Virus record (IMG/VR): IMGVR_UViG_3300045988_183062
Span: 14,512 to 78,511 of that record
Origin: a virus
Length of the DNA: 64,000 nt
Direction: 5' to 3' (one strand)
In this document: positions 1 through 64,000 of the stretch, in pieces
Layout of the letters: each line of letters starts with the position of its first letter
How positions within the stretch are numbered: position 1 is the first letter of the stretch
Notes under the pieces: generated by a model
What the model saw: only the letters and a program-made list of their open reading frames with translations
What the model was told of the DNA's origin: nothing
The model's database searches: none
Program-made: the position numbers and the translations under genes

Positions 1-1284
1 AACGCTACAGAAGAATCTGGAGCTCCCATTGCTACAGAAACACACGAGCTTGATAGCTCCGCCTTGACGAGTGAAACATCCAGCAACAGCTCTGACACTA
101 CTGACACTGTAGCTGATACAGTAGGTGACTCCACTTCCGATGATTCTGTTTATGAGCCGACGAACACTGGGGTTGCCAATAGTGTTGGTTCTGAGGGTGC
201 CTCTGATGATGGTATGGCTGCAACAAGTCCTGTGAACGATTCCAATGTGGCCGCATCTTCCAGTGATAGCGTCAACGATGGTGGTGATGAACCCGATTTT
301 GCATATACGCCCCATAGTTCTTCAGATGACGGCGATAATGACGAGACGGTTCACGATGCCAGCAGTGTTACGGATAAGCACTCTGATAACGCATCTTATA
401 ACGAAGATGCTGATGACGTAGACACCGCCACCTTTGAAGCAGATGATGCTCCGATTGCGGATGGCGCTGGATTCTACGGAGAAGGTACAGGCAATTCGTT
501 TAAGGAAAGCGAAACCAAATCCACAACGGATAGCAACGAGTCTCCAGCTGTAGAATCTGGAACGCAGAGTAACCCCACTGACGAACCTGACGCCACTGCT
601 GGTACAGTTACTGAAACGACGGCTGTACCTGATGCAAAACAAGACGTCGGCGAAGCAGCAAGTCAAGTTCAGGCTGAAGCCGTAACGCAGCAGAGTAGTG
701 AACAAGCTGAAACGGTATCCATTCCGTCCGTTCCTCAAGGCATTGTACTTTCCAATACCAGCGTCAACAAACTCAGCGACACCAATGGCACGATTCGTTC
801 TGCATCCGCAGGCGTATTCCAGTTGACGCGTGAGGGCCTTGACGAAGATACAGGTAAAACCGTATGGCGTGCAACGCTGAAACAGGATGCAGAAGGCAAT
901 CCCGTGACAGATTACAGTGCTAATACGTTTACCTTTGAACGCACTGCCAAGTGGAACGCACAGACAAGAAGCTATCAACCTGAGGGCTTCGATTCTGTTG
1001 CAAAAGAGGTTCGAGAAGCAGTAGATTTCCGCGACATCAGCCAAAGTGCAAATCAGGGCCGTGGCTCTCGCCGTTCGGATAAGCCTCAGAATCAACCGGA
1101 ACGCGAACGCTTCAAGCGTGAAAGGAATCCGAAAGCGTACACGGATGACGCACGACTGACTGAAGGACGTCGTACAACCTCGACAAGCCGTGGCGGAAAA
1201 CACCGCGCACAGCGCAAAAGCGATACGGCAAAGAAACGTGATAATCCGCTGAAAAATATGGATGGCTTCAAAACCAAAAGATAA
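1..1284 (+). CDS. 3'-part of a large acidic, Ser/Thr/Asp-rich low-complexity protein with a basic C-terminal tail (5' end outside window)
   Basis: Frame 1 is open from base 1, so the ORF continues upstream; strongly biased composition; C-terminal R/K-rich segment. Confidence 0.5.
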   Translation, partial: NATEESGAPIATETHELDSSALTSETSSNSSDTTDTVADTVGDSTSDDSVYEPTNTGVANSVGSEGASDDGMAATSPVNDSNVAASSSDSVNDGGDEPDFAYTPHSSSDDGDNDETVHDASSVTDKHSDNASYNEDADDVDTATFEADDAPIADGAGFYGEGTGNSFKESETKSTTDSNESPAVESGTQSNPTDEPDATAGTVTETTAVPDAKQDVGEAASQVQAEAVTQQSSEQAETVSIPSVPQGIVLSNTSVNKLSDTNGTIRSASAGVFQLTREGLDEDTGKTVWRATLKQDAEGNPVTDYSANTFTFERTAKWNAQTRSYQPEGFDSVAKEVREAVDFRDISQSANQGRGSRRSDKPQNQPERERFKRERNPKAYTDDARLTEGRRTTSTSRGGKHRAQRKSDTAKKRDNPLKNMDGFKTKR

Positions 1285-1427
1285 GGGATAACTCCCTTCT
1301 GGCAATCAGTAATGGTTGCCAGTGTCTTGCAATGGTCACCACCTCCACGTTGGTGCAAGACGGTAATGTACTGAAAAGCAGTATAGCTGAGAGTGACTCT
1401 GAAATATGTTCGCAAGGGAGTGACGTG

Positions 1428-3215
1428 ATGGCAGGATTTGGAAGCGGTAATAGCACTGACAACTTGGGCAATGAAGCTGTAAATGATGCAAAAAAGGCAA
1501 TGAGTGCGGCTTCCACAGGATACAAGGCGTATCAACAAGGCAAGAAAGATGCCAAAGCAGTTGCAAAAGCTGCTGGACAGCTTGCCTCTGGTAATGTTGC
1601 CGGAGCTGCGAAGACTGCTATTGAAAACCCGATGACAGCCTTGAAGGTCTTGCTTGTTGGCATCGTCATTTTGTCGATTCCGCTTATGGCTATCGTTGGA
1701 TGTGCAGTTTTTGTTCTTTCATTGCCTGGTAATATTGCAGAGGCCACGCAATCGGCTATCGGACAGTCTGTTGACAGTGTCGTTCTGGGCTGGGAAGACT
1801 ATAAGGCTCGTTTGAGCAATTCAATTGATGACTTCTTGACGCTTATCACCACTGGTAAAAGCGGCACGAAGATGGAAGCCTACAAGGATGACTTGGCGAT
1901 TGCAAACGACGATGTCTTTACCGGTTACATTGGCACATCAAATGTGATTGTTGCTGTTCTAAATAACTATTTCAAAGACGAGTATGAGGCTTTTGACGCT
2001 AAGGCTCGTGTGGCCGCAAATAACCGTTTGGAGCAACTGCAACAGCGTGCAGCAAATGAAGGTATTGCTTCAAGCGATGTAACGTACAGCGTTGACCCTG
2101 AAATCTACGAAGGCAAAAACTACCTGAACTGGACATTCTACATCATTGCCGGTGACAGCTATACCGCAAGAAACGAAGATGGCATTCACTTCCGTGTAAA
2201 GGAAATGATTGATGCCGCTAAAGCATTGGAAAAGTCCAATCTTTGGAAAGTTACGCTGAAATCAACTTATACGACAGAAAAGAAAACCAGAATGGTCACT
2301 CGCAGTGGTACTCGCGATAAGGAAGTTCCTGTTACCGATGAAAACGGGAATCAGTTATATGACGCCAAGGGGAATCCTCGTACTACAATCATCAAAGAAC
2401 CATATTCAGAAACAGTACCCGAAGAGTATACGGCAGCAAACATCACGGTGTCGTACAAGTATTCGCCTAAAGAAGGTGCCAAGCAGTACATTCTTGACCG
2501 CTTTGGAATTACTAACGATAAGGCCAATGATAAAGATATTTCGGATGAAGAGCTGTTTGACGAACAGGTTGCTCAGCTGCGTGAACTTTATCATGCTCGT
2601 GAAGCCGAATTCGATTACAACTCCGATTTGGTAATTGATGAAAACTATCCTGAAAACGGTGCAACCGGAACGGTCGTGACCAGTCCTGCAATCCGCACGT
2701 TGATTCAGCAGTTCTACGCCACACATTCCGCAGATTCATTGTTCGTTGCACCTTCTCCGGTAGGTGGCCCTTGGTCCGGCTGGAAATCCCGCGTCAACTC
2801 TCCTCTTGGTCAGATTCGCAATGGCGTTGCTCATAATGGCACCGACATTCTGGTTCCGTCAGTACAATACTCTTTGATTGCACCATCCCAAGGCATTATC
2901 GTTGGCATTCAAGATGGTTATGCAAATGGTGCCCTTCAAACGAGCGGTCAAGCTTCTCGTGGCAATTTCGTGTTTGTCTACTATGGCGAACAGGGGAGCG
3001 TAGGAGGGCAAAAGGGTGTATTTGTTCTGTATCAGCATCTAACGCCTGGTATTTCATGGCATGTCGGAGATACAATTCCAGCTGGCGCGGTAATTGGACG
3101 GACCGGATGGAGTGGCTACTGCGTTAGTTCTCATGGCGGTACTGGTGAGCATCTGCATCTTGAACAGTATATTGGCTTTGAGCAAGTTGACCCAGAATCT
3201 TATCTCGGCAATTAA
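1428..3215 (+). CDS. Membrane-anchored M23 (lysostaphin-like) peptidase, probable conjugation-associated cell-wall hydrolase
   Basis: RBS AAGGGAG 7 nt before ATG 1428; hydrophobic TM segment (VLLVGIVILSIPLMAIVGCAVFVLSL); C-terminal M23 motifs incl. HxH (GEHLHLE); sits in T4SS cluster. Confidence 0.7.
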   Translation: MAGFGSGNSTDNLGNEAVNDAKKAMSAASTGYKAYQQGKKDAKAVAKAAGQLASGNVAGAAKTAIENPMTALKVLLVGIVILSIPLMAIVGCAVFVLSLPGNIAEATQSAIGQSVDSVVLGWEDYKARLSNSIDDFLTLITTGKSGTKMEAYKDDLAIANDDVFTGYIGTSNVIVAVLNNYFKDEYEAFDAKARVAANNRLEQLQQRAANEGIASSDVTYSVDPEIYEGKNYLNWTFYIIAGDSYTARNEDGIHFRVKEMIDAAKALEKSNLWKVTLKSTYTTEKKTRMVTRSGTRDKEVPVTDENGNQLYDAKGNPRTTIIKEPYSETVPEEYTAANITVSYKYSPKEGAKQYILDRFGITNDKANDKDISDEELFDEQVAQLRELYHAREAEFDYNSDLVIDENYPENGATGTVVTSPAIRTLIQQFYATHSADSLFVAPSPVGGPWSGWKSRVNSPLGQIRNGVAHNGTDILVPSVQYSLIAPSQGIIVGIQDGYANGALQTSGQASRGNFVFVYYGEQGSVGGQKGVFVLYQHLTPGISWHVGDTIPAGAVIGRTGWSGYCVSSHGGTGEHLHLEQYIGFEQVDPESYLGN

Positions 3216-3232
3216 ACAGCAATGAAAGGAGC

Positions 3233-3260
3233 CCCACTCGCAATGAGTGGGGATTTTTAG
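3233..3260 (+). terminator. Stem-loop (ccccactc..gagtgggg) followed by T-run between peptidase and lipoprotein genes
   Basis: 8-bp GC-rich inverted repeat plus TTTTT. Confidence 0.5.
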
Positions 3261-3263
3261 TGT

Positions 3264-4601
3264 ATGAAATGTTTCTTGAAAAAGGCACTCGCGGTATGTC
3301 TCACGGCAACTACGCTATGTACATGCCTTGCAGGGTGCAAAAAGAAAGATGATGGCAGCGTATCGGACACTACGCCTATTCCGACACCGGCCATTGAAAG
3401 CACGCCTGAACCGTCTGCAAATCCGAACATTTACGGTGACGTTGACACATCAGGCGGCAACAAAATTCAAAACGGAAAGCTGGTTCTCACGAAGATTGAA
3501 CCTGCTGAGCCAAACAACTGCGCATCGAACGGCTATATGGAAGAAAAGAACCTGGATGGTACTTACCGCTATCAGGTCAAGGCGGAAACCGTTGCCGCCA
3601 AGAACCTTGTTCCGTATACGGATGCAAACGAAGCGGGTCTGAAAATCTTCTCTGGTCATACAGTCTATGTGCGTAAGACAGGCTTAGGCATTGGTGAGAT
3701 GCCTGAAGCTACGGTAGATGACTCCTCCAGTACAGAAGAAGTTATTACCGATACGACAACATCAACCGATACAAGTTCCGGCTACATTGACGAAAACGGC
3801 AATTATATTGAAGATGCCACTAATAGTAATGGAACAACATCTTCATCTACGCTTTCTGATACGGACCAGAAGTGCATTGTTTCCGGCGAGGAAGTATTTG
3901 ACCTTGACAACTACAGCGACGAAATCCAGTATCCTTCTGATTTCTCGCAGCTTCGCAAAGAGGGAACATGCGAGCGCCTTTACGTTTACCATTCGAAAGA
4001 GGAGTACGAACAAGCTCTCAAGAACCGCAAGAACGGTCAGGCTATTTTGACTGGCGAGATGGATGCGCCTATTAAAAGCGTCATCCTGAATGGTTCTCTG
4101 GTGCCCAAACTCAACTATACCATCAACAGCGACGGTCGCCTGTGTGTTTCTCTCCGTGCGCTGGCAGAGGCCTATGATTCCAATACACAGTATGACGATG
4201 TAGAGCATCTGCTTATTGTTCCTATCACATACGGTGAGCGCATCTATATCCCAGTCAAAGGCATTCTCCATAACGCCAGTGAGTATTACCAGATTGACAA
4301 TACAAACAACACCTTTGTGTTTACCAGCAAAAAACCGCCTGAGATTTGGACTGATACGTTCTCGCTCGCTACCACCAGTGATGTTGTGATGCCTGTCGAA
4401 GACATTGCCCGTATCCTTGGCTGGGATTTCTGGTATGGCGACAATGTCCTGAGCGTAGTTACTGATTCTCTCGACGACACGAAAGAAGAAAACATTCTGC
4501 TTCAGGAGCAGGATGTCGAAGAAATCGAAATTGATTTGAACGATTTACCTGATGTCGATAGTACGGCATCTGATTCAGAAAGTGAGGTGAGCGCATCGTG
4601 A
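3264..4601 (+). CDS. Surface lipoprotein (signal peptide with lipobox LAGC), Thr/Ser-rich linker
   Basis: N-terminus MKCFLKKALAVCLTATTLCTCLAGCKK; stop overlaps next gene start (ATGA at 4598). Confidence 0.65.
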   Translation: MKCFLKKALAVCLTATTLCTCLAGCKKKDDGSVSDTTPIPTPAIESTPEPSANPNIYGDVDTSGGNKIQNGKLVLTKIEPAEPNNCASNGYMEEKNLDGTYRYQVKAETVAAKNLVPYTDANEAGLKIFSGHTVYVRKTGLGIGEMPEATVDDSSSTEEVITDTTTSTDTSSGYIDENGNYIEDATNSNGTTSSSTLSDTDQKCIVSGEEVFDLDNYSDEIQYPSDFSQLRKEGTCERLYVYHSKEEYEQALKNRKNGQAILTGEMDAPIKSVILNGSLVPKLNYTINSDGRLCVSLRALAEAYDSNTQYDDVEHLLIVPITYGERIYIPVKGILHNASEYYQIDNTNNTFVFTSKKPPEIWTDTFSLATTSDVVMPVEDIARILGWDFWYGDNVLSVVTDSLDDTKEENILLQEQDVEEIEIDLNDLPDVDSTASDSESEVSAS

Positions 4602-6769
4602 CCAAATGGAACGAACTGAAGGTGAAGTTCTCTCTTCTTTCTAAAGAGGAGAAACTGGTCATCTTGTTCTGCTGCTCGTTTGTTGTTTCTCTTATCCCGG
4701 CGGGATTCATTGCGGCGGTATTTGCCGGAGAATGGGATGCGGGATTTTTCCGTAAGCTGTTTCTTAGCATTACAACCGGATATGGCATTATCTCGACTTT
4801 GATTTTCACTGCTGCCATTACATTTGTCATCGTGCTTCTTTCTCGGAAAAATACGGACCTCAACTCGGCAAAAGAAGTTGATGACCGTGGCATGATTACC
4901 TCCAATGCTGGTACTTACGGAACAGCAGAGTGGATGTCAGAGGACGAAGCCAAAAAGGTTTATGAGGTTGGCCCTGTTGAAGATGTGACGGGTACAATTC
5001 TTGGTCAGTTTACGACCGATGGCGAAGAAGTCATTGCTTTGCCGTATGAACCGACTGGCAACCGCAACCTTATCCTTATCGGACCTCCGGGCTCTGGCAA
5101 GTCGTTTGGCTATGTTCGTACTGCTGTGTTCCAGTCTATCGTACGCGGTGAGTCTGTAGTCGTTACTGACCCGAAGGGTGAAATTCACAATGATATGCGG
5201 AAATTACTCGAAGCAAACGGCTATAAGGTAAAGGTATTCAACCTCATCAACCTTGACCTTTCCAATGCCTGGGACTGCGTACAGGAAATCTATGACCCCA
5301 TTACGGGCAACATTGACGACCAGCGTGTTATTGCGTTCTGTAAGACCGTTATTGCCAATACAGGCGGTGGTGCAAACAGCAAGGGCGACCCGTTCTGGGA
5401 GAGTTCGGAAGAAAACTTGTTCCGTGTAGCCGTTTCTTACTGCGCCTATATGCGTGAGACGACCCTTATCAAAATCTATGAGCGCCGCACCAAAGAACTT
5501 CTTACGCAGCTGCCGTTCATTTCGGAAGAAGATGGCAAGGCACTGGTCGAAGCTGTTACAAATCCTGAATCTGCGATGGTGGACCGTCGCCGTGTTGTCG
5601 AGTACCTTGCCAAGAATCTCTATGGCGAGGAAGAAGGAGAGAAGAAGCTGCTGGCTTGGGAGGAAGACGCACCGACCAGCAACATTTCCGACATCTACAA
5701 CGCTCTGATGCACAATGACCTGAACTCTTGGGAAGAAAACTTCAAGAGCGTACCTATGAATCCCCCCGCCGCGTCTGCCTGGGCTGTATTCAAAGGCATG
5801 GGCGAGCGCGTACAGCCTAACATTGTCGGTGGCCTGAACACTCGTTTGCAGTTGTTTATGACCTTTAAGGTTCGCCGCGTTATCAGTAACGATGACATCC
5901 GCCTGGCAGACATTGGCGCTGAAAAGACCGCTCTGTTCCTGATTATCTCGGACGATAACGCATCCATGCAGCTGCTTTCTTCTCTGCTTCTGAGCTTCCT
6001 GTTTAAGGACCTGAAAGAGGCATTCGATGCCGTTGGCGGCGATGGTCGTATCCCTGTAAACGTCATTGCGGACGAGCTGGCAAATACCGGTGTCTGGCCC
6101 AACTTCGAGAAGACGATTGCTACCGCTCGTTCTCGCAAGATTGCAGTTTCCCTTATCTTGCAGAGCTTGCCGCAGTTGACGCAGTTGTATGGCGAGGAAA
6201 ACGCCGAAACCATCATTGGCTGCTGCAACACCATGCTTGTGCTGGGGTGCAACGATAAGTATACGGCCGAGTACATCTCCGACAAGAGCGGCATCGTTAC
6301 GATTCGTGCCAAGAGCGTGAGCGATTCCAGAGCAAATTCCGTTGGTTATCGCGGCGCTATGCAGGGATATTCTCTCAGTGAAGGCGATGGTAAACGCAAC
6401 TTGATGAACCCCGATGAAGTTCAGCACCTTGGCAAAGAAGAGATTCTGATTATGACAAACGGTCAGAACCTGCTGAAAGCCAAGCGCTTTGGCTTTATCC
6501 ATCATCCGCTGTTCTCCGACCCGCACTTTGTTCCGACACGCTGGTCCGAACTGCCTAAGACGGTTGACCTTTATCCCGATGCTCGTAAGCATGATGCTCT
6601 GGAGTCGCTGGTAGGTGACATCCAGCGCCAAAAGGAAGTCAATACGGAAATTGCGCAGAGACGTTCGGAAGTGCGTATGAATCCTCGTATGAGAAAGAGC
6701 GACCTTATCGGAAACGATAAAGTTCCTTCCAAGAAGAACGCTTTTGCAGACAAAGCTAAAAAGAAATAA
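4598..6769 (+). CDS. Type IV coupling protein, TraG/VirD4/TcpA-like ATPase
   Basis: N-terminal TM helices; Walker A LIGPPGSGKSF; Walker B-like hhhhDE (VIADELAN); size and context between T4SS genes. Confidence 0.8.
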   Translation: MTKWNELKVKFSLLSKEEKLVILFCCSFVVSLIPAGFIAAVFAGEWDAGFFRKLFLSITTGYGIISTLIFTAAITFVIVLLSRKNTDLNSAKEVDDRGMITSNAGTYGTAEWMSEDEAKKVYEVGPVEDVTGTILGQFTTDGEEVIALPYEPTGNRNLILIGPPGSGKSFGYVRTAVFQSIVRGESVVVTDPKGEIHNDMRKLLEANGYKVKVFNLINLDLSNAWDCVQEIYDPITGNIDDQRVIAFCKTVIANTGGGANSKGDPFWESSEENLFRVAVSYCAYMRETTLIKIYERRTKELLTQLPFISEEDGKALVEAVTNPESAMVDRRRVVEYLAKNLYGEEEGEKKLLAWEEDAPTSNISDIYNALMHNDLNSWEENFKSVPMNPPAASAWAVFKGMGERVQPNIVGGLNTRLQLFMTFKVRRVISNDDIRLADIGAEKTALFLIISDDNASMQLLSSLLLSFLFKDLKEAFDAVGGDGRIPVNVIADELANTGVWPNFEKTIATARSRKIAVSLILQSLPQLTQLYGEENAETIIGCCNTMLVLGCNDKYTAEYISDKSGIVTIRAKSVSDSRANSVGYRGAMQGYSLSEGDGKRNLMNPDEVQHLGKEEILIMTNGQNLLKAKRFGFIHHPLFSDPHFVPTRWSELPKTVDLYPDARKHDALESLVGDIQRQKEVNTEIAQRRSEVRMNPRMRKSDLIGNDKVPSKKNAFADKAKKK

Positions 6770-6781
6770 GCATCTACCCCA

Positions 6782-6815
6782 ATCCCGGTCTTGTGATAGG
6801 CCGGGATTTTTCTTT
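6782..6815 (+). terminator. Rho-independent terminator after coupling-protein gene
   Basis: atcccgg..ccgggat hairpin followed by TTTTTCTTTT. Confidence 0.7.
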
Positions 6816-6951
6816 TCCCCGATTCAGCAATGAGTCGGGAACTACGCACATCGACAGCCTCCGCGCGGCGCGTAGTGGTTAGTGCCCGTATCCTGCTATC
6901 GGGCAGCGAATGTCGATAACATACTACATCCCTACAAAGGAGACCAATACC

Positions 6952-8112
6952 ATGAACGAGAACGAAATGCTGAACCCCACCACCGTCGAAACCGACGAGG
7001 TGACCACCCCTGTTGCCCCTGCGGAGGAGGCTATGGAAAACGCTCAGAGCGTTGCTCCTGTTGCCGAGCCTGCTGAGGAAAAAGACTCCGTCGAGGCCGT
7101 TCCTGCCCCGGCTAACGACGTAGAGGACGAGGACGATGTCCCTGAAGCTCCCCGCGCTTCCCGCCGTTTCAATGACGACGATTTGCAGATTGGTGCCTTC
7201 ATTGACGATGGCAACGATATGCTGAAAGTCGATATGCCTGAAGACCGCCGCGCCCGTGACCTCGCTGAGATGCGCCGCTGCGTGGCTGACAACAAGCGCA
7301 GCCCTCGCCGCTTCCTGCAGGGTAAGGTCTTCGGTGTCCGTCCTGTTGGCAACGGCAGCGCGGTCGTCGAAGTCACCCGTGGTACGCTGCGCGTGATGAT
7401 TCAGGCTGAGGACTTCTTCCACTTCTCTCAGATGAAGGGCATCGAGAACGATGATGAAGCTACTCGTCAGCGCCGCTTCCTGCGCAAAGCTAAGCTGATG
7501 AATGGTGCTATCATCAACTTCTGCCCCTATCTGGAAGCCGAGTCTGAGGACGGCGAAGTTGTCTTCGCAGGCTCCCGCCAGGACGCCATGCAGCTCCAGC
7601 GCAATCGTCATTTCTTCGGCCGCAACGCCGATGTCAAGGAAGGCACCCGCGCTGCTGCATCTATCCTGTCTACCGGCCCTGATTACGTCATTGCTGAGGC
7701 TCTGGGCGTTGAGACCAGCATTGGTGCTGCTGCCCTGTCTGCTTACGAGTACATCGACAACGTGGCCGACAAGTTCCATGTTGGTGAAGGCATTCCCGTG
7801 GTCATCGAAGACCTGAACGTGGATGCTGAGAACGGCACTGTCAGCCTGCGTATGAACCGCGCTATCCTGGAGCGCCGTGCCAATCCTGCTATGAACATTC
7901 ATAGCCTGGCTCGTGGTGGCGCTTATGGTGCAACTGTTACATCTGTCAATGAGCGCTTCTACCGCCTCATTGTGGATGTCGGCAACATCCAGGCCCGCGT
8001 TGCACTGACTTCCTCTGATGAGCTGCTGACTCGTGGCGACCGCGTGACGCTGCTGGTCTACGGCTATGATGATAAGCGCAACTACGTCTGGGGCGCTTGC
8101 CACAAGGTCTAA
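6952..8112 (+). CDS. Acidic N-terminus protein with 2-3 S1/OB-like repeats (tentative), function unknown
   Basis: RBS AAGGAG upstream of ATG 6952; repeated G-x-V-x-G-x-V pattern reminiscent of S1 domains (GKVFGVRPVGNGSAVVEVTRG). Confidence 0.45.
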   Translation: MNENEMLNPTTVETDEVTTPVAPAEEAMENAQSVAPVAEPAEEKDSVEAVPAPANDVEDEDDVPEAPRASRRFNDDDLQIGAFIDDGNDMLKVDMPEDRRARDLAEMRRCVADNKRSPRRFLQGKVFGVRPVGNGSAVVEVTRGTLRVMIQAEDFFHFSQMKGIENDDEATRQRRFLRKAKLMNGAIINFCPYLEAESEDGEVVFAGSRQDAMQLQRNRHFFGRNADVKEGTRAAASILSTGPDYVIAEALGVETSIGAAALSAYEYIDNVADKFHVGEGIPVVIEDLNVDAENGTVSLRMNRAILERRANPAMNIHSLARGGAYGATVTSVNERFYRLIVDVGNIQARVALTSSDELLTRGDRVTLLVYGYDDKRNYVWGACHKV

Positions 8113-8251
8113 TTCTTACCGGCTGTCTACTGCTTACCCGGTTGACAGCCGGTTGCCATGCAAGATACCAGCCTTCGCGTGGCGCATGGTGAGCAACTGC
8201 TTAACCGCAGGCTGATGGTATCAGAATACAGATATTATGTGATAGGGGTGA

Positions 8252-8599
8252 ATGTTTGTGTGTCAAAATCACGGCGTTCGTTCGGGGCTGTTCTTCTCAC
8301 AGCTTGAAAACAGAGACGTGTTTGTTTCCTGTACTGTACGGAACAATGCGGTAGAGTTGACGGTTTCTGCTTTTCTCGAATTGAATGATGTGGATATGTC
8401 TGCCATTGAAGCGTCATGCAGAGAGAACCAAGCGTTTGTGTCATTGAACGTGAGTGAAAATGGCGTTGTTGCAAGTGTAAAAGAATCCGCACTTCTCTTG
8501 TCTGAGCTGGATAAGAATAAAGAGCTTGCAGTAAGTCTCTTCCACCAGTGCTGCACTGTGATGCTTGCAATCGTCCCGGAAGGGGAGGACAACCAGTAA
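8252..8599 (+). CDS. Small hypothetical protein, translationally coupled to downstream PrgI-like gene
   Basis: ORF ends TAATG overlap with next start; weak RBS. Confidence 0.35.
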   Translation: MFVCQNHGVRSGLFFSQLENRDVFVSCTVRNNAVELTVSAFLELNDVDMSAIEASCRENQAFVSLNVSENGVVASVKESALLLSELDKNKELAVSLFHQCCTVMLAIVPEGEDNQ

Positions 8600-9726
8600 T
8601 GAACAAAGAAGAAAAGCAGCCAAATGTTTACATGATTCCGAAGAACTCGTTCGATACCGGCTACGTCTTTGGTGGTGCGTTCAAAACCAAGAACTTCATC
8701 GAAGGTGTTGTGGTAGCGATTCCATTTCTTGGAATCTTTATTTACGGGTGGACACAACTTGGCTGGGATGTGGAGTCTACCGTAGCCTACGCCGCAATCG
8801 TGTGTGCCGGAGTATTCGTAGCGGTGTCGCACGGCGTAGGGGATGACAGCTTCTTTGAGTTCTTGGCTCACGTAATTCATTTCCGCAAAAGTCGTAGAAT
8901 TTCCAAGTATAATCCGCGTATTAAAACAGAGCTCGAACCCGACTACCTGATGAAGGAAAACGGAATGCTCCCGAAGGAAAAACTGAAAGAAGCATGGGAG
9001 AACTTCAAGAAGAAGGTTCTTGGCGGCGGAGACGGCCCGATTAGTGCAGACATCACCGCTGATGATTTACAGATTTACTACGATGACGATGAGGACTTCG
9101 TAGAAAAGCCTGATGAGCTCAAAACAAAAGCAGAACTCAAAGCAGAAGCAAAGCAACGTGCAAAGGAAGAAAAGGAGTTTATCAATTCCTTGCCGCGCAA
9201 CCAACGCCGTGCTGCGCGTGCTGCTTTGAGGCAGAAGCATAAGGAAGAAGCCGAAGCTAAGAAGCGTCAAGAGGAAGAGCACGAAAAGATGGTTCAGGAA
9301 CGCATTAAGCGCCGTATCGAAAAGGCTGAACGTATCAAAGCTGCTCAGTATCGCGCCAAGTTAGTCGCTATGCAGCAGATGCAGCAACAGACTGACCCCA
9401 ACTTTATTCCTGCTCAATCCGAAGAACAGACGATGGATGTTGTGCTGGACGAAGTCGAAACCATTACCGAGACTCCTGAAATGAGTCTTGATGATGTGAC
9501 GCTGTTGGATGATACGACCTCTGCTGAACCGGAAGAAATTGATGTCAGTTTTGATGAGGAAGCAGCTCCTAATGGACCGTTCGTGCCACGCATCATCACG
9601 AATGAACGCGTGAAGAATCAGGCGGGACCGGTTATTCGTCCTTTGAAAGCCAAGCCTCAAATCTATAACAGTCACAATGGAGACTTTTCCGCTGATTCGT
9701 TCTCCATCTTTGACGACGAGGAGTAA
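8599..9726 (+). CDS. PrgI/Orf17/TcpE-like small T4SS membrane protein fused to long charged coiled-coil tail
   Basis: Two TM helices at N-terminus (VVVAIPFLGIFIYGW..; YAAIVCAGVFVAVS) immediately upstream of VirB4 gene; K/E-rich repeat region. Confidence 0.6.
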   Translation: MNKEEKQPNVYMIPKNSFDTGYVFGGAFKTKNFIEGVVVAIPFLGIFIYGWTQLGWDVESTVAYAAIVCAGVFVAVSHGVGDDSFFEFLAHVIHFRKSRRISKYNPRIKTELEPDYLMKENGMLPKEKLKEAWENFKKKVLGGGDGPISADITADDLQIYYDDDEDFVEKPDELKTKAELKAEAKQRAKEEKEFINSLPRNQRRAARAALRQKHKEEAEAKKRQEEEHEKMVQERIKRRIEKAERIKAAQYRAKLVAMQQMQQQTDPNFIPAQSEEQTMDVVLDEVETITETPEMSLDDVTLLDDTTSAEPEEIDVSFDEEAAPNGPFVPRIITNERVKNQAGPVIRPLKAKPQIYNSHNGDFSADSFSIFDDEE

Positions 9727-9735
9727 CAAAGCAAT

Positions 9736-12444
9736 ATGTTTAGAAAGAAAAACAAACAGCAAGCTGTTCCGAATGGCGTTGTTGGGGACAGCTTGGAAAG
9801 CGTTCGTCTGACAAAGAAAGAGCGTGAAGAGATTGCCAACGCCGAACGTAAGCGTATCGACAAAGAGATGCAAGCCAATGCAGACCGGTATCAAATCGTT
9901 CGCAGTACACAACGCATCATTCCTGTTCAAGATATTTATAACGGCGTAATCATTACTAAAGACCACCGTTATGTGAAGATTCTTGAGTTTCGACCCATCA
10001 ACTTCGGTTACATGGATGCCGAGACACAGAACCGCATCATCTCACTCTTCTATCAGACTTTCAAGGCTGTTCCGGTCAACATCCAGTTCAAGACCTTCGC
10101 CCGTAAAGCAGATGTAGAGAAGACGATTGCTACAGTCACTTCCTATTATCGGGAAGAGACAAACATCAAACGCAAGCGGATGCTGAAAGCTTATATTGGG
10201 TTGCTTCGCAAGACGGCATTGTCCGTTGGCATCACGCGCCGCTTCTTTATCATCATCGAGTTTCAGCGCACCATCAGCAATGATGGCTCTAACTTTAATA
10301 TGGTTGTGGCGGACCTGAACGCAATGGCTGCCAACGTACGTTCCCACATGGAACAGTGTGGGAACATCTTTATCCCGGCGCTTGGTGACAGCAGCCGCAA
10401 CGAAGATGCCGGTATACACCAGCTGTTCTATCAGATGCTGAACCGTCGCAAGAGTGAGACGATTACGTTCCACGACCACGTTACGCCCATCATTGAACGC
10501 TATACCGAAGCGGATAAGAACGGCGTAAAGACCTCTCTGAATGCCACGGAATTGATTGCGCCCGACTGGATTGATTTTACCCATTATGACTATATTGTCA
10601 TTGATGGAAAGTTCTACACCTTCGCCTATATCCCGTCCACCGGCTATAATCAGCGTGTCTATGCTGGTTGGATTGCCACCTTCGTCAACGCTGGCGAGGG
10701 CGTTGATATGGATGTTTTCTTCGAACATCAGTCACGGGAAGCAGTCTACAACAAAATCAGTACGCAGCTTCGTTTGAGCCGTGCCAATGCAATGGATAGC
10801 CATGATACCGACTCGGATTATCATGCCCGCATGGAAAAGATTTCTTCCAGTGAATACATGCTGAAAGGTCTCTCCAGCGGTGAGGAATTCTATTACATGA
10901 GTATTCTTATCACCGTTGTTGGTGATAGTTTGGATGAGCTGGAATACAAATACAATTCCCTTGAAAAGCGCGTTAAAGGCCAGGGCATGAAGATTCGCCG
11001 TGCGAACTTTATGATGGAAGAGTGCTTTGAGTCTGCATTGCTTCCTCTTGGTAAGCTCCATAAGGACATCAAGCGCCGGGCACAGCGCAACGTACTGACC
11101 TCTGGTGTAGCATCTTGCTATCCGTTCATTTCCTTTGAAATGCAGGACCCTGATGGCGTTATGATTGGTACAAACCGTGCCAACAACTCCCTTGTCACTA
11201 TCGACATGTTCGATACAGACGTTCACGCCAATGCAAACGCTGTTATCCTCGGCTCTTCCGGTTATGGCAAGACCTTTACCGCACAGCTCTTTGCATTGCG
11301 TCTGTCTGAGATGGATACGCAAGTATTCGTCATCTCTCCGCTGAAGGGCTTGGAAGACTATGGCGGCGGATGTAAGGCGGTTGACGGTCAGTTCATCAGT
11401 ATGGACCCGTCTTCCATCAATAGCATCAACATCATGGACATCCGCGTGCCGGACGATGCGGATGCTAAAGAACTGGATGACTACGAGTCTACTGGTTCTC
11501 TGCTTACAAAGAAAATTCACACCATCAAGTCCTTCTTGCACTTGGTCGTTAAGGATATGACGCAGGAAGAGGAACAGCTTATTGATACGAGTCTTTACAG
11601 ATGCTATAAGGACTTCGGCATCACCAATGATAACGAATCGATTCTCGATAAAGAACACGGCGGTTATAAAAAGATGCCTCTGCTGGAAGACCTCCAAAAA
11701 GAGATGCAGAATGTTCCTGAACTCCATCGCATCTGCAATATCCTGAACCCGCTGATTACAGGTTCTATGGCATGCTACAACCGTCCCACGAATGTTGACC
11801 TGAAAGCAAAATACATCGTGTTTGACTTCAATGGCATGAAAGGCGCAATCCTTACAATGTCGATGTTTGTTGTTCTTGACTTTGTCTGGACCAAAATTAA
11901 AGAGGACCGTACGAAGCGCAAGGCCGTATTTATCGACGAGTGCTGGAAGCTGATTGGCACCGACTCGAACGAAATGGCAGCAGAGGACGTTGTAGAAATC
12001 TTCCGTACGATTCGTGCTTACGGTGGTTCGGCTTTCGCTATGACGCAGGACATCTCTCAGTTCTACGAGTATAAAGGCGGCAAGTATGGTAAGGCAATCA
12101 TCGGTAATGCTGACACCAAAATCATCATGCACCTTATCCCGTCTGAAGCGCAGGCATTGCAGTCGGCCATTCAGTTGACTGATGCGGAGATGGAAAATGT
12201 CTCCAACCTGCAACGTGGTCAAGGTCTGGTCTGTGCCGCTTCCGCCAAGCTGTTCGTTGACTTTGTTGCCGCACCTTATGAAAAGCAGGAAATCACGACA
12301 GATGCAAAGAGCTTCTATTTGCAAGAGAAAGCCCTCAAAGAGAAGCAGCACAGAGAAGAACAGGAACGCCTGGCTGCTGAAAACGCCAAAGGGGGGTCCG
12401 ACTCTAATAGCAATGACGAGGATTTGCTGAATGTGACATTCTGA
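9736..12444 (+). CDS. VirB4/TraE/PrgJ/TcpF-family conjugative ATPase
   Basis: Walker A ILGSSGYGKTF, Walker B AVFIDECWK, ~900 aa, follows PrgI-like gene as in Tn916/pCF10 layouts. Confidence 0.85.
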   Translation: MFRKKNKQQAVPNGVVGDSLESVRLTKKEREEIANAERKRIDKEMQANADRYQIVRSTQRIIPVQDIYNGVIITKDHRYVKILEFRPINFGYMDAETQNRIISLFYQTFKAVPVNIQFKTFARKADVEKTIATVTSYYREETNIKRKRMLKAYIGLLRKTALSVGITRRFFIIIEFQRTISNDGSNFNMVVADLNAMAANVRSHMEQCGNIFIPALGDSSRNEDAGIHQLFYQMLNRRKSETITFHDHVTPIIERYTEADKNGVKTSLNATELIAPDWIDFTHYDYIVIDGKFYTFAYIPSTGYNQRVYAGWIATFVNAGEGVDMDVFFEHQSREAVYNKISTQLRLSRANAMDSHDTDSDYHARMEKISSSEYMLKGLSSGEEFYYMSILITVVGDSLDELEYKYNSLEKRVKGQGMKIRRANFMMEECFESALLPLGKLHKDIKRRAQRNVLTSGVASCYPFISFEMQDPDGVMIGTNRANNSLVTIDMFDTDVHANANAVILGSSGYGKTFTAQLFALRLSEMDTQVFVISPLKGLEDYGGGCKAVDGQFISMDPSSINSINIMDIRVPDDADAKELDDYESTGSLLTKKIHTIKSFLHLVVKDMTQEEEQLIDTSLYRCYKDFGITNDNESILDKEHGGYKKMPLLEDLQKEMQNVPELHRICNILNPLITGSMACYNRPTNVDLKAKYIVFDFNGMKGAILTMSMFVVLDFVWTKIKEDRTKRKAVFIDECWKLIGTDSNEMAAEDVVEIFRTIRAYGGSAFAMTQDISQFYEYKGGKYGKAIIGNADTKIIMHLIPSEAQALQSAIQLTDAEMENVSNLQRGQGLVCAASAKLFVDFVAAPYEKQEITTDAKSFYLQEKALKEKQHREEQERLAAENAKGGSDSNSNDEDLLNVTF

Positions 12445-12467
12445 ACTGCAAAATATAACGATACATC

Positions 12468-12560
12468 ACCAATACCAACTGAAAACAGCACTTTTGAGAT
12501 ATGCAATGGCCCGGTACAAATAAAACGTGCTGCTTTTGTGTATCTCAAAAGTGCTTTTTC
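12468..12560 (+). terminator. Long inverted repeat (agcacttttgagata .. tatctcaaaagtgct) with T-run; end of T4SS operon
   Basis: 15-bp near-perfect arms, followed by TTTTTCTTTTT. Confidence 0.65.
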
Positions 12561-12691
12561 TTTTTGTCAAACCTCAAATTGCACATTTCTAAAAGCGCTG
12601 CATTTGAACGCTGCTATGTGTAAGATAGCACTCAACCAAACGCAAAATATGACAAATACACATTTTGCCAATACTGAAAGGAGACATTCTT

Positions 12692-13282
12692 ATGTCTGAA
12701 ATTCACAACACTGACATCCGCGAACTGCTCGATTCCATTCCGGTTATCCCTAATACGCTGATGGAAGAATATCTGACACGTCGGTACGAAATTACACCCA
12801 ACAAGGCTCGCGAAATCATCTACAACGCTTGCCGCAAAGGTTCAAACCGCCGTCCGGCCTGCTATGCTACCAATGACGGCCTTGCCAAAGCCGATTACAT
12901 TACTATGACGAGCCTGTATCGTAAGCGTTGCCGTGCATTCCGTGTTGCTTGCGAGTTCTTGCCGGAGAGCCGTCGTTTTTCGATTCCCGCCACCAGCCCT
13001 TGGTTGCTGAGCTTTTGCTTTGATAGCAGCGTCTATTATGTCTGTGAGTTTGAAAAAGGCAAGGAGCTCATTACGGCTGATATGATTCGCAACGCCGGTA
13101 TTCGCGAAGATATGATGTCCGTTACCTCTCGTATCGCTATTCTGCGCCCTGGCGCAAAGCGTGAGCTGTTGGATGGCTGCGGCATCCGCTTTTTCTGCAC
13201 GGTTGACGATGATTACAACCTCGATGTGACCGAGCAGGTTCCTGACGAGGAGGTTTGGGATGGCGTTCCCATCGTTGATTGA
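12692..13282 (+). CDS. Hypothetical protein
   Basis: RBS AAAGGAGA 8 nt before ATG; coding-like composition. Confidence 0.55.
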   Translation: MSEIHNTDIRELLDSIPVIPNTLMEEYLTRRYEITPNKAREIIYNACRKGSNRRPACYATNDGLAKADYITMTSLYRKRCRAFRVACEFLPESRRFSIPATSPWLLSFCFDSSVYYVCEFEKGKELITADMIRNAGIREDMMSVTSRIAILRPGAKRELLDGCGIRFFCTVDDDYNLDVTEQVPDEEVWDGVPIVD

Positions 13283-14033
13283 TTACAAACGATACATCGA
13301 AGAAAACAAGCCGAACGGAAAACCTGTTTCCAACCGTTCCGATTCACCATCTGAGAAGCCGGTTCTTTACCACGATACGGCAGGGTATGTAAAGAAACAC
13401 GTCCAAAATGCTTCTGCTATGATGAGCCAAATCCAAGATAATATGCCACTCAGCAAGATTTCAGCATCTATCCTGAATAGTGTTTCCATCGAACTTTTGA
13501 AGTCCGAACGCTCGATTTTAGCATCTTTCCAAGGACGAGAAAAGCCTGTTCCGTATAAAAAAGATGCTGGAATGGGTGCTATTCCAGATGATTTCTGTTC
13601 AGTATCAGCACCAAAACATGCGCTCCTGGCGGTACGCTATAAGTCGTTTTTGCCACCATTTCACTATGAGTGGTACAGCCGCAAAGCAAAAGAAAAAGAC
13701 GACGCCGGACAGTATTATTTGGATGCAGAATTCGACATTATTACCGAAGCAGCTGTGACAGAATACATCTCAAAGAATGGGCCTATCAACGTGCCATCAG
13801 GACTTGTGTATCTGGTATTTCGCAGAGGTATCCGACCAGGCGGTAAGATGCCGATAGACAACAATAACGTCTATACGGGGGCTATCACCAATGCTATCAG
13901 CCGCGTACTGCAACACGGTGATGGCTGGCAGCAAATGAGCTTCGTCTACACCGCCATAGAGGATACAGATGGGCCATATCTGGATGTGATTTTGTGCAAA
14001 AAATCAGACATCACAAGATGGATTGAAGCGTAG
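13260..14033 (+). CDS. Hypothetical protein
   Basis: RBS GGAGG 7 nt before ATG 13260, overlaps previous gene end. Confidence 0.55.
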   Translation: MAFPSLIDYKRYIEENKPNGKPVSNRSDSPSEKPVLYHDTAGYVKKHVQNASAMMSQIQDNMPLSKISASILNSVSIELLKSERSILASFQGREKPVPYKKDAGMGAIPDDFCSVSAPKHALLAVRYKSFLPPFHYEWYSRKAKEKDDAGQYYLDAEFDIITEAAVTEYISKNGPINVPSGLVYLVFRRGIRPGGKMPIDNNNVYTGAITNAISRVLQHGDGWQQMSFVYTAIEDTDGPYLDVILCKKSDITRWIEA

Positions 14034-14201
14034 CTCGGATACAACAATTTTGGGAACTGTAAAATACAACATTTTCAGGATGCTGTTTTTACGTCCCTGA
14101 AATTGTTGTATCTTTTCTTCGTTTTTAGGCGCAGTAATAGGCTTTCGGTGTATCATGTGGTACGGCATAGCGCTTCTTATATACAAATAGTAGGTGACAA
14201 A

Positions 14202-15467
14202 ATGACAAACGAGCAAAGGCTTCTGTGTTATCTCTACAGTGTGGATTCCATTCAGCGCAGACAGCTTGTGATTGCACTGTCGGATATGCCGTATCAGAGC
14301 GTTACGCTGGCAGTACGAAATGCAGTCAAGCACGGCTATGTAGAGGTATTTCGCAAGGATGAATCTAACCATCTGCGTATAACGCCAGACGGGGTAAAGT
14401 ACATCCGCTCTACGGCTCGTGATGCGCTGGATGGGCAAAAGCGAGCTACTATGAAGCGGAGGCTCAAGGGTGAAAATGGCAGGCGGCTGAACCGTATGGA
14501 AGTAGTAAGCTGCATGTGTCGAGCGGCAGGCATCAAACTCGCAAAGGAAGAACATATCCGTCTTGAAAATGTTCTGAATGCAGATGCGGATGACTACGCA
14601 AGATTCATGGACGACTACTTCTACGACAAAGGTCTGCTGTTTCTCTCTGACGAACTCTCTACAACCATCAAGGCTGAACAGACAGTTGGCGAGGAATACA
14701 CAACTGGCATGAGCCGTCTGGTAGGAGTGATAGTAAACTGCAAAGGAATCTTCTACGTTTACTGCACGCTGGACAGGTTGATGCGTTGGATTATCTCCTA
14801 TGAGCGCCGCAGAGTCGCAGCTATATCCAGGCTCTTTGAGAGCAGTGACGCAGCAAAAGCCAATGATGATTTTGCTGAAGTGTGTGCGTCTGTACCCAAA
14901 AGCGTCATCATTGGAAAGACTTGCGCCATGATTCCCAAAATCATCACAGGCAACAAGTACGGCAAGGTAGTCGAGAACGCAAGCAGAAGCACTATAACGG
15001 ATAAGCTGATGACTCTTGCGAATCTCGAACAGGTGTACGCATGCAACTACTTCGTTCCAACCAACACGCTCGGCGTAGAACTTCTCTCCAGAACAGTAAC
15101 GCTAACACGAAGCGACCTAAACAGTATGATTGAGATGTGGCTTTCAGAAATGACTGAACGATACACAACTGTTTCATCGCGAGAGTATGTAGAAGCCTAC
15201 ATCGAAGACCAAGAAGATAAGACGCTCATCTTTCCCATCATTGAGCTTGAAGAGCTTGTATTCCAAAAAGCAAGTAAAGAGCGCTATCACATTGTATGTG
15301 AAAGAGGAACGCAAGACGGAATCAGCCGAGTTATGGGCAAAAAACTCATTGACTTCAAAGATATGAACAACACGCCTATGCCTGCACACAAATATGACGA
15401 CTACGGAATCCGCCGTGATGGCATTAACCCGCTAACTCATTCTGGGTATTGGGAGGAAGAACAATGA
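14202..15467 (+). CDS. Hypothetical protein with N-terminal winged-helix-like segment (possible DNA-binding/replication-initiator-like)
   Basis: RBS AGGTGA before ATG 14202; N-terminal region resembles wHTH (LLCYLYS..QLVIALSDMPYQSVTLAVRNAVKHGYVEV). Confidence 0.5.
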   Translation: MTNEQRLLCYLYSVDSIQRRQLVIALSDMPYQSVTLAVRNAVKHGYVEVFRKDESNHLRITPDGVKYIRSTARDALDGQKRATMKRRLKGENGRRLNRMEVVSCMCRAAGIKLAKEEHIRLENVLNADADDYARFMDDYFYDKGLLFLSDELSTTIKAEQTVGEEYTTGMSRLVGVIVNCKGIFYVYCTLDRLMRWIISYERRRVAAISRLFESSDAAKANDDFAEVCASVPKSVIIGKTCAMIPKIITGNKYGKVVENASRSTITDKLMTLANLEQVYACNYFVPTNTLGVELLSRTVTLTRSDLNSMIEMWLSEMTERYTTVSSREYVEAYIEDQEDKTLIFPIIELEELVFQKASKERYHIVCERGTQDGISRVMGKKLIDFKDMNNTPMPAHKYDDYGIRRDGINPLTHSGYWEEEQ

Positions 15468-15739
15468 TAGCAATTCGAGTGTGCCCGATATGCAAGAAGA
15501 CGTTCGAGGGTAGAGTAGGCGTCCCGAAAGTCTATTGCGATGACTGCATGATAACGCAAGACCTTGCAGCAATGGACGAAGCCGTAAAGGAGTCAAGTTG
15601 GTTCTTTGACGGAGATGATGAGAAATTTGAAGAGATAGAAGACGAGAAAGACCCGATTCTCGTTCCATCACTTTTGCCGCCGCCTCCACGACAGAGTAAA
15701 GAGTCTCTTTTAAGTCTCATTCAAAAGAAGCGTAGCTGA
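15464..15739 (+). CDS. Small zinc-ribbon protein (CPICK...CDDC)
   Basis: RBS GGGAGGAAG before ATG; two CxxC pairs. Confidence 0.5.
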   Translation: MIAIRVCPICKKTFEGRVGVPKVYCDDCMITQDLAAMDEAVKESSWFFDGDDEKFEEIEDEKDPILVPSLLPPPPRQSKESLLSLIQKKRS

Positions 15740-15801
15740 TAGCGCACGTCCAAAACCTCAAAAGCAAATATTACTATTTTATGAACATCGAAGGACCACA
15801 A

Positions 15802-15830
15802 TTGAGACAATTACGAATTCGTGGTATAAT
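15802..15830 (+). promoter_or_regulatory. Sigma70-type promoter TTGAGA-17-TGgTATAAT
   Basis: Consensus -35, 17-bp spacer, extended -10. Confidence 0.6.
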
Positions 15831-15945
15831 GGCGATGAAAATAAAGAAGACGAAACACGGAAGGAGCGTAGCTGCCGAAGCGTAGCCGAAGAACTACAAA
15901 CCTCAAAGCGTAGCTCCTGACCGTAGGCACTTGAGGTTTTGAGAA

Positions 15946-16611
15946 ATGACTAAGAAGTTCATTGTTCCTTACGTAGTTGTATCGCTGGCAATGGCTGCTG
16001 CAATTAGCGTAGCCAGTAGTGATGGAGCCGTAGTTGCAAGAAGCTACTCTGGATACAACAACCAGAAGCCGAGCGTAGCTGCTGACTATACCTATCAAAC
16101 CGTAGGCATTCCCTGGAATAACACTTATGTTGAAGTGACTGCGACACAGGCGAGAGAAATCAAAGATGGCATCGTTATCTTTGCGTATCCTCGCTGCCCT
16201 TACTGCCGCAACCTGATTCCTGAACTTACCAGTATTGCCAAAGAAAAGAACCAGACCGTTTACTACTGCCAAATCGATGAGTACCGCGACATCTACGCAT
16301 ACGACGAGAATACTGGTGCTCCTGTGATGACAAAAGCAGCAGGGGAAGGGTATGATGAACTTCTCAATTGGCTGCAAGACTACCTGGCAGATTACACGAT
16401 AAGCGATAAGGATAAGAACAAGTACGAAATCGGAGAGAAGCGTATCGGCGCTCCTACCATTGTTCGCATCGAAGATGGTGAACCTGTTTCTACCTGGAAG
16501 CTAAGTTCGGTTGAAGATGTTTCGTACCCGGAGAACAAATACGACTCGTGGGATGATACTGTACGAGTTAAAGTCTCTGACTCGCTGAGAGACTACTTTG
16601 AGGAGGCATAA
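15946..16611 (+). CDS. Secreted thioredoxin-fold protein with CPYC active-site motif
   Basis: Signal-like N-terminus MTKKFIVPYVVVSLAMAAAISVASS; YPRCPYCRNLIPEL (CxxC). Confidence 0.65.
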   Translation: MTKKFIVPYVVVSLAMAAAISVASSDGAVVARSYSGYNNQKPSVAADYTYQTVGIPWNNTYVEVTATQAREIKDGIVIFAYPRCPYCRNLIPELTSIAKEKNQTVYYCQIDEYRDIYAYDENTGAPVMTKAAGEGYDELLNWLQDYLADYTISDKDKNKYEIGEKRIGAPTIVRIEDGEPVSTWKLSSVEDVSYPENKYDSWDDTVRVKVSDSLRDYFEEA

Positions 16612-16613
16612 AG

Positions 16614-16802
16614 ATGAAAGGCTTTAACATCGGATTGGTGCTGTACGTCGATTCGCAGTTTCTGGTAACGGCTTGTATTATGGCTGTTGTCTTCACGCTG
16701 ACCGGCGTGACTGAATACCTTCCCACTTGGGTTATTACGCTGTACTTCTTTGGCCTTTATGGGTTCTTTGCCTATAACGCACTCAAAGACGACGATAATT
16801 AA
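16614..16802 (+). CDS. Small membrane protein (2 predicted TM helices)
   Basis: ATG 4 nt after previous stop, hydrophobic. Confidence 0.45.
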   Translation: MKGFNIGLVLYVDSQFLVTACIMAVVFTLTGVTEYLPTWVITLYFFGLYGFFAYNALKDDDN

Positions 16803-16980
16803 AGCGTAGCCCGGCGGGTGAAACCGTAGGTGCGCGTGGAACGAACCGTAGGCAGAGGATGAAAGCATCGCTGCCAATAGCAAAGGAGCTTATGAACGAC
16901 GGAAGCGTAGCTGCCACCATGAAACTGGTTGCTGGTTGCGTAGCCGTCGTTCTTTTTCTTTTTAGGAGGCGTAACCAAAC

Positions 16981-17220
16981 ATGGTATATGAAGTGATAAG
17001 TCCGAGAGGACGCGGAACCGGAACTATCATTGGAGTTCATACGGAATCCGCACAGTGCATTGACTCTCTTGATATGCAAAAAGCGATGGTAGCAGGAGGT
17101 AGTAAAATCACCTTTGAGGGGACGACAGAAGAATATGAAGCTGTAAAGGATAAGCTGCATCCGAAGACGAAGGTGACTATTCTGAAAGAAGCCGGGAAGA
17201 AAATGAAAACGAAGAAGTAA
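16981..17220 (+). CDS. Small hypothetical protein
   Basis: RBS AGGAGG upstream; 79 aa. Confidence 0.45.
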   Translation: MVYEVISPRGRGTGTIIGVHTESAQCIDSLDMQKAMVAGGSKITFEGTTEEYEAVKDKLHPKTKVTILKEAGKKMKTKK

Positions 17221-17315
17221 GAGATAGGATGAAGCAGTTGCCTGATATAGAGCTATGAGACAACGCTTTGAAGCACACCGGAATTGGGCTGAAGTGAACA
17301 GCCGGAAAGGCAATT

Positions 17316-18074
17316 ATGACCACGAACTTTGAGAACACCTATCAGGCATTCATGCACTGCGACGTAGACAAGCTGGCTGCGGAGTTTGCAGCTATGTATC
17401 ACAGTGGCGGCGAGGAACGCGACCGGCTTACCGATGCGAAGGAAGAGGTCAATGCTGCATTCATGCGCATGAAGACACTCACCCTGAAAGTAGAGCCGGA
17501 ACAAAAACTGCTCTTCGTCTGCAAGGGCTTTGGCGATGTTGGAGATGACACCGTCTGCATCGAAGCCAATGACCTTCGCGAGTGGAAAGAGAAGCACAAA
17601 AAAGTGCCTGAAGCGGAAGCCATCAGCGATGAAATGCTTACCTTTATGAGCACCGACGACATCATGGCGGCCGTAATGAAGCAGGACCTGCCGACCCAAT
17701 ACGCCTTTGAATTTTGCAGCTGGGAAGAGATTCTCAGCTGGAAGCTGGCATCGTCCAGTATCTATATCTACGGCCTTGAGTGGTGCCTTTCCCGCGTGTT
17801 GTGGGAGATGACCTTTTTTGGCATCGAACCTGAAGGTATGGAGAACGCCAAAGCTGAAATCGACGCGAACCTTGAGGAAGCAAAGAAAGACCTCGCTGAA
17901 AACGGCGAACCCAGCAAAGGCATTCCGTTCGAGGAAGTCGTAAAGAAGCTGCTGGGCGACGACTATACCGAAGACTGGTATCCCGAAGAAGAGCAGGAGA
18001 GAGACCGGCGGAATATGGCGATTGCGGCCTACAAGGGAAACCATGAAGCAGAAAAACTGCTCGCGATGCTGTGA
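17316..18074 (+). CDS. Hypothetical acidic protein
   Basis: ORF with coding-like composition, RBS GAAAGG. Confidence 0.5.
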   Translation: MTTNFENTYQAFMHCDVDKLAAEFAAMYHSGGEERDRLTDAKEEVNAAFMRMKTLTLKVEPEQKLLFVCKGFGDVGDDTVCIEANDLREWKEKHKKVPEAEAISDEMLTFMSTDDIMAAVMKQDLPTQYAFEFCSWEEILSWKLASSSIYIYGLEWCLSRVLWEMTFFGIEPEGMENAKAEIDANLEEAKKDLAENGEPSKGIPFEEVVKKLLGDDYTEDWYPEEEQERDRRNMAIAAYKGNHEAEKLLAML

Positions 18075-18133
18075 GGCACCCGATAATCCATCCAGAACAA
18101 AATCAACGCAGAACAGAAAGGAGATGACGACGG

Positions 18134-18922
18134 ATGCTTCTTCATATTTTTGGCGATACACATGGACCGGATGAGATTTTCAAAATCAATCCGAAATGGT
18201 TCCTTAACCGTGACATCACAAAAGATGATGCGATTGTTGTTTGCGGAGACTTCGGATTCCCGTTCTTTCCGACAGACCGCATCCCGGCGGACGACCTCAA
18301 GACACTGGACATGCCGCAACACTGTATCAAGTCGGCGCGAGCGTACCAGATGTACACCGACTGGATGAAGTCTTTTCCTTGCAATATCCTCTTCATCGAT
18401 GGTAACCACGATAACCACACCTTCTGGGCAGAGCAGCCTACCGAACGGTGGAACGGTGGCATGATTCAACGCCTGCCGGAAGCACCGAATGTCATCCACC
18501 TGATGCGTGGCGAATACTACACGATTGATGGCATGACTGTATGGTGCATGGGCGGTGCAGAGTCTATCGACAAAGCATACCGTACGGAAGGCGTCACTTG
18601 GTGGAGGGAAGAAGTCCCATCTCAGAAAGAGATGTGGCACGGTCTTGATACGCTGGAATCTCACGGAAACGAAGTGGATGTTATCCTTACGCACATGCTT
18701 CCACAGATGCTCATGCCAATCTATTTCAGAGACATCAGTCCGATTCACGACCCAACGGGCGTATACCTTGATGAAATCTACCGCCGGGTGAAGTTCAAAC
18801 AATGGTATTGCGGCCACATGCACCAAGACATCGATAAACCGATGTACAAGCTCAGAGTGCTGTACAACCAGATTGCGGAAATAAACACGGACGCCTTTGG
18901 GAAAGAAGGTGATAACCAATGA
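18134..18922 (+). CDS. Calcineurin-like metallophosphoesterase
   Basis: Motifs GDTHG, GDFGFP, GNHDNH. Confidence 0.75.
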   Translation: MLLHIFGDTHGPDEIFKINPKWFLNRDITKDDAIVVCGDFGFPFFPTDRIPADDLKTLDMPQHCIKSARAYQMYTDWMKSFPCNILFIDGNHDNHTFWAEQPTERWNGGMIQRLPEAPNVIHLMRGEYYTIDGMTVWCMGGAESIDKAYRTEGVTWWREEVPSQKEMWHGLDTLESHGNEVDVILTHMLPQMLMPIYFRDISPIHDPTGVYLDEIYRRVKFKQWYCGHMHQDIDKPMYKLRVLYNQIAEINTDAFGKEGDNQ

Positions 18923-19761
18923 GCGACATCTATGTGGCAGGAGATGTGCATGGGAACTACAAAGGCCTCATCGAATCCCTCGTAGCAGCCGGATGGAATG
19001 AAGGAACCGACAAGCTCGTCTTCGTCGGTGATGTAGTAGACCGTGGAAAGGAAAACGCAAAGGTCGTCAACTTCATTACGGAACATCCAGATACAGTCCA
19101 TCTCGTTCTTGGTAACCACGAATACGAACATAGGCAGATGCTTCGATACTATAAAACACTCGCACAGTCTCTGACCGTCAGAAAGCTCGCAGCCTGGGTA
19201 TTTCTGCACTACAGACAGGGAGAGAACATCTTCAGAACAAAAGAAGAACTCGAAGCGCTCAGATGCGGCATGGAGGAGAGAAAGAATATTCTCGCCGCAA
19301 GACCTCATACATTCGCTGGGTGGCAAAAGCTCTTCATCACCTACACTCTCGCGTGGGAGAATGATGGGCTTTGGCAGATTGTCGTATACTTGCTTGACAA
19401 TATGTGTGGCACACCGTATGAAGCAGAGCATACCATCTACGAGTACCTGTCTGGTACGAAAAAGACGAGAGAGAACTTTGAAGTTATCTTCGAGAATCAG
19501 GCACAGGAACTCAACATCACACCTCTGCCTGGCTCTCGATTCAAACAAGTCGTAGTGACACACAACAATCCGTTCGGTCGAGTCTTTGATTATGATAAAG
19601 ACGAAATGCTGACCGGTCATCGGGATACGCTCTATATTTTTGGACACATCCCTCATAAAGAAATCACTCGCATGGACAGACCTAACTCCGGCTGCACATA
19701 CCTCGACATTGATACATCTCCATACGGAGTATCCGTCATTAAGCTATCTAACTATCTCTAA
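18919..19761 (+). CDS. Metallophosphoesterase of PPP/ApaH-like type
   Basis: Motifs GDVHGN, GDVVDRG, GNHE; start overlaps previous stop (ATGA). Confidence 0.75.
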   Translation: MSDIYVAGDVHGNYKGLIESLVAAGWNEGTDKLVFVGDVVDRGKENAKVVNFITEHPDTVHLVLGNHEYEHRQMLRYYKTLAQSLTVRKLAAWVFLHYRQGENIFRTKEELEALRCGMEERKNILAARPHTFAGWQKLFITYTLAWENDGLWQIVVYLLDNMCGTPYEAEHTIYEYLSGTKKTRENFEVIFENQAQELNITPLPGSRFKQVVVTHNNPFGRVFDYDKDEMLTGHRDTLYIFGHIPHKEITRMDRPNSGCTYLDIDTSPYGVSVIKLSNYL

Positions 19762-19771
19762 ATAACGATAC

Positions 19772-19815
19772 GCACGTCATAGGGGCCTACGGGCTTCTGT
19801 GACGTGCTTTTCTTG
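19772..19815 (+). terminator. Rho-independent terminator
   Basis: gcacgtcata..tgtgacgtgc hairpin followed by TTTTCTTG. Confidence 0.65.
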
Positions 19816-20232
19816 TTGTACGGGAAGAATGTCGGACTAAACGCTCGGAACCTCGTAGCAGGCAGCCTTGTGGCGCTGTGAAGGGAAACCAAAGGGAATA
19901 ATAATGCTGTGACTTACACGAATAGTTACACGCGTGTAAGCCATAGACGAATCCTGTTGCACGGCGTGTAAGTTCTCTTTGTGCTGGATGAACTACGGCA
20001 ATAGGCATGGTCCAGTACATCCGGCACGCGCTTCATAGCGTGCAAGCGCTGCCAGACATCATATCAGAGCAGCCAACCATGACACAGTTGGCAAGCAACT
20101 CTATGTGGGAGCCGAGTGCGGCGTTCACGCAAACCACAAACAGTAGAACGGAACTCGTTGTAAAAAGTGCCGGAATCAGCAAAAACTCGTCGGGAAAATG
20201 TGAAGCTTGCCGTACACGGAAAAGCGTGGCGA

Positions 20233-20261
20233 TTGATAAATACCGCAACATGTCGTATAAT
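20233..20261 (+). promoter_or_regulatory. Sigma70-type promoter TTGATA-17-TATAAT
   Basis: Consensus hexamers 46 nt upstream of ATG 20307. Confidence 0.55.
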
Positions 20262-20306
20262 GTTGTATTAGAGAAATCTGGCGCAACCCAGACAAAGGAG
20301 AACACG

Positions 20307-22451
20307 ATGGGCAAAAGCAAGGCAAAACACAATAGCAAGAAACCAACTGGCAGCTTCAAAGAACGATGCAAACAAGCGGTACTGAAGAACATAGCTGGAT
20401 TCGGCGGTGAGATTGAGAAGGACCCATCCCTTGCCTTTGAGTTTGACATCGACAACAAAACAATAGACCGGCGAGTGGAAGCTATTGCTGAAACACGAGA
20501 CATGGCAGTAGCTATTGCCAAAGAATATATACCGGAAGACCTTGAGGTACGATACGAGGCCGAATGGGTCCGCCTGAATATGGTGATGACACCTCCGTTC
20601 AACATAGGCGAGCGGCAGTTCAATTACTCGCTCGCTGCGGCCATCTGGATACTGGACACCATCAGAGCAAACCACAAGATGGATGAGGCCCTCGCTTTGC
20701 TGCCAAAGGACGAGGAAAAGCTCGCGTCTATCGAACTACCGTCTTGTGTATCGCCTTGTTATAGTGAAGCCGTAATTCGCAGTATGGTTTATGTCATCCT
20801 GCATCGAAACGAGGATTGTGTCGGCATCAACAACCCGGAGAAGCCTCCGCTCAAGTATCCTGTTACAGACAGCTATACCGTTGCGGGTAAGCAGCATCAG
20901 AATGTACTGTCCAGAAATGTGTTTGATACCATTATTGGCTTGCTCCCGGAAGACAAGGTCGATAATGCTGTAAATACGTATGCCATACAGGTAAGGGGAG
21001 CCATAAGTCGTTATTTCTGTTGCCGCTCCAAGTGGGTCAAGGAAGAAAAGAAATGCCTGGATGAAATCCATCGCCTTGATGACGAGCTTAATAAAGTGAG
21101 TGACGAGGCAAATGCTTTTTCCAAAAAGACGCATTCTATGGTCAAGGCAAAAGCCATGCCGCTTGCTAAAAATAATATGCCTGGAGTCGGCGCGAAAGCC
21201 GAAATGACCATCGGGCTCCATTCTATTGCAGAACGCGGAGAAACTATCGTTGCAAAGTTAGAGGCAATGCAAACCAAGCTCCAAAAGCTCAACGAGTTGG
21301 AAAGAGACTTTGCTTATGATAGTGCCGAATGCGCCTATTGGACAGAAGAAACATGGACAAAGAAATACTCGACGGCCGTAGCAAAACGTGCGGTGAAGTT
21401 TGAAGTCATGGACCCGTATGCAGTATGCTTCGCATTCTATTACATGATAGATAACGGCGATAATCTTCCGTGGCTTTACTATCCATCCTGTGTGCTTCTC
21501 TCCCACGCAGCGGCACAACTACCGTGGTGTGGAGGAGCAGTCAAACAATGCGTGGATGCAACAGGTCAAACCACTTTCTATATTGATGCCAATACAGCCA
21601 AGCTCCATCTGATGGAAGACAACCTAACAAGCGATAGTAGTGTTGTGCCAATCTGCTGGAATACGATGTCCTTGGTACAACAAGAAGGTGCAGACGCAAA
21701 TACTCCCGTGCGTATAACCCCGGCGGCCGCCGTATACACCTATACCGATGGAGTCCTCGTTCCACGTAACACAGCCAGCGCAGACCCGATAGAAGCAACA
21801 CTTGCCGATTTGGGTGTGACAGCGCCAGAAGGTAGAGCTGTATACGCCGCATACATATCTCTACTGTCCAACCTAAAAGGCCGCATCGATTTTCCCAACG
21901 ACGCAAAAGATGAGTGCGATGCTCTACGTGCCAAATGCGATGCGTATGAAGCAGAGATTGAGAATCTCAAGAGTAAGGATGAAAAGAATAAGCAGGCACT
22001 CTATAAAGCTGAAAAGACAATCGGTGAGCTGACTACTGCCATAGAGAAGGCTTCTGCAGAACACGAGAAAGAAAAGCAAGAGCTGAACGACCTTCGTGAG
22101 CTTGTGTTTGCGCTGACCAATGACGCAGACTCTGCCGCCAGGAAAGATTCCAAGACGCAGGTAGAGTTCCCGTACCACACCACCAAGAAGCACATCGTCT
22201 TTGGCGGACATCCTTCCTGGCTGAAGGCAATACGGCCGATGGTGCCGGATGTGAAATTCGTGGATGGAGTTCCGAGCACTGAACAAATCAAGGGCGCGGA
22301 CATCGTATGGCTGCAAACCAACTACCTCTCCCATAAGGCTTTCTACAAAATCATCGACATTGTCCGCAGCAAGAACATCCCGCTGCGCTATTTTACTTCC
22401 GCCTCCGCTGCAAAATGCGCAGAGCAGGTAGTCAATGCGGACCAGCAATAA
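20307..22451 (+). CDS. Large hypothetical protein: N-terminal unique region, coiled coil, C-terminal ~100 aa alpha/beta domain with VFGGHP motif (shared with 24043-25743 protein)
   Basis: RBS AAAGGAGAACACG before ATG 20307; heptad-like segment (EAEIENLKSKDEKNKQALYKAEKTIGEL..); C-terminal HIVFGGHPSWL..ADIVWLQTNYLSHKAFYKII. Confidence 0.6.
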   Translation: MGKSKAKHNSKKPTGSFKERCKQAVLKNIAGFGGEIEKDPSLAFEFDIDNKTIDRRVEAIAETRDMAVAIAKEYIPEDLEVRYEAEWVRLNMVMTPPFNIGERQFNYSLAAAIWILDTIRANHKMDEALALLPKDEEKLASIELPSCVSPCYSEAVIRSMVYVILHRNEDCVGINNPEKPPLKYPVTDSYTVAGKQHQNVLSRNVFDTIIGLLPEDKVDNAVNTYAIQVRGAISRYFCCRSKWVKEEKKCLDEIHRLDDELNKVSDEANAFSKKTHSMVKAKAMPLAKNNMPGVGAKAEMTIGLHSIAERGETIVAKLEAMQTKLQKLNELERDFAYDSAECAYWTEETWTKKYSTAVAKRAVKFEVMDPYAVCFAFYYMIDNGDNLPWLYYPSCVLLSHAAAQLPWCGGAVKQCVDATGQTTFYIDANTAKLHLMEDNLTSDSSVVPICWNTMSLVQQEGADANTPVRITPAAAVYTYTDGVLVPRNTASADPIEATLADLGVTAPEGRAVYAAYISLLSNLKGRIDFPNDAKDECDALRAKCDAYEAEIENLKSKDEKNKQALYKAEKTIGELTTAIEKASAEHEKEKQELNDLRELVFALTNDADSAARKDSKTQVEFPYHTTKKHIVFGGHPSWLKAIRPMVPDVKFVDGVPSTEQIKGADIVWLQTNYLSHKAFYKIIDIVRSKNIPLRYFTSASAAKCAEQVVNADQQ

Positions 22452-22589
22452 AAGCTGTTACTTGCTTCGGCTCAGAGCAAACTATCTACGCAGATTGCTA
22501 ATACTTGCTAAATATTTGCTACAAGTCACTTTCGCAATTTTGAAAATTTTCTCTGAAAAAGTCTCTGTTTTATAAAAGAGGGGATTGGT

Positions 22590-23396
22590 ATGAGCATCAT
22601 TCGAGCAGAAGTCTCAGGATACCGTCACATCGGATACTATGATTCAGAATTTGTCATAAAAGGCATCTTACACATTGATACCAGGCAATACAACTTCCTA
22701 CACTACGACGGAGCCTTTGGATTCTCTCGTCTTGAAATCAAAGCCGGAAAGGTGAAAGCATCCTACGACGAAGCAGAAGGCTTCCAGATGCAGCAGGGCA
22801 AAGAGGCCCCGGAAGGCGGGCTTCTGAATGTGAACCGAAAGGATGCTATCAAGCAAATACAGGAAGCAGCGACTTCCTATCTAACAACAGACCTCAATGC
22901 CTGGGCGGAATACTTCAACCTTGCAACTCGCAGCGCCGGGCCATTTGCCTACACCCTAACACAGTGCATTGCCTTTCCGACTGAAAAATACCGCTGCACG
23001 ATAACACCCGCATCACCTTACTGCGAACTGATTTATAATTTTGGCTTCGATGAAGAATGTCCGAAAGTCGAATCACCGTTGTTCCCAGGCGAAGAACTGT
23101 TCGACACAAAGATTGACCTTGACTTTATCGAAGGACCAGCCAGATGGCTCTATAGTATCCTGCTTTTGGATGACGAAGAGCACGAGCTTCCACTCAATAA
23201 GGACTATTCCCGTATCGTCAGCTTAGAGATGGCCCTCGACTGCAAACTGACCTTTGAGGGCTTCCAAGACGATGAACAGACAGGACAACGCAAGAACTTG
23301 ATTCTCTTCTCGGATGTTATGAGAGAAAAGAAGCAGAGAGAGTTTGACACTGCTTATCAGCGTGCGAAGGAAGGCGTTGAGAACCGCAAGCCATAA
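22590..23396 (+). CDS. Hypothetical protein
   Basis: RBS AGAGGGGA before ATG. Confidence 0.5.
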   Translation: MSIIRAEVSGYRHIGYYDSEFVIKGILHIDTRQYNFLHYDGAFGFSRLEIKAGKVKASYDEAEGFQMQQGKEAPEGGLLNVNRKDAIKQIQEAATSYLTTDLNAWAEYFNLATRSAGPFAYTLTQCIAFPTEKYRCTITPASPYCELIYNFGFDEECPKVESPLFPGEELFDTKIDLDFIEGPARWLYSILLLDDEEHELPLNKDYSRIVSLEMALDCKLTFEGFQDDEQTGQRKNLILFSDVMREKKQREFDTAYQRAKEGVENRKP

Positions 23397-23507
23397 AACG
23401 CGCTACACGCCATAAATTCAGGCATCGGCATGCAGAAAATGAAAACGAGTTGTGCATAGGGCGATAAACTATACAGAGACACATCGTACTCAGAAAGAGG
23501 CATCTTC

Positions 23508-23972
23508 ATGGAACTTGCAGACCATAACTCGAAGCAGTTCGAGGGAAACATCATCAGATTGCAGCTTCGTACCACTTGTACGAAACTAAGTCTCGATGCA
23601 GAACCAAACAAAGAATCAGAACAGCGACTTATTGTAGCAGAGCAGGGAGGTCATGTATATCTCGAACAGCTCGAATATCTGGATGGAGATGAACCAGTCC
23701 GAGACCACTACACCATCCATCATCTACCGGCCGATACAATACATTCCGTGCTCGCGAAAGTAAAACATCATTTGCCGATGCTCCTGCAAACAGATGAAGC
23801 GCAACACACCGACCGCTGGTATCTTACCCTGACAAACGATGTGGGGGAACAATATCTCTTCCGTGGCCGTATAGGTCTTGACCAGAACAAAGAGCTTTCA
23901 GATTACCTCCGCACGACTCTTCAATTGCCTAACTTATGGGCGTTTATCAAAGAAGAACTGAAAAATCTGTAA
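23508..23972 (+). CDS. Hypothetical protein
   Basis: RBS AAAGAGG before ATG. Confidence 0.5.
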   Translation: MELADHNSKQFEGNIIRLQLRTTCTKLSLDAEPNKESEQRLIVAEQGGHVYLEQLEYLDGDEPVRDHYTIHHLPADTIHSVLAKVKHHLPMLLQTDEAQHTDRWYLTLTNDVGEQYLFRGRIGLDQNKELSDYLRTTLQLPNLWAFIKEELKNL

Positions 23973-24042
23973 CATTCTTACCGCCAACATTGGTTGTTGA
24001 TACCGCTCTTGGTATAATACAGATAGAAAAGGAGTGAATGAC

Positions 24043-25743
24043 GTGGCAAAGAACAAAATTCCAAAAACCATGACAGTGGGCGCGTTGTACGATAAGTATG
24101 CCGAACGCATGGCGCTATTTGCGAGCCGAAGCAAAGCGTGCATAGAACTGTCCGACAAATACTACCGTGAACATCAAGACAAGGTAGATAAGCATATCAA
24201 AGCAATTTGCCACGGAGAGCATCCGCTTCAATACATATTAGGCTTAGATACAGTGCAGAGCCGCAATGCAGTCCTGTGCCTGGCATGTATTCTAAGCAGC
24301 GACGAAAAAGACAAGCCACAGTTTACCGAAGACCTCCTATCAACCTATCTGAAAAACACGAAGAAAGAAAAGTTGCCTCCGATTAACGAAAAAGCGCTCG
24401 AAGCAGTATACAGTAAGATAGAATCAACACCTGATAACGACAAGAATAAGCAAACCATAGCGTATGATGCTTTTACGGAGCATAAACTGAACCCTCCATC
24501 CAGGGCGTTCTTTGCGGTATATGCGTCTCGGTATAAGAACTTCGATTCTTGCAGCAATGACCTCTACACCAATGCACTCTTGGCGATGATGCTGCTTGGT
24601 AATATCAACACGACTGCCAAGGTCCGCTACATGGAACGCTACGACTATTTGTATCGAACCATAGTACGGCCGCGATTTGCTGCTAAAAGCTTCGGTGCCA
24701 CCTGGATTAACGACTCCAATACGATGCGCCGGAAAACAGGTATAGAGCGCGATGAAGAAAACGCTCTCCAGATGCCTCTTATCGCGACACTCACGGCCAG
24801 TGGCGTAATGAACCAGCAAAGAATGGATAAGAAGGTGCTGTCCAAGGAAATGCTGATGCACATGGCAGTCGCTGCTTATACGGCTGCCGGTATCGATAAA
24901 GTAGATGCACCGCTTGAGAAGGTATGGGAAGCGATTGACGCAGAAAACGAATCTGCTTACGATGACGAAACCATACAGATAGCAAAAGAGAAAGTAAAAA
25001 TATTTCGTACCGCACTCTTTAATGCTACTTACTATACGATGCTTTGCGAGCAAACGAAGAAAACTGTGCTGGAAGGATTGCAGGATTACTTCTTCAATCC
25101 GCAAGGCACACGTCTGAACAACGAGCTGAAGAAGTGCAAGCGACAGATGGAACGGGACGGTAAGCTGCTGAAACAGCAGAAAGAGTCTCTGAAGGAATAC
25201 AAGGTCCGCGCCGATGCGGCAGAACGTGCGGCCGAAGATGCCAGAAACCGTTATGCAGGTATCCAATCCAAGGTCGAGTCCCAGCAAAAGCAAATCACGG
25301 ACCTGGAGGAGCAGCTCAAGGCGCTGCAGGAAGAGAACGCCAGGCTGCGTCAGCAGCTTCCAGCTCAACCGACTGAAGAAAGAGCAGAGGCTGCCACGGC
25401 GGAACCAGACATCAACTATGAGGAGGAGCTTTCAGAAATCTTCTCGGCCAAGAAAATCGTCTTCATCGGCGGGCATCCAAACATCATGGGCAAATTTGCT
25501 CAGAAATACCCGGAAGCAGCTGTCGTCGAGAAAGATAAGGCAATGACGGCCGATAGGCAATTGGACGGTGCGGCCGCCGTACTCTTCAAGACTGACAGCA
25601 TGGGCCATAAAGAGTATACGCCAATCAAAGACCTTGCCGGACGAAAAGGCGTTCCGGTAGGCTACATCCGTGATGTCACATCGCTGAACCTTGTAGAGCA
25701 GAGCGTATACGAGGAACTCAAAAAACTGAATATCACAGAATAA
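24043..25743 (+). CDS. Large hypothetical protein with coiled coil and the same C-terminal VFIGGHP domain
   Basis: RBS AAAGGAG; probable GTG start 24034-24043; coiled coil (ESQQKQITDLEEQLKALQEENARLRQQL); C-terminal KIVFIGGHPNIMG..AAAVLFKTDSMGHKEYTPIKD. Confidence 0.6.
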   Translation: MAKNKIPKTMTVGALYDKYAERMALFASRSKACIELSDKYYREHQDKVDKHIKAICHGEHPLQYILGLDTVQSRNAVLCLACILSSDEKDKPQFTEDLLSTYLKNTKKEKLPPINEKALEAVYSKIESTPDNDKNKQTIAYDAFTEHKLNPPSRAFFAVYASRYKNFDSCSNDLYTNALLAMMLLGNINTTAKVRYMERYDYLYRTIVRPRFAAKSFGATWINDSNTMRRKTGIERDEENALQMPLIATLTASGVMNQQRMDKKVLSKEMLMHMAVAAYTAAGIDKVDAPLEKVWEAIDAENESAYDDETIQIAKEKVKIFRTALFNATYYTMLCEQTKKTVLEGLQDYFFNPQGTRLNNELKKCKRQMERDGKLLKQQKESLKEYKVRADAAERAAEDARNRYAGIQSKVESQQKQITDLEEQLKALQEENARLRQQLPAQPTEERAEAATAEPDINYEEELSEIFSAKKIVFIGGHPNIMGKFAQKYPEAAVVEKDKAMTADRQLDGAAAVLFKTDSMGHKEYTPIKDLAGRKGVPVGYIRDVTSLNLVEQSVYEELKKLNITE

Positions 25744-25938
25744 AGTAAAAGAGGGGAGCTAAACAAGCTCCTCTCTTTCTTTTGTCAAGGTCTTCCACAG
25801 TTGTAGAGTAACTAATGGGATTGCAAACGGCAAATTCTTCCATACCCCTTGCATCTCACCACTTGATAGGCTATAATAACAACAGTCAGTTGTTATATGC
25901 AAATTAGGAACCATCTGTACGAATTGAGGTTGTATATT

Positions 25939-27207
25939 ATGGCAAAAGAACGAGCCATCCTTCATTGCGATATGAACTGCTTCTATGCCAGCTGTGAGAT
26001 GGCCTACTATCCTGAATTACGGGACAAGCCGATTGCCGTGTGCGGTGACCCAGAACGGCGGAGTGGCATCGTATTGACCGCTTCATACCCGGCCAAGCGG
26101 ATGGGCGTGAAAACCGGTATGCCGCTTTGGGAGGCGCAGCAGCATTGCAGAGACATCACCTTTGTTCCGGCTCACTATGACCTATACACCCGATTCAGCG
26201 GCTACACCAGAGAAATCTTCCTGCGCTATACAGACCAAGTCGAACCGTTTGGCTTGGACGAGGCCTGGCTCGATTGTACCGCGAGTCAGTCTCTCTTTGG
26301 GACAGGGGAGGAGATAGCAAAGAAAATCTCCGACACCGTCAAGGACGAACTCGGCATTACCTGCTCGGTCGGAGTCAGTTGGAATAAAACGATGGCAAAA
26401 CTCGGCTCGGACTATAAAAAGCCGGATGCTATTACGGTCATCAACAGGCAGAACTTCGAGAAGATAGTTTTTCCGCTGCCTGCTTCGGATTTGCTATATG
26501 TAGGAAAGAAAACGGCTGCCAAGTTAGATAACTATGCTATACATACCATTGGAGACTTGGCAAAGACCAGACCTCAGTTTCTGCAGGAGAAGCTCGGCAA
26601 GGTGGGGCTCTTGCTCTGGAGGTTTGCCAACGGCCTGGATTCTGACCCGGTGGCAAAGTACGAGCAGCGGGAGGTGCTTGCTCCCATCAAGAGCATCGGA
26701 AATAGCTGGACGACACCACGGGACTTAAAGACCGACCAGGATGTTTGGATAGTGCTTTACCTGCTCGCAGAGAGTGTCGCGGCACGCCTCCGAGAGAACC
26801 ATTTCCGATGCCGAGGCGTGGAGGTGAGTTTGAGAGACTCCAACCTATTCAGCTTCGAGCGCCAGATGAAACTGTCCCTACCGACAATGCAGGAGCAGGA
26901 GATAGCGACGGCCGCGTTCACGTTATATAAAAAGCACTATCATTGGAGCGAGCATCTTCGTTCCATTGGCGTGCGGGCCATAGACCTACAGCCGGATACG
27001 GAGCCTTGCCAAATCTCGTTCGACTTCAGTGCCGAAAAGCAAGAAGAGATGGAACGCTTAGAATCTGCCATTGATGGGGTCAGAAACCGATTTGGATACT
27101 ATTCTGTACAGCGAACCGTGATGTATAAGGACCGACTCCTCTCGCATTGCGACGCGAGGGCAGACCATACGATTCACCCACACGGATACTTACAAGGGAG
27201 CATATAA
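25939..27207 (+). CDS. Y-family DNA polymerase (UmuC/DinB-like)
   Basis: N-terminal HCDMNCFYASCE motif (cf. DMDAFFASVE), typical length. Confidence 0.8.
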   Translation: MAKERAILHCDMNCFYASCEMAYYPELRDKPIAVCGDPERRSGIVLTASYPAKRMGVKTGMPLWEAQQHCRDITFVPAHYDLYTRFSGYTREIFLRYTDQVEPFGLDEAWLDCTASQSLFGTGEEIAKKISDTVKDELGITCSVGVSWNKTMAKLGSDYKKPDAITVINRQNFEKIVFPLPASDLLYVGKKTAAKLDNYAIHTIGDLAKTRPQFLQEKLGKVGLLLWRFANGLDSDPVAKYEQREVLAPIKSIGNSWTTPRDLKTDQDVWIVLYLLAESVAARLRENHFRCRGVEVSLRDSNLFSFERQMKLSLPTMQEQEIATAAFTLYKKHYHWSEHLRSIGVRAIDLQPDTEPCQISFDFSAEKQEEMERLESAIDGVRNRFGYYSVQRTVMYKDRLLSHCDARADHTIHPHGYLQGSI

Positions 27208-27210
27208 TCC

Positions 27211-27483
27211 ATGCCAGAACAGAGAATCAAGAAATATGTTGAGGTCATCGCTGACTTTCAGCCGGACGGAACACTCATACCACAGACCGTTATCTGGGAT
27301 ACGGGCCAACGCTTCGACATCACAAACATTTCGGAGGTGATGCCGCGCAAATACTCTAAGACCGGCGGTGTGGGGGTACGCTATACATGCCAGATTGGCA
27401 GAGCCAGCACATATCTCTATTATGAAGTAGATAAATGGTTCGTGGAAGCACGAAAAAGCGCCACAGCAGCAGACCCTTGTTAA
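27211..27483 (+). CDS. Small protein immediately downstream of Y-family polymerase (possible accessory subunit)
   Basis: ATG 4 nt after polymerase stop. Confidence 0.45.
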   Translation: MPEQRIKKYVEVIADFQPDGTLIPQTVIWDTGQRFDITNISEVMPRKYSKTGGVGVRYTCQIGRASTYLYYEVDKWFVEARKSATAADPC

Positions 27484-27505
27484 GGCCCACCACCGTGGCG
27501 TGCGG

Positions 27506-27814
27506 TTAGCATAATACCGCGTCTCTGACATCCATGTAATCCCAGATGATGTCGAGCACTTTCTTTTTAGGGGTATCCTCCTCAAGTTGAGAGGCGTTCC
27601 GCAGGAGTTCATGCACAGATAAGCCAAGATACTCAGCAATCTGCTTCATCTGCGGATACGTCGCAAGTACACGGCCGCATAAAAACCTTTCTGCCTCGAC
27701 TTCCTGGCATCCGAGCAGGGAAGCAACAGAGGACACTGAAACATTCCGCTCTTCCATTTTCTGCCTGATATAAGCACCCAGCATTCGTGCATTTGGCACA
27801 AGAATCACCTCCAA
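27506..27814 (-). CDS. XRE/Cro-C1-type helix-turn-helix transcriptional regulator
   Basis: HTH segment VSSVASLLGCQEVEAERF; minus strand. Confidence 0.65.
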   Translation of the reverse strand: MEVILVPNARMLGAYIRQKMEERNVSVSSVASLLGCQEVEAERFLCGRVLATYPQMKQIAEYLGLSVHELLRNASQLEEDTPKKKVLDIIWDYMDVRDAVLC

Positions 27815-27820
27815 ATGAGG

Positions 27821-28204
27821 TCAAGCCTCCTCGTCAGGAGACTCAGTGTCTTCACTCGCCAGCTGACGCATAGCACGGCGGAACTCGACCAGCTCCTTCT
27901 TTGTCAGAGCGCTTGTAACCATAGCAGCGTAGAACTCCGGACGGCTCATAGCTGCGACAAAGGTTCTCGCATAGGTCTTACCTGCGCGGACCATACCATC
28001 TTCCTTAATACAGCCTTTCTTCATCAAGGAATTGATGATGGCGAAGATGGAACGCTCTTTCCAGAACAGGTCACCATTCTCTTTCACATGGTCAAGGATA
28101 TCCTGCTGGCACAGCGGCTTTTTGCTGTTCCAGAAAGCCTTCATAACGGTTTCCTCTGCGGGAGTCAAATGATACGGACGGGGCGCATGGCTGGAAGCTG
28201 CCAT
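27821..28204 (-). CDS. BlaI/MecI/CopY-family winged-helix repressor
   Basis: LTPAEETVMKAFW...DILDHV.. pattern characteristic of penicillinase-repressor family; minus strand, co-oriented with XRE gene. Confidence 0.7.
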   Translation of the reverse strand: MAASSHAPRPYHLTPAEETVMKAFWNSKKPLCQQDILDHVKENGDLFWKERSIFAIINSLMKKGCIKEDGMVRAGKTYARTFVAAMSRPEFYAAMVTSALTKKELVEFRRAMRQLASEDTESPDEEA

Positions 28205-28346
28205 AACAAACACCAACTTTCATTGTTATTCTGTAATGCTGATTTCAATTATACGGAATTGCGCTAATTCGTCAATATCGTCACTTTAATTATGAACGAC
28301 ATTGACAAAAGATGATAAATTGTCCAATTGACAGAAAGGAGCCTGT

Positions 28347-28871
28347 ATGGGAAAATTTAAGAAGCAAACATGCTGCTTTACGGGGCATCGAGACATTCCG
28401 CCGGGCGAGCAGACAAAGATACTGACCAGGGTAAGGCACCGGCTTATCCCGCTTGTTCAGAGCGGAATCATCTACTATGGAGTGGGTGGTGCTTTAGGGT
28501 TCGATACCCTCGTAGCTGAGATGCTTATTGAGCTGAAGAAAGAAAACAGCCGCCTGCGTATCATCGAGGTGCTTCCCTTTGAAGGCTACCGCGACCGATG
28601 GACTCCAGAACAGCAGCTCCATGCCAAGAACTTAGACAAAAAGATGGACAAAATCGTCTATGTCAGTAAAGAACCGAGCAAGAGCGCTTACTTGACCCGT
28701 GACCGCCACCTGGTTGATTGCTCCGACTACTGCATCTCTTACTGCACGAAACAAACGGGAGGTACAGCCTATACTGTGAAATACGCTCTTGAGAAACAGT
28801 TGACGGTCTATAACGCATCATCGTTCGATGTGACATCATTACTCGGAGCAGCACCTCTTCATCACAAATAA
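28347..28871 (+). CDS. SLOG/DUF1273(YpsA)-like Rossmann-fold protein (tentative)
   Basis: N-terminal CCFTGHR motif and size ~170 aa; RBS AAAGGAG. Confidence 0.45.
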   Translation: MGKFKKQTCCFTGHRDIPPGEQTKILTRVRHRLIPLVQSGIIYYGVGGALGFDTLVAEMLIELKKENSRLRIIEVLPFEGYRDRWTPEQQLHAKNLDKKMDKIVYVSKEPSKSAYLTRDRHLVDCSDYCISYCTKQTGGTAYTVKYALEKQLTVYNASSFDVTSLLGAAPLHHK

Positions 28872-28872
28872 C

Positions 28873-28903
28873 AGCAGCCTCCAGAATTTCGGAGGCTTTT
28901 TGT
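28873..28903 (+). terminator. Rho-independent terminator
   Basis: agcctccagaatttcggaggct hairpin + TTTTTG. Confidence 0.7.
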
Positions 28904-29030
28904 GTATGGCGGTTTACATTTTCACAGAAAATATCTCTTTATAGAATGAACTTATAAAGAAAGGAGGCAAGGACTCGGCCAACTACCACAAACTTGGAAG
29001 AAACGCAAATAAAGAAAGGACCTGTAAAAG

Positions 29031-29420
29031 ATGACGGAAATGAACATGAACGGATACGAATACCTCTTTAACAGCAAGGAAGGCCAAGAGGCACTCAAAG
29101 GGCTCCAGCGTTACGGCGTGAACGACCTGACTCCGTACGAGGAATGGCAGCTTGAATTCTATCTTGACAACCCTCTGCCGTGGCCCAGATGCTGTGAGCT
29201 GTTTGGGCAGTATGCTAAATACATCGCAGGCCATGACGAAATGCCGTTCGATGCTTGGCTCGCAACGATTGAGTATGACCCGGCGCTGAGTGACGGCGAG
29301 AAGGAAGACTTCGATTATTCCGAATACGATAAGGACCCTCTTGTCATCAACTTCTCTGTGGGGCAGCGCCTTGACAGGGGAGAGAACTTTGATGGAGACC
29401 CGGAAACTCTCGAATGCTGA
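29031..29420 (+). CDS. Hypothetical acidic protein
   Basis: RBS before ATG. Confidence 0.5.
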   Translation: MTEMNMNGYEYLFNSKEGQEALKGLQRYGVNDLTPYEEWQLEFYLDNPLPWPRCCELFGQYAKYIAGHDEMPFDAWLATIEYDPALSDGEKEDFDYSEYDKDPLVINFSVGQRLDRGENFDGDPETLEC

Positions 29421-29426
29421 AAAAGT

Positions 29427-29840
29427 TCAGCTGTCAAGCATCAGGAAATAGTCACCAACCAGAACCTCCCCGGCTTGCATAGTCGTGTTCTTATCCGGCT
29501 CAATGTGTTGAGCATGACAAAACGCCTGCATCTCAGGAGTCAGAACAGACTGTATCACAATCTTGGGAACGCCGACCTCAGCACATATCTTCTTCAGCTC
29601 TTCCAGAACAGCAGTCATCGTGCCACGGTGCTTGTGATTGAAACCGACGCGGGATACGATGAGTTCGAAATCTCCAAGAAAAGAGACACGCAGCTCATTG
29701 AGTTCATCATCCGATGTAATCCATACAGTACCAAACGATACATCTGCCTGGCACTTGCAGTTTTGCTTTGACTCTATGATAGCTTGAAGCCGTTCAATCT
29801 GCTCGTTTGAAAGACACAGTCTCTGCATTGAGGTTTGCAT
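29427..29840 (-). CDS. Hypothetical protein, possible GNAT-like fold (weak)
   Basis: Minus-strand ORF; NHKHRGTMTAVLEEL resembles acetyl-CoA binding motif A loosely. Confidence 0.4.
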   Translation of the reverse strand: MQTSMQRLCLSNEQIERLQAIIESKQNCKCQADVSFGTVWITSDDELNELRVSFLGDFELIVSRVGFNHKHRGTMTAVLEELKKICAEVGVPKIVIQSVLTPEMQAFCHAQHIEPDKNTTMQAGEVLVGDYFLMLDS

Positions 29841-30077
29841 TGTACACCATTCCTCTCATTTTCTATCCTCATTATACCATATCAGAACAAAACATGACAG
29901 TACATAGTGATTTGTTTACAAATGCTTCACTATACCTGAAAGCGAACACAGCATTAAGCTCGTCCCATAGTGGTCGGGCTTTTTTGTTGCCAAAACGCGC
30001 GAATTGGCTACAATATCTATTGCAATGGTTGTTACATTATGACTTTTCGCAGAAAATGATAGCAAAGGGGTGATTGA

Positions 30078-30584
30078 GTGACAACCGCAAAAAGAGTCAC
30101 AAGCCTTTCTGCAGCACTGTTGCTGGCAGCTCAGTTATTTGCTCCTTTTCTGCCTGCTGCTTATGCCGATGACGCGAAAGAAGCGGCAGAGCCCTTCATC
30201 GCAACGGCAGAGACTGCGATACAAAGCAATTCATCAGCAGATGAAGAGGAAGACATCTCGATTGAAAACGAAGATGGGGCCACGGCAGATTTCTTTGCCT
30301 GCATTAACGGCGACTGGGTAAAGGTAGGAAGTACAACGGACCTGCAAGGGCCCGAACATCTGGCTGGGCGAGAACGCTACTATCTGTCGGCCGAGCAACT
30401 GGAAGAAGTCTACGCGCCGTTTGGCTTTGATGCCGAGTCATTCTCAGGCGAGGAATACATCAACCAGGATGTGCTGGCAGCCTACAAAAAAGATTCTGCG
30501 GCGTATAAAGTGCTGGCGCTGACTACCTGCGCTTCGGATTACTCAAATGCTCGAACGGTCATCATTACTCTAATTCAAGAATGA
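30078..30584 (+). CDS. Secreted hypothetical protein (signal peptide)
   Basis: N-terminus LSAALLLAAQLFAPFLPAAYA; GTG/ATG start; RBS AAAGGGGTG. Confidence 0.5.
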   Translation: MTTAKRVTSLSAALLLAAQLFAPFLPAAYADDAKEAAEPFIATAETAIQSNSSADEEEDISIENEDGATADFFACINGDWVKVGSTTDLQGPEHLAGRERYYLSAEQLEEVYAPFGFDAESFSGEEYINQDVLAAYKKDSAAYKVLALTTCASDYSNARTVIITLIQE

Positions 30585-30725
30585 GTTGAACTTAAAAGTG
30601 CATCTCATTTCCAAAAAGATAGGAAAGCAGGCACATTTTGGGGTTGAGTTCCACAAACTGGGGCCTAAAAGTTGAACTTGTAACGGAACCGGCATACTAA
30701 ATGTGCCATAATTTTGTATTATATC

Positions 30726-30754
30726 TTGATTTTATATACCACATGTGGTATAAT
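30726..30754 (+). promoter_or_regulatory. Strong sigma70 promoter TTGATT-17-TGgTATAAT with embedded perfect 16-bp palindrome ATACCACATGTGGTAT (operator)
   Basis: Consensus hexamers, extended -10, palindrome occupies the spacer/-10. Confidence 0.7.
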
Positions 30755-30760
30755 ACAATA

Positions 30761-30973
30761 TAGAGAGCAAGGACAAAGACCCGACGGTGCTGTCGATGGC
30801 AGCCACGTAAACCGGGGCAGGGTATAGTGCCTGAGTTCTCACAAACTTTGCCGTCCCTCTCCGACGGTTCTATCTGCTTCCATGCAGTCACCTCGTTCCT
30901 TACATCCTTTCTTTATCCTTTCTTACGGACCCCGCTGCTTTCCCCGCAAAGAGCAGCGGGGGTTCTTTTTTGT
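30761..30973 (+). ncRNA. Candidate ~210-nt small RNA of unknown class (own promoter and intrinsic terminator, no credible ORF)
   Basis: Promoter at 30726-30754; terminator hairpin ccccgctgc..gcagcgggg + TTCTTTTTTG at 30929-30973; CU-rich 3' half (UCACCUCGUUCCUUACAUCCUUUCUUUAUCCUUUCUU) resembling anti-SD-type sRNA seed. Confidence 0.5.
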
Positions 30974-30989
30974 TCATCGAAATAATGTC

Positions 30990-31030
30990 TTGTGCATTCG
31001 TGCGAATTGCGTAGAATTAAAATTGTACAA
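30990..31030 (+). promoter_or_regulatory. Conserved-family promoter copy a (TTGTGC-16[..GTGCGAATTGCG]-TAGAAT)
   Basis: Member of 8-copy element family, see findings. Confidence 0.6.
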
Positions 31031-31261
31031 GCGGAATTGGGTTCCGGTGGGTCTTAACCTCTTCCTGCCGGTGTTTACGGTGTTGTTTTCTCTCACTCTT
31101 ACATGTTGTGTGGTCCGCTTGTATTCACCCCATCGGCTTTTTCCTGGGCCGGTGGTTCATATAAAAGGCTGTGGTTGCTTTTGCTTCCGCAGCTTTTTTG
31201 TTTGTATTCGCGCCTGCACAAAAGACAGGCATTGGTTGTGATGAGCGAAAGGAGTATGAAT

Positions 31262-32947
31262 ATGGCGCTTATCATCGGGATTGTAGCAGTCCTTATTATC
31301 ATCTTCGGCTTTCTGTGCTACAAGAAGGCCCCTCCGACGGAGGCTATCGTCGTGACCGGCTTTGGGTTGTCAAAGCCCAAAGTAGTATCCGGTAAAGGCA
31401 CGTTTGTGCTTCCTGTCTTGCAACGAGCAGACAAACTGAACATGCGGCTTCTGAAGATTGATGTCAAGACCCCGGAAACAGGCGTTAAGACTCAGAATGG
31501 TGTCAGCCTTTGGATTGATTCTGTTGTGACGATTCAGGTTTACAGTGAGAACTCCACTGTGTTGGACGATGAGGTCAAAGCATCTGGTCTGAAGGACGCC
31601 AAGGCGTATATCATGTCCCGCCAGCAGGCAGCTATCTCGAACTTCTTGGGCATGAACGAGCAGGGCATCAACGACAAGGTCAATGACGTTCTGCAGGGCA
31701 ACCTGCGTGAGATTGTCTCCGACATGACCGTTGACCAGATTCTGACAAACCGCAAGCAGATGGCACTGAGCGTCATTGAGAACGCTCGTCCAGACCTCGC
31801 CAAGATGGGCCTTGAGGTCGTGACCTTCAATGTTCAAGACATTAGGGACGCGATTGATGCACAGGGCCACAATCACGGTGTCATCGAAGCTATCGGCATC
31901 GAGCAGGAAGAACTGGTGAAGAAGCAGGCTGAGATTGCTCGTGCCCAGGCTGCTCGCGATGTGGCATGTGCCAAAGCAGATGCTGAGATGGCAGCGAACG
32001 CCAAGGAAGTTGAAGCCCAGACCGCTATCGCACAGCGCAACAACGAGTTGCAGCTTGCCAAGGCAAAGCTGAAGGCAGAAGCTGACAAGGCTGCGGCCGA
32101 CGCAGATGCTGCCGGTCGTATCCAGATGAACCTCCGTGCCAAGGAAATCAAAGAAGCTGAGGCTGACGCAGAGATTGCCAAGCAGAAAAAGATGGTTGAC
32201 CTTGCTGCGCAGGAAGCAGAAGTTCAGCAGCGTAAGTTGGACGCAGAAGTTCGTAAACAGGCTGATGCAGACCTGTACCGCCGTCAGAAAGAGGCGGAGG
32301 CCAAGAAGTACGAGGCTGAGCGTGCGGCCGAGGCTACCAAGTTCGCCAAGCAGCAGGAGGCAGAAGGCATCGAGATGGTCGGTAAAGCTGAGGCTGAAGC
32401 CATTCGCCAGAAAGGTCTGGCAGAGGCCGAAGCCATGAAACAGAAAGCCGAAGCCTACAAACAGTACAACGATGCGGCCGTGGCTGAAATGCTCATTAAG
32501 GTTCTGCCCGACATCGCCAAGAGCGTGGCTCAGCCGCTGTCCAGCATCGACAAGGTCTCCATCATCGGCGGCGATGCCTCCGGCGTATCCGGCGTTTCCG
32601 GTAACGTCCCGGTGCTCATGGCACAGACCATGCAGACGGTGAAGGAAGCCACCGGCATTGATATGGGCGAGATTGTTCGCGCCAATAGCATCCAGGCCAA
32701 GACGGACCGCAACATCCATATCGATGGTGTGGAGTTGGACGAGCCGAAAACTCACATCACCTCCGAGCGTGTCGAAGATGGTTGGATGTTCCATGAGAAG
32801 GACCCCATCACCGGTGAGGACAAAACTTCTTTCCGTCCCGATTTTACGGACGAGGAAAAGGCCATCATAGATGCTCACGCCAAGGCAGCTGAGAATCATG
32901 CTACCACCAACAAAACCAATCCGTATAAAAAGGGCTTCAATAAATAA
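31262..32947 (+). CDS. Flotillin/SPFH (band-7) domain membrane protein with long Ala/Glu/Lys-rich coiled coil
   Basis: RBS AAAGGAG before ATG 31262; N-terminal TM then SPFH-like core; EA-repeat coiled-coil typical of FloT/YuaG. Confidence 0.7.
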   Translation: MALIIGIVAVLIIIFGFLCYKKAPPTEAIVVTGFGLSKPKVVSGKGTFVLPVLQRADKLNMRLLKIDVKTPETGVKTQNGVSLWIDSVVTIQVYSENSTVLDDEVKASGLKDAKAYIMSRQQAAISNFLGMNEQGINDKVNDVLQGNLREIVSDMTVDQILTNRKQMALSVIENARPDLAKMGLEVVTFNVQDIRDAIDAQGHNHGVIEAIGIEQEELVKKQAEIARAQAARDVACAKADAEMAANAKEVEAQTAIAQRNNELQLAKAKLKAEADKAAADADAAGRIQMNLRAKEIKEAEADAEIAKQKKMVDLAAQEAEVQQRKLDAEVRKQADADLYRRQKEAEAKKYEAERAAEATKFAKQQEAEGIEMVGKAEAEAIRQKGLAEAEAMKQKAEAYKQYNDAAVAEMLIKVLPDIAKSVAQPLSSIDKVSIIGGDASGVSGVSGNVPVLMAQTMQTVKEATGIDMGEIVRANSIQAKTDRNIHIDGVELDEPKTHITSERVEDGWMFHEKDPITGEDKTSFRPDFTDEEKAIIDAHAKAAENHATTNKTNPYKKGFNK

Positions 32948-32989
32948 CTGAAGTTCTTTCACACAGTCCCTGCGGGGGCTGTTGCCGCT

Positions 32990-33030
32990 TTAAGAAGACA
33001 GCCTCCACGGGGCGAGCGGCGGGCAACGGG
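32990..33030 (+). repeat. GC-rich structured intergenic repeat, copy 1 (GCCTCCACGGGGCGAGCGGCGGGCAACGG)
   Basis: About 80% identical to 35530-35570; embedded in inverted-repeat hairpins, no T-run. Confidence 0.5.
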
Positions 33031-33080
33031 AAAGGCTCCTGGCGAATAGTCTTCAGAACGAAAAAGAAGGGGAGAAAGCC

Positions 33081-33479
33081 ATGAAAACACAACAGGTCCC
33101 AAACTCTCCCTATTTCATCCATTACGACGATAACGGTTATTACAATGTATCCAAAGATAAGGATGGCAAAGAGCCAATTCCGGAGTCTGAGATGCAAGAG
33201 TTTCTCAGCGCGGTCGCCAATGGTTTGCTCTACATCGAGCAGGAACGAAAGAACAGATACCAGCGTATTGACGAAGCGGAAAAAGCTGCTTTTGCCAGAG
33301 GAGAAGCGAAAGGCAGAGAGGATAAACTCATTGCCACGGTCAAGACGTTGGAGGAAAAACAAGCATTAAGGGAAGAGCAAGAGCGTAAGGCAGACTACGA
33401 AGCGTATACTCATTCTCCGTATTACTGGGGGACAAGGACAGAGTGGGTTCGCCTTTCTCGTGGAGGATGGTGTGATTAA
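33081..33479 (+). CDS. Hypothetical protein
   Basis: RBS GAAGGGGAG. Confidence 0.5.
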   Translation: MKTQQVPNSPYFIHYDDNGYYNVSKDKDGKEPIPESEMQEFLSAVANGLLYIEQERKNRYQRIDEAEKAAFARGEAKGREDKLIATVKTLEEKQALREEQERKADYEAYTHSPYYWGTRTEWVRLSRGGWCD

Positions 33480-33480
33480 C

Positions 33481-33819
33481 ATGATGGGAAGCATTCCAAT
33501 TCCGAACACCAGATTTTATCTAACCAGCGTTGACGGTAAGAAATGGTTTATAACAGAATATTACAGGACTGCACCATTCAATCCTGCAAAAGAAACATAC
33601 GATTTATACAAAGCGTTTGCGGAAGCGTTCCGAGAAAACGAGAGAGAAGAGCAGAAATTTTCCGAGGAACTTAAAGAGGCAGCGAAGAAAGCCTACGCCA
33701 AAGGTTTGTCTGCAGGACGGCACAGCCATCTGTTAGCACCTGCGAGTTTGAGTGAAGGCAGACCGGGACGGGAGCAATATGATGGATTCTATGCGTGGTA
33801 TGCTGCGCATGGGAGGTAA
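33481..33819 (+). CDS. Hypothetical protein
   Basis: ATG 2 nt after previous stop. Confidence 0.45.
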   Translation: MMGSIPIPNTRFYLTSVDGKKWFITEYYRTAPFNPAKETYDLYKAFAEAFRENEREEQKFSEELKEAAKKAYAKGLSAGRHSHLLAPASLSEGRPGREQYDGFYAWYAAHGR

Positions 33820-33823
33820 CGAT

Positions 33824-34399
33824 ATGAAAAAGAAAACGAAAGCAGTGATGCAGATACTTCTCATGCTGGTGATGGCGATTCTGTTTGCATTCGTACCGAT
33901 TTCCTATATGCAGCAGGTTATCAGAACGAACCTGGCTACGGTTGAGCCTTCTCAATTGGAGCAATATGTGAAGAAGCCCATTGCGCTTGACTCTGAAGAC
34001 TATAACATTGTATCCAACATCATTATGTGGGAGCGGCATCAGGCTACAAGCGATGAGCTATCCGGCGATTACGTGACAGCTTTCTATCCGATAAAGGTAT
34101 ACACCAAAAGTGGTGATGATTACATCATCGCGGCCGAGTTTGATGATAGCGAAAAAGGCTCCTATATCTATAGTCATGCTCCTATTAAAGGCAATATCCT
34201 GGCAGTACCGGCAGAACACCTGGAGGAATATCAGGAAGCAATTGGAGACATGAACGCATATCCGTACTATATCAGCGTAGACAGCAGCTCAGACGCCGAG
34301 AATTTTTGGGCATCGTTTCTGTGCGGATTCCTTTCACTGCTGTCTGCAACAAGCGCAGTTCTGCTAATCAAAATGCAAATGGAGGGGGCAAACAACTAA
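33824..34399 (+). CDS. Membrane/secreted hypothetical protein
   Basis: RBS GGGAGG 7 nt before ATG; N-terminal hydrophobic helix, C-terminal TM. Confidence 0.55.
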   Translation: MKKKTKAVMQILLMLVMAILFAFVPISYMQQVIRTNLATVEPSQLEQYVKKPIALDSEDYNIVSNIIMWERHQATSDELSGDYVTAFYPIKVYTKSGDDYIIAAEFDDSEKGSYIYSHAPIKGNILAVPAEHLEEYQEAIGDMNAYPYYISVDSSSDAENFWASFLCGFLSLLSATSAVLLIKMQMEGANN

Positions 34400-34929
34400 T
34401 GGGGTGGTATCACGTAAACAACACCGGGAAAGGCATTACCCTTGGAGACGGTGAGGAAGTCCATTACAACGAGGATTATCTGGCAAAATACGCTCCGACA
34501 AAAGAAGAAGTTCTCGATTCAGTGCCATCTTTCAAAAATGAAGACCTCAAAGGGTATGAATCCTGGCCGCTGTACATGAAATTCGTTGCGGCAGCCGGTG
34601 ATTGGTACAATCTGCGCCGGGCCAAGGACTACGGAAGTGACTGCTTAAAAGAAGATGCACATATCATCTATGCGAATGCACTGTGCCGTGTTTTTGAAAA
34701 ATGCTACGGTTATCCCGCCGGGAGCTTTTACAGCACCTTTGACTACGATGGCAACACGATGATTTTCTGCGCCATTGATTGGCCGCCGAAAGAGTATAAC
34801 GAAAAGCTCGCCACTCTGACCGAGAAAAAGCTCGAAGCTGAACTACGCGAATTTCTGGTCAACGTCACGGGCAATAAGAGTTATGCAAGACGTAATCTGG
34901 AACTCTGTGAGGAATATATCAAGGAATGA
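34399..34929 (+). CDS. Hypothetical protein
   Basis: TAATG overlap with previous; RBS GGAGGGGG. Confidence 0.5.
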   Translation: MGWYHVNNTGKGITLGDGEEVHYNEDYLAKYAPTKEEVLDSVPSFKNEDLKGYESWPLYMKFVAAAGDWYNLRRAKDYGSDCLKEDAHIIYANALCRVFEKCYGYPAGSFYSTFDYDGNTMIFCAIDWPPKEYNEKLATLTEKKLEAELREFLVNVTGNKSYARRNLELCEEYIKE

Positions 34930-35501
34930 AAAGGATAGAACCTAATATCATTGAAACCAACTACTATACCCTCGTATCTGCCAATGAAGGGGTGGGGAAG
35001 ACGTTCTGGTGTAAGCGCCAGATTGCCAAGGTGCTGCGTACCACCTCAGACCGAATCATTGTCTTTGATGTGACAGGGGAGTACGCAGACTTTGTGTTGG
35101 ACCATGACCGTATCGTTCCAGGTCGTATCCCGATGATTCTGCATCAATATAAGATTACGGACGATAAGCCCGTTGTGGCGCATACCATCGAAGTCGATAT
35201 GGCGATGGGGAAGCAGCCCCAACTTATTGTCCATGATGTGAGCCGAACTATGACCTACACATGGCATAAGGGCGTGCTTGCCATTACCGCATCACTCATT
35301 CATTATCTGGCAGGCAGGGAACACACCAAGACCTGGCTATTTTTGAATCTTGACCCGTATTCCTTTAAGGATGAAAGCGAGCCGTCCTGGACGGTGCTCG
35401 AACGGTTTGTAAAGCAGCATGGGCAGGAGGTAATGCCTGTATTTACATCTCGGAAACTCGGCGTGAAAGAAATCAATCGACGACTAAACATCAAATCTTG
35501 A
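34926..35501 (+). CDS. Small P-loop NTPase (Walker A GVGKT)
   Basis: SANEGVGKTFW; ATGA overlap with previous gene. Confidence 0.5.
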   Translation: MKRIEPNIIETNYYTLVSANEGVGKTFWCKRQIAKVLRTTSDRIIVFDVTGEYADFVLDHDRIVPGRIPMILHQYKITDDKPVVAHTIEVDMAMGKQPQLIVHDVSRTMTYTWHKGVLAITASLIHYLAGREHTKTWLFLNLDPYSFKDESEPSWTVLERFVKQHGQEVMPVFTSRKLGVKEINRRLNIKS

Positions 35502-35529
35502 GCGGGGTTCTCCCCGCAGCTGCCTTTAC

Positions 35530-35570
35530 GCAAAGAGGCCTCCACGAGGCGGGCAGCGGGCAACAGCTAC
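35530..35570 (+). repeat. GC-rich structured intergenic repeat, copy 2 (GCCTCCACGAGGCGGGCAGCGGGCAACAG)
   Basis: See copy 1. Confidence 0.5.
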
Positions 35571-35644
35571 GGCTGGCAGACGACTTTGCACTCTAACAAT
35601 CTATCGGGAAACCGAAAACAAATAACATATTTTGGAGGATATTT

Positions 35645-36532
35645 ATGACTTCTGAACAGGTTCGTATCGCACTCACCGCCAACGCCGTTACCCGCTCGAC
35701 CCGTACCGGCTTCGATTTTGAGGACCCCTGCGGCAAGACGCTGGACGAGTTTACCAAGGGCGCTACGCTTCAGTGCCTGCGTGTTGCCCAGCAGATGCAG
35801 CAGCCGGGCTTTGAAAAGGTATTGGCTGCCCAGATTTTCCCGTGCTATACCATCGCCAACTGGAACCAGACCAAGGTCATCTATGATTTCGGCAAGGATT
35901 TTCTGGAGCTGCTGATGGATACCGATGACCTCACCATCCATCGCGAGGTGCTGGAGCGCCTGCCGTTCAAGAACTTCTATGTGCCTCTGTACAACAGCGT
36001 AGACTACTGCGGCATGTTCGTACATATCGAGTTTGATACAAAGACGGATGACACCTTCGTTGGCATCGTCCTCGTGGGCCCGGTCCAGAACGAAAAGGAG
36101 AACTTCGCGTTCCTGTCTCTGCCCGCTTGGATTAAGGAGGGTCAGAGCCTGACGGAGGCGACTCGCAGCACGAAACAGTACATCGAAAAAGCATCTTCGA
36201 CTCGCGATAAAGATGACATCACTATTCCTGAAACGCTGGACGCTATCCCGTCTGTTTACGGCGAAGGCACGCCCTATGTCCGCCTCGCAATGCTGTGTGC
36301 CTACTACCTTGCCAGCAAAGGCGCGGAGATTCGTCTGGACAGTCCGAAAAAGGACGAGCGTCCTGTCTTTACGTTCAAGGGCCAGACCAAGAAAGTCAAT
36401 ATCAAGACCTTCGTGGTGGGCCATTATCTGATGGAGCGTTACAAGAGGGAAGCAAACGGTAAGGCTCCCACCTGGCGGCACTATTGGTGCGGCAATGGCC
36501 GCGAGCGCCGTGAGTGCAAGTTCTCCTTCTGA
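35645..36532 (+). CDS. Hypothetical protein
   Basis: RBS GGAGGATATTT before ATG. Confidence 0.5.
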   Translation: MTSEQVRIALTANAVTRSTRTGFDFEDPCGKTLDEFTKGATLQCLRVAQQMQQPGFEKVLAAQIFPCYTIANWNQTKVIYDFGKDFLELLMDTDDLTIHREVLERLPFKNFYVPLYNSVDYCGMFVHIEFDTKTDDTFVGIVLVGPVQNEKENFAFLSLPAWIKEGQSLTEATRSTKQYIEKASSTRDKDDITIPETLDAIPSVYGEGTPYVRLAMLCAYYLASKGAEIRLDSPKKDERPVFTFKGQTKKVNIKTFVVGHYLMERYKREANGKAPTWRHYWCGNGRERRECKFSF

Positions 36533-37014
36533 TTCCTATGGGTATCGTTGATATTTGCAGAGTGGCGCTGTTCTCCATAACGGCTATCCTTTTCGCTGCA
36601 AATGGTGTTTATAACTTGTATTTTGGGCGTAAAGCCTTCCAAGAAGTAACCTATTGCTGCGGCAAAAGAAAATACCTATCACCCGAAGATACTCTGAACC
36701 ATACGGTACGAATCCTTGTCATTAGCTGTGTGATTTCAACGGCATTTGCTTTGTTGGCTTTGCGCTTAATTGAAGTCAATAAGGTCGAAGCTCAACTCAT
36801 GCTGAACTACTGTTTAACTGTGTTTGTTTGTTTAGCGTTTGACATTTCGCTGCTGATGGTATCCGCAATTCCTCTTGCATTCGGGAAATTGGCGTCGGTC
36901 CGAAAGGTATTACCCATCTATACAAAGGTTATCTGGGCTGGAAAAGCAGGATGGTGCTTTGTATCTGCTATCGGGTTTACAAAGATGGCGATTCACTATC
37001 TGGCTGCACTGTGA
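36514..37014 (+). CDS. Integral membrane protein (4 predicted TM helices)
   Basis: Hydrophobic segments throughout. Confidence 0.5.
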   Translation: MQVLLLIPMGIVDICRVALFSITAILFAANGVYNLYFGRKAFQEVTYCCGKRKYLSPEDTLNHTVRILVISCVISTAFALLALRLIEVNKVEAQLMLNYCLTVFVCLAFDISLLMVSAIPLAFGKLASVRKVLPIYTKVIWAGKAGWCFVSAIGFTKMAIHYLAAL

Positions 37015-37018
37015 GGGA

Positions 37019-37189
37019 ATGCCTATGGGTACTAAGAACTATGTCGTTGATGACCGCTGCATTGTTCCGCCGGAAATCAAAATGCTGAGCGCTGCCGAAC
37101 TGGCTGAAAAGATTGCGGAGTACGAGCAGGTCTTGCCACCTCTAAAGCATAACGAGGCGGAAATCAAACTACCTATCCATATAGAGTAA
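37019..37189 (+). CDS. Small hypothetical protein
   Basis: RBS GAGGGA before ATG. Confidence 0.35.
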   Translation: MPMGTKNYVVDDRCIVPPEIKMLSAAELAEKIAEYEQVLPPLKHNEAEIKLPIHIE

Positions 37190-37199
37190 AGGAGCTTTT

Positions 37200-38066
37200 A
37201 TGAGCACTGAACTTGTCGCTATTGAGCGCATCATTATCGGGAAAGGCGAGAAGGGTGCCGAGCAGGTACGTAAAGATTTGGCGCGATATTTGCGCCAGTT
37301 CCTCGATACCGCCAGCATCGAGTCCATGAGTCTTAGCGCAATGGTCATCAAACTTGACGGGAAAACTGTTCTGGACATTCACGACAAGACCGGCGGGAAG
37401 GGGCTTGATGGTCTCGATACCAGCTGGCAGCATACGTCCGAAACAGAAGAAGCTGTTTCTGGCATTCTCCGTGATGTGGACGTAGAAGCGTTTCTGTCTT
37501 ACGGCATGATTCACTACTTCAGCCACAGCATCTTCTACGGCTCTGCATTCTGGAGTGATGTCTTGCAGGATTGCGGGGCTGAATCGGTCCGGTATCAGGG
37601 CCTTGAATACTACGACGTGGACAGCCATGTGTCGATGCTGACCTTTGATGGCAAGACGCTGTGCGACAGTCCCGATTATGTGTCGGAAGAAGCGGTAAAG
37701 GACATTCCTTTCTGGTTCTGCTACACCTTCGAGATGGAGCTGGAAGCAGGGGAGACCTTCACCGTTCAGCAGGTCGATAAGATGCTGGCCGCAGTTCAGT
37801 CCGTCAAGAGCGTCTTCGGCCGCGAAGAAGGCGATGCGGCAGATGTAGATGAGGGTTGCCTCTCTATCTGTACAAGTGTCACCCTCAAACCTAACCAGAT
37901 TCAGGACTTTACAGCATTCCTCAAGACAATGCTTGACATTGCAGAAGAGTCCGGCGGCTCGCTCAGCTACACGGCTGAGTTCGTGCCGATTCAGATGGAT
38001 ATTTTCGCCGCCATGATTCTGGACATGGACAAAGATGGTATTATGCCTCGGTTCTTCAAGTTCTAA
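37200..38066 (+). CDS. Hypothetical acidic protein
   Basis: RBS AAAGGAG before ATG 37200. Confidence 0.5.
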   Translation: MSTELVAIERIIIGKGEKGAEQVRKDLARYLRQFLDTASIESMSLSAMVIKLDGKTVLDIHDKTGGKGLDGLDTSWQHTSETEEAVSGILRDVDVEAFLSYGMIHYFSHSIFYGSAFWSDVLQDCGAESVRYQGLEYYDVDSHVSMLTFDGKTLCDSPDYVSEEAVKDIPFWFCYTFEMELEAGETFTVQQVDKMLAAVQSVKSVFGREEGDAADVDEGCLSICTSVTLKPNQIQDFTAFLKTMLDIAEESGGSLSYTAEFVPIQMDIFAAMILDMDKDGIMPRFFKF

Positions 38067-38083
38067 TTCGGATTAGTGATACG

Positions 38084-38117
38084 CAGCCGCTTCCTTCGGG
38101 AGGTGGCTGCTTTTTTC
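38084..38117 (+). terminator. Hairpin + TTTTTTCG terminator
   Basis: gcagcc..ggctgc stem then T-run. Confidence 0.55.
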
Positions 38118-38131
38118 GTATCTGCGAAAAT

Positions 38132-38175
38132 TTGATGATTTGTGCGAATTGCAGATAATAAAAATCAGATACATA
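38132..38175 (+). promoter_or_regulatory. Conserved-family promoter copy b (TTGATG-16[..GTGCGAATTGCA]-GATAAT)
   Basis: See findings. Confidence 0.6.
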
Positions 38176-38194
38176 TTGGGAGGGAGGAAAGAAC

Positions 38195-39469
38195 ATGTTT
38201 CCGTTTTTCAAGAAAAAAGAGCCGGTCAAAGCACCTGAGCCCGACGTGATTCACGAAGATGGTGGCATTTGCATTGCCAATCGCTGGTGGTTTGAGCCAG
38301 AAATAGGAGAACTGTCCTTCAATATGACAGATTCTTCTAAGCACAGGAGCTCGGTCATTTCTATCGTGGGGAGCCACGGTACAGGCAAGAATTTCACCAG
38401 CAAGCTTATTCTCTATCGGCTTTGCAAAGAAGGGGCGCAGGCAACAGTTCTTGTGAGCGGGTTGAGCCGACAGAAATATGGATATATGTGCGACCTGTTG
38501 GGCGGTAAAACCGTTTTCCTTGGCGAAAACGCTCACATCAATTTGTTCGATATACGTAAACCAAACGAGGATAGATGTAAAGGTTCTGTGCTGGAGAGAA
38601 AAATTCGTGAATTGCTGGCTGTGTTTAAGACTCTGATGCCCGGCATTATACCAAAGCAAACTGCTCTTTTGGACATGATGCTGCATGAGGTTTACAAAAA
38701 GAAAGGCATTACGCTTGACAACGCGAGCCTGTTTGTAGAAGGGACAAACCAGTACAAAGAGTTTCCTACCATCGAAGACCTGTACATGACCATTAAACTT
38801 TCAAAAGTGAAAGAGCTTGAAGAATTTGCTGACCGGCTTTCGCTTTTCGTTGACGGTCCCTATGGCTGGTTCAACTACAAGACAGATATTGATTGGGACA
38901 GTCCATTCCTTGTTTTGGACTTTATGGAGTATAAAGGCAAAATCAACAAAGATAACAGCGCCAAAGAATTTATGATGGCTTACTGTTTTGAAATCCTGAG
39001 TGAACGGATGCAAAACGATGCAGACAAAAAAGCCATCTTGTTGTGCGATGTGTTTTTTGGCGAAAGTCAAGACGTTATGAAGTATGGCCCTTATATGCTG
39101 GAGCAAGACACCACGCTGGGCTGGAGTAAATATATTTGCCAGAACGCAATGCTGAACAACTGCACAGTAATTTCCGCAACCAGCGTCTTTAACTATGACG
39201 AGGACCTTGCGTTTCTTCACGAAATTATGCTTGATGCCGATGTTCAGGTATATCACCACATTTGGAGCCATCTAGTTCCAGAGGTGGCAAAAGCATGCCA
39301 TCTTACCAAGAAACAGGCGGAGCTCATTTCTGACCTTACTATTGCTCAAGTCTATATTTTGGCTGACGGTAAATTCATTTGGGGACGGGTAGATGCGAGC
39401 GAAGAAGAATACAAAACGCTTACCGAATATCCTCCTGATATCAGAGTTTATGGGAGAGACTGGCAATGA
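38195..39469 (+). CDS. VirB4/DUF87/HerA-like P-loop ATPase paralog with atypical Walker A (GTGKN) and Walker B (LLCDV)
   Basis: IVGSHGTGKNFTSKL aligns to VirB4 ILGSSGYGKTFTAQL in same window; Lys followed by Asn, DE replaced by DV. Confidence 0.55.
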   Translation: MFPFFKKKEPVKAPEPDVIHEDGGICIANRWWFEPEIGELSFNMTDSSKHRSSVISIVGSHGTGKNFTSKLILYRLCKEGAQATVLVSGLSRQKYGYMCDLLGGKTVFLGENAHINLFDIRKPNEDRCKGSVLERKIRELLAVFKTLMPGIIPKQTALLDMMLHEVYKKKGITLDNASLFVEGTNQYKEFPTIEDLYMTIKLSKVKELEEFADRLSLFVDGPYGWFNYKTDIDWDSPFLVLDFMEYKGKINKDNSAKEFMMAYCFEILSERMQNDADKKAILLCDVFFGESQDVMKYGPYMLEQDTTLGWSKYICQNAMLNNCTVISATSVFNYDEDLAFLHEIMLDADVQVYHHIWSHLVPEVAKACHLTKKQAELISDLTIAQVYILADGKFIWGRVDASEEEYKTLTEYPPDIRVYGRDWQ

Positions 39470-39891
39470 ATATCGCTTTATTCGCAATCTCAACATTTAT
39501 CGTCATCATCTGTATTGGTATTCCGGTTGCTACCCACCCTCGTTGGTTTAAAACCTATGAAGAGAAAATACATTCGGCAAAAGACAAAGGCTACTGCGCT
39601 ATGGCAACGCCTGTCAAAATCCAAGACCAGCCGTATAACTCCAATGAACCTGCCTATAAGAGCCACAACTATTCCGTCACATATCAATTTGAGTTTGCAG
39701 GCAGGATATATACAAAGCGCCGCCAACAGAATGACTACCCGGAGCCAAGGATGTTCTATTTTCCGAACGGGAACCCAAAAAGAGCATTTTGCTGCAGGGA
39801 AGACCAGCCCATGACATTCGGTAGCTGGATTCCGGTGCTTATGCTTGTTGCAGTCGGCATCGTATATCGAATTCTATCTATATTTGCATAA
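39466..39891 (+). CDS. Small two-TM membrane protein (DUF3592-like topology)
   Basis: TM at both termini; ATGA overlap. Confidence 0.45.
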   Translation: MNIALFAISTFIVIICIGIPVATHPRWFKTYEEKIHSAKDKGYCAMATPVKIQDQPYNSNEPAYKSHNYSVTYQFEFAGRIYTKRRQQNDYPEPRMFYFPNGNPKRAFCCREDQPMTFGSWIPVLMLVAVGIVYRILSIFA

Positions 39892-39993
39892 AGGACTTTT
39901 AGGCTATTCAACCTGCGGACTCTTTGCAGCATCTGTAATCTTGGCAAGAGCGACAAGTATGATGAAAATAGCTTGAACTGAAAGAGGTGAAAC

Positions 39994-40884
39994 ATGTACA
40001 ACTACGGTAAGCCAATTGACTTTGGTGATTGGCTGATTGACATGCCGGACGAGTTTTCGTTCTGGATTGAGGACCAAATGGCAATGATAACGCCCTTGGA
40101 TATTGTGCTGGTGGCCGCAGGCTTGCTGGGAATTATCGGGCTCATCTGGTTTCTGGTCACACGTCATGCCAAGAAGAATGTAGAACAGACGAGTAACATC
40201 CTCGATGGGCTACGAGAAATCAATCAAGGCTATGAGTTCTATGATGTCGATGCGGAAATCACGCTGGAGTATCCTCAAGATACGAAGGAAGACTATGAAA
40301 ACGCTTCTTTTGACCGGCTCTTTATGAGCACCGTCCAGAAGAAAATTGATGCGTTTGAAGAGGTCTTCGGTTGGGCCAATAGCAACAACATTCAGTTTGG
40401 AATGTACAAAAAAGAACTCGAAGGCCTGCCAAACTGGACGGAGAAAGATGACGATTGCGGCCGCCGGGTGCCGTTCCGCCTCTATCACAAGTGGGAACAG
40501 AAGCTCGTGAACGATGCGGTGTATGGCACACCTGTCACACAGCCTGTCTTCCATGTGGTCAAACAGTATACTCCCGCAAGGGGAAAATCACTCGCTGAGA
40601 CCCGTACATATTCTATGGCAGAGGCTAAGGAGTTTGTGAAGCTTGCAAAGGAACATGAGGCAGAGAAGCAAAAACGAGCAGCAGCTCGCAAGGCTGCATC
40701 TGCCGAACTTCGTTACTCGGTCTTGCAGCGTGATGAGTTCCACTGCACTCTCTGCGGCCGCTCACCAGCGGAGGGTGTGAGCCTTCATGTCCAGCCCATC
40801 ATGCCGCTTCCTAAAGGCGAGCAGCCTACGGCAGATTATTACCGCACTGTCTGTAATGAATGCCTGGAGGTGAACCATGTATAA
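39994..40884 (+). CDS. N-terminally membrane-anchored HNH-family nuclease
   Basis: TM (IVLVAAGLLGIIGLIWFLV); C-terminal CTLC...LHV...CNECLEVNH HNH-type zinc/His motif. Confidence 0.6.
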   Translation: MYNYGKPIDFGDWLIDMPDEFSFWIEDQMAMITPLDIVLVAAGLLGIIGLIWFLVTRHAKKNVEQTSNILDGLREINQGYEFYDVDAEITLEYPQDTKEDYENASFDRLFMSTVQKKIDAFEEVFGWANSNNIQFGMYKKELEGLPNWTEKDDDCGRRVPFRLYHKWEQKLVNDAVYGTPVTQPVFHVVKQYTPARGKSLAETRTYSMAEAKEFVKLAKEHEAEKQKRAAARKAASAELRYSVLQRDEFHCTLCGRSPAEGVSLHVQPIMPLPKGEQPTADYYRTVCNECLEVNHV

Positions 40885-41077
40885 AATCTGCCCTACATGC
40901 TTTGAAATGCTAAATAGAGCAAATGCCAATCGAGTCAGAGCTTATACACCTAAACAAAGTGCTATTGTTAGTCATAAACGCAATTCGTTCCAGTTGGAAC
41001 ACAATGTTTCGGAAATGGGACGTATTGTAGCAAAAGCAACTCCTAAAAAGTTATAAGTGGAGGAGGCGTAATTTGTT

Positions 41078-41278
41078 ATGATTGAAACGAAATCAGGCGT
41101 CAGCCTTCGTATCAATGGTACGGTCATCTTTGCTTCCAATAATGTATCCTACTGGTTCATCAATGGCCGCCTAATTCGGAGTGATGGCGAAATCGAAGGA
41201 GAAGCCACAACCATGAAAGACGCAGTCGCTATTGTGCTTGAAAAGTACGGCGGCAGAAAGGAGCCAATCAATGGATGA
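41078..41278 (+). CDS. Small protein, paralog of the next gene
   Basis: RBS GGAGGAGG; SGVSLRINGTVI.. similar to SGVTLRVSNGSTI.. downstream. Confidence 0.45.
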   Translation: MIETKSGVSLRINGTVIFASNNVSYWFINGRLIRSDGEIEGEATTMKDAVAIVLEKYGGRKEPING

Positions 41279-41468
41279 AATCAGGACCAATAGCGGAGTA
41301 ACTCTCCGGGTATCCAATGGAAGCACAATCTACACCTCTGACGGTAAAGCATTCTGGTGCTGCGGCTCGATGCTCGTAGGTAACGGAACCGTCATCAGCT
41401 ATAAATGTAAATCGGCAGAAGAAGCGCTGGATATGGTTGCGGCACTTTATAACGGCCGTGCCAAATAA
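41271..41468 (+). CDS. Small protein, tandem paralog
   Basis: RBS AAAGGAG; overlaps previous by 8 nt. Confidence 0.45.
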   Translation: MDEIRTNSGVTLRVSNGSTIYTSDGKAFWCCGSMLVGNGTVISYKCKSAEEALDMVAALYNGRAK

Positions 41469-41469
41469 A

Positions 41470-41513
41470 ATAGGCTGTCACCTCAAACTCCGGGGTGGCA
41501 GCCTTCTTTTTTG
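41470..41513. terminator. Bidirectional terminator between convergent genes
   Basis: ggctgtcacc..ggtggcagcc hairpin with flanking A/T runs. Confidence 0.65.
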
Positions 41514-41515
41514 TT

Positions 41516-41983
41516 TTACAGGGCATGATGGCATACATGCTCAAAATCGACGAGCAGTTCTTTCGCAGCTTTCTGCATATACGCCGCAGCCGACTCATCA
41601 TGGTCTTTTTCAGATAAAAGTATCAGGCACGGGCGGTTCATGGCGGTCGAACCACTACAGTGGCAGGAGAGCAATTCTTCTCCAAATTCGTGATTAAGGA
41701 TAGCAGTAAGGCATTCGCCCATCAAGGCACAATCGTCATCCTTTGCCAAAAGCCTATCCGCATCATCGTAGTTAATGCGGCCGTTATCGAGACATACACG
41801 GTCAAGAAACGCCCGAACAGTGTCAGATACAATCATAGCGTCTATAGTCTGGCGATGATTCTCAAGAAAAACATAAAATATAATCTTTTCAATTTCATCC
41901 AGGTAAAAGCCAAAGCCTGTAATGCGAGTCTTGGTATCGGTTTGTGTCATAGGGAACACCTCATCCATCTTTTCTATTTGCAT
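41516..41983 (-). CDS. Hypothetical protein (minus strand)
   Basis: Clean ORF opposite orientation, convergent with upstream genes. Confidence 0.5.
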   Translation of the reverse strand: MQIEKMDEVFPMTQTDTKTRITGFGFYLDEIEKIIFYVFLENHRQTIDAMIVSDTVRAFLDRVCLDNGRINYDDADRLLAKDDDCALMGECLTAILNHEFGEELLSCHCSGSTAMNRPCLILLSEKDHDESAAAYMQKAAKELLVDFEHVCHHAL

Positions 41984-42079
41984 TATAACACATAAAACAC
42001 AAAAATGCGAGATTTGACGCTATTTATTAAAAGCGTGATAACAATTTCTAAAGAAACCATGTACATGTCGTAAGGTTCC

Positions 42080-42120
42080 TTGTTCATCCGTGCGAATCGA
42101 GTATCATTGTAGGTAAACTG
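42080..42120 (+). promoter_or_regulatory. Conserved-family promoter copy c (TTGTTC-16-TATCAT; spacer GTGCGAATCGAG variant)
   Basis: See findings. Confidence 0.5.
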
Positions 42121-42147
42121 ATAAAGAGATGAAAAGGAGATGTGTAT

Positions 42148-42759
42148 ATGAGTGATTTCAACCCGAAAAACGACCCGCAAGTCCAGGCATACATTGCCTT
42201 CGTGGAAGACTTCAAAGAGTTTATTCGCAGAGAGGATAGAGTCGGCAAAGACCAGTACAAGCTGGTCAATCTCTATGGTGAGAAGGGGCTGGATGACCCC
42301 GATGCCAAGATTGTGACTTTGCAGGACGAAAAGGCTCAGCTGCTTGCCGCAGCCAGCTGTGACCTTGCAAAAGCAACGCTCTGGCTGTATTACTTCCGCG
42401 ACAAGTTCACAGACATCGAGCTCGTTGACATCAGAGGGGAAGACTACACTTCCTATCTGAAGCAAATCATCCATAAACTGAACGATAATACGAGTCCGCT
42501 CTACCTGGATGCGTGGGATATGCTTATCCGCCTTGTGGCAGAAGACTGTATGCCGGATGCTTATGTCGGCGACAAGAAGAAATGGCAGCTGGTATACACC
42601 AACATGTACTGGAATGTCCACCTGGCGATGAAATCTCTCAAGACGGGTGGCTCCATCAAACGCATGGTGGACAAGCTGCCGAAGGATGCCGATAAAATCG
42701 GGAACCTGGCTTTCAAGTATTTCAACGACGCGCTGATTGCTTACGAGATGAATCCGTGA
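42148..42759 (+). CDS. Hypothetical protein, paralog A1 (pairs with 43987-44598)
   Basis: RBS AAAGGAG 7 nt upstream; ~35% identity to A2 incl. C-terminal DADKIGNLAFKYF/DADKITNLAFVLF. Confidence 0.55.
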   Translation: MSDFNPKNDPQVQAYIAFVEDFKEFIRREDRVGKDQYKLVNLYGEKGLDDPDAKIVTLQDEKAQLLAAASCDLAKATLWLYYFRDKFTDIELVDIRGEDYTSYLKQIIHKLNDNTSPLYLDAWDMLIRLVAEDCMPDAYVGDKKKWQLVYTNMYWNVHLAMKSLKTGGSIKRMVDKLPKDADKIGNLAFKYFNDALIAYEMNP

Positions 42760-42776
42760 GGTGTCGCGATTTCGCC

Positions 42777-42825
42777 TTGCGTGTCTGTGCGAATTGCATA
42801 AAATGAAAATTGTAAGCTAAATAAG
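42777..42825 (+). promoter_or_regulatory. Conserved-family promoter copy d (TTGCGT-16-TAAAAT)
   Basis: See findings. Confidence 0.6.
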
Positions 42826-42885
42826 TGTCTTGAGGAGAACGGCTCGACCGCTCTTTCTTTTTACTATGCAGAAAGAGGTTTCAGC

Positions 42886-43548
42886 ATGAACAAAAACATC
42901 CATTATACCGCAACGCGCATCACCTGCGAGTTGGAGAACGACATCTACAATTACATCGAGAGCCAGCTGGCAAAGAAGCTCGTACAGAAAGCTACCGCCG
43001 GGCGCAAGCAGTATTTCTATTATGGCAACGACTCGGACAGCACGGCCATGCAGGTTGCGATGACCGATGAGGAAGCAAAGCACCTGGCTGAGTGTTCTGT
43101 CCTGCTTGCCGAGCGGCTTATGGTGATGTACAACATGACGGCTGGCTTCAAAAACATCGAGATGCAGGCAACTACAGGCAAGCCGAAAGAAGCTACCTGG
43201 CCCAAGGTCTACAATACGATGGTTGCGAAAGGTTCGCCCTTGTATGATGAGCCGCTCCTTGGCCGCGTTTACAACCTGCCGAGCTACTATGCTTTGAAGA
43301 AGTACGACCGCCAGCTGATGTCCGACATGTATGAAGCCATGCTGATGGTGGTCTACGATACGGCCGCCGAGCTCAAAGGTCAGTGGGATACTAACGGCAA
43401 GATGACCTTGCAGAATCCTCTGTTCACACATATCGCTGTGACCATCTTCAACGGTCTCCTGGGTGCCACGACGATGCGCTACAAGGTTCTCAAAGATACG
43501 CCCGCCGGGGTTATGGAGGGAATGCACATTGAATCTGCTGCGGTTTAA
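42886..43548 (+). CDS. Hypothetical protein Q1, paralog of 49721-50320 protein; upstream partner of NADAR gene
   Basis: RBS AGAGG; region AKHLAECSVLLAERLMVMYNMTAGF ~ AKSLAYAATKMAERLIELSNKTDGFF. Confidence 0.55.
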   Translation: MNKNIHYTATRITCELENDIYNYIESQLAKKLVQKATAGRKQYFYYGNDSDSTAMQVAMTDEEAKHLAECSVLLAERLMVMYNMTAGFKNIEMQATTGKPKEATWPKVYNTMVAKGSPLYDEPLLGRVYNLPSYYALKKYDRQLMSDMYEAMLMVVYDTAAELKGQWDTNGKMTLQNPLFTHIAVTIFNGLLGATTMRYKVLKDTPAGVMEGMHIESAAV

Positions 43549-43972
43549 GAAAGACGACCCGACCTACGGGTTTCTGAGCAATTATTATCCTTGCTCCTTT
43601 GTGCTGGATGGAATCTACTACCTCAACGCGGAAGCAGCATTCCAAGCCCAGAAGGTCCCGCCGGAGGAAAGACGCCAGTTTGCCTGCCTCATGCCGAACG
43701 AGGCGAAGAAACTCGGCCGCCGGGTCCAACTTTCTCCAGATTGGGACGAAGTTCGAGACGAAGCGATGCGCCGGGTGCTGTATGCCAAGTTCAGCCAGAA
43801 CGAGGAGTTCAAACAGCGACTGCTCGCTACAGGCGACCGGCACATTATCGAAGACACGACCGGCTGGCACGATAACTATTGGGGGAAATGCCAGTGTCCC
43901 AGATGCAAGGGCGTTCACGGTCAGAACAAACTGGGCATGATGCTCGAAGAAATCAGGACCAAATTAAGATAA
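43529..43972 (+). CDS. NADAR (YbiA/DUF1768) domain protein, predicted ADP-ribose N-glycosidase
   Basis: TTG start with RBS GGAGGG; motifs GFLSNYYP..F..DGIYYLNAEAAFQAQK and GWHDNYWG; overlaps Q1 gene end by 20 nt. Confidence 0.7.
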   Translation: MNLLRFKKDDPTYGFLSNYYPCSFVLDGIYYLNAEAAFQAQKVPPEERRQFACLMPNEAKKLGRRVQLSPDWDEVRDEAMRRVLYAKFSQNEEFKQRLLATGDRHIIEDTTGWHDNYWGKCQCPRCKGVHGQNKLGMMLEEIRTKLR

Positions 43973-43986
43973 AAGGAGAACTCAAC

Positions 43987-44598
43987 ATGAGCGAACAGAA
44001 TACGATTGCCGAAGAGCAGCAGAAAGCCTATGAGGCCTTGGCGCACGACTTTATCGACTTCATCAAGAAGAAGGTACGCGCAGGGGAGAACAGCTACAAG
44101 CTGGTGAACATTTACAAGCAGTATGACATCGATGCTGACAGCTTCGATACGGTTCAGCTGGATGATGCCAAAGCCGAAAAGCTGGCACTTATCTGCATGG
44201 ACCTTGCCAACGCTATCCTGTGGCTTCACTGCCACCGCGATGAGTTCAAAGATACCGAGTTCATTGAGGTCGTGAACGGTAACTACCCGAAGTATCAGGT
44301 CAAGATTCAGCAGGCGATGAACGATGAGGGTGGTGCTTTGTACCTTTCCTGTTGGTATCCGCTCATCAAGTCACTTTCCGTGGATTGCATGCCGGAGCAC
44401 ATTACCAAGGACCGCGTGATGCAGCAGGCCATCTACGTCAACACCTACATGCTCGTCTACCAGGCGGCTAAGAGCCTCAAGGACGGCGGTGCGGTCAAGG
44501 AACTTGTCGGGCATCTCGATACGGATGCCGATAAAATCACCAACCTGGCCTTCGTACTTTTCTGTATGGAGTTGGATATGGTGAATTCTATTGCGTAA
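43987..44598 (+). CDS. Hypothetical protein, paralog A2
   Basis: RBS AAAGGAG; similarity to 42148 protein. Confidence 0.55.
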   Translation: MSEQNTIAEEQQKAYEALAHDFIDFIKKKVRAGENSYKLVNIYKQYDIDADSFDTVQLDDAKAEKLALICMDLANAILWLHCHRDEFKDTEFIEVVNGNYPKYQVKIQQAMNDEGGALYLSCWYPLIKSLSVDCMPEHITKDRVMQQAIYVNTYMLVYQAAKSLKDGGAVKELVGHLDTDADKITNLAFVLFCMELDMVNSIA

Positions 44599-44609
44599 CG
44601 GAGGCATCT

Positions 44610-45227
44610 ATGAAGTGCAATTACAAGAATCGCAATAGCGAAGGGGATAAAGGCTTTCAAGCCCTTGAAAGCTATACAAAAAGTCTGATGCCTGCAGTTC
44701 GAGCTATCGAGACGACGATGAAGCAGCAGTACATTGTAGATAGTACGACCTGTTACAATCCAGAAACCGAGCAGCGTGTAAAGGCAAACGATTTTACGCG
44801 AACCAGACTTGCTTTCATGTCGGCAAAATATGCTGACGGCATCCTTAAAGCTTGGGATGCCACAAAAGAGTCTGACAAGCTCGAATCGCCGAAAGATGAC
44901 GAGGACCTTTACAAACTGGCACTTGCAGCTTTCGCACCCGGCGGGAAGCTGGCCTTTGAAGGAGAAGACGAAAAGTTTTCAGAACTCATGTGCGTCTGCA
45001 CCTGGGCATCGAAAGACATCGTGGCTGTACTCAAAGAAGATGCAGACCTCCGAAAGACCATCTATGGAGCCATCTATAAGGCGCTGCTTCAAATTCAGGA
45101 AAGCGGCTGCCTACAAGTAGAAGGAAGAACAAAAACAGAGAGGTTCTGCCTGGTAGCTGTAGCAATCTTCCAAAAGCTGTTTACTGCTACTACGAGTGGC
45201 ATCTACCCGAAAAAAGAAACAGCATAA
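44610..45227 (+). CDS. Hypothetical protein
   Basis: RBS ACGGAGG. Confidence 0.5.
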   Translation: MKCNYKNRNSEGDKGFQALESYTKSLMPAVRAIETTMKQQYIVDSTTCYNPETEQRVKANDFTRTRLAFMSAKYADGILKAWDATKESDKLESPKDDEDLYKLALAAFAPGGKLAFEGEDEKFSELMCVCTWASKDIVAVLKEDADLRKTIYGAIYKALLQIQESGCLQVEGRTKTERFCLVAVAIFQKLFTATTSGIYPKKETA

Positions 45228-45235
45228 CCGAAACT

Positions 45236-45282
45236 GCACGCATGTGATTCGTAAACGCATGTGTGCAGTTTTTGCTCTATTT
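45236..45282 (+). terminator. Rho-independent terminator
   Basis: aactgcacgcatgtg..cgcatgtgtgcagtt hairpin + TTTTTG. Confidence 0.65.
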
Positions 45283-45302
45283 CGTGCAATGCAAGAAAAT
45301 TT

Positions 45303-46736
45303 ATGAGCAATGCAAACAAGCCAATCATAGCAATCCAAATCTATTACGAACAGCGAATCGGAGCAGAACGAGAAGTCCTGAAAACATTTTTTACCTTCAT
45401 TGGCTGCTTGGTCAGGACGACCCCAATGTCTGCAGAAGATATGCTGAAACAGCATAAGACTCTGGTGCATCCAGAGAATAAGCAGACTACGTATCTGTTT
45501 CTCACTGACCGCTATCCCGGCGATGCAGAACCGGCTGAGAATGAATTGTGGTGCGCTTTTAGTATTAAGAAACAGGAACTGATTATCAATAACGCTGCGG
45601 CTATACAGAGCCATTCTTCCGTAATGCAGTTTGGGAAGGAAGCGCTCGACAACATCATCTTCCACATCTGGCGAGAAGATTCGATGGCAGTAGCGAGTCT
45701 CCAGCACATCAATGAGGCCTTCTGGCAGTTTGACATGTTCGCGCACCTGGAAATCAAGAGTACGTTTCAGGTCCTGAAAATGAGCGAGTTGAAGACTCTT
45801 AGCCCAAAGAACGATTACAAGCTGCCGGATAACAGCTACTTCAACGAGATAGCTGATTCCTTCATTGGGCTGGAAAAGCATTGCCGAACAGGGCTTCAAA
45901 GCGTTTATTCCGTGTACACCTGTGTGAACGCCCAGAGGCATCTGAGAGAGCTTACGGCCACGTTGGAGACATTTTCATCGTTGAGAATAAGGCTACTTTC
46001 GGTTCTTGAGTCGGTAGAGAAGCTGCTTTCAGAGCTGAACAAAATCTACCGCGTAGACCCTGGCTTCGTGCCTATGTACAGCCTGGCTGCTGCACTGTGC
46101 GATGGGCAGCCTCAATTTGCCCTCGATGCCCGGCCATACCTGCGCGAAGCCATAGAGCACGCCACGAAAGAGACAACGCCTTTTACGGCCGAGATATTCC
46201 TGCAATACGGCATCTCCGAGAAGCAAATGTATTCTGACAAGGAAAGAGCCTTGCAATGCTTCCAGAAAGTGCTGCAACTGGATGATTCCTCTTACAAGGC
46301 AATGTTTCAAATTGCTTGCCTGGATGCGGCCGACAGGAAGTACCAGCAGGCAAAGGCAGGCTTCAAGGAGGTAATCGTCACCATCCAAGGCGGCGACGCC
46401 AATCCCGATTGGGGCCTTCTATCTCTGGAGGAGATGCTCTATGTGTACCGTGCTTACATCTGGCTTGCAAAGCTTGCATTGGTCTCAGATGGTGAATTTG
46501 CCATTGGAGCGCCCATTGCGATGGCGCTTAACGCAGCGGATGCGTTTAGGCAAGCAACGATGCTGCATGATTGTTGCGACTATGAAAAGTACCAGCATGT
46601 TGGGAGCTATTATGGCTCCGGCATTGTTGTGAGAGCTATGTTTGTAGTGCTGAGAGATATGGTGGGAGATGCGGAGATAAATAGGGAGTTAGGGGAAGAG
46701 ATTGAAAACAATATTAAATGCTATGGAATCAAATGA
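45303..46736 (+). CDS. Hypothetical protein with TPR-like helical repeats in C-terminal half
   Basis: Long ORF; start uncertain (45261-45303). Confidence 0.5.
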   Translation: MSNANKPIIAIQIYYEQRIGAEREVLKTFFTFIGCLVRTTPMSAEDMLKQHKTLVHPENKQTTYLFLTDRYPGDAEPAENELWCAFSIKKQELIINNAAAIQSHSSVMQFGKEALDNIIFHIWREDSMAVASLQHINEAFWQFDMFAHLEIKSTFQVLKMSELKTLSPKNDYKLPDNSYFNEIADSFIGLEKHCRTGLQSVYSVYTCVNAQRHLRELTATLETFSSLRIRLLSVLESVEKLLSELNKIYRVDPGFVPMYSLAAALCDGQPQFALDARPYLREAIEHATKETTPFTAEIFLQYGISEKQMYSDKERALQCFQKVLQLDDSSYKAMFQIACLDAADRKYQQAKAGFKEVIVTIQGGDANPDWGLLSLEEMLYVYRAYIWLAKLALVSDGEFAIGAPIAMALNAADAFRQATMLHDCCDYEKYQHVGSYYGSGIVVRAMFVVLRDMVGDAEINRELGEEIENNIKCYGIK

Positions 46737-46917
46737 TAAGCACTTCAAAAGAAAAGTAAAGCCTGTTTACGTTTGGAGCATTTCCGCAATCATTATACTA
46801 ATAGTCAGGGTAGCTCTGTATTGTCTGAAAATCAATGATGCGTGGGAAATTATAGCAAGCGTCGTTGAAACGCTTAATTTAGTCAGCATTATAATCCTCA
46901 CACAAAAAAACAGCTGA
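46702..46917 (+). CDS. Small membrane protein (tentative)
   Basis: 71 aa with 2 hydrophobic helices, overlaps upstream gene end. Confidence 0.3.
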   Translation: MKTILNAMESNDKHFKRKVKPVYVWSISAIIILIVRVALYCLKINDAWEIIASVVETLNLVSIIILTQKNS

Positions 46918-46975
46918 TATAGAAGAAAAGCAATATTGTTTACAAGCAAGCAAAAGTGCAAATGTAATCGCGAGA

Positions 46976-47320
46976 ATGAACGCCAATGACTTTGAAGAAG
47001 CGCTGCTCGACCACGCCCAAAAATTTGCAATCAAACTTGATATATATAACAAAGGAAATGATGTTGCAACTGACATAGAAATTGTTGTCAACGAACAGAA
47101 ATTTGTTACAATCGAATTTATCGCGCCAAGTGAGACAAAGCAAATTCTGCTTGGAATTGTTGATTATGAAAATAATAGTATAGAGCTTCTAACAGGAGAA
47201 AAAATAGCATTAGACAAAACGAACAAGGCGCGGGTAATATATCATAAGGTAGAATGTAGGAGTGGTCACTGGTTCTTAGCTGTCAAAATTGGGACACCGT
47301 TAACAATAACACCCAAATAA
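46976..47320 (+). CDS. Hypothetical protein
   Basis: 114 aa ORF. Confidence 0.4.
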   Translation: MNANDFEEALLDHAQKFAIKLDIYNKGNDVATDIEIVVNEQKFVTIEFIAPSETKQILLGIVDYENNSIELLTGEKIALDKTNKARVIYHKVECRSGHWFLAVKIGTPLTITPK

Positions 47321-47335
47321 GCGCCTTATATAGTC

Positions 47336-47363
47336 TTGCGCAATTCTCAAAACATGCTATAAT
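47336..47363 (+). promoter_or_regulatory. Sigma70 promoter TTGCGC-16-TGcTATAAT followed by leader hairpin
   Basis: Consensus hexamers; hairpin cagcctcc..ggaggct + TTTTTATTTTT at 47390-47442 before RBS. Confidence 0.55.
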
Positions 47364-47455
47364 ACAGACATCACAACAGGTTCACAGCCTCCTATCGTAA
47401 TCAGTATCACACTGACTGCGGTGGGAGGCTTTTTATTTTTAGGAGGTAAAATACT

Positions 47456-47938
47456 ATGGAAAAGCCGATTGAGTACAAGGAAATGGCAGCACGACACATT
47501 TACGCGTATCATAATACTGCTGGAAAAAGGAGCATTTCACGCAGTGAGAAAGTGAAAGTATCCGCCGAAGAAGCTACAAAATGGCTTGACGCGCAATACG
47601 GAAAAGAAGCACTGCTCATTTTAAAGAAAATCCTTGAAATATCCGATGGAAAAGATAGCTGTGACATCAAACTGCATGGTAATGGAGAATTACGAATGCT
47701 CTTTATGACCGGAGACGGCATCGATTACAAAAGCGGCAACATGTCAGATGAACAAGCACAAGCTACCAAACGAGCATATAAGCGTTTTGAAGATTTAAAG
47801 CGACGTGGATACCTTGATGGGAACGGAAGCGTTCTGTATATTACGCTTAAAGGCAAAGAATATTTCTATCAAAGCACTAAAAATGCAGAAAAAGTAATGA
47901 CGGGAAACAAAAGAGCCGCACAAGAACCGCAAAATTAA
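47456..47938 (+). CDS. Hypothetical basic protein
   Basis: RBS AGGAGGT 8 nt before ATG. Confidence 0.55.
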   Translation: MEKPIEYKEMAARHIYAYHNTAGKRSISRSEKVKVSAEEATKWLDAQYGKEALLILKKILEISDGKDSCDIKLHGNGELRMLFMTGDGIDYKSGNMSDEQAQATKRAYKRFEDLKRRGYLDGNGSVLYITLKGKEYFYQSTKNAEKVMTGNKRAAQEPQN

Positions 47939-47991
47939 AGAAATCACGAATTTAATTCAAATATGCCGGATTCGATTAAGTAAATTTTATA

Positions 47992-48040
47992 TTGCTGTAT
48001 CGTGCGATTTGCGTACAATTAAAGGTGCAAGAAGACCCCC
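47992..48040 (+). promoter_or_regulatory. Conserved-family promoter copy e (TTGCTG-16[..GTGCGATTTGCG]-TACAAT)
   Basis: See findings. Confidence 0.55.
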
Positions 48041-48066
48041 AATAACATATACAAAGGAGATTTCCC

Positions 48067-48387
48067 ATGAATACTTGCACTCTGAAATTTGAAGCTACCG
48101 TATTCCGCAATGATGACGACAACAACCTCGAGAGTTTTTCGGCATCCATCAGCGTTCCCGTGGAGAACGATGACGAAGTGATTGGGAACATGCTGGGCGA
48201 TGAGAAGCTGATTGTTCATGCTGTTGCAGCACTGTACAACCTTATCAGCGACCTGCACCCCAACTGGCTGGACGGCGAGGATACCAGCCTGACGCTGGAT
48301 ATTTCCATCGACGGCAGCGAGGCCCAGTCACGCGGCGGTCTCGTCGCTATGAAAGGGAACGGCTTCACTTTCGACCTCGAAGATTAA
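48067..48387 (+). CDS. Small acidic protein, duplicated cassette copy 1
   Basis: RBS AAAGGAGA; ~45% identity to 48572-48899 protein. Confidence 0.55.
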   Translation: MNTCTLKFEATVFRNDDDNNLESFSASISVPVENDDEVIGNMLGDEKLIVHAVAALYNLISDLHPNWLDGEDTSLTLDISIDGSEAQSRGGLVAMKGNGFTFDLED

Positions 48388-48400
48388 GCTGAGACAATTC

Positions 48401-48439
48401 GGAGCCTTGCCTGCAGCAGCGGGTGAGGCTCCTTTTTTG
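48401..48439 (+). terminator. Terminator ggagcc..ggctcc + TTTTTTG
   Basis: Near-identical to terminator at 48912-48951. Confidence 0.7.
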
Positions 48440-48571
48440 TTGCGTAGCTGCTAAACGGATAAGAGAGCGTAGCTGCAAAAACCGTAGGCGCGACGGTTGA
48501 CGCGATATGCGAACCGCATACAATAATAAGTACCACAGGAAACCAATAACACATACAAAGGAGAATACCAC

Positions 48572-48899
48572 TATGAACACCAACCCAAACCTGATTGAGT
48601 TCAGCGCCACCGCTTTTCGTCCCAAGGATGACAACACCCTTGACAGCCTCACCGCTTCTATCAGCTTTCCCGCCGACAAGGAAAACGACGTGATTGCTCA
48701 GACTCTGGACGATGAGGACCTGGTTGCCTATGTCATTGGTGCGCTGCATGACCTCGTTGTTTACATGCGTCCCAACTGGCTGGACAACGAAGATTCCAGC
48801 CTGACTCTCGATGTCAGTCTGGACGGCGTAAAGTGCAAGTCTTGCGGCGGCCTGGTCACCATGACGCAGAAGGGCTACACCTTCGACGTGGAAGGCTAA
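48572..48899 (+). CDS. Small acidic protein, duplicated cassette copy 2
   Basis: Same RBS context (ccaataacacatacaaaggaga). Confidence 0.55.
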
Positions 48900-48911
48900 A
48901 CCGAACGAATG

Positions 48912-48951
48912 AGGAGTCTTGCCTGCAGAAGCGGGTGAGGCTCCTTTTTTC
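48912..48951 (+). terminator. Terminator ggagtc..ggctcc + TTTTTTC
   Basis: Hairpin + T-run. Confidence 0.7.
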
Positions 48952-49256
48952 TGCTGCATGGCCGCGATATGCAGTTGACACGATATGCGACCACCATATA
49001 CTAATAGATATTGAACAGCGCTGATAGTGTTGCTTCGGTAAAGACGAATAGGGTCTTGAGCGGACCTTAAACGCTCACTGCGAGAACGGCCTGCCTGCTG
49101 CTAACAGGCGGGTCTTTTCTTTTTATACGATGGCAAAGACTCTCTTTCAAAATGTGTACAGAAGATTAAAAACAAACTACTATCGTTGTATTTCGCCACA
49201 TTTACAGGTAAAATTATAGATAGAGAAAGCAAAAAAAGCACATTGCATCCACAAAA

Positions 49257-49682
49257 ATGGTGGTGATTCATTTGAAGCAGATTATTCGATTTGCAAAGAA
49301 AGCATTGGTCGTGTGCGTGATTCTGGTCGTTGCGGTAGCCTTTGAGGGCTGCGGTGAAGTAGCAGACCAGACGCTGGAAGAGCTGAAAGGCATTCCGTCG
49401 CAGCTGTTCGCAACGAGTGAGACGGCTGAACCGGGAACGGCCGAGTCTGCAGAGCCTGATTATGATTACATCTACTACCGGCACAACAACCAGTGGGTCA
49501 TAGCCAGGCTCGTAAAGTACGAGATTGTCGATGGTGGTCTGAACATCAAGTTCGAGGTCGAAGACACTATGAGCGGAGACAAAGACTACTATACCAGCAT
49601 GGCGAACGTGATGCTGATACATAGTGAATCGAGAACATCCCGTAACGACTATGCGCTTTATCCGGGAAATAAACTGAATTGA
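49257..49682 (+). CDS. Lipoprotein (lipobox AFEGC)
   Basis: N-terminal hydrophobic signal, Cys after EG. Confidence 0.5.
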   Translation: MVVIHLKQIIRFAKKALVVCVILVVAVAFEGCGEVADQTLEELKGIPSQLFATSETAEPGTAESAEPDYDYIYYRHNNQWVIARLVKYEIVDGGLNIKFEVEDTMSGDKDYYTSMANVMLIHSESRTSRNDYALYPGNKLN

Positions 49683-49720
49683 GTTGAGGCATTTATCATT
49701 TGAACTGAAAGGAACACAAC

Positions 49721-50320
49721 ATGGCAAACAGCGGTTACATTGAAAAAGCGAAGGCTGGTGCAAGCAAGGCTATTCTGGATGCTATGCCCCGTATCCTGCG
49801 AGAAAGCGCTGCCATCGGCAAGAACAAGTATAAATACATCAAGCCTGATGGGGAAGAGCTGCCCATCGAAATAGATGATACCGACGCCAAGTCTCTGGCC
49901 TACGCTGCCACCAAGATGGCAGAACGGCTCATAGAACTCAGCAACAAAACGGACGGCTTCTTTGGTCCTTCCATCGACAATGTCACTGGCAAGAGCTACG
50001 CGAACGCCTGGCGCATCATGCGACCGTTGATGGGCAACGAAAACGCTCGCTTCTGGGATGCGGACCTGTGGGCCATTTCGGTTCGCGCCGCTGTGTGGGT
50101 CGCAAAGCCGGACTGTGCCCAAATGCGGAATGTGTCTTTTGCCCACTTGCAGAAGAAGGTTTTTGCCATTCCGTTTAACATGGCATCTATGATGCAGCAG
50201 GACAATCGATTCCTGCGCAGGATAAGCCCTTGCAGCGAGACATTCATTGAAATTGCTGCGGAACTTTACAACAAGCTGCTGGGCTTTGCCACGGGCAACT
50301 ATACCGTCATAAAGGAGTGA
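49721..50320 (+). CDS. Hypothetical protein Q2, paralog of Q1; upstream partner of macro-domain gene
   Basis: RBS GAAAGGAACACAAC; similarity to 42886 protein. Confidence 0.55.
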   Translation: MANSGYIEKAKAGASKAILDAMPRILRESAAIGKNKYKYIKPDGEELPIEIDDTDAKSLAYAATKMAERLIELSNKTDGFFGPSIDNVTGKSYANAWRIMRPLMGNENARFWDADLWAISVRAAVWVAKPDCAQMRNVSFAHLQKKVFAIPFNMASMMQQDNRFLRRISPCSETFIEIAAELYNKLLGFATGNYTVIKE

Positions 50321-50324
50321 GGAC

Positions 50325-50804
50325 ATGAGCATCAAGATTATCTCCGGCAACATCCTGACGAATCTTCCTACTAACAAGGATGTCTACATCTGTCAACAGG
50401 TGAATTGTCGAGGCGTGATGGGCGCGGGGCTTGCTCTCAAAATTCGCCGTAAGTGGCCCGTTGTGTACCAGCAATATATGGAAATTCCGGCATGGAAGGA
50501 GTTCCTTGGCAGTTACCAGAAAGTCCGGGTTGAGCCGAACATTCATGTTGTGAACCTGTTCGGGCAAAATAACTATGGACTTGGTGAACGTCAGACGAAC
50601 TATGCTGCCTTTGCAACGGCACTGTTTACGTTTATGCGAGATTGTTCGAAAATTGCCCCGGAAGCAACCATCCGTATTCCGAGCAGCATCGGCTGCGGCC
50701 TGGCGGGCGGTGATTGGGACACGGTCTTTTCTCTCATTGCCGAAGCTGCTGAGGCGTGGAACGCTAATGTTGAGATTTGGGTGTTGTCGCCCAATAAGAG
50801 ATAA
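50325..50804 (+). CDS. Macro domain protein (ADP-ribose binding/hydrolase)
   Basis: Motifs GNILTNL..DVYICQQVNCRGVMGAGLAL and SIGCGLAGGDW; RBS AAGGAG. Confidence 0.7.
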   Translation: MSIKIISGNILTNLPTNKDVYICQQVNCRGVMGAGLALKIRRKWPVVYQQYMEIPAWKEFLGSYQKVRVEPNIHVVNLFGQNNYGLGERQTNYAAFATALFTFMRDCSKIAPEATIRIPSSIGCGLAGGDWDTVFSLIAEAAEAWNANVEIWVLSPNKR

Positions 50805-50855
50805 GACAAATAAATACGGGTTGGAGAATCCACCAACAAAAAAGCAAGGAGCAAT

Positions 50856-51068
50856 ATGTATAATACAAACTACAAATGTGTCAAGCCTCTGACATTATGG
50901 TACGATGGTCCAGATGGCAAAAAGAAACCGTACCGTGTCGAACGCGGGACCATCTGGCATCTGGTATGGTGCGGCGGGCAATATAGCTTCAAAGAATTTA
51001 CCGGACCGGACAAGATGCGTATGGAGCTGCCGGATGAATATGTTAGGGAATATTTTAAAAAGGTATAA
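50856..51068 (+). CDS. Small hypothetical protein
   Basis: RBS AAGGAG. Confidence 0.45.
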   Translation: MYNTNYKCVKPLTLWYDGPDGKKKPYRVERGTIWHLVWCGGQYSFKEFTGPDKMRMELPDEYVREYFKKV

Positions 51069-51162
51069 CAAGCATAAACTATATAAGATTAAAACGGCGA
51101 TTACGGAATAACAGTTAGTTCCGAAACGAATTGCAGCTTGAAAGACTGCGTAAGATTAAGAA

Positions 51163-51201
51163 CACCCCACCACTTGTTAAAGCGATGGGGGGGTTCTTTT
51201 T
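51163..51201 (+). terminator. Terminator ccccacc..gggggggt + TTCTTTTTG preceded by conserved GACTGCGTAAGATTAAGAACA box
   Basis: Hairpin + T-run. Confidence 0.65.
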
Positions 51202-51320
51202 GCCACAAACCGGAATGTGTACAATCCGTAAACAAATAGAACATACAATCGCTATTTCTTTTCGATTGTGAGAGAATACAGGTAGTAAATAAATCGTGTC
51301 TAAAGGTGTGATGGTGTCAA

Positions 51321-51593
51321 ATGAGTAGCTACTGTCCCTATACGAACAGCAACGTGGTATATCTTCAGTGCAAAGAATGCGATGCCAAAATCTGCGAGAA
51401 GGATTGGTTCTTTTGTGGTGTCGCTGCCACACAGCAGCCGATGGTGAAGTACCGCAAGCAGGTGGCTGAATATCTCGACAAGATGCTGGCTTGGCCGCAA
51501 TGTACGCCAGTGAGCGTGGATACCTATTTGTGCCTGTCGCAAACGATGATTTGCCTACATACCTTTACAAACAGCAGCAAAAAGGATGTGTAA
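51321..51593 (+). CDS. Small Cys-rich protein; possible frameshift/overlap with ORF 51491-51685
   Basis: CPYTNS..CKECDAKICEKDWFFC; two overlapping frames both look coding. Confidence 0.35.
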   Translation: MSSYCPYTNSNVVYLQCKECDAKICEKDWFFCGVAATQQPMVKYRKQVAEYLDKMLAWPQCTPVSVDTYLCLSQTMICLHTFTNSSKKDV

Positions 51594-51689
51594 TGTTTGA
51601 TGAAGCCGAAAACGGACAAGAAATCGAAAGTGCCTACCGTAAGCTGTGCATACCGCTGCGGCACTGTAAATTGGAGGGAAAATAAACCT

Positions 51690-52025
51690 ATGATGCACCA
51701 GAAACTGGTTCGGGATAATATCCCGGCTATTATTGAGAAAAACGGAGAAACTTGCGTGACTCGCAAGCTGACCGACAAAGAATACGAGACTGCTTTGGCC
51801 GAAAAGTTGCAAGAAGAAGTCAAAGAGCTGCTGGAAGCCTACACAGCAAAACAGCGGAGTGTTCTGGACTGTGCCGAGGAAATGGCGGATGTTATGGAGG
51901 TCATGTACGCTATGGGTAAGACTTGCGCTGTTTCCAAGCGAGAAATTGAACAGGTCAGAAGTCAGAAGGCGGCGGAGAAGGGGACTTTCTCTAAGAAAAT
52001 CTTCTTGGTTTCGACTGAAAAGTGA
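51690..52025 (+). CDS. MazG/HisE-like all-alpha NTP pyrophosphohydrolase
   Basis: N-terminal KLVRDNIPAIIEKNG and EE-rich helices typical of house-cleaning NTP-PPases. Confidence 0.55.
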   Translation: MMHQKLVRDNIPAIIEKNGETCVTRKLTDKEYETALAEKLQEEVKELLEAYTAKQRSVLDCAEEMADVMEVMYAMGKTCAVSKREIEQVRSQKAAEKGTFSKKIFLVSTEK

Positions 52026-52037
52026 AAGGAGCGTGCT

Positions 52038-52461
52038 TGTGACACAGCAAGACGCAGCGCGGTTAATCCGAAAGCTGATTTTCGCCAAAAACAGTCAAGA
52101 CCTCACGCATTTTTGCCGGTGTGTGGAGGAGATGGCGCAAGACTTTGAGCAACGCGGTGAGAGAGAAAATGCCCACGCTATTCGTAATGCCCTTTACAAC
52201 GGGTACGTTAGGTCACGCTTTGAGCTTAGTCGTCAGACGCAACCTGAAGGCTCTCCATTTGTTTGCTACGAACCCGCATACACAGTTGAGAACAGAGATG
52301 CAGCACTAAGGATAGCACAGGATGCAAAACGTCCCATGCGTGTGCGGCAAATTCTTAAATATATCGAAGGAAGCACCGTGGTTGCGAAGGATGTGCTGGA
52401 GTATGACAGAGGTACGGAGAAGTGGGTCCGGGTTGAAAGCGAATGTATGCCATTAACATAA
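52038..52461 (+). CDS. Hypothetical protein (GTG start)
   Basis: RBS AAAGGAG 7 nt before GTG. Confidence 0.5.
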
Positions 52462-52478
52462 AATAAGGAAGTGATTTA

Positions 52479-53486
52479 GTGACAAACGCAGAATTTAAAG
52501 CAATCCTCCAGCGTGAAGAATACGATTTTTTACGTACCAACAAGCATCTGGGAGATAACATCCTGTTTTTGACCATCGGCGGCAGCCACGCCTACGGCAC
52601 GAATGTTGAGGGTTCAGATGTTGACATCCGTGGTGCAGCCGGTTCGCCTGAAATCTTGGGGGTTAACCGCTTTGAGCAGGTAATCAACAACCAGACGGAC
52701 ACCGTCATCTACGCCATCAATAAGTTCGTAAACTTACTTGTCCAATGCAATCCCAATGTCATCGAGCTTCTTGGCAATGACCTGGAGCTGTATGTGAACA
52801 TGACTCCTGAAGGGCAGATGCTGCTCGACAACAAAGAACTTTTCCTGTCCAAGCGCGTTGCATACAGCTATGGTGGCTTTGCGAACGACCAGCTCAGACG
52901 CTTGCAGATGGGGCTACTGCGGAACGGCGCTTCTCCTGAGCCGCTCAAAAACAAGTTTGAAAAGAGAAGCCTCGAACGACTGATTGCAGGTCAGGGTAAA
53001 GATGATGTCTTTGAAATCAGCATCAGTGAAGATGTCGATTCTGAAGGCAAACATCCTCTCTTGATTTCTGGAAATCTGAGTAACTATCCTGTCAACTCTC
53101 TCAAGTCCCTGCTTCGAGGTCTGACAACGACTATCGACCAGTATGAACAGCCGCAGCATCCGAAAGCGCAAAAGGATGCTGCCCATATCAATAAGCACGC
53201 CATGCACCTTGTGAGACTGTATTACACAGCATTTGACATTCTGGAGCAAGGACGCATCATCACCCGCCGGGACAAGGAGCACGAAGAACTGCTGGCTATC
53301 CGCAACGGCAAGTATATGCGTGAGGATGGGTCGTATGCACCCGAATTCTTCGAGTCTGTGGACCAGCTCGAAACGAAATTCCAGCGTGACGTGAAGAAAA
53401 CTGAACTCCCGACAAAACCCGATTTTGCGAAAATCGAGGAGTTGCTCGTAGAAATCAACAAATCCTATCTGCATCGAATTATGTAA
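52479..53486 (+). CDS. Pol-beta-superfamily nucleotidyltransferase (GS-x9-DxD), cGAS/DncV-like or minimal NTase class undetermined
   Basis: GGSHAYGTNVEGSDVDIRG motif; GTG start with RBS AAGGAAGTGA. Confidence 0.6.
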   Translation: MTNAEFKAILQREEYDFLRTNKHLGDNILFLTIGGSHAYGTNVEGSDVDIRGAAGSPEILGVNRFEQVINNQTDTVIYAINKFVNLLVQCNPNVIELLGNDLELYVNMTPEGQMLLDNKELFLSKRVAYSYGGFANDQLRRLQMGLLRNGASPEPLKNKFEKRSLERLIAGQGKDDVFEISISEDVDSEGKHPLLISGNLSNYPVNSLKSLLRGLTTTIDQYEQPQHPKAQKDAAHINKHAMHLVRLYYTAFDILEQGRIITRRDKEHEELLAIRNGKYMREDGSYAPEFFESVDQLETKFQRDVKKTELPTKPDFAKIEELLVEINKSYLHRIM

Positions 53487-53765
53487 AACCGCAAAGAGAT
53501 GCGGTGATAGCAAACAAAAATAACGTAGAACCAATAGTGGCAGAATATACAATGCTGAATATATGCAAAATTCTTTGTTATGTAATTTTGCCGTAGCAGC
53601 CCGTGTGACTGCGTAAGATTGAAACGAGGACGGTATCGACTACATGTCGTCCGAAAGCATCGTAGCAGCCCATGTGGCTGCGTAAGGTTGAACGTCCATC
53701 CGTAAATCACGGGTGGGCGTTATTTTTGTACCCGCAAAACTCAAAACAAAATACGATAAAAAGTG

Positions 53766-53815
53766 CTTGACCATCTGTGCGAATTGCCTACAATTGATAT
53801 TGTAAGATAAATAAT
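53766..53815 (+). promoter_or_regulatory. Conserved-family promoter copy f (TTGACC-16[..GTGCGAATTGCC]-TACAAT) followed by leader terminator hairpin 53822-53862
   Basis: See findings. Confidence 0.65.
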
Positions 53816-53893
53816 TGTACCCCGGTAGAACGCTTTACGTGTTTGCCGGGGTATTCTTTTTGTGTTGATACGTATTCTTGGAGGATTCAAACC

Positions 53894-56722
53894 ATGACTC
53901 TCGCTAACCTGTCTACTGAGCAACAGGACCTTGTACGCCTGGCTCTCGCAGGCAGAAATATACTCTGTGACGCTTGCATCGGCAGCGGTAAAACATCGAC
54001 CATCAACGTGTTGTGTAACGAGTTTGATGCCTCCAAACAGATTCTGTATCTGACCTATAACCGTCTGCTAAAACTTGATGCACAGGAGAAAATCCTGAAC
54101 GATAACGTCACCGTGCAGAACTACCACGGCTATGCTTCTAAACTCCTCTATCGACACGGAATCCGTAACATCGGACAGGGCGAACAAATTAAAAAAGCGC
54201 TCGACTTGCATGTCCCGGTCGGTCGCTATGACGTGCTCATCATCGATGAGTACCAAGATATTAACGAAGAAATCTCACGTTTGCTTGAATACATCAAGGA
54301 AGAAAACCCCACCATGCAAATTATTGCGGTGGGGGATATGGCGCAGAAAATCTACGACACCACGTCCTTGGACATTTGGAAATTCATCCACGGTTTCCTT
54401 GGCGCACACACGCAGGTCAATTTCACACAATGTTTCCGTCTATCCCACAACTTGGCCGAGCGACTTGGCACTATCTGGAATAAGGAAATCAATGGTGTAA
54501 ATGAGAACTGCGAAGTCAAGTCCATGACGAAAGACGAGGTTATCGAGTACCTGAACGACTTGGACCCCAAGAATGTCCTTTGCCTTGGCGCTCGTACCGG
54601 CCAGATGGCCGCAGTTTTGAATGCCTTGGAAGAGCGCCCCGATAATCTTTACGACAAAAAACATGTTTATGCCAGCATCAAAGACAACGACGGCGAAAAA
54701 AGCGTGGCTCCGAACAGCAATGTGGGCATCTTCACGACATTCGATGGCAGCAAGGGCATGGAGCGCCCTATCTGCGTAGTCTTTGATTTTACCGAGGATT
54801 ACTGGGCGACCCGTATGCGCCAGCCTCTGACTCGCTACGAAATCATGCGCAACCTCTTTTGCGTAGCTGCGAGCCGTGGCAAGCAGGAGGTCATCTTCGT
54901 CAAACCCGATAAGCGTAGCCTCGTGAGCGACAAGACACTAATGACCCCTGTCAAGACTCGCACCACCTTTAAGGACAAATTCGACATCAGTGAAATGTTC
55001 GATTTCAAGTTCGATGAAGATGTGGATGCGTGCTACAACCTTATCACGGCCAAGCAGGTATTCCAACAAGACCAGACGGAAATCGAAATCAAGCACTCCG
55101 ATGCGATGATTGACCTGTCTCCCTGCATTGGCATCTACCAGCAGGCAAACTTCTTCGATTTTTACGACATCGACAGCGCCATCGCCTTCTTCATGTACCT
55201 ACACAAGGACAAGATGGCGAAGGTTCCAACCACTTGGAAGTCAGTTGAGCAAAAAGTTCTGTTTCTTACAATGCTGATGACGAGCCAGGACCGTTATATC
55301 AAGCAGGTAGAACTGCCTTTCATCACGCCGGAGCAGGCTAAAGCACTGACCGACCGTCTTTCTACTATGTTCACGCATGACGAAGAGGTTCAGGAACGCG
55401 CCGAGTTGAAACTTGTTGTGGAGCAGGATGAATTGAAACAGCCTGTCACTTCTCTTATCGTCAGTGGCATGGCCGATGTAGTCAAAGATAATAAAGTTTA
55501 TTGCCTTAAATTTGTGTCGAACCTCGCGCACAAGCATTTCATCCAGTGCGCCTGCTATATGCTCGCTACAGGCCTGCCTACCGGTGTACTTTGGAACATT
55601 CGGGATAACACGATGTATGAAGTCGAAATTCCGGACCGCACGGCGTTTTTGAACGCAGTGGTGAAGTGTATCACAAAGGGCGTCTATACGGAAGCTCTCT
55701 CCTACAATCTGGAGAAAGACTACTCCCAAAGCCTCGATACGATTCTTGACCGAGTTATGTCCGACACTTCGCTGCCTGAATTTGATACCGGCGGCAACAT
55801 TGTAGAGGAAACGCCGCAGGACGAAGGTGTTGCTATTATCAAGCAGGGTGAGCAGTATGTCATCCTGGATGCCGGAACCCGCTCTATCGTGGATGGCACA
55901 GCAGTAAACGGCTACGACACGATTCTGGCCGCCTGCGAAGCATACGTAAAGCAGAACAAGAAAGCCACGGAGGAATCGGTGAACAAAAAAGAACTTCTCC
56001 ATATCATCGAACAGTGGCTTGATGACCATGCAGAGTTTGAGCATCAGATGTCTTGCGTGGCAGTCGATATTGAGAACCATGTCGGCCCGTATTCAGGCTA
56101 TTCAACCTTCTCTACCTATGTAGTTCGCAAGATGCTCAAAGACTGCGGCTTGGTCATCGACTTCAACGAACGTCAGCTTCTCAAGGTCTGGAAAGTCCGC
56201 GAGAAGAAGCGCCCGAAGCCTGTCACCCAGTACAGCACGGCTCAAGCCCCGAAACAGGTAGTTTTGAATCCAGCTGACAGCTTTGAGCAGATGCTGAACA
56301 GCTTGCAGAGCATGGGCGTGGATGTCAAAGTCGCGGAAGAGACCGCAACGGAACCTTACGACTTCTCCCAGTACAAGCGTTTGCCGCCGGAGCGTAAGAC
56401 GTATGATTCTGAGCCCGTCGGCTGGTGGAAGGATGGGGAAGAGCAGTATAAAAAAGAGAAAGAAGCTCTTCCGGCCGACTATCGAGTTATTCGCTCCTCT
56501 AAGCTGTCTAAACCCGGTGATGTACGCTACGTTATCATGGAAGAGGATTCCAACACTGTGCTGGACGACGCAAACGGGTATGGGTACAAATCCGTTCAGG
56601 CTGCGCACAAGGGCTATGGCTATAAGCGGCGCAACGGTGGCAGTTTTGGTTCCAAGAAGAAAGAAAAGAGTGAAGCAAAGCCTCAGACCACGGGCGAGCA
56701 GCTTTCGTTTGGAGGTCTGTGA
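53894..56722 (+). CDS. UvrD/PcrA-like superfamily-1 DNA helicase with long C-terminal extension
   Basis: Motif I CIGSGKTST, motif II VLIIDEYQDI; RBS GGAGGA. Confidence 0.75.
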   Translation: MTLANLSTEQQDLVRLALAGRNILCDACIGSGKTSTINVLCNEFDASKQILYLTYNRLLKLDAQEKILNDNVTVQNYHGYASKLLYRHGIRNIGQGEQIKKALDLHVPVGRYDVLIIDEYQDINEEISRLLEYIKEENPTMQIIAVGDMAQKIYDTTSLDIWKFIHGFLGAHTQVNFTQCFRLSHNLAERLGTIWNKEINGVNENCEVKSMTKDEVIEYLNDLDPKNVLCLGARTGQMAAVLNALEERPDNLYDKKHVYASIKDNDGEKSVAPNSNVGIFTTFDGSKGMERPICVVFDFTEDYWATRMRQPLTRYEIMRNLFCVAASRGKQEVIFVKPDKRSLVSDKTLMTPVKTRTTFKDKFDISEMFDFKFDEDVDACYNLITAKQVFQQDQTEIEIKHSDAMIDLSPCIGIYQQANFFDFYDIDSAIAFFMYLHKDKMAKVPTTWKSVEQKVLFLTMLMTSQDRYIKQVELPFITPEQAKALTDRLSTMFTHDEEVQERAELKLVVEQDELKQPVTSLIVSGMADVVKDNKVYCLKFVSNLAHKHFIQCACYMLATGLPTGVLWNIRDNTMYEVEIPDRTAFLNAVVKCITKGVYTEALSYNLEKDYSQSLDTILDRVMSDTSLPEFDTGGNIVEETPQDEGVAIIKQGEQYVILDAGTRSIVDGTAVNGYDTILAACEAYVKQNKKATEESVNKKELLHIIEQWLDDHAEFEHQMSCVAVDIENHVGPYSGYSTFSTYVVRKMLKDCGLVIDFNERQLLKVWKVREKKRPKPVTQYSTAQAPKQVVLNPADSFEQMLNSLQSMGVDVKVAEETATEPYDFSQYKRLPPERKTYDSEPVGWWKDGEEQYKKEKEALPADYRVIRSSKLSKPGDVRYVIMEEDSNTVLDDANGYGYKSVQAAHKGYGYKRRNGGSFGSKKKEKSEAKPQTTGEQLSFGGL

Positions 56723-57342
56723 TGGGAAATAGCGATACTAAGATGAAGCCAAGACATAACGGCGTCCATGAATCCTTGAAAGAACGTAATGACGCGATTT
56801 ACCGAGATTATATGGATGGCGTGTGTGTCGTGGATTTGGCCGATAAATATGGCGTGTCTGGCTATAGGATTGTACAAATCCTTCGTTCAGACTCTGAATA
56901 CGGCTTGGAAAAGACACGCCTTAACTGGCAAAGAAACACACAGGCAAAGCGTGCCAGAAACAAGGAAATCTACGAAGATTACATAAATGGTGTGCCCTAT
57001 AATACCATCGCCGAAAAGTGGGGCATGACCAGCAGCGGCATTCAGGCAATCGCGAAGAAGTACCAAAAAGACCTCGAAATCAACTTCGAGAGAACCGTTC
57101 GCTCTGCACCCAAAACAAAGAAATCCGAAATCGATTGGGCCGAGAGGAAAAGACGATTGATTGCCCAAGCCAGAGCTATTCCAAATCAGTCTCTATCGAA
57201 TCTTGCCAAGCAATATGGATTAACGCCAAATGAAGCAAGAAAAATTTTAAGAGAAGCGGGTATTATCAAGTGCCCGCGCAACGACTTGAGTGATGAAGCT
57301 CTTTGGGCCGGAATCGGAGGCAGCTATGACGACATCTATTGA
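56719..57342 (+). CDS. DNA-binding protein with three tandem HTH (sigma-70 region-4-like) repeats
   Basis: Three ~45-aa repeats (IYRDYMDGVCVVDLADKYGVS..; IYEDYINGVPYNTIAEKWGMT..; SLSNLAKQYGLTPNEARKIL). Confidence 0.55.
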   Translation: MMGNSDTKMKPRHNGVHESLKERNDAIYRDYMDGVCVVDLADKYGVSGYRIVQILRSDSEYGLEKTRLNWQRNTQAKRARNKEIYEDYINGVPYNTIAEKWGMTSSGIQAIAKKYQKDLEINFERTVRSAPKTKKSEIDWAERKRRLIAQARAIPNQSLSNLAKQYGLTPNEARKILREAGIIKCPRNDLSDEALWAGIGGSYDDIY

Positions 57343-57610
57343 GTTTGCCAAGACTGTAACCGAGTCTAATCTTCAAGGAGGTACAGATAGGGACTTCTCG
57401 CATGAGGAAACCGCCAGCATCCAACACACAAACGCAGCTATCCGCCAGGCGGTCAGGCAGCATGCCGTTTCACGTGCAAAGCGGAAACAGCACACCTCAA
57501 TGCAGGCAGTGCTTCAGCTTGAGCAGGATGCTCTGCTGGTGGAAGCCAAAAGTCATGCTCGGCAGTACGCAGAGGCAGAAGCTGCGGTAAAAGACCGCAT
57601 CGTGAAGTAA
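57326..57610 (+). CDS. Small hypothetical protein
   Basis: RBS GGAGG 6 nt before ATG. Confidence 0.45.
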   Translation: MTTSIEFAKTVTESNLQGGTDRDFSHEETASIQHTNAAIRQAVRQHAVSRAKRKQHTSMQAVLQLEQDALLVEAKSHARQYAEAEAAVKDRIVK

Positions 57611-57623
57611 AGCAGGAAGGTAT

Positions 57624-57911
57624 ATGATGGTCAAAATCTACGGTTCGAGTGACGACCTCGTCTGCTTGGACAATTCAAATTATACAGAGGATGAAATCGG
57701 CTGCTATGATGTGGCTGGTGTCTGGCTCTTTCTGGAAGATGACACGGTTTTGTTCGTCCACTACACCGACGGTATCTGGCGCATCGATGTGGAGCAAGAA
57801 GGCTCCATGCCGTATGAACACCGGGTCTGCGCCGGAACGGATGATGACGACTACAGTGATGTCTTTCTGACAGAATCAGATGTTGTGAGCCATGAAATCA
57901 GCTATAAGTAA
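57624..57911 (+). CDS. Small hypothetical acidic protein
   Basis: RBS AGGAAGG. Confidence 0.45.
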   Translation: MMVKIYGSSDDLVCLDNSNYTEDEIGCYDVAGVWLFLEDDTVLFVHYTDGIWRIDVEQEGSMPYEHRVCAGTDDDDYSDVFLTESDVVSHEISYK

Positions 57912-57924
57912 AGGAGAAAGCAAC

Positions 57925-58431
57925 ATGAACCTTTCCAAAATCAAGATGATGTTCTTCGATTTTGATGACACCTTGCTCATCCATTATCGGGAACATCGGC
58001 TCGACGCTACGGGAGAAGCACATAGAGAACGGCTCCTGCGCCGGGAAAAAGAAACGAAGGACGGCTACCGAATCTTTGATGAAATCGGTGAGCCAAATGA
58101 CCTCATCCAGCACTTCCTTGAGAGCTGCCCCGACATTCCGAAATACTGCATCTCTTTTGTGCAGGACAGCATCACGCTGCCGTTCAAAAAGCAGTGGCTT
58201 GAGATGCACTTTCCGGGTCAGTTCCATGACATGCTGGGCACATCCAGCCCGGAACGCAAAGTGACCGTTATGCAGATGTTTGCTAAAGTCTATGGCTTGG
58301 AGCCTTCCCAAATTCTCTTTGTGGATGACTACTTCAAGGCGGTTGACGCGGCCGCTGATGCAGGGCTCTGCGCCATGAGTACACAGGAACTGGTCAATCG
58401 GCAGTATTCTGCGGAAAAGCCCGTCATCTAA
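57925..58431 (+). CDS. HAD-superfamily hydrolase (DxDxT motif)
   Basis: MFFDFDDTLL; C-terminal VDD motif; RBS AAAGGAG. Confidence 0.65.
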   Translation: MNLSKIKMMFFDFDDTLLIHYREHRLDATGEAHRERLLRREKETKDGYRIFDEIGEPNDLIQHFLESCPDIPKYCISFVQDSITLPFKKQWLEMHFPGQFHDMLGTSSPERKVTVMQMFAKVYGLEPSQILFVDDYFKAVDAAADAGLCAMSTQELVNRQYSAEKPVI

Positions 58432-58508
58432 TCCATCTCATTCATCGACAAATCACAGTAAATATAAATCAGTCATATTACATGCCTATAAGGCAGGAAG
58501 GAATCACA

Positions 58509-59375
58509 ATGGGACGTTATAATTTTGAACAGCATACTCGTGACGGCTATGTCGTTACGCCCGCACTGGCAAAGCAGTGGCTGGAGAAGAACACCAATAA
58601 CCGCAACGTGAACTTTGCCAAGGTCAAGAAAATGGCAAAGGATATGCGCGAGGGTCACTGGGACACGACTCATCAGGGCATTGCGATTGCCACCGATGGC
58701 ACGTTGGTCGATGGTCAGCACCGTCTGATGGCGGTGGTAGAATCCGGTGTCACTGTGCGCATGAACGTGACCTTCAATGCGCCCAAGTCTCAGCACATCG
58801 ATTCCGGCAACAGCCGCTCGATGGCGAACCGTGTCCAGATGTCAGACTACGACATGAGTTGGACCGACAAAACAATTCTCTCGGCAGCCAACCTTATCGG
58901 CCGTATGTTTTCCGGCTCCAATTTAAGCCATGAGGAAGACCTGACCGAGTGGCTCGCCAAGTATCGGCCTCAGATTGAGATGGTCACGAGCCATATCAAG
59001 CGTGGCTCGATGCGCGGCCTGTCTTCCGCCGGTATCACTGCCGCAATGATTGTGGCAGCGATGAACGATGTGCCCGAAGCCTATATTGCCAAGTTCCTCG
59101 AAGTATTCTATAGCGGTTTCACGACCAATGAAGCCGAGCACTATGCCGTCATGCTGCGTGATGACCTGATTCGCAACAACACTTCCAAAACCGGCACACA
59201 GTATGCAAAGTATGCCTTCTACCGTACTGCGAACCGACTGAACCAGTATTATAAGACTGCCACCGGCCAGCGTGTCGCAAAGCGCATCAATGACGGTGAT
59301 TTTCCGTACAACATCTACGATGCCACGGGACGTATCGTAAAGCCTGAAACCAAAAAGGCCAAGAAAAAGTCGTAA
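58509..59375 (+). CDS. ParB/Srx-like N-terminal domain protein
   Basis: GQHRLMA motif (ParB GxxR box); RBS GGAAGG. Confidence 0.6.
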   Translation: MGRYNFEQHTRDGYVVTPALAKQWLEKNTNNRNVNFAKVKKMAKDMREGHWDTTHQGIAIATDGTLVDGQHRLMAVVESGVTVRMNVTFNAPKSQHIDSGNSRSMANRVQMSDYDMSWTDKTILSAANLIGRMFSGSNLSHEEDLTEWLAKYRPQIEMVTSHIKRGSMRGLSSAGITAAMIVAAMNDVPEAYIAKFLEVFYSGFTTNEAEHYAVMLRDDLIRNNTSKTGTQYAKYAFYRTANRLNQYYKTATGQRVAKRINDGDFPYNIYDATGRIVKPETKKAKKKS

Positions 59376-59392
59376 CCTGAAAGGAGAACCCC

Positions 59393-59512
59393 ATGAAGAA
59401 GTTTCTGAAAATCGTAATGGTAGCCGGTATCGCAGCTGCCGTTGCGCATCTTGTCTCTTTGCACAAAAAGCGTAAAAAGATGATTCAGCTGGGCCATGAT
59501 ATTCTGAGGTAA
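59393..59512 (+). CDS. 39-aa hydrophobic/basic peptide
   Basis: RBS AAAGGAG 7 nt before ATG; TM then KKRKK. Confidence 0.35.
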   Translation: MKKFLKIVMVAGIAAAVAHLVSLHKKRKKMIQLGHDILR

Positions 59513-59518
59513 ACACAA

Positions 59519-60184
59519 GTGGCTAAAACACAATTGACCCGCGAAATTGAGGTGGCGCTCCATAACTGGAATCCAACCAACTACGGCGGGTATAGAACGG
59601 ATACATTCCGCCAGGGCTTCGATGCTCTTGAAGTGCCTGTGGAGTGCGGCACGACACGCTCTGGGCTTGTAGATTTCGTCCGTGTGCAGGAGTGTTTTAC
59701 TTCTGAGACAAAGTGTGGAACTTGCAAATTGTCGATGTACTCCGACGAGGATAAAGACCTCGTTATGCCGTCTATCGAACAATGGACGCAGGAAGTGAAT
59801 TGCCCGAAGGACATCTCCAACTGGAATTTTCGCAACGAACCTTGCACCGAGCGGTTCTGTAGGTTGTATAAGACACAGCATCTCTACACGATTGATACCG
59901 TCATCACCTGTGTAGAAATAAAAGTCTCATTAGGGGACTTTCACTCTGACCACGGGCATAACTTTGTAGGGCATTGCAACTACTATGCTATGCCGACGGC
60001 TCTCTATAAAAAAGTGAAAGGCGAAATTCCCGATGGCATCGGTGTCCTGATTTACTATGACGGTGAAAGCACCTATGGTATCCGCAAGAAGGTAGAGTGC
60101 AAACCGCACCAACTCTCAGAAGAAACGCAAAAATGGCTTATCATGTCCGTTGCCAAAAAGCTGCCTCGATTCGTTAAGCATTGA
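59519..60184 (+). CDS. Hypothetical Cys-rich protein, possible PD-(D/E)xK-like nuclease fold (weak)
   Basis: D..E.K-like spacing VDFVRV..CVEIKVS. Confidence 0.4.
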   Translation: MAKTQLTREIEVALHNWNPTNYGGYRTDTFRQGFDALEVPVECGTTRSGLVDFVRVQECFTSETKCGTCKLSMYSDEDKDLVMPSIEQWTQEVNCPKDISNWNFRNEPCTERFCRLYKTQHLYTIDTVITCVEIKVSLGDFHSDHGHNFVGHCNYYAMPTALYKKVKGEIPDGIGVLIYYDGESTYGIRKKVECKPHQLSEETQKWLIMSVAKKLPRFVKH

Positions 60185-60226
60185 GGCAGCTTTGATTTTT
60201 ACTAACGACCAGAAAGGACTTGTTAT

Positions 60227-61000
60227 ATGAGACGGACAAAAGCAGTGATAACTGCTGTGGCAGTAGGCGTACTGACCTTTGCCACAGCTTGCGCGAGTAG
60301 TGCATCTACTCCCGTATCAGTACCACCAGACTCTTTTGCCAGCATAACGGAATCAGCGGCAACGGTTGAGACAGCGAATGATGCGATTTATCTAAGCACC
60401 GACAGCATCCCGGAACCCACACCTCATGCTCCTTTGTCGAAGCCAACAGCTGCACCAGAGCCTACTCCTACACAGACTCCTGAACCAACCGAAGCGCCAA
60501 CGCCGGTCCCTACAGATACTCCTGCTCCACTCACGACTAGCGTATGGGGTGATGTGGTGCCAGCAGCATACGGTTCGTCCTACGGGACCATCTCATGTAA
60601 CAGCGCAGGTATCAACGCTTCCCTTATCTGGGGCGATGACCAAGCTCTCCTCGACAGCCGCAGTGGTGTATATCAGTACACAGGCTCCTATCAGGTAGGC
60701 TACGGTGGTTGCCATCTTCTTTGCTCTCATAACGACAGCACTTTGGCTTTGCTTCAATACGTGAGTATTGGAGACGAATTTGTGGTCACTACAGACTACG
60801 GACAATACGTATATACGATAGATTCCGCTAGGCCCGGAACCGTAACGGAAGATGCAAGCACTGTAGTGGCAGATGATGGGACAATTCTCGTAGACCTGTC
60901 GGACAGCACGGACAGACTTGTAATGTATACTTGCTATCCGTTCGGATACTACCAAACCACAAACCAACGCTATGTCGTTAGAGCCACGCTGTCTGCTTAG
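60227..61000 (+). CDS. Lipoprotein with Pro/Thr-rich linker and sortase-like C-terminal domain
   Basis: Signal LTFATAC; C-terminal His..Cys pattern and LVMYTCYP resembling sortase TLxTC. Confidence 0.5.
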   Translation: MRRTKAVITAVAVGVLTFATACASSASTPVSVPPDSFASITESAATVETANDAIYLSTDSIPEPTPHAPLSKPTAAPEPTPTQTPEPTEAPTPVPTDTPAPLTTSVWGDVVPAAYGSSYGTISCNSAGINASLIWGDDQALLDSRSGVYQYTGSYQVGYGGCHLLCSHNDSTLALLQYVSIGDEFVVTTDYGQYVYTIDSARPGTVTEDASTVVADDGTILVDLSDSTDRLVMYTCYPFGYYQTTNQRYVVRATLSA

Positions 61001-61012
61001 GAGTGCCAAAAG

Positions 61013-61234
61013 ATGTCAAAGGAAAAACTACTGAAAATCTGGAAGGTCACAAAGACCATTATCATTCCGCTCACCATTGCTTTGGCGGACGTTCTTTTTT
61101 GGGCAAAGGCGATGACTGACCCCACTTGGCTTATTCTTTATCCTCGCCATATAGCACTTGGATGTATCTGCAGCCTGGGTCTTATTGGGTGCTGCATTTA
61201 TGCTGACCTTAAAGTGTCCCATAACCAAAAGTGA
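61013..61234 (+). CDS. Small membrane protein
   Basis: 2 TM helices, RBS weak. Confidence 0.4.
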   Translation: MSKEKLLKIWKVTKTIIIPLTIALADVLFWAKAMTDPTWLILYPRHIALGCICSLGLIGCCIYADLKVSHNQK

Positions 61235-61239
61235 AGGCC

Positions 61240-61300
61240 TTGCCATTCCTTTCGAATTGACTACAATATTGATTGTACGATAGATACCAAACACATAAAG
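61240..61300 (+). promoter_or_regulatory. Conserved-family promoter copy h (TTGCCA-16[..CGAATTGAC]-TACAAT) with leader hairpin 61337-61376
   Basis: See findings. Confidence 0.55.
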
Positions 61301-61398
61301 ATGTTACGATTTTCTATCGTTCACAATCTGTTTTAAGAGCGGACTTATCCCATTCCGGGGTAGGCCCGCTCTTTTTTATTTGAAAGGAGAAATTTCCA

Positions 61399-62556
61399 AT
61401 GCAAAGCAAAAACACATTCTTGCGGAGAGCAGCGGCAGCGATTGCGGCACTCTTCATCCTCAGCTTCGCAGGCTGCGGTCAGACCCCGATTGATTCGGGT
61501 AGTCTTCCTGTATCCGGGGTCGTCTCAGAAAGTCCTGTCTCTGACAGCGAGCAGACGGCTGGCGTAACGGAAGACGGCAGCTTTACTATCCACTTCATTG
61601 ATGTGGGGCAGGCGGACTCTGCTCTCGTTACCTGTGATGGGCATTCTATGCTTATTGATGGCGGCAATGTAGATGATTCCAACCTCGTGTATTCTGTTCT
61701 GGGACGTGAGACAGACGGGCATCTGGATTACGTTATCGGCACACATGCCCATGAGGACCATATTGGAGGTCTTTCCGGTGCATTCGAAGCCGTGACGGCC
61801 GACGTCACTTATTGCCCTGTTACAGAGTATGACAGCAAAGCCTTTCGGAGCTTTAAGCAGCGAGCGGAAGAAAAAGGCAACGGCCTTACGATTCCGTCGG
61901 TAGGGGATACATTCTCCCTTGGCGATGCCGAAGTGACTGTTATCGCTGTAAACTCAGTTCCGGACGATACCAACAATACCTCCATTGTCCTACGCATCGT
62001 TTATGGAGAAACCTCATTCCTGTTTACAGGTGATGCAGAAGAGCCAGCCGAAGATGTTATCCTGCAGTCTGGTCAGGACATCCAGTCCACTGTTCTGAAG
62101 GTAGGCCATCATGGTTCTCGAACCTCCACATCCGAAGCGTTCCTTGACACTGTGAACCCTGCCTATGCTGTTATTTCCTGCGGCAAGGGTAACAGCTATG
62201 GACACCCCCATGATGTGACGCTGGCAAAACTCCAGAGCAAGGATATTGAAGTTTTCAGGACCGACGAGATGGGAGACATCTACTGCACCTCAGATGGTAA
62301 AGACGTAACTTTCACCTATGGCGAATATCACCAGGCAGCAGAAAGCACTACCACCGATACAGTCGAAGTTGAGGAGTCACAGCAAAAGGATACGACGGTC
62401 AGCACCTATGTTCTGAACACAAGTTCTATGAAGTTTCATAAGCCTAACTGCTCCGCTGTAGCTCAAATGAGCGATGCAAACCGCAAAGACTATACCGGTT
62501 CCCGCGATGACCTAATCGAACAGGGCTATACACCTTGCGGGTATTGCAATCCGTAA
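61399..62556 (+). CDS. Lipoprotein with ComEC/Rec2-type metallo-beta-lactamase domain (predicted secreted hydrolase/nuclease)
   Basis: Lipobox SFAGC; HFIDVGQADS, THAHEDHIGG, VGHHGS motifs; C-terminal Cys pairs. Confidence 0.65.
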   Translation: MQSKNTFLRRAAAAIAALFILSFAGCGQTPIDSGSLPVSGVVSESPVSDSEQTAGVTEDGSFTIHFIDVGQADSALVTCDGHSMLIDGGNVDDSNLVYSVLGRETDGHLDYVIGTHAHEDHIGGLSGAFEAVTADVTYCPVTEYDSKAFRSFKQRAEEKGNGLTIPSVGDTFSLGDAEVTVIAVNSVPDDTNNTSIVLRIVYGETSFLFTGDAEEPAEDVILQSGQDIQSTVLKVGHHGSRTSTSEAFLDTVNPAYAVISCGKGNSYGHPHDVTLAKLQSKDIEVFRTDEMGDIYCTSDGKDVTFTYGEYHQAAESTTTDTVEVEESQQKDTTVSTYVLNTSSMKFHKPNCSAVAQMSDANRKDYTGSRDDLIEQGYTPCGYCNP

Positions 62557-62728
62557 ATGGTATCAACTGTTCCGTTCTTGATTAGATATTAACTCATAGC
62601 AATACAAAATCTATCCAATTCTATCCAATAACCAATCCAATCTATTACTAATATGGTAAACGCGACCCTTCATCTCAAATATGACGATGCCACTCGTATC
62701 CAGTCATTCATCCAACAAAAGCTCTTGG

Positions 62729-62790
62729 TTGTCAAAATATGCGAATTGCGTAAGATAAAAGTGTACGATAGATAACATTATCGAAAAGGC
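62729..62790 (+). promoter_or_regulatory. Conserved-family promoter copy g (TTGTCA-16[..TGCGAATTGCG]-TAAGAT) with leader hairpin 62828-62866
   Basis: See findings. Confidence 0.6.
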
Positions 62791-62885
62791 GTCTTGCCCT
62801 TCGTATTCACAATTTCGCTTGAAGAGCGGACTTCCCACGCGGGAGGCCCGCTCTTTTTGTGTCAAAACAAAGGAGTGTATTTACC

Positions 62886-63218
62886 ATGACTAAAATTTTT
62901 ACTATCGCAGCAAACGAAATCATCGGCCCATTCAGCACCGAGACGACCATGTTGCAGTTTGAGTATGACTCTGAAAAAGCGTATGACGTTCTCACGCAAG
63001 TACGCAACGCCGTAAAGTCTTATCTGGATACCGAAGAAGGCAAAAAGACGCTGCGACTCAACAGTGGCTACTTCAACTGGGGTGATGCGGCCGAGATTCC
63101 TGATGGCTTCTATGAGTCGTTCGGCCTTAAAAAGCTGGACGCGCCGGTTGCTGATTTGACCGTGGACTTCAACGAAGACCTGACGGCAGATGAAATTTCC
63201 GATGAGGAGGACTACTGA
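62886..63218 (+). CDS. Small acidic hypothetical protein
   Basis: RBS AAAGGAG. Confidence 0.5.
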   Translation: MTKIFTIAANEIIGPFSTETTMLQFEYDSEKAYDVLTQVRNAVKSYLDTEEGKKTLRLNSGYFNWGDAAEIPDGFYESFGLKKLDAPVADLTVDFNEDLTADEISDEEDY

Positions 63219-64000
63219 TGGCTCAGTTCAATGACATGCTTGCTCAAATCGGTGCAATGCTATCTAAGAAAGAAAATGAGCCGTTTTCCTATGAAGAGCT
63301 TGCATCGATGCTGAAAACGAGCCCTGATGTTCTCAAGACCTTTGAGGATGTCTACAAGACCCAAGTGCTGGAAAGCAGCACGTTATCTGACAATCTTCTC
63401 CAGTGGGATACGGCAACCGTAAAGGCAATGCTCGATAAGAGCGTGCCTTTTACGAAAGAGCTGGACAATCTCATTGACCAAATCGTTGCCGAGCTGATGG
63501 ATGGCACCAGAATGTACATCTATGAGCCGGAGCGTGGTGGATATTACGTGCGGTATTCTACTAACCAGCACATTCTCCCGCCTGTAACGAACGGAGACCT
63601 CCAGAAGTTCCCGGAAGAGCTTCGGCCACAGCTGACCGGCAATCTGATGAAGATTGACATTTCGGAACCGTCTTATAAGGTGCTGCTCAGCCACTACAAA
63701 GCGTATCTCGATGCGAGAAATGACCGAAACAAGGCGATGCAGTATCACATGTTCCGCCAGGGCCTCGACATTCTGGACCTCGATGACATCACATATCAAA
63801 TGCTTGAAATGAATCCGAACACGATGAGCTACTGGCTGCCGCCACTGGTTGCCGCCTTGGACGGCAACAAGTTCTTCAAGGTGCCGGAGACAAAACTCTT
63901 GCATGTGCCCATCACGATGCTCCAACTCACGAGACTCGGCTTTGAGACGCTTAATCCCGTGACGAAAGCGATTGTGAATCGTTACTGCAAGAGAATCTTC
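63218..64000 (+). CDS. Hypothetical protein, 5' part (continues past window end)
   Basis: ATG overlaps previous stop (TGATG); open to end of window. Confidence 0.5.
   Translation, partial: MAQFNDMLAQIGAMLSKKENEPFSYEELASMLKTSPDVLKTFEDVYKTQVLESSTLSDNLLQWDTATVKAMLDKSVPFTKELDNLIDQIVAELMDGTRMYIYEPERGGYYVRYSTNQHILPPVTNGDLQKFPEELRPQLTGNLMKIDISEPSYKVLLSHYKAYLDARNDRNKAMQYHMFRQGLDILDLDDITYQMLEMNPNTMSYWLPPLVAALDGNKFFKVPETKLLHVPITMLQLTRLGFETLNPVTKAIVNRYCKRIF

Follow-up and report, generated by a model that had tools for sequence, protein, structure and literature searches.

This locus matches the "Hodor" conjugative megaplasmids, reported in a 2026 preprint (PMC12934698). In that study TerL was found only in integrated prophages, and the elements are considered plasmids misfiled as phages. 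For this class, oriT has been predicted only in the non-coding gap that directly precedes the HD/MOBH-like relaxase gene (PMC12934698). Under the working rule set out by Samuel et al. (2024), the relaxase/T4SS side of oriT is the lagging side; a UmuC-like polymerase often bounds leading-region islands (PMC11541004).

The stretch analysed here (the window, 64,000 nucleotides of IMG/VR record IMGVR_UViG_3300045988_183062) lies on an extrachromosomal contig of ∼245 kb. Hundreds of human-gut assemblies carry this contig in versions of 225-249 kb that are 99.9% identical to the window, and two proteins of the element occur in 509 and 407 index blocks, almost never on contigs >1 Mb. In its predicted gene content the element matches a Hodor-type conjugative megaplasmid of a human-gut Clostridia/Bacillota bacterium, with a Rep_3 replicon and a Gram-positive-type T4SS. 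The human-gut origin and the filing of members in viral databases agree (PMC12934698), as does the GC content, 48% here versus 47.1% in Hodor group G1 (PMC12934698). VirB4 and VirD4 are both present, with a separate RecD2 helicase (TIGR01448, 500 bits), SecY/SecE and sortase, and a short HD protein whose upstream gap is 163 nt in this contig and 172 nt in a G1 relative. A Rep_3-ParA-ParB cluster adjoining an AT-rich gap of >2 kb is seen in relatives.

The first-pass annotation had placed the segment at 12,600-64,000 downstream of the T4SS genes of a conjugative element, and Pfam matches to the M23 peptidase, VirD4-type T4CP and VirB4-like ATPase bear this out (Table 1). The T4SS block also encodes proteins of 445, 400, 115 and 392 aa, and pilin and RecD2 genes lie upstream of the window on the same contig. 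The hairpin that follows VirB4 is predicted to be an intrinsic terminator closing the T4SS operon; it is not a candidate for oriT or Frpo.

Table 1. Features of the window, with positions counted from its first nucleotide.
Feature	Position	Strand	Evidence
Gram-positive-type T4SS block	1..12444	+	Pfam; full gene models from same contig
C-terminus of 1684-aa surface protein	1-1284	+	
M23 peptidase	1332-3215	+	Pfam
VirD4-type T4CP	4598-6769	+	Pfam 4e-49
VirB4-like ATPase	9736-12444	+	Pfam 2e-19
Hairpin, 24-nt arms, then T-run	12483..12559	+	Repeat search, sequence; ssDNA fold z = -5.9
Conserved backbone block	12665..19761	+	Pfam; synteny
Two Metallophos genes	18134-19761	+	Pfam 4e-21
Paralogue pair, coiled-coil + DUF2325-like C-terminus	20007..25743	+	blastp, Pfam
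Y-family (UmuC/DinB-like) DNA polymerase	25897-27207	+	Pfam IMS 5.8e-47, IMS_C 1e-21
XRE-type HTH protein	27506-27814	-	Pfam HTH_31 1.4e-6
BlaI/MecI-type winged-helix repressor	27821-28216	-	Pfam Penicillinase_R 3.4e-10
YpsA-type SLOG domain protein, predicted nucleotide binder	28347..28871	+	Pfam YpsA 2.4e-15
Predicted promoter motif TTGnCn-N5-TGCGAATTGCnTAnAAT, ten copies	29998..62756	+	Motif search
Flotillin/SPFH membrane-scaffold protein	31103..32947	+	Band_7 3e-20, Flot 1e-9
HDV-like self-cleaving ribozyme, predicted	32984..33055	+	Rfam RF02682, 47 bits vs gathering score 44
Mixed P-loop/membrane block	34926..40884	+	blastp, PHROG, synteny in relatives
Truncated VirB4 paralogue, lineage-specific	38195-39469	+	blastp to VirB4 3e-24
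HNH-like protein, weak call	39994-40884	+	PHROG HNH 1e-5
Cassette-like repeat of helical orphan families	42142..45227	+	Paralogy
NADAR hydrolase, within A/B repeat	43463-43972	+	Pfam NADAR 3.6e-27
Small acidic paralogue pair	48067..48899	+	50% identity
Macro domain protein, SCO6735/TARG1-like type	50325-50804	+	PDB 5e3b 1.6e-13, 2fg1 3e-10
MazG-like NTP pyrophosphohydrolase, weak call	51597-52025	+	PRA-PH 5e-4
RlaP-family nucleotidyltransferase	52479-53486	+	Pfam RlaP 1.5e-17
UvrD-like SF1 helicase, 959 aa	53843-56722	+	AAA_19 3e-12, UvrD 1.6e-6
Mor-family HTH protein	56719-57342	+	Mor 1.2e-9
HAD-like protein, weak call	57892-58431	+	DxDxT motif only
ParB/Srx-fold protein	58482-59375	+	
MmcB-like PD-(D/E)XK protein	59519-60184	+	
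Sortase	60227..61000	+	Pfam Sortase 8e-14
Promoter + conserved ~120-nt leader ending in intrinsic terminator	61251..61398	+	R1 76.5 bits
MBL lipoprotein	61399-62556	+	Lactamase_B 8e-20
Second promoter + terminator-bearing leader	62740..62878	+	R1 97.5 bits
Acidic protein, 119 aa	62859-63218	+	

The segment had been described as an accessory island formed by a 50-kb run of small plus-strand genes. The run is as described. A codon-model gene call with conservation and Pfam checks gives 66 genes in 12,600-64,000, 62 on the plus strand and 4 on the minus strand (binomial p = 2e-14), with a median protein length of 195 aa versus 425 aa in the T4SS part and a coding density of 87.5%. All four minus-strand genes are real; two of them (29427-29840 and 41516-41983) are kept in relatives. 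Paralogue pairs are also found by blastp as had been noted (20007/24034, 41078/41232, 42142/43879, 42886/49721 and 48067/48507). The island is not discrete, as neither 12,600 nor 64,000 is an edge of the co-oriented array, which goes on at both sides: in this element it runs without a break from window position -33 kb to +72.5 kb, a span of 105 kb or more. Every called gene is on the plus strand in three of the loci examined, and in a G1 relative co-orientation is also found 65-77 kb beyond oriV, on the other side. Co-orientation thus appears to be plasmid-wide, with nearly every gene pointing one way, and is not specific to 12.6-64 kb.

Nor does the term accessory fit much of it. Gene order is shared across lineages in the ∼7 kb that follow VirB4 and for many genes further on, and much of the "island" is therefore backbone. 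In all three of the diverged lineages examined, and in a GTDB MAG contig, the 12.6-19.8 kb block is strictly syntenic at 52-86% amino acid identity. In addition to two metallophosphoesterases, it encodes a DUF5697 protein, a 257-aa protein, a 454-aa wHTH-like protein, a thioredoxin-like lipoprotein, a DUF6557 protein and small ORFs. Dozens of relatives in IMG/VR share most enzymes of the second half and also their order.

The DUF2325-like paralogues (814 and 569 aa) are separated by two orphan genes, and a third member of this family lies upstream of RecD2 in relatives. The Y-family polymerase is followed by a 90-aa ORF, forming a unit at 25897..27483 (+). The mixed P-loop/membrane block consists of a small HerA-like P-loop protein, a conserved 295-aa protein, a multi-TM protein, an acidic 288-aa protein, the truncated VirB4 paralogue, a TM protein and a membrane-anchored protein whose C-terminus bears an HNH-like zinc motif. 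In the cassette-like repeat, helical orphan family A (42142, 43879) alternates with family B (42886, 44610), and a further B copy (49721) precedes the macro gene. The small acidic paralogues at 48067/48507 (106 aa, pI 4.1, and 130 aa) each have a promoter of their own. A 140-aa orphan lies between the MazG-like and RlaP genes (51597..53486, +). The UvrD-like helicase displays a weak PD-(D/E)XK signal (PDDEXK_3 0.002), and PADLOC gives it generic GajB helicase-motif matches only.

Among the domains assigned at first pass, the Y-family polymerase, NADAR, macro (missed by Pfam), two metallophosphoesterases, RlaP nucleotidyltransferase, UvrD-like helicase and ParB/Srx fold were recovered. HNH and HAD are weakly supported, as is MazG, where PRA-PH scores 20.8 bits against a cutoff of 21.3. 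Flotillin/SPFH, sortase, the MBL lipoprotein, YpsA-SLOG and the Mor-like protein had not been listed, and neither had the truncated VirB4 paralogue, the thioredoxin-like lipoprotein or the HDV-like ribozyme. The ribozyme sequence is directly upstream of gene 33081-33479; in six relatives it scores 55-61 bits and is always just upstream of the homologue of this gene.

A promoter-like motif is found at 29998, 31001, 38143, 42091, 42788, 48003, 48508, 53778, 61251 and 62740. These ten matches compare with 2.7 expected, and none of 100 shuffles reaches ten; nine of the ten copies are in the intergenic gap upstream of a plus-strand gene. On the same contig the motif is also found ahead of the HD relaxase gene and further DNA-processing operons. 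It is predicted to be a sigma-A-type promoter specific to the plasmid, and its spacer contains a conserved box. Two copies are joined to a leader RNA detected by covariance model R1, in which 8 of 12 terminator pairs covary. One leader precedes the MBL lipoprotein gene and the other the 119-aa acidic protein gene and a gene that starts at 63218 and has its 3′ end beyond the window. The terminator-bearing leader is also present ahead of the relaxase, primase and YqaJ operons. With a terminator after VirB4 and at least ten copies of one promoter, the region is predicted to comprise many transcription units.

Co-orientation of genes with replication is usual in Bacillota. The start of the array in relatives is an AT-rich gap of 2.2 kb that adjoins a divergent Rep_3-ParA-ParB cluster, and GC skew changes sign at this gap; the most likely reason for the common orientation is therefore alignment with replication, which is probably unidirectional, and not conjugative entry order. 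The replication origin, Rep_3 and Par genes are seen only in relatives, and synteny would put them here at about -35 to -41 kb, where the contig ends or past that point. Over the window the cumulative skew rises. Skew within the window is weak (+0.03 overall, GC3 slightly negative), so the argument rests mainly on the origin-proximal flip, and the skew could equally reflect coding-strand bias.

The segment had been read as a leading region that enters the recipient first and is expressed early, possibly from ssDNA, against ADP-ribosylating or nucleotide-signalling defences, with the location of oriT and relaxase as the check. In favour of this, the region directly adjoins the T4SS of a conjugative element; uniform orientation is found in leading regions, and the UmuC-like polymerase is a frequent boundary of such islands (PMC11541004). 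NADAR, macro, MazG-like, ParB/Srx and small acidic proteins are present. The claim of leading-region-type genes thus stands for the polymerase and the ADP-ribose/nucleotide enzymes but not for any canonical gene: Pfam scans (E<0.01) detected no SSB, PsiB, ArdA, KlcA/ArdB, orphan methylase or toxin-antitoxin pair, and ssDNA folding no Frpo-like hairpin. The predicted oriT gap (window -23,273..-23,111) lies on the side of the relaxase and T4SS, upstream of the region by 35.7 kb and ∼27 ORFs, and by the canonical reading the region would therefore enter late. With the relaxase last, it would be roughly the 65-85% segment of the 245-kb circle. Transfer towards the region would move the coding strand, excluding ssDNA transcription of its genes, and would bring in the whole DNA-processing and T4SS block first. 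Moreover, the predicted promoters are of the ordinary duplex sigma-A type and common to the relaxase and primase operons, orientation is plasmid-wide, and gene content is conserved, without fast turnover. Position relative to the only predicted oriT argues against a first-entering leading region, and provisionally the claim does not stand. As that oriT is predicted only, the idea is weakened: the site is a context-based guess for the Hodor class, and it coincides with the promoter, leader and terminator combination that recurs at other plasmid sites, so the true oriT could be elsewhere. Overall, a leading region seems improbable.

Somewhat less doubtful, though still unlikely, is that the 12.6-19.8 kb block at least, and perhaps 34.9-40.9 kb, extends the mating apparatus or relaxosome and is not cargo. 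The former is strictly syntenic with VirB4 in every lineage examined and encodes the wHTH-like protein and the secreted thioredoxin-like lipoprotein; a second VirB4-like ATPase, the HerA-like protein and membrane proteins are at 34.9-39.9 kb, with sortase, flotillin and lipoproteins further along. However, a strong terminator lies between VirB4 and the block, Pfam and NCBIfam match none of the proteins to a known T4SS or relaxosome family, and the VirB4 paralogue has no homologue in any sampled locus of relatives. The early or auxiliary region of a huge phage or phage-plasmid, with co-opted T4SS-like genes and phage-type host-takeover enzymes, is very improbable. IMG/VR lists relatives as viral genomes of 222-389 kb, NADAR also matches T4 gp30.3, several proteins match PHROG families of unknown function, and Mor-family, YqaJ, MazG-like, HNH and tRNA genes are present. 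Yet Pfam and precomputed annotations of ∼145-150 kb, here and in relatives, contain no capsid, portal, terminase or tail gene, the Rep_3-ParA-ParB replicon accompanies a complete-looking conjugation set, and the TerL distribution in the Hodor study (PMC12934698) also speaks against a phage.

We favour, with moderate confidence, a 51-kb slice of a uniformly oriented Hodor megaplasmid array, mixed auxiliary and maintenance in function, whose orientation is linked to replication. "Mixed auxiliary" describes the annotated half, as roughly half of the proteins in the region have no detectable family. Expression would be from ordinary double-stranded promoters under plasmid-encoded regulators. Beyond the conserved T4SS-proximal block, the segment would provide a DNA-damage tolerance and processing set (Y-family polymerase, UvrD-like helicase-nuclease, PD-(D/E)XK, ParB/Srx and HNH), a nucleotide/ADP-ribose set (NADAR, macro, MazG-like, two metallophosphoesterases, SLOG and nucleotidyltransferase) and an envelope set (flotillin, sortase, lipoproteins and the VirB4 paralogue). 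PADLOC found no known defence systems. NADAR, macro, MazG, phosphoesterase and SLOG genes are clustered more than would be expected in a plasmid segment taken at random, which would fit an anti-defence function. Plausible candidates for such a role are NADAR, macro and the small acidic proteins at 29031, 48067, 57624 and 62859; this subset may protect the plasmid against ADP-ribosylating or DNA-targeting systems. The protective genes would act as resident, conserved functions of the megaplasmid, and not as first-entering leading-region genes.

The region from 12,600 to 64,000, downstream of the T4SS genes, carries 66 genes as called from codon usage and checked by Pfam and by conservation in relatives. 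The first-pass annotation had described many small, co-oriented genes here, and this is borne out: 62 of the 66 lie on the plus strand (binomial p = 2e-14 for the bias), the median protein is 195 aa long compared with 425 aa for the upstream T4SS genes, and the coding density is 87.5%. The window as a whole has a GC content of ~48% and no tRNA genes. All four minus-strand genes are judged real; two encode regulators and the remaining two are conserved in relatives. Greedy longest-ORF calling picks long antisense ORFs, and the final gene set was therefore based on the codon-usage model and on conservation. Minus-strand ORFs of up to 304 aa at 17253-19656, 35567-36481, 41983-43527 and 48384-50377 were rejected, as they mirror real plus-strand genes, score poorly in the codon model and have the Pfam matches on the plus-strand ORFs opposite.

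Pfam confirms several of the functions first proposed, namely the Y-family polymerase, the two metallophosphoesterases, NADAR, the RlaP nucleotidyltransferase and the UvrD-like helicase. The paralogue pairs are real, and the MazG-like, HNH and HAD assignments are weakly supported. Also present, and absent from the original list, are genes for a flotillin, a sortase, a SLOG protein, a secreted MBL lipoprotein and, at 56719-57342, a Mor-like protein, besides a truncated VirB4 paralogue at 38195-39469. The annotated half of the region is functionally mixed, with predicted roles in DNA-damage tolerance and processing, nucleotide and ADP-ribose metabolism and the cell envelope. The truncated paralogue is 28% identical to the T4SS VirB4 over 221 aa and has as neighbours a small HerA-like P-loop protein (34926-35501) and membrane proteins; no homologue was found in the relatives' loci sampled.

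Hodors are conjugative megaplasmids of 211-389 kb from human-gut Bacillota that have been misfiled as huge phages (Yuan et al., bioRxiv 2026, PMC12934698). Their gene set comprises Rep_3, ParA/B/M, VirB4, VirD4, a short HD/MOBH-like relaxase, a separate helicase, sortases and a Sec module, and complete members have a mean size of ~351 kb. VirB4 identity between groups G1 and G2 is only ~48%, and G1 has a gap of 171-172 nt as its hallmark (PMC12934698).

Pieces of the window of 12.5-25 kb have no match in PLSDB plasmids or INPHARED phages by megablast. Exact-protein look-ups place the window, at 99.9% nucleotide identity, in 225-249-kb contigs from many independent human-gut assemblies; index blocks number 509 for one of its proteins and 407 for another, with contigs of >1 Mb almost never among them. 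Relatives in IMG/VR are filed as "viral" contigs of 222-389 kb, and the single match in a GTDB scan is a 224-kb contig in a MAG labelled "Clostridiales bacterium". The contig of this element, ena:ERZ27308564:k141_68465, is 245,528 bp long. It resembles Hodors in habitat, in misfiling in viral databases, in GC content and in a size (~245 kb) within the 211-389 kb range. Shared genes are those for VirB4, VirD4, SecY/SecE, a sortase, a separate helicase and a short HD/MOBH-like protein, the last preceded by a short non-coding gap. The Pfam matches are 2e-19 for the VirB4-like protein and 4e-49 for the coupling protein, and VirB6 is identified by sequence neither here nor in Hodors (PMC12934698). 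Genes for SecY/SecE, RecG, a first RecD2, primase, signal peptidase and YqaJ lie near the HD gene, which encodes the HD-domain, MOBH-like predicted relaxase; a second RecD2 (TIGR01448, 500 bits) and a T4SS pilin (PF18895) are encoded just upstream of the window. The ~105 kb examined contains one sortase, SecY, SecE and a 1684-aa protein; there was no sign in it of the proteins of >7300 aa and ~2600 aa or of trigger factor. A further likeness is found in relatives with 80-85% VirB4 identity (loci L142 and L147). In these, Rep_3-ParA-ParB are encoded on the opposite strand, next to a gap that is 2.2-2.45 kb long with 30-38% GC, in keeping with the Hodor arrangement beside an AT-rich gap of >2 kb, and the GC skew changes sign at this gap. 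Going by synteny, Rep_3 and oriV of the present element would be expected at about -35 to -41 kb.

VirB4 of the element is 85% identical to that of contigs bearing the 172-nt hallmark gap, against the reported ~48% between groups, which places the element on the G1 side. The G1 orthologue of the HD protein, with its 172-nt gap upstream, scores 22.1 bits for the HD domain, at the gathering threshold. Compared with G1-type contigs, identities are ~74% in nucleotides and 72-85% in amino acids, and the gap is 163 nt rather than 171-172 nt. These identities and the gap length make the element a lineage of its own within the Hodor family, on the G1 side. The ~245-kb contig is smaller than the ~351-kb mean of complete Hodors. 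Two observations concern relatives. In the G1-type contig L154 (IMGVR_UViG_3300045988_181067, 389,222 bp), RecD2 and VirB4 are ~39 kb apart as against ~14 kb here, a spacing consistent with a prophage insertion in VirD4 of the kind reported for Hodor01 (PMC12934698). A NAD-dependent DNA ligase (LigA-type, 8e-71) is encoded near homologues of the region in two other loci (L057, 2424-4817, and L070); none is seen in the window.

The co-orientation that had suggested a discrete accessory island is not peculiar to the region. All genes called on the k141_68465 loci, from at least -33 kb to +72.5 kb, are on the plus strand, and the limits at 12,600 and 64,000 are thus those of the T4SS and of the window. 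Beyond oriV in the 389-kb G1 contig, genes 65-77 kb away still run in this direction, leaving those of the Rep-Par cluster as the only opposed ones. The segment at 12.6-19.8 kb, which begins with the DUF5697 gene and ends with the two metallophosphoesterases, keeps its gene order in three diverged lineages and one MAG contig (52-86% amino acid identity). In dozens of relatives many second-half genes follow one another in the order seen here, at 45-87% identity, and are separated by insertions and deletions that are lineage-specific. On this comparison the region is a conserved scaffold with variable cassettes. The idea of a discrete island is not supported, given co-orientation over at least 105 kb and a content that is largely conserved backbone. 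That the genes share one direction most likely reflects replication from the Rep_3 origin running the same way, an explanation for which skew inside the window gives weak evidence.

A plasmid-specific promoter-like motif, TTGnCn-N5-TGCGAATTGCnTAnAAT, here termed the house promoter, is found ten times between 29,998 and 62,756, always on the plus strand. The chance expectation is 2.7 for both strands, and none of 100 shuffles reached ten. Nine copies are intergenic and upstream of a plus-strand gene; the tenth (48,508) lies just inside the start of the called ORF 48507-48899. With a TTGnCn -35 hexamer, a conserved spacer box TGCGAATTG(C) and a TAnAAT -10 hexamer, the motif is a predicted sigma-A-type promoter, and the conservation of its spacer box suggests a dedicated regulator. 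Further copies of the house promoter stand ahead of the HD gene, of the primase, YqaJ and pilin/T4SS operons and of operons further downstream; one of these copies is located before the tRNA genes. There are at least 21 copies in 105 kb, all on the plus strand. None lies between -4.4 kb and +30 kb, a stretch that takes in the T4SS operon and the region's first third. In a scan of IMG/VR the exact motif is present in >119 loci, most of them from this plasmid family, in which it is strongly enriched. Three tRNA genes are situated just downstream of the window behind a copy of the promoter (locus L001 of the same contig, 20513-21158; ~window 71.9-72.6 kb).

Six promoters of this element are followed by a conserved leader of ~120 nt. 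The leader displays a GUACGAUAGAUAAC box, a variable hairpin, the sequence UUCACAAUUUCGCUU and a GC-rich hairpin with a U-run that forms an intrinsic terminator just before the ribosome binding site. Compensatory changes are present in 8 of the 12 terminator pairs among 33 non-redundant copies. Rfam has no family for the leader and returns sub-threshold matches only, to L20 leaders. As CGCUU is able to pair with the 5' half of the terminator stem, the leader looks like an antiterminator-terminator switch. Through attenuation or antitermination, the leaders may tie the relaxase, primase and YqaJ operons and distal operons of the region into one regulon. Phage lambda Q/qut and pLS20 conAn are processive antitermination systems that have in common with these leaders a conserved element in the promoter spacer, a conserved initial transcribed box and an intrinsic terminator ~100 nt downstream, ahead of the operon. 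The present system differs in being repeated many times along the replicon, 105 kb of which contain at least 21 promoters and at least six full leaders, and in that neither a Q-like nor a ConAn1-like protein was identified.

Coordinates of predicted features (window numbering unless a locus is named; negative values lie upstream of the window)
Feature	Position	Strand	Remarks
HD protein P0136, 189 aa	-23,110..-22,541	+	contig k141_68465; 163-nt gap upstream
Predicted oriT gap	-23,273..-23,111		L149 9838-10000 (locus of this element's contig)
M23 peptidase, VirD4-type coupling protein, VirB4-like ATPase	within 1-12,444	+	Pfam
Terminator hairpin, 24-bp, with T-run	12,483-12,559	+	closes T4SS operon
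XRE protein	27506-27814	-	regulator
BlaI-type repressor	27821-28216	-	regulator
Recurring second-half genes			35645, 37200, 39994, NADAR, 48067-family, macro, nucleotidyltransferase, helicase, ParB/Srx, MmcB-like, MBL, 63218 (numbers are gene starts)
House promoter, window	29998, 31001, 38143, 42091, 42788, 48003, 48508, 53778, 61251, 62740	+
House promoter, same contig outside window	-29574, -24390, -23258, -19256, -15859, -14469, -4444, 65774, 66389, 66938, 71850	+
Leader sites			before 327-aa gene, HD gene, primase operon, YqaJ operon, MBL lipoprotein gene, 62859 operon
Leader, MBL lipoprotein gene	61,275-61,396	+
Leader, 62859 operon	62,763-62,878	+
Leaders in L149	8745-8851, 9877-9994, 13879-13997, 18666-18785
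HDV-like ribozyme, RF02682	32984-33055	+	47 bits
RF02682 in relatives	L042 4911-4980, L104 4679-4748, L115 11902-11971	
RF02682 in relatives	L043 803-872, L065 7464-7533, L078 9427-9496	-

It had also been proposed that the region is a conjugative leading region. In known examples, relaxosome genes are on the lagging side of oriT and the leading region is opposite. Enrichment covers ORF positions 1-28 from oriT, genes are oriented with the transferred strand as template, Frpo single-stranded DNA promoters occur, and the islands span oriT to umuCD (Samuel et al., Nature 2024, PMC11541004). For Hodors, oriT has been predicted at one place only, the gap that precedes the HD gene (PMC12934698). 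In this element that gap is 35.7 kb and ~27 ORFs upstream of the region, which lies on the relaxase side of the predicted oriT and not next to it on the opposite side. A distal oriT, with the region entering last, had been named as evidence against the proposal, and relative to the predicted oriT the location goes against it. The likeness to the published islands (PMC11541004) consists in the many small co-oriented genes, the conjugative element, a umuC homologue and plausible counter-defence enzymes. The region differs from them in its position, in an orientation that is not region-specific, in a largely conserved backbone content, and in having no SSB, PsiB, Ard, Acr or methylase genes and no Frpo-type promoter. 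Among all called ORFs, Pfam (E<0.01) finds no SSB, PsiB, ArdA, KlcA, Acr, orphan methylase or toxin-antitoxin pair; the single trace is a faint Apyc1 signal on the secreted MBL lipoprotein, at 16 bits against a cutoff of 50. When 19 intergenic gaps were folded as single-stranded DNA on both strands, no Frpo-like promoters were found and the best folds were terminator hairpins (z-scores from mononucleotide shuffles, and thus approximate). Inverted repeats at 12.48 and 14.04 kb were rejected as oriT or single-stranded promoter candidates, since a T-run directly after a stop codon marks them as terminators.

The direction of transfer bears on the same question. Transfer away from the relaxase gene, the canonical case, would make the minus strand the transferred one and the template for all plus-strand genes; the region would then occupy roughly the 65-85% segment of a 245-kb circle and would enter late. 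With transfer towards the region, the DNA-processing and T4SS genes would enter first and the transferred plus strand would be the coding strand, making transcription from single-stranded DNA impossible. From strand polarity we infer that neither direction yields a canonical leading region. The 163-nt gap itself consists of one house promoter copy, a conserved leader and a terminator, elements found elsewhere on the plasmid, and its role may be no more than the regulation of the HD gene. Other relaxase candidates, a 164-aa ORF upstream of RecD2 and the first genes after VirB4, match nothing in NCBIfam or Pfam. MOBH oriTs are not always adjacent to the relaxase gene. For this reason, and because the predicted oriT is weak, the leading-region idea is weakened and improbable rather than refuted. 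What is left of the first-pass interpretation is the conjugative element and the enzyme set, without the discrete island and the leading region. We conclude that expression of the region probably starts from ordinary duplex promoters and not from single-stranded DNA, and that its control is plasmid-specific and in part common to the DNA-processing genes. The coincidence of the published "putative oriT" with a promoter-leader copy means that the prediction needs revisiting, and mapping oriT at all is more urgent than testing the order of entry.

Macro and NADAR proteins are the two hydrolase types known to reverse DNA ADP-ribosylation, and their genes here (NADAR at 43463-43972, macro at 50325-50804) are at most 7 kb apart. 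DarT-DarG and DarT-NADAR pairs have the macro and NADAR domains in common with this region, but no partner toxin gene was detected here. Neither DarT/DUF4433 nor any other ADP-ribosyltransferase was detected by Pfam or PADLOC beside the NADAR or macro gene, and the two hydrolases thus appear to stand alone. Such an arrangement would fit detoxification of a foreign ADP-ribosyltransferase better than a self-contained toxin-antitoxin pair. Four small proteins, encoded at 29031-29420, 48067-48387, 57624-57911 and 62859-63218 and named by start coordinate, are very acidic with a pI of about 4.1, and strong conserved promoters precede at least two of their genes (48067 and 62859). Together with NADAR and macro they are reasonable counter-defence candidates. 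No complete anti-phage defence system was found by PADLOC among the larger proteins; there were only short GajB helicase-motif matches and weak single-protein matches.

A repeated cassette pattern is seen at 42142-45227 and 49721-50804, made up of helical orphan families A (42142, 43879) and B (42886, 44610, 49721). Two B-family genes are directly upstream of a hydrolase gene (42886 before NADAR and 49721 before macro), and 44610, the remaining one, is followed by the gene for a 491-aa orphan. Outside this plasmid lineage the B family is almost without homologues. Its members appear to be helical orphans; a role as ADP-ribosyltransferases is not supported, as there is no Pfam or PADLOC match, the sequences look helical and only three homologue clusters were found.

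A wider proposal, which we consider unlikely, is that a single plasmid-wide regulon takes in both the region's second half and the operons for DNA processing (HD relaxase, primase, YqaJ, pilin and T4SS). Its dedicated promoter would comprise the -35 hexamer, the TGCGAATTG spacer box, the -10 hexamer and the conserved GUACGAUAGAUAAC start. Key operons would be gated by the leader terminator, with read-through brought about by a putative plasmid-encoded antiterminator or ligand. The NADAR, macro, MazG, phosphoesterase and acidic-protein genes would then be co-induced as a "transfer and establishment" programme.

HDV-like ribozymes are rare in bacteria. A predicted self-cleaving ribozyme of this type (Rfam RF02682, "HDV-F-prausnitzii") is found in the window and, at 55-61 bits, in six relatives. 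It is always ~25 nt upstream of the 33081-33479 homologue, whichever gene precedes, which suggests 5' processing of the 33081-33479 mRNA. Published work (PMC12934698) covers the plasmid class but says nothing on this region, the promoter-leader regulon, the ribozyme or a leading-region or anti-defence aspect.

The window thereby finds its place on a very prevalent and barely studied class of human-gut megaplasmid, and what had been termed an island is mostly conserved plasmid architecture and not leading-region cargo. New for these plasmids are the regulatory features, i.e., the house promoter with its spacer box, the ~120-nt leader common to relaxase and distal operons, and the HDV-like ribozyme. 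The stand-alone NADAR and macro proteins and the four very acidic small proteins provide concrete candidates for counter-defence assays. If the proposed regulon is real, it would be a Gram-positive megaplasmid's route to counter-defence that is independent of leading-region position and of single-stranded DNA promoters.

Follow-up and report, generated by a model that had tools for sequence, protein, structure and literature searches.

Arrays of a strand-specific 13-nt DNA mini-hairpin motif around a thioredoxin-like gene of a gut conjugative element most resemble signals that recruit anti-termination factors

The motif array surrounds a secreted thioredoxin-like gene of a gut conjugative element of about 245 kb, 64 kb of which form the window (the whole stretch of DNA that was analysed). 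The element encodes VirD4, a VirB4-like protein, a T4SS pilin, and a RecD2-type helicase. Its host looks like a Firmicute, as suggested by sigma-A promoters, strong Shine-Dalgarno sequences, a sortase, and an HDV ribozyme of F. prausnitzii type. Hundreds of data blocks of human gut metagenomes contain the element. A 91-aa zinc-ribbon gene is followed by a promoter, a 5' leader of about 108 nt, the thioredoxin-like gene, a gene for a 62-aa membrane protein, and a long-stem intrinsic terminator (Table 1). The tggtataat of the promoter is kept in relatives L007, L009, L011, and L051. The terminator has a folding energy of -35.4 kcal/mol (z = -4.9) and a consensus structure over four lineages, with compensatory change in three pairs; it carries motif copies in its 5' arm (16905) and 3' arm (16938). 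Its stem is considered an RNA structure, as G-U pairs are used in it.

Table 1. Motif copies and neighbouring features in the window
Feature	Position	Strand	Remarks
Isolated copy GAA-GCGTAGC-TCG	14028..14034	+	TAG is the stop codon of gene 13260-14033; immediately 5' of attenuator/terminator hairpin
Attenuator-like structure	14039..14125	+	two similar 5' arms (ATACAACA[A/T]TTT..GG), each complementary to CCCTGAAATTGTTGTAT, then T-run
Motif copy	15730..15736	+	end of 91-aa zinc-ribbon gene, 65 nt 5' of -35 hexamer
Promoter of thioredoxin-like cassette	15802..15830	+	sigma-A type TTGAGA-17-TG-n-TATAAT; 11/12 match, extended -10
Cluster 1	15866..15927	+	four copies in ~108-nt 5' leader: 15866, 15880, 15908 G type; 15921 C type
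Leader hairpin	15900..15937	+	ACCTCAA 15900-15906 pairs with TTGAGGT 15931-15937; two motif copies in loop
In-gene copies	16007..16106	+	three copies in 5' 160 nt of gene 15946-16611, signal peptide/linker-coding region
Cluster 2a	16804..16852	+	16804 G type, 16824 and 16846 C type; directly 3' of stop codon of 62-aa membrane protein gene
Cluster 2b	16894..16963	+	long-stem intrinsic terminator: stem 16894-16952, T-run 16953-16963
Intrinsic terminator of gene 48067-48387	48401..48432	+	cluster 3 immediately after
Cluster 3	48442..48488	+	48442 and 48467 G type, 48482 C type; between terminator T-run and next promoter
Promoter TTGACG-16-TACAAT	48497..48524	+	8 nt 3' of cluster 3
Two copies in UvrD/PD-(D/E)XK helicase gene	54861..54919	+	exact match
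Heptamer starts, isolated	14028, 15730	+	exact match
Heptamer starts, 5' leader	15866, 15880, 15908, 15921	+	exact match
Heptamer starts within gene 15946-16611	16007, 16073, 16100	+	exact match
Heptamer starts 3' of gene 16614-16802	16804, 16824, 16846, 16905, 16938	+	exact match
Heptamer starts, third cluster	48442, 48467, 48482	+	exact match
Heptamer starts in helicase gene	54861, 54913	+	exact match
ssDNA oligonucleotide form of motif			GAAGCGTAGCTGC

The heptamers GCGTAGC and CCGTAGG occur 14 and five times, respectively, on the + strand of the window, giving 19 sites. On the - strand they occur two and five times, which is background level only. The enriched strand is the non-template strand for all genes of the region. 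When the window was simulated 200 times with an order-2 Markov model, the + strand held 2.9 sites on average and eight at most; the densest 1.3 kb of the window holds 13 of the 19 sites, and simulated spans of this length never held more than three. The density of the repeats is therefore beyond chance, as the original prediction had claimed. Its count of at least 11 copies in the two flanks is to be corrected to 10 when counted strictly, with three further copies lying within the thioredoxin-like gene, and the third cluster, placed by it at 48425-48470, has the span given in Table 1. Spacing from copy to copy is irregular (8 to 66 nt, with one pair just 8 nt apart), and helical phasing is absent. 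Few motif clusters are present per about 79 kb examined, i.e., the window with extensions of -6.7 kb and +8.6 kb.

The repeat unit is 13 nt long and strand-specific, (A/T)-[S-CGTAG-S']-Y-R-C, that is, (A/T)-[G/C]-CGTAG-[C/G]-Y-R-C, and is not palindromic. GCGTAGC is the top 7-mer common to four diverged lineages, where it has 30 copies and its reverse complement none, and all 53 clustered sites of these lineages carry C-GTA-G. The outer bases of N-CGTAG-N (heptamer positions 1 and 7) covary on the + strand, where G..C was found 38 and C..G 15 times against two cases of G..G and four of C..C; no comparable pattern appears on the - strand. No covariation was found outside this pair, and no G-U or A-U variants of the outer pair were seen among motif sites. 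The base following the heptamer is a pyrimidine in 65/65 sites, the second is G in 45/65, and the third is C in 48/65.

Because positions 1 and 7 pair as G..C or C..G, the core can be read as a 2-bp stem closing a GTA triloop. By its sequence, it belongs to the d(GCGNAGC)/d(CCGNAGG) class of DNA mini-hairpins, having the GNA triloop with a C-G closing pair and an outer G-C or C-G pair. Such a hairpin forms with GNA triloops only, and GC-GC and CC-GG are the sole working stems (PMC13037366). The extraordinarily stable mini-hairpin of Hirao et al. is thus exactly the same sequence class, and both stems observed here are both tolerated stems; it is a structural class, however, and not a biological system, and the element uses N=T alone, which implies a specific reader. 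d(GCGTAGC) has a Tm of 70 C, RNA counterparts are far weaker, with a Tm of 39 C for r(GCGAAAGC), and the complement on the - strand has a TAC loop that does not form a mini-hairpin (PMC13037366). Nearest-neighbour folding of the motif gives about 0 kcal/mol and predicts no hairpin; standard folding parameters are unable to capture this structure (PMC13037366), and its stability is taken here from published measurements.

The motif is conserved in relatives at homologous loci. In L024, which is 97% identical, none of 98 motif positions is changed, compared with 43 of 697 other intergenic positions; at the nucleotide level, the motif is subject to purifying selection. Between diverged syntenic relatives, copies are gained and lost, and their number varies by lineage. 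Equivalents of cluster 1 have three copies in L007, L051, and L009 and zero in L011. The thioredoxin-like gene of L011 carries the motif at the equivalent place but in another reading frame (KRSS vs. PSVA), and one copy has been gained elsewhere. The copy at 14028 is kept in L051, L008, and L058 and is degenerate (ACGTAGT) in L011. Cluster 3 is kept in L019, L038, L040, L086, and L174, and a near-copy GCGTGGC at 54702 in the helicase gene is a perfect copy in L048. The attenuator-like structure, whose hairpin 14065-14110 has -17 kcal/mol, recurs in L177, a distant relative that has no motif.

Two further features of the leader had been pointed out in the original prediction. The hairpin before the thioredoxin start exists, but it is not conserved in relatives. 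It covers the likely Shine-Dalgarno sequence in the window; as the structure is not kept in relatives, a conserved sequestering hairpin was rejected. The proposed leader peptide is indeed present as an ORF of 18 codons (15829-15885), but it is absent or different in L009 and L011 and its ATG sits in the -10 hexamer of the promoter, so it was rejected as well.

In line with the original prediction, clusters sit at junctions of modules rearranged between relatives. Compared with the window, L019 has an inserted small-RNA module whose insertion point is exactly behind the first GCGTAGCTGC, so that GCGTAGCTGC stands on both sides of it; in L078, an IscB insertion adjoins the L096-type cluster. Terminators precede, or promoters follow, cluster 3, the L019 junctions, and the L096 cluster. 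A general association with terminators was rejected, as no motif lies near the majority of strong terminators of the window. Outside the element family, pattern scans of IMG/VR and metagenomes gave only relatives of the element and coding tandem repeats among the matches listed. When genome contigs were scanned for the terminator-module pattern, the one match, in a Bythopirellula MAG, looked like chance, and distant blastn of 13-20 kb against phage and plasmid collections gave no match.

The known systems closest to the motif are hairpins by which anti-termination factors are brought to RNA polymerase. The UpxY ops sites of B. fragilis are non-template-strand hairpins YGCGNAGCR, that of PSA being ccGCGTAGCgca (PMC11685472). 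The opsX of these capsule operons shares with the element the GCG-N-AGC core of a non-template-strand hairpin (predicted here), the location in a transcription-unit leader, and the human gut habitat. The PSA ops heptamer GCGTAGC is identical to the G-type copies (PMC11685472), and the CCGTAGG variant is present here as well. There is one opsX site per operon, whereas arrays of 3-13 occur here, with up to 13 copies in 1.2 kb. The flanks of opsX are Y..R, in contrast to A/T at -1 and Y-R-C after the heptamer here. OpsX further comprises, on its upstream side, an RNA pause hairpin and contacts with duplex DNA, neither of which is consistently present here, and it is followed by the upxY gene, while the downstream gene here is thioredoxin-like and no NGN/KOW gene was found in about 79 kb. 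The combination of a single leader site, an upstream RNA pause hairpin, and a downstream upxY is thus not found at this locus. The UpxY system is from Bacteroides, unlike the Firmicute-looking host of the element.

The target of E. coli RfaH is GCGGTAGC, folded on the non-template strand into a hairpin that has a flipped T and is followed by a pause-inducing TG; the transcription bubble holds 10-11 nt only, a swapped ops stem pair partly keeps function, and RfaH acts on long horizontally acquired operons, conjugation operons included (PMC5995543). Its ops (GGCGGTAGnnTG; JUMPstart, Enterobacteria) is likewise bubble-sized, a small C:G-closed hairpin with a flipped T and a 3' TG step. The loop is GGTA in RfaH ops and GTA, one base shorter, in the motif, whose putative pause step is nearer the hairpin. 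The 12-nt consensus itself does not occur, as the motif reads GCG-TAGC-YG with the TG step in another register; the non-template strand is shared. In contrast to RfaH ops, the element has multiple copies, also 3' of terminators and inside genes, and no RfaH-like protein was identified. A similar context, a Gram-positive conjugation operon with intrinsic terminators that need regulated read-through, is that of conAn (PMC8191782). The unusually long-stem terminator is common to the element and conAn-type Gram-positive conjugation operons (PMC8191782; see also PMC10325885), but conAn2 is an RNA region of 260-600 nt with a GC-rich tract and stem-loops and not a repeated 13-mer (PMC8191782).

We consider, with a probability of roughly 40%, that the motif copies are ops-like non-template-strand hairpin and pause signals controlling read-through. 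The motif would then work as RNA polymerase transcribes through it. About 10 nt of the non-template strand in the bubble would fold as the mini-hairpin with the loop T exposed, and the invariant pyrimidine and next purine (mostly TG) immediately 3' would serve as the pause step. The paused complex may be read by a polymerase-associated factor, for which a specialised NusG paralogue is the precedent, although no candidate was found in about 79 kb. Such a factor could alter the fate of the complex at the attenuator 14039-14125, at the long-stem terminator 16894-16963, and in read-through past 48401-48432. The net effect could be either anti-termination or enhanced termination/insulation, between which sequence cannot tell. 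With arrays of copies, capture could become more likely, or the polymerase could be slowed at several points in series.

This reading is favoured by the placement of the motif in the 5' leader after a strong promoter, in both terminator arms, and directly before the attenuator; the 13-nt size without a longer stem also fits a bubble-sized element. Against it, clusters located after terminators and before promoters would be met by read-through polymerases alone, no NusG-like protein was found, most strong terminators are motif-free, nearest-neighbour folding predicts no hairpin, and the flanks are unlike those of B. fragilis ops. Of the known ops sites, an operon leader carries one or at most two, compared with up to 13 copies here. 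An array arrangement of such hairpin signals is not known from earlier work. More tentatively, the mini-hairpin arrays may represent an undescribed transcription-elongation code in Gram-positive mobile elements, with units in leaders, early coding sequence, terminator arms, and post-terminator spacers, read by a non-NusG factor or by RNA polymerase itself and setting stop or read-through module by module on a 245-kb plasmid that is transcribed in one direction.

Other explanations were weighed against the same evidence. It is unlikely, though deserving of attention, that the copies are ssi/sso-like sites of single-strand initiation, at which mini-hairpins on a single-stranded + strand (in conjugative transfer or as lagging-strand template) would exclude SSB and mark starts of primase or RNA polymerase. 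The conjugative nature of the element, the strand specificity of the motif, and the few clusters per about 79 kb, as ssi sites would give, are in agreement with this. So is the finding that the step at the motif's 3' edge is most often CTG, the template trinucleotide of E. coli DnaG. In F-like plasmids, however, it is the template strand of the unidirectional genes that is transferred; by this analogy the - strand would be transferred here, and its TAC loop forms no mini-hairpin. Mini-hairpins that are poor binders of SSB are known at the primase origins of G4, St-1, and alpha3, in RSF1010 ssiA (CCGAAGG), and in N4 ssDNA promoters (PMC13037366), and G4-type origins and ssiA resemble the element in having, on a mobile replicon, a mini-hairpin confined to a specific strand. 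Those signals are single multi-hairpin structures of 40-100 nt beside the origin, with the mini-hairpin capping a longer stem of at least 5-8 bp, whereas the units here are short, dispersed through a transcription unit, and show no covariation past 2 bp. No primase was detected within the window, and copies in coding sequence, terminator arms, and the 5' leader are left unexplained. A role in RNA, with GUA-triloop mini-hairpins of the transcript bound by a regulator in the manner of N/boxB, HutP, or CsrA and competing with the terminator stem or controlling mRNA stability or translation, is rather improbable. The motif shares the transcript strand and lies in the leader, early coding sequence, and 3' region; mini-hairpins held by a protein in the two terminator arms would block the long stem, which with its G-U pairs is an RNA structure. 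But RNA mini-hairpins are weak, the restriction to two DNA-permitted stems without G-U or A-U variants is unexplained by RNA, and clusters 3' of strong terminators and 5' of promoters would rarely be in RNA at all. No RNA-binding domain was found in neighbouring genes, nor any Rfam family over the motif regions, the sole gathering-level match in the window being an HDV-like ribozyme elsewhere. The RNA-level protein-binding motif of the original prediction came nearer the mark in that the motif probably acts as a single-stranded hairpin; the allowed stems fit DNA better than RNA (PMC13037366).

Double-stranded sites of iteron-, centromere-, or operator-like type for an HTH, ParB-like, or winged-helix protein of the element, as also suggested originally, are quite improbable and the least supported of these three. 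In their favour, clusters of short direct repeats lie between genes and close to promoters, the window codes for HTH/Mor-like proteins, and a 421-aa protein just upstream is winged-helix-like by sequence inspection. On the other hand, covariation of positions 1 and 7 is meaningless in duplex DNA, spacing is irregular, and the copies are on one strand, partly in coding sequence and terminator stems. The repeats lack helical phasing, no rep or par gene adjoins the clusters, and the motif is not a palindrome as ParB/KorB-type sites are. The 421-aa protein goes with its T4SS module even in the distant relatives L175 and L177, both without the motif, and was rejected as a reader. Least probable of all are recombination or module-junction sites, or neutral repeat expansions hitch-hiking with shuffled promoter-gene-terminator modules. 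The L019 module flanked by GCGTAGCTGC, the L096-type cluster at the IscB insertion in L078, and the lineage-variable copy number would suit them, but the L024 comparison indicates purifying selection on every copy, coding-sequence copies are kept across reading frames, no recombinase is associated with the clusters, and many module junctions are motif-free.

The protein that would read the motif was sought in Pfam, where no NGN/KOW (NusG-like) protein was found in the window plus both extensions, i.e., about 79 of about 245 kb. Searches of neighbouring genes in Pfam, NCBIfam, PHROGs, and PDB sequences were uninformative on the reader, and a 79-aa neighbour protein gave an AlphaFold2 pLDDT of 58.

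Several known repeats were rejected. HutP- and TRAP-type sites are UAG/GAG triplets with 2-4 nt spacers, and the UAG triplets here are 8-66 nt apart. RAYT-associated REP/BIME have GTAG beside a palindrome of 20-40 nt and are dispersed in both orientations; GTAG here is within a 7-nt hairpin in one orientation, and the long palindrome is absent. A CcpA cre site fits loosely (AANCGNWNNC), but the covarying positions are not palindromic partners in cre and the TG/CA ends are absent. Spacings of 15-59 nt differ from the 16-17 nt required in an ECF-sigma promoter (GAAAC...CGTA). The ssoA CS-6 (TAGCGT), a Chi-like site, and CRISPR are unfit in sequence or architecture, and the nearby small-RNA gene 49003-49115 has no complement to the motif as a trans-acting small RNA would.

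To our knowledge, RfaH and Bacteroides UpxY are so far the documented cases in which the non-template strand is recognised in the form of a DNA hairpin, each with a single site per operon. If the ops-like reading is true, this principle would be extended to another phylum, to multi-site arrays, and to positions within genes and terminators. The 13-nt signal is compact and testable, and its natural GC..GC and CC..GG variants are a built-in compensatory-mutation experiment. If priming on single-stranded DNA is true instead, the motif would be an unusual mini-hairpin priming signal on a Gram-positive conjugative element. Under either reading, it would offer a handle on module-level expression control in very long one-directional mobile elements.

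On the + strand of the window the heptamer core of the motif was found 19 times, as GCGTAGC (14 sites) and CCGTAGG (5 sites), and on the - strand two and five times, respectively. In order-2 Markov simulations of the window a strand had 2.9 sites on average and at most three in any 1.3 kb; in the window itself 13 of the 19 sites lie in the densest 1.3 kb, which agrees with the original prediction of a repeat density beyond chance. No further clusters were found in 15 kb flanking the window, and most strong terminators in the window lack the motif; the system is therefore local and not genome-wide. In the helicase gene, the near-copy GCGTGGC at 54702 is a perfect GCGTAGC in another metagenome (L048, position 3303), and this synonymous GTG to GTA difference indicates that the population is polymorphic for copy number.

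Motif sites and other features of the window
Feature	Position	Strand	Remarks
Lone motif copies	14028 and 15730	+	
Promoter TTGAGA-17-TGnTATAAT	15802-15830	+	strong; conserved in all lineages
Motif group, 5' leader (cluster 1)	15866-15927	+	
Thioredoxin-like gene	15946-16611	+	
Motif group, first 160 nt of thioredoxin-like gene	16007-16106	+	
Motif group, spacer after 62-aa membrane protein gene (cluster 2)	16804-16944	+	
Long-stem intrinsic terminator	16894-16963	+	-35 kcal/mol, z = -4.9
Y-family polymerase gene	25897-27207		same strand as NADAR gene
Promoter/non-coding/terminator unit	30745-30961	+	extended -10 (tgtggtataat), ~200 nt, -22 kcal/mol terminator
HDV-F-prausnitzii match (RF02682)	32984-33055	+	HDV-like ribozyme family; Rfam gathering level, 47 bits
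NADAR gene	43463-43972		one strand shared with MBL, Y-family and MazG-like genes
Paralogous small genes	48067-48387 and 48574-48899		
Motif group, third cluster	48442-48488	+	
Likely small-RNA gene	48975-49120	+	promoter TTGACA-16-TATACT, ~110-nt body, strong terminator 49088-49114
MazG-like gene	51597-52025		same strand as NADAR gene
Repeated hairpin units	53583-53695	+	two units of ~45 nt, cGTAGCAGCCCgTGTGgCTGCGTAAGgTTGAAcG
Motif pair within helicase gene	54861, 54913	+	
MBL/anti-Pycsar-like gene	61399-62556		same strand as NADAR gene

When 53-65 non-redundant sites, taken from the window and from diverged relatives, were aligned, the consensus was (A/T)-[S-CGTAG-S']-Y-R-C. The outer bases of the heptamer covary (G..C 38 and C..G 15 vs. 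G..G 2 and C..C 4), 65 of 65 sites have a pyrimidine at +1, and most have G at +2. No such covariation was found on the - strand, versions with GAA, GCA or GGA loops are at background, with enrichment for the GTA loop only, and no pairing extends beyond the two stem pairs; the unit thus consists of a GTA triloop, closed by C-G, on a stem of 2 bp, with sequence-specific flanks. According to a 2026 review of mini-hairpin DNA, of all GCNNNGC sequences those with GNA loops alone give an extraordinarily stable structure, d(GCGTAGC) has a Tm of 70 C, the structure tolerates GC-GC and CC-GG stems but not CG-CG or GG-CC, and the RNA counterparts are much weaker (PMC13037366). The two variants seen are exactly the two stems permitted in DNA, which speaks for a hairpin in DNA rather than in RNA. 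Stability and the allowed-stem rule are carried over to the motif from the literature; the mini-hairpin is missed by standard nearest-neighbour folding, a failure acknowledged in the review itself (PMC13037366).

The repeats persist at homologous loci, as originally expected: in syntenic relatives (L007/L051/L058, L008-L010/L123 and L011-L013), whose thioredoxin-like protein is only 54-66% identical, the cluster positions are unchanged. Their copies are on the + strand only and vary in number, order and spacing, and GCGTAGC is the most enriched 7-mer common to all four lineages. In a 97%-identical relative, 0 of 98 motif positions are changed vs. 6.2% of other intergenic positions, and an extra copy was gained across the next gene's ribosome-binding site. 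Within coding sequence the motif is likewise maintained irrespective of frame. At the homologous site of the thioredoxin-like gene, L011 carries the motif in a different frame (AAG CGT AGC TCG vs. CCG AGC GTA GCT), and it has a new copy where other lineages encode EIK/QIQ; selection therefore acts on nucleotides, not protein. The motif is absent from an unrelated small element with thioredoxin-like homologues (L014-L016, L052-L054), and clusters are absent from distant relatives of the type IV secretion (T4SS) module (L175-L178, 421-aa protein 42-45% identical). When IMG/VR, JGI metagenomes and GTDB genomes were scanned by pattern, arrays occurred, among the matches listed, solely in relatives of this element, the remaining matches being due to chance or to tandem repeats in coding sequence. 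In L009 (5420-5520), three copies of GTAGACATT in direct repeat, 3' of an extra motif cluster not in the window, could be an iteron-like site.

From the promoter position, cluster 1 lies within a ~108-nt leader. The final two copies of cluster 2 lie within the 5' and 3' arms of the long-stem terminator, whose structure is kept in three other lineages with compensatory changes, and an attenuator-like hairpin and its T-run follow immediately on copy 14028. Cluster 3 lies between a terminator stem, 10 nt upstream of it, and the following -35 hexamer, 8 nt downstream. This terminator-motif-promoter order recurs in relatives with module shuffling; the L019 junction holds an inserted small-RNA module with GCGTAGCTGC on both flanks, and to this extent the clusters bound variable cassettes, the point originally put forward for checking. 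Three copies precede a promoter in L096, L135 and L078 that is present in the window without copies.

The likely small-RNA gene is ~80% conserved in L019, L038 and L040, where it sits at a different module junction. Each paralogous small gene is followed by a near-identical terminator (GGAGCCTTGCCTGCAGCAGCGGGTGAGGCTCC or variant), with a motif cluster at the first junction only. The unit at 30745-30961, possibly a structured RNA or leader, is conserved in L096 and L135, there with the three copies ahead of its promoter. L078 has, inserted beside a motif cluster (7634-9058), a gene for a 474-aa protein that carries RuvC-like and HNH motifs and that by inspection we take to be IscB-like. The repeated hairpin units are 3' of the RlaP-like nucleotidyltransferase gene and 5' of a terminator and promoter.

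The element, ~245 kb in size, of which the window is one portion, is conjugative. The window encodes a VirD4-type coupling protein, a VirB4/TraG-like ATPase and an M23 peptidase, with a T4SS pilin and a RecD2-type helicase directly upstream, and almost all genes are on the + strand. The thioredoxin-like protein is also in 375 blocks of public assemblies; among the matches listed, the longest contigs (228-246 kb) derive from human gut metagenomes, with 99.9-100% identity across the region. The protein weakly matches PedC/BrcD bacteriocin-maturation disulfide isomerases and the F-type TrbB pilin-assembly disulfide isomerase, and may be a T4SS accessory oxidoreductase. The other genes of the window (Y-family polymerase, NADAR, RlaP, MazG-like, MBL/Apyc1-like, sortase) have the look of a leading region or an anti-defence set, and the one-strand layout of the NADAR, MBL, Y-family and MazG-like genes resembles the anti-defence leading regions that conjugative plasmids have been described to carry. 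A Firmicute host is suggested by the sigma-A type promoters, strong Shine-Dalgarno sequences, sortase and F. prausnitzii-type HDV ribozyme, and the RF02682 match hints at a relative of Faecalibacterium as the host.

We consider the motif to be selected, strand-specific and acting as a single-stranded hairpin, with a probability of about 0.85. Duplex iteron or operator sites, the first of the original proposals, are improbable, and recombination sites or neutral repeats very improbable. An RNA-protein element, also proposed, is unlikely given the match to permitted DNA stems and the weakness of RNA counterparts. Mini-hairpins serve primases and polymerases on single-stranded replicons (G4, St-1 and alpha3 origins, RSF1010 ssiA, N4 promoters; PMC13037366), and a role as ssi-like single-strand initiation signals is doubtful here.

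Specialised NusG paralogues read the non-template strand of the paused transcription bubble (PMC5995543; PMC11685472), which can hold only 10-11 nt (PMC5995543). In the E. coli RfaH target, GCGGTAGC, a flipped T in the loop and stem pair C3:G8 are followed by a TG pause step (PMC5995543), and B. fragilis UpxY proteins recognise YGCGNAGCR, the PSA site being ccGCGTAGCgca (PMC11685472). Against a similar co-transcriptional role of the motif are the lack of a NusG-like gene in the ~79 kb examined, a copy number without precedent, and some clusters that only read-through polymerases could reach. Reading of the motif as a non-template-strand hairpin or pause signal is tentatively favoured by its 13-nt size without a longer stem, the invariant Y then R/G, taken as the pause step, its position on the non-template strand of every gene, and copies in the leader, near the start of coding sequence and within or beside terminators. 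Polymerase would then pause at the motif, a factor would be recruited, and termination may be affected.

Follow-up and report, generated by a model that had tools for sequence, protein, structure and literature searches.

Two large proteins with a common coiled coil and DUF2325-like C-terminal domain in the cargo region of a clostridial conjugative element

What holds together a run of six genes in which two phosphoesterases precede two large proteins, unlike at their N-termini and alike at their C-termini? Are these the parts of one machine, or neighbors on a mobile element? The genes lie in a window of 64,000 nucleotides (the whole stretch of DNA analyzed), in which a sequence-only reading had proposed a multi-component system, for example one that senses or degrades a nucleotide signal or an NTP-dependent machine of defense or anti-defense.

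The locus and its setting

The 7.6-kb stretch at 18134-25743 lies within the accessory region, or cargo, of a conjugative element from a human-gut Clostridia bacterium. Assignment as a conjugative element is based on a type IV coupling protein (T4SS-DNA_transf, E=3.8e-49, 4598-6769) and a VirB4-like ATPase (P-loop_TraG match, E=2.2e-19, 9736-12444), both encoded in the window together with an M23 peptidase; neither a relaxase nor an oriT was identified. All six genes of the locus are real open reading frames on the plus strand, at the coordinates listed here, and a codon-usage gene caller favors them over long overlapping antisense frames. The promoter-like and terminator-like sites in the list are consensus matches only, with overall counts not above those of shuffled controls.

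17316..18074, plus strand: DUF6557 protein, 252 aa (Pfam PF20194, E=1.8e-11)
18134..18922, plus strand: metallophosphoesterase 1 (MPE1), 262 aa, generic calcineurin-like
18919..19761, plus strand: metallophosphoesterase 2 (MPE2), 280 aa, PPP-type
19772..19807, plus strand: terminator-like hairpin of 16 pairs with a T-rich tail, 3' of MPE2; a similar hairpin follows MPE2 in the related element L002
20233..20261, plus strand: promoter-like site TTGATA-17-TATAAT, 11/12 consensus match, 46 nt 5' of the A start
20307..22451, plus strand: protein A, 714 aa, of a large family of ~700-aa proteins
22590..23396, plus strand: small gene s268, 268 aa, between A and B
23508..23972, plus strand: small gene s154, 154 aa, between s268 and B
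24043..25743, plus strand: protein B, 566 aa from GTG 24043, of a smaller family of ~565-aa proteins
25748..25778, plus strand: terminator-like hairpin of 13 pairs, 3' of B
25897..27207, plus strand: Y-family DNA polymerase (ImpB/UmuC-like; PF00817, E=1.5e-47), a context gene

The first two genes of the stretch had been taken for calcineurin-type phosphoesterases, and this is borne out. MPE1 (37.6 bits) and MPE2 (53 bits) both score above the PF00149 gathering threshold of 21.5 bits and carry metal-binding motifs of the DxH / GD / GNH[DE] / H / GHxH series, which can be read directly from the translations as GDTHG, GD, GNHD and GHMH in MPE1 and as GDVHG, GDVVDRG and GNHE in MPE2. MPE1 matches phrog_1649 end to end (E=9e-36). 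MPE2 begins within the last 4 nt of MPE1 and matches phrog_246 (NinI-like phosphatase, E=1.9e-24); its N-terminal half is lambda-phosphatase/ApaH-like, and its likeness to NinI/lambda phosphatase, ApaH and PrpE consists of its motifs and of matches over that half. Equivalogs of the ApaH, PrpE and PrpA types were rejected, the best NCBIfam score being 53 bits against a cut-off of 176 (ApaH-like NF001204) and the others 20-39 bits against 218-750 (in one case 21 against 340), all far under their cut-offs. The DUF6557 gene upstream of the pair is syntenic with it in related elements (L002-L005, L090-L104).

Protein A starts at ATG 20307, 7 nt past AAGGAG, in agreement with homologues of 709-733 aa that share the N-terminus MGKSK. 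The GTG start of B is likewise preceded by AAGGAG, and the homologue P0034 has 566 aa and begins MAKNK. Neither s268 nor s154 matches Pfam, PHROG, NCBIfam or PADLOC. By its tblastn distribution s268 is confined to this element lineage, where it adjoins B or lies upstream of A. The s154 domain also occurs 3' of A homologues in L001 and L006, in proteins of 387 and 178 aa.

The shared C-terminal module

How far does the likeness between A and B extend? The two proteins divide as follows.

20307..21881, plus strand: A N-terminal all-helical region, residues ~1-525, with a long helical hairpin at 215-341
21900..22130, plus strand: A single long helix/coiled coil, residues 532-608 (AlphaFold; coiled-coil-type matches only)
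22164..22448, plus strand: A C-terminal DUF2325-like alpha/beta domain, residues 620-714 (PF10087, 27.7 bits as an isolated domain; AlphaFold pLDDT 94)
25078..25407, plus strand: B coiled-coil region, approximately residues 346-455 (coiled-coil-type matches only; aligns to the A coiled coil in hhalign)
25435..25740, plus strand: B C-terminal DUF2325-like domain, residues ~465-566 (PF10087, 16 bits; aligned with A)

BLASTP gives 26% identity between A and B over 88 C-terminal residues (E=5e-9), and the family profiles align over the coiled coil and the C-terminal domain only (hhalign 98.8%, E=4e-17); the N-terminal regions do not align in the same profile comparison. The C-terminal likeness is far beyond chance, and the earlier description of a shared coiled coil and small alpha/beta domain behind unrelated N-terminal regions stands, as do its quoted motifs VFxGGHP, T-x3-SHK and IPxxY, which are present and conserved. 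No relative of the A N-terminal region was found in Pfam or PDB. AlphaFold models full-length A with a mean pLDDT of 83.

The shared domain of ~95 aa is modeled (pLDDT 94) with four strands in the order b-a-b-b-a-b-a and is flavodoxin/Rossmann-like, in keeping with the Rossmann-like topology proposed from the sequence. Structural neighbors of the model are generic ones only; the minimal folds of this kind for comparison are the response-regulator receiver, TIR, B12-binding, PTS IIB and the CysG N-terminal NAD domain. A receiver domain was rejected, since the five-stranded (b/a)5 fold with its acidic pocket (DD, phospho-acceptor Asp, Thr/Ser, Lys) was not found. Membership of the SLOG superfamily (YpsA/LOG/DprA) found no support either: compared by hhalign with the YpsA of the window, the one sequence used, the domain alignment reached a probability of 0.1%.

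Is the domain new? It had been called novel and unassignable. No characterized family fits, and to that extent the description holds; it fails on novelty, for by profile evidence the C-terminal domain of A and B is a divergent member of the uncharacterized Pfam family DUF2325 (PF10087). This profile is the sole consistent match, found in 47/62 A-family proteins, 16/18 B-family proteins and 42/42 isolated domain fragments (best E=5e-9), and in relatives it is covered from positions 1-2 to 85-91 of 94. The gathering threshold of 33.6 bits is not reached by A (24.4 bits full-length, 27.7 as an isolated domain), by B (16) or by the best relatives (~31-32). Classical DUF2325 members are ~100-aa single-domain proteins, whereas here the domain ends coiled-coil proteins of 560-800 aa on mobile elements. 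One DUF2325 protein, Cj1384c of Campylobacter jejuni, is a Cys-rich protein whose expression oxidative stress induces (PMC9426514).

Conservation of the C-terminal domain is about double that of the N-terminal region in both families. The polar residues common to the A and B domains sit at strand ends and helix starts, and others are family-specific (H/Q/N in A, N/K/D in B), at a domain identity of about 24-26%. Of the features of a nucleotide-binding Rossmann domain (a GxGxxG-type loop and an acidic residue after strand 2), a GG loop is present; the acidic residue, judged by eye in the fragment sequences, is common, though not invariant.

How widely is this module used? The coiled coil plus DUF2325 arrangement recurs in 1,928 representatives (50% identity clusters) at E<=1e-3 and in 748 at E<=1e-10, most of them 550-800 aa long and ending in the domain. 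Further N-terminal domains are found on it in P0125, P0133, P0170, P0176, P0204, P0235 and P0247; in mobile elements of Clostridia and their relatives the N-terminal domains fused to the module number at least five or six, unrelated and all unknown. Within phages, phrog_11092 matches A residues 529-711 (E=7e-11). A 481-aa hypothetical protein (WP_018112662.1) of the C. difficile phage-plasmids phiCD211 and phiCDIF1296T, which matches phrog_11092, bears the same module (tblastn 25.7% over 175 aa) and is also mobile-element-borne, but its N-terminal domain is different and shorter, and its host element is a phage-plasmid, not a conjugative element.

Separability of the genes

Do the genes travel together? 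The comparison covered ~65 loci of the A family, of which nearly all come from other species, and >40 of the B family; joint occurrence of the phosphoesterases, A and B was confined to this element's close relatives. No MPE2, s268/s154 homologue or B N-terminal domain lies near A in the ~65 A-family loci, except in the close relative L006; L034 and L038 show weak MPE1-like matches. A stands alone in ~60 loci and B alone in >25, and MPE1 and MPE2 are unlinked to A or B outside this lineage. Nor does A have a conserved neighbor: the 139 proteins within two genes on either side, in 44 distinct contexts, match 138 Pfam families, and no single family reaches more than 5 of them. Even related elements vary. 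A is absent and the phosphoesterases and B are kept in L002-L005, L100, L103 and L104; A follows B in L099 (order s268-B-A); L105 and L106 have A and B side by side and no small genes; and L001 has A without phosphoesterases or B. The commonest recurring neighbor of the A/B lineage is the Y-family polymerase, near A in ~10 loci.

Many A homologues have surroundings that look chromosomal; five Ruminococcus genomes, for instance, carry one between SPFH and amylase genes. In four loci (L019, L021, L025, L027) A lies directly 3' of a coupling-protein gene.

Distant B homologues (<50% identity) stand alone and adjoin plasmid replication genes: Rep3 with ParA/ParB in L076, RepL in L078 and L108-L128, and a weak RepB_primase-like match (23.6 bits against a cut-off of 24.3) in L129-L133. 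In the window's own lineage no recognized Rep gene lies next to B, and no iteron-like repeats were found near it.

One machine, a pair, or separate modules

Co-occurrence is thus limited to one element lineage and is variable even there, which is not the pattern of a multi-gene system. A single defense or anti-defense machine, built from the phosphoesterases, A, the small genes and B and acting on a nucleotide signal, now appears quite improbable and is largely refuted. In its favor, the genes adjoin one another in one orientation, both in the window and in ~9 near-identical loci (L079, L090-L098), nucleotide hydrolysis by the phosphoesterases is conceivable, and the C-terminal domain is Rossmann-like with a GG loop. 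Against this, a terminator-like hairpin and a promoter-like site part MPE2 from A, and the components come apart in every comparison outside close relatives; the lack of co-conservation elsewhere, which the sequence-only reading had itself named as counter-evidence, is what was found. PADLOC-DB v2 lends no support either, giving nothing for the phosphoesterases and small genes and, for A and B, coiled-coil noise only (LmuB, JetC, DruC, PbeC; E 4.5e-5 to 1e-2). Lamassu LmuB and Wadjet JetC are SMC-like, but in these weak PADLOC and NCBIfam matches only the coiled coil is covered, ATPase heads are lacking, and 14-25 bits stand against curated cut-offs of 300-730. Could A and B instead be partners peculiar to this lineage, a heterodimer joined through the homologous coiled coils and C-terminal domains that would unite two N-terminal domains? 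They share that coiled coil and domain, and they co-occur here in four arrangements, including A-s268-s154-B, s268-B-A and A-B; we consider the pairing unlikely, as many members of the lineage hold B without A, each protein is mostly met alone, and the domains have diverged to ~24-26% identity with family-specific residues.

A role on entry into a new cell, as early-establishment or anti-defense factors comparable to ArdA-type leading-region genes, is somewhat less doubtful, though still improbable. The phiCD211-type homologue lies within a same-strand array of small genes headed by ArdA, the position of A behind the coupling-protein gene in four loci fits, Y-family polymerases are common in plasmid leading regions and recur here as neighbors, and a fast N-terminal region joined to a conserved C-terminal domain would suit target binding in an arms race. 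However, A and B show no homology to known anti-defense proteins, neither oriT nor the leading region was located in the window, numerous A homologues appear chromosomal, as in the five Ruminococcus genomes, and the association of B with Rep genes favors maintenance instead. A degenerate Toprim at the C-terminus, which would make the proteins nucleases, is hardly credible. An A homologue, P0265, is labeled "predicted nuclease with TOPRIM domain" by JGI/IMG, and the Toprim fold has a topology of the same general kind as the four-stranded b-a-b-b-a-b-a order; yet GG[H/N] and not Glu follows strand 1, T-[N/D]-x and not DxD follows strand 3, and the label probably stems from a coiled-coil match, like the "archaellum component FlaC" given to a B homologue.

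We favor, at roughly even confidence, a reading in which A and B are each an independent accessory protein of modular build, carried by mobile elements and with a ligand-binding or maintenance role, and the stretch is not one machine. It would comprise three separable modules side by side by happenstance: DUF6557 with the two phosphoesterases, closed by the strong terminator-like hairpin; protein A behind its near-consensus promoter-like site; and the two small lineage-specific genes with B. The coiled coil would make each protein a dimer. At the C-terminal edge of its sheet the slowly evolving C-terminal domain may form a pocket of conserved polar residues, built from GG[H/N] after strand 1, [Q/K]-T-[N/D]-x3-H after strand 3 and a Tyr after strand 4, and its ligand could be a conserved phosphorylated small molecule or a conserved partner from host or element. 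Because we found no biochemical function for any DUF2325 protein in the literature, ligand binding is here read from fold and residue positions only. The fast-evolving helical N-terminal domain would confer target specificity. Each protein would act singly in maintaining or establishing its own mobile element, and for the B type plasmid replication or maintenance may be the likeliest arena, since its distant homologues adjoin replication initiators of three unrelated families.

Six genes and a C-terminal module shared by two of them

Six co-oriented genes, all on the + strand, occupy 18134-25743. Exactly these six were chosen by a codon-usage gene caller, trained on long ORFs from the window and from related loci, which rejected overlapping long antisense ORFs.

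Genes of the locus
18134-18922, + strand, metallophosphoesterase MPE1
18919-19761, + strand, metallophosphoesterase MPE2
20307-22451, + strand, protein A
22590-23396, + strand, small gene s268
23508-23972, + strand, small gene s154
24043-25743, + strand, protein B

Three antisense ORFs of 302, 296 and 292 aa (17253-19656, - strand) overlap the phosphoesterase genes and the DUF6557 gene upstream of them (17316-18074). Codon usage favours the + strand genes, so these ORFs are probably not coding. The start codons first assigned to A and B are supported by ribosome-binding site spacing and homologue starts. ATG 20307 of A has AAGGAG 7 nt before it, and its homologues are 709-733 aa long with the N-terminus MGKSK. 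GTG 24043 of B is likewise preceded by AAGGAG; P0034, a B homologue of 96% identity, has 566 aa and begins MAKNK. Identification of the first two products as calcineurin-type metallophosphoesterases was borne out by PF00149, whose cut-off of 21.5 bits both exceed (MPE1 37.6, MPE2 53). MPE1 has an end-to-end match to phrog_1649 (E=9e-36). MPE2, which is of PPP-like type, carries the motifs GDVHG, GDVVDRG and GNHE and matches the NinI-like phrog_246 (E=1.9e-24), and its NCBIfam ApaH/PrpE scores lie far under the equivalog cut-offs. Searches of Pfam, PHROGs, NCBIfam and PADLOC returned nothing beyond coiled-coil noise for s268, s154 and the N-terminal regions of A and of B. No near-identical DNA was found among curated plasmids or phages, and hence there was no annotation to borrow; tblastn of B against plasmids gave no match.

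What do A and B have in common? Their 88 C-terminal residues align with 26% identity (E=5e-9). Family profiles built from 62 A-type and 18 B-type sequences align over the coiled coil and C-terminal domain only (hhalign 98.8%, E=4e-17); the N-terminal regions show no alignment and are unrelated. An AlphaFold model built on a 42-sequence domain alignment gives the expected alpha/beta fold at a pLDDT of 94, with four strands in the order b1-a1-b2-b3-a2-b4-a3. Full-length A (mean pLDDT 83) is modelled in three parts: residues ~17-524 form an all-helical N-terminal region, in which 215-341 make up a long helical hairpin; residues 532-608 form one helix of 77 residues; and the alpha/beta domain follows.

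Residues conserved in both families occupy strand ends and helix starts: G19-G20-[H/N]21 after b1, [Q/K]56-T57-[N/D]58 and H62 after b3, and Y81 in b4, together with P33, P78 and E92. Flavodoxin/Rossmann-type domains usually bind their ligands at such positions, and by analogy the conserved residues may mark a ligand-binding position here. In both families, conservation of the C-terminal domain is about double that of the N-terminal region; identity in the domain and in the N-terminal region is 83% and 46% for the homologue P0021, and 67% and 26% for P0081.

Kinship with DUF2325 and breadth of the module

The domain had been taken as novel, a view that does not survive profile comparison. The sole consistent Pfam family is DUF2325 (PF10087), recovered for 47 of 62 A-type proteins, 16 of 18 B-type proteins and all 42 isolated domains, with a best match of E = 5e-9 and, in relatives, nearly end-to-end coverage of the profile. 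Because scores of 16-32 bits lie under the gathering threshold of 33.6, we regard the A and B domains as a divergent subfamily; the locus is a variant of an already known, uncharacterised family. That the domain cannot be assigned to a characterised family therefore still holds, since DUF2325 itself is uncharacterised: the searchable literature (DUF2325, PF10087, COG/PIRSF identifiers) holds five mentions in passing and no functional study. Sequence-profile searches of the PDB with domain, A-family and B-family alignments returned coiled-coil or chance matches only, and no sequence-related solved structure for the domain. A SLOG relationship gave no signal against the YpsA protein of the window, the single sequence compared, and resemblance to SMC, Lamassu and Wadjet proteins is confined to the coiled coil.

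The module is widespread. HMMER, run exhaustively with the domain profile, found 1,928 representatives (clusters at 50% identity) at E<=1e-3 and 748 at E<=1e-10, most of them 550-800 aa long with the domain at the extreme C-terminus; a word-indexed homologue search with the domain alignment returned only fragments from families already found. The top 144 new matches include 92 full-length A homologues of 25-35% identity and 11-13 proteins with the B-type N-terminal region (two also matched that of A). Other, unrelated N-terminal regions occur in P0125, P0133, P0170, P0176, P0204, P0235 and P0247. In a genome scan for module-carrying loci, which used a tight domain alignment, hosts were mainly Oscillospiraceae, Ruminococcus, Lachnospiraceae and Christensenellaceae, and also Anaerovibrio and others.

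A 481-aa version matching phrog_11092 is encoded by phiCD211-type C. difficile phage-plasmids. On one of these, of 131 kb (NZ_CP020426.2, 2911-15393), the gene for this coiled-coil and DUF2325 protein lies in a row of about 12 small hypothetical genes, all on one strand, with ArdA at its head; three HTH regulators, an IS200/TnpB element and a Doc toxin gene come next.

Gene neighbourhoods and the mobile-element setting

Do the phosphoesterases, A, the small genes and B form one system, as the sequence-only reading proposed? Outside close relatives the components separate.

Arrangements at the locus and in related loci
L079, L090-L098 (near-identical relatives): whole block kept
L002-L005, L100, L103, L104: B at ~60% identity; DUF6557-MPE1-MPE2, an ORF-poor A slot (read in L002), then s268-B-polymerase
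L099: B first, A after B
L105, L106: A adjoins B; small genes missing
L001: A at 51%, preceded by sortase/pilin genes; phosphoesterases and B both absent
~65 A-family loci (genome scan and L001): MPE2, s268, s154 and the B N-terminal domain absent nearby, except in the close relative L006
B homologues of <50% identity: B alone

A weak MPE1-like gene occurs in two of the ~65 A-family loci. Across 44 distinct contexts, the two neighbours on either side of A fall into 138 Pfam families, each found in at most 5 of 139 proteins. Those seen most often are HTH regulators, Y-family polymerases, a Ruminococcus-specific SPFH/amylase pair, coupling proteins, integrases and IS66. Within the window, consensus matches alone give a 16-pair terminator-like hairpin after MPE2 (19772-19807), an 11/12 promoter-like match ahead of A and a further terminator-like hairpin after B. 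PADLOC models match nothing in the locus outside the coiled coil. We conclude that the locus is very probably not one system.

The A slot, as read in L002 (6728-8854) and likewise assigned in L003-L005, L100, L103 and L104, is a stretch of ~2.1 kb where no ORF exceeds 137 aa and Rfam gives no match. A segment of ~65 nt, comprising the RBS and first codons of the following 84-aa gene, is present twice there, at ~8393 and ~8838. The stretch may be a gene in decay, a non-coding element or the scar of a recombination event. The s154 product defines an unannotated domain (…W.L.LTND…E…F.G… LWAF). Two further proteins, encoded downstream of A homologues in L001 (12158-13321, 14269-14805), L006 and L081-L084, carry this domain: one of 387 aa, at its N-terminus, and one of 178 aa.

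Distant B homologues, of <50% identity, adjoin replication initiators of three unrelated families. In L076 (10001-13137), on a conjugative plasmid, the homologue adjoins Rep3 and ParA/ParB; iteron-like in appearance, a tandem pair of 44 nt and several 25-nt repeats lie in the 1.4-kb spacer between B and Rep3. In L078 (143-3120) and L108-L128 the homologue adjoins RepL, amid Tn7-like and type I restriction-modification genes, and in L129-L133 it lies near a weak RepB-primase-like gene. In L108-L128 (for example L111, 2227-15362) the B homologue and RepL sit between a Tn7-like module (TnsB-like, TniB, TniQ) and a type I restriction enzyme, a 1051-aa HsdR-like protein with a 632-aa neighbour, an arrangement that suggests a plasmid or cargo junction of a Tn7-like element. 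A search for iterons or an origin next to B in the window found none, and the 454-aa protein upstream in the window proved not to be RepL-like.

The window itself belongs to a conjugative element: it encodes a coupling protein, a VirB4-like ATPase and an M23 peptidase; neither a relaxase nor an oriT was identified within it.

Further features of the window
1332-3215, M23 peptidase protein (type IV secretion genes, 64-12444)
4598-6769, coupling protein (type IV secretion genes, 64-12444)
9736-12444, VirB4-like ATPase (type IV secretion genes, 64-12444)
12665-13282, DUF5697, after the VirB4-like ATPase
27506-27814, - strand, XRE-like ORF, read by eye
27821-28216, - strand, BlaI/Penicillinase_R-like repressor
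28347-28871, YpsA-type SLOG protein
52479-53486, RlaP-type nucleotidyltransferase (further cargo, 52479-62556)
53843-56722, 959-aa UvrD/AAA_30-type helicase (further cargo)
61399-62556, metallo-beta-lactamase-fold protein (further cargo)

The block 25897-28871 after B, made up of a Y-family polymerase (ImpB/UmuC-like), a 90-aa protein, the XRE-like ORF, the BlaI/Penicillinase_R-like repressor and the YpsA-type SLOG protein, is conserved in the window lineage and in L001. The 221-aa product of 15946-16611, which has a hydrophobic stretch at its N-terminal end and contains the motif CPYC ("FAYPRCPYCRNL"), had no Pfam match at E<=0.001; judged by eye, it resembles a secreted thioredoxin-like protein. 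Rfam model RF02682, the HDV-like ribozyme of the Faecalibacterium prausnitzii type, matches at 32984-33055 (+; 47 bits against a gathering score of 44), directly 3' of a flotillin/SPFH gene (31103-32947), and the same order recurs in the related element L002 (18561-18631; 49.8 bits). L079 (IMGVR_UViG_3300045988_182892, 83.9 kb), which holds a 95-98% identical copy of the whole block, is filed as viral in IMG/VR, although the window carries conjugation genes. This contig may be a misfiled plasmid or ICE, or a phage-plasmid.

Probable independent members of a modular family

Our best explanation treats A and B as standalone proteins, independent of each other, from a modular mobile-element family that joins a variable N-terminal domain to a coiled coil and a conserved DUF2325-like domain. 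It takes in the observed architecture, homology, gene separability, mobile-element setting and adjacency of B to replication genes. Of the sequence-only reading the observation stands and the interpretation does so in part: the shared module remains, the single system and the novelty of the domain do not. Mechanistically, the proteins would dimerise through the coiled coil, bind a ligand or partner in a pocket of the C-terminal domain, draw target specificity from the N-terminal domain and serve in maintenance or establishment; this part of the explanation is tentative and, taken together, rather doubtful.

How do other explanations fare? An integrated nucleotide-signalling system of phosphoesterases, A, small genes and B would fit the intact block of the near-identical relatives, but with the components separating elsewhere it is very unlikely. 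A lineage-specific A-B heterodimer would match the shared coiled coil and the adjacency of the two genes in L105 and L106; A occurs without B in L001 and distant B homologues stand alone, and we consider such a pairing quite unlikely. An anti-defence role early after entry would suit the ArdA-headed array around the phage-plasmid homologue; we judge this role unlikely, if conceivable. A degenerate Toprim nuclease is suggested by the JGI name of one homologue, "predicted nuclease with TOPRIM domain", but the Glu and DxD positions are occupied by GG[H/N] and T-[N/D]-x. The Toprim idea was rejected because the catalytic motifs are missing, and it is extremely improbable.

Starting from independent modular proteins, a more speculative joint reading can be framed, which is unlikely to hold in full. 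The coiled-coil DUF2325 proteins would be a large undescribed class of mobile-element proteins of gut Firmicutes, amounting to ~1,900 clusters at 50% identity with no fewer than six unrelated N-terminal domains. In them a strongly conserved mini-Rossmann domain would bind or sense a nucleotide-like ligand or conserved host factor, and target choice would fall to the fast-evolving N-terminal domain. Proteins of the B type would serve as a new kind of replication or maintenance factor of plasmids, associated with Rep3, RepL and primase-type replicons; those of the A type would be novel factors for establishment or anti-defence.

Little is understood of the conjugative plasmids and integrative elements of gut Clostridia, and their cargo is mostly unannotated. 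Here an eye-catching "locus" resolves into independent modules side by side, and a false system call is averted. The orphan Pfam family DUF2325 gains a clear new context: hundreds of large coiled-coil proteins encoded by plasmids, ICEs and phage-plasmids carry it as a conserved module at the C-terminus. The recurrent position of the B type beside unrelated replication initiators offers a concrete, testable lead toward a maintenance function.
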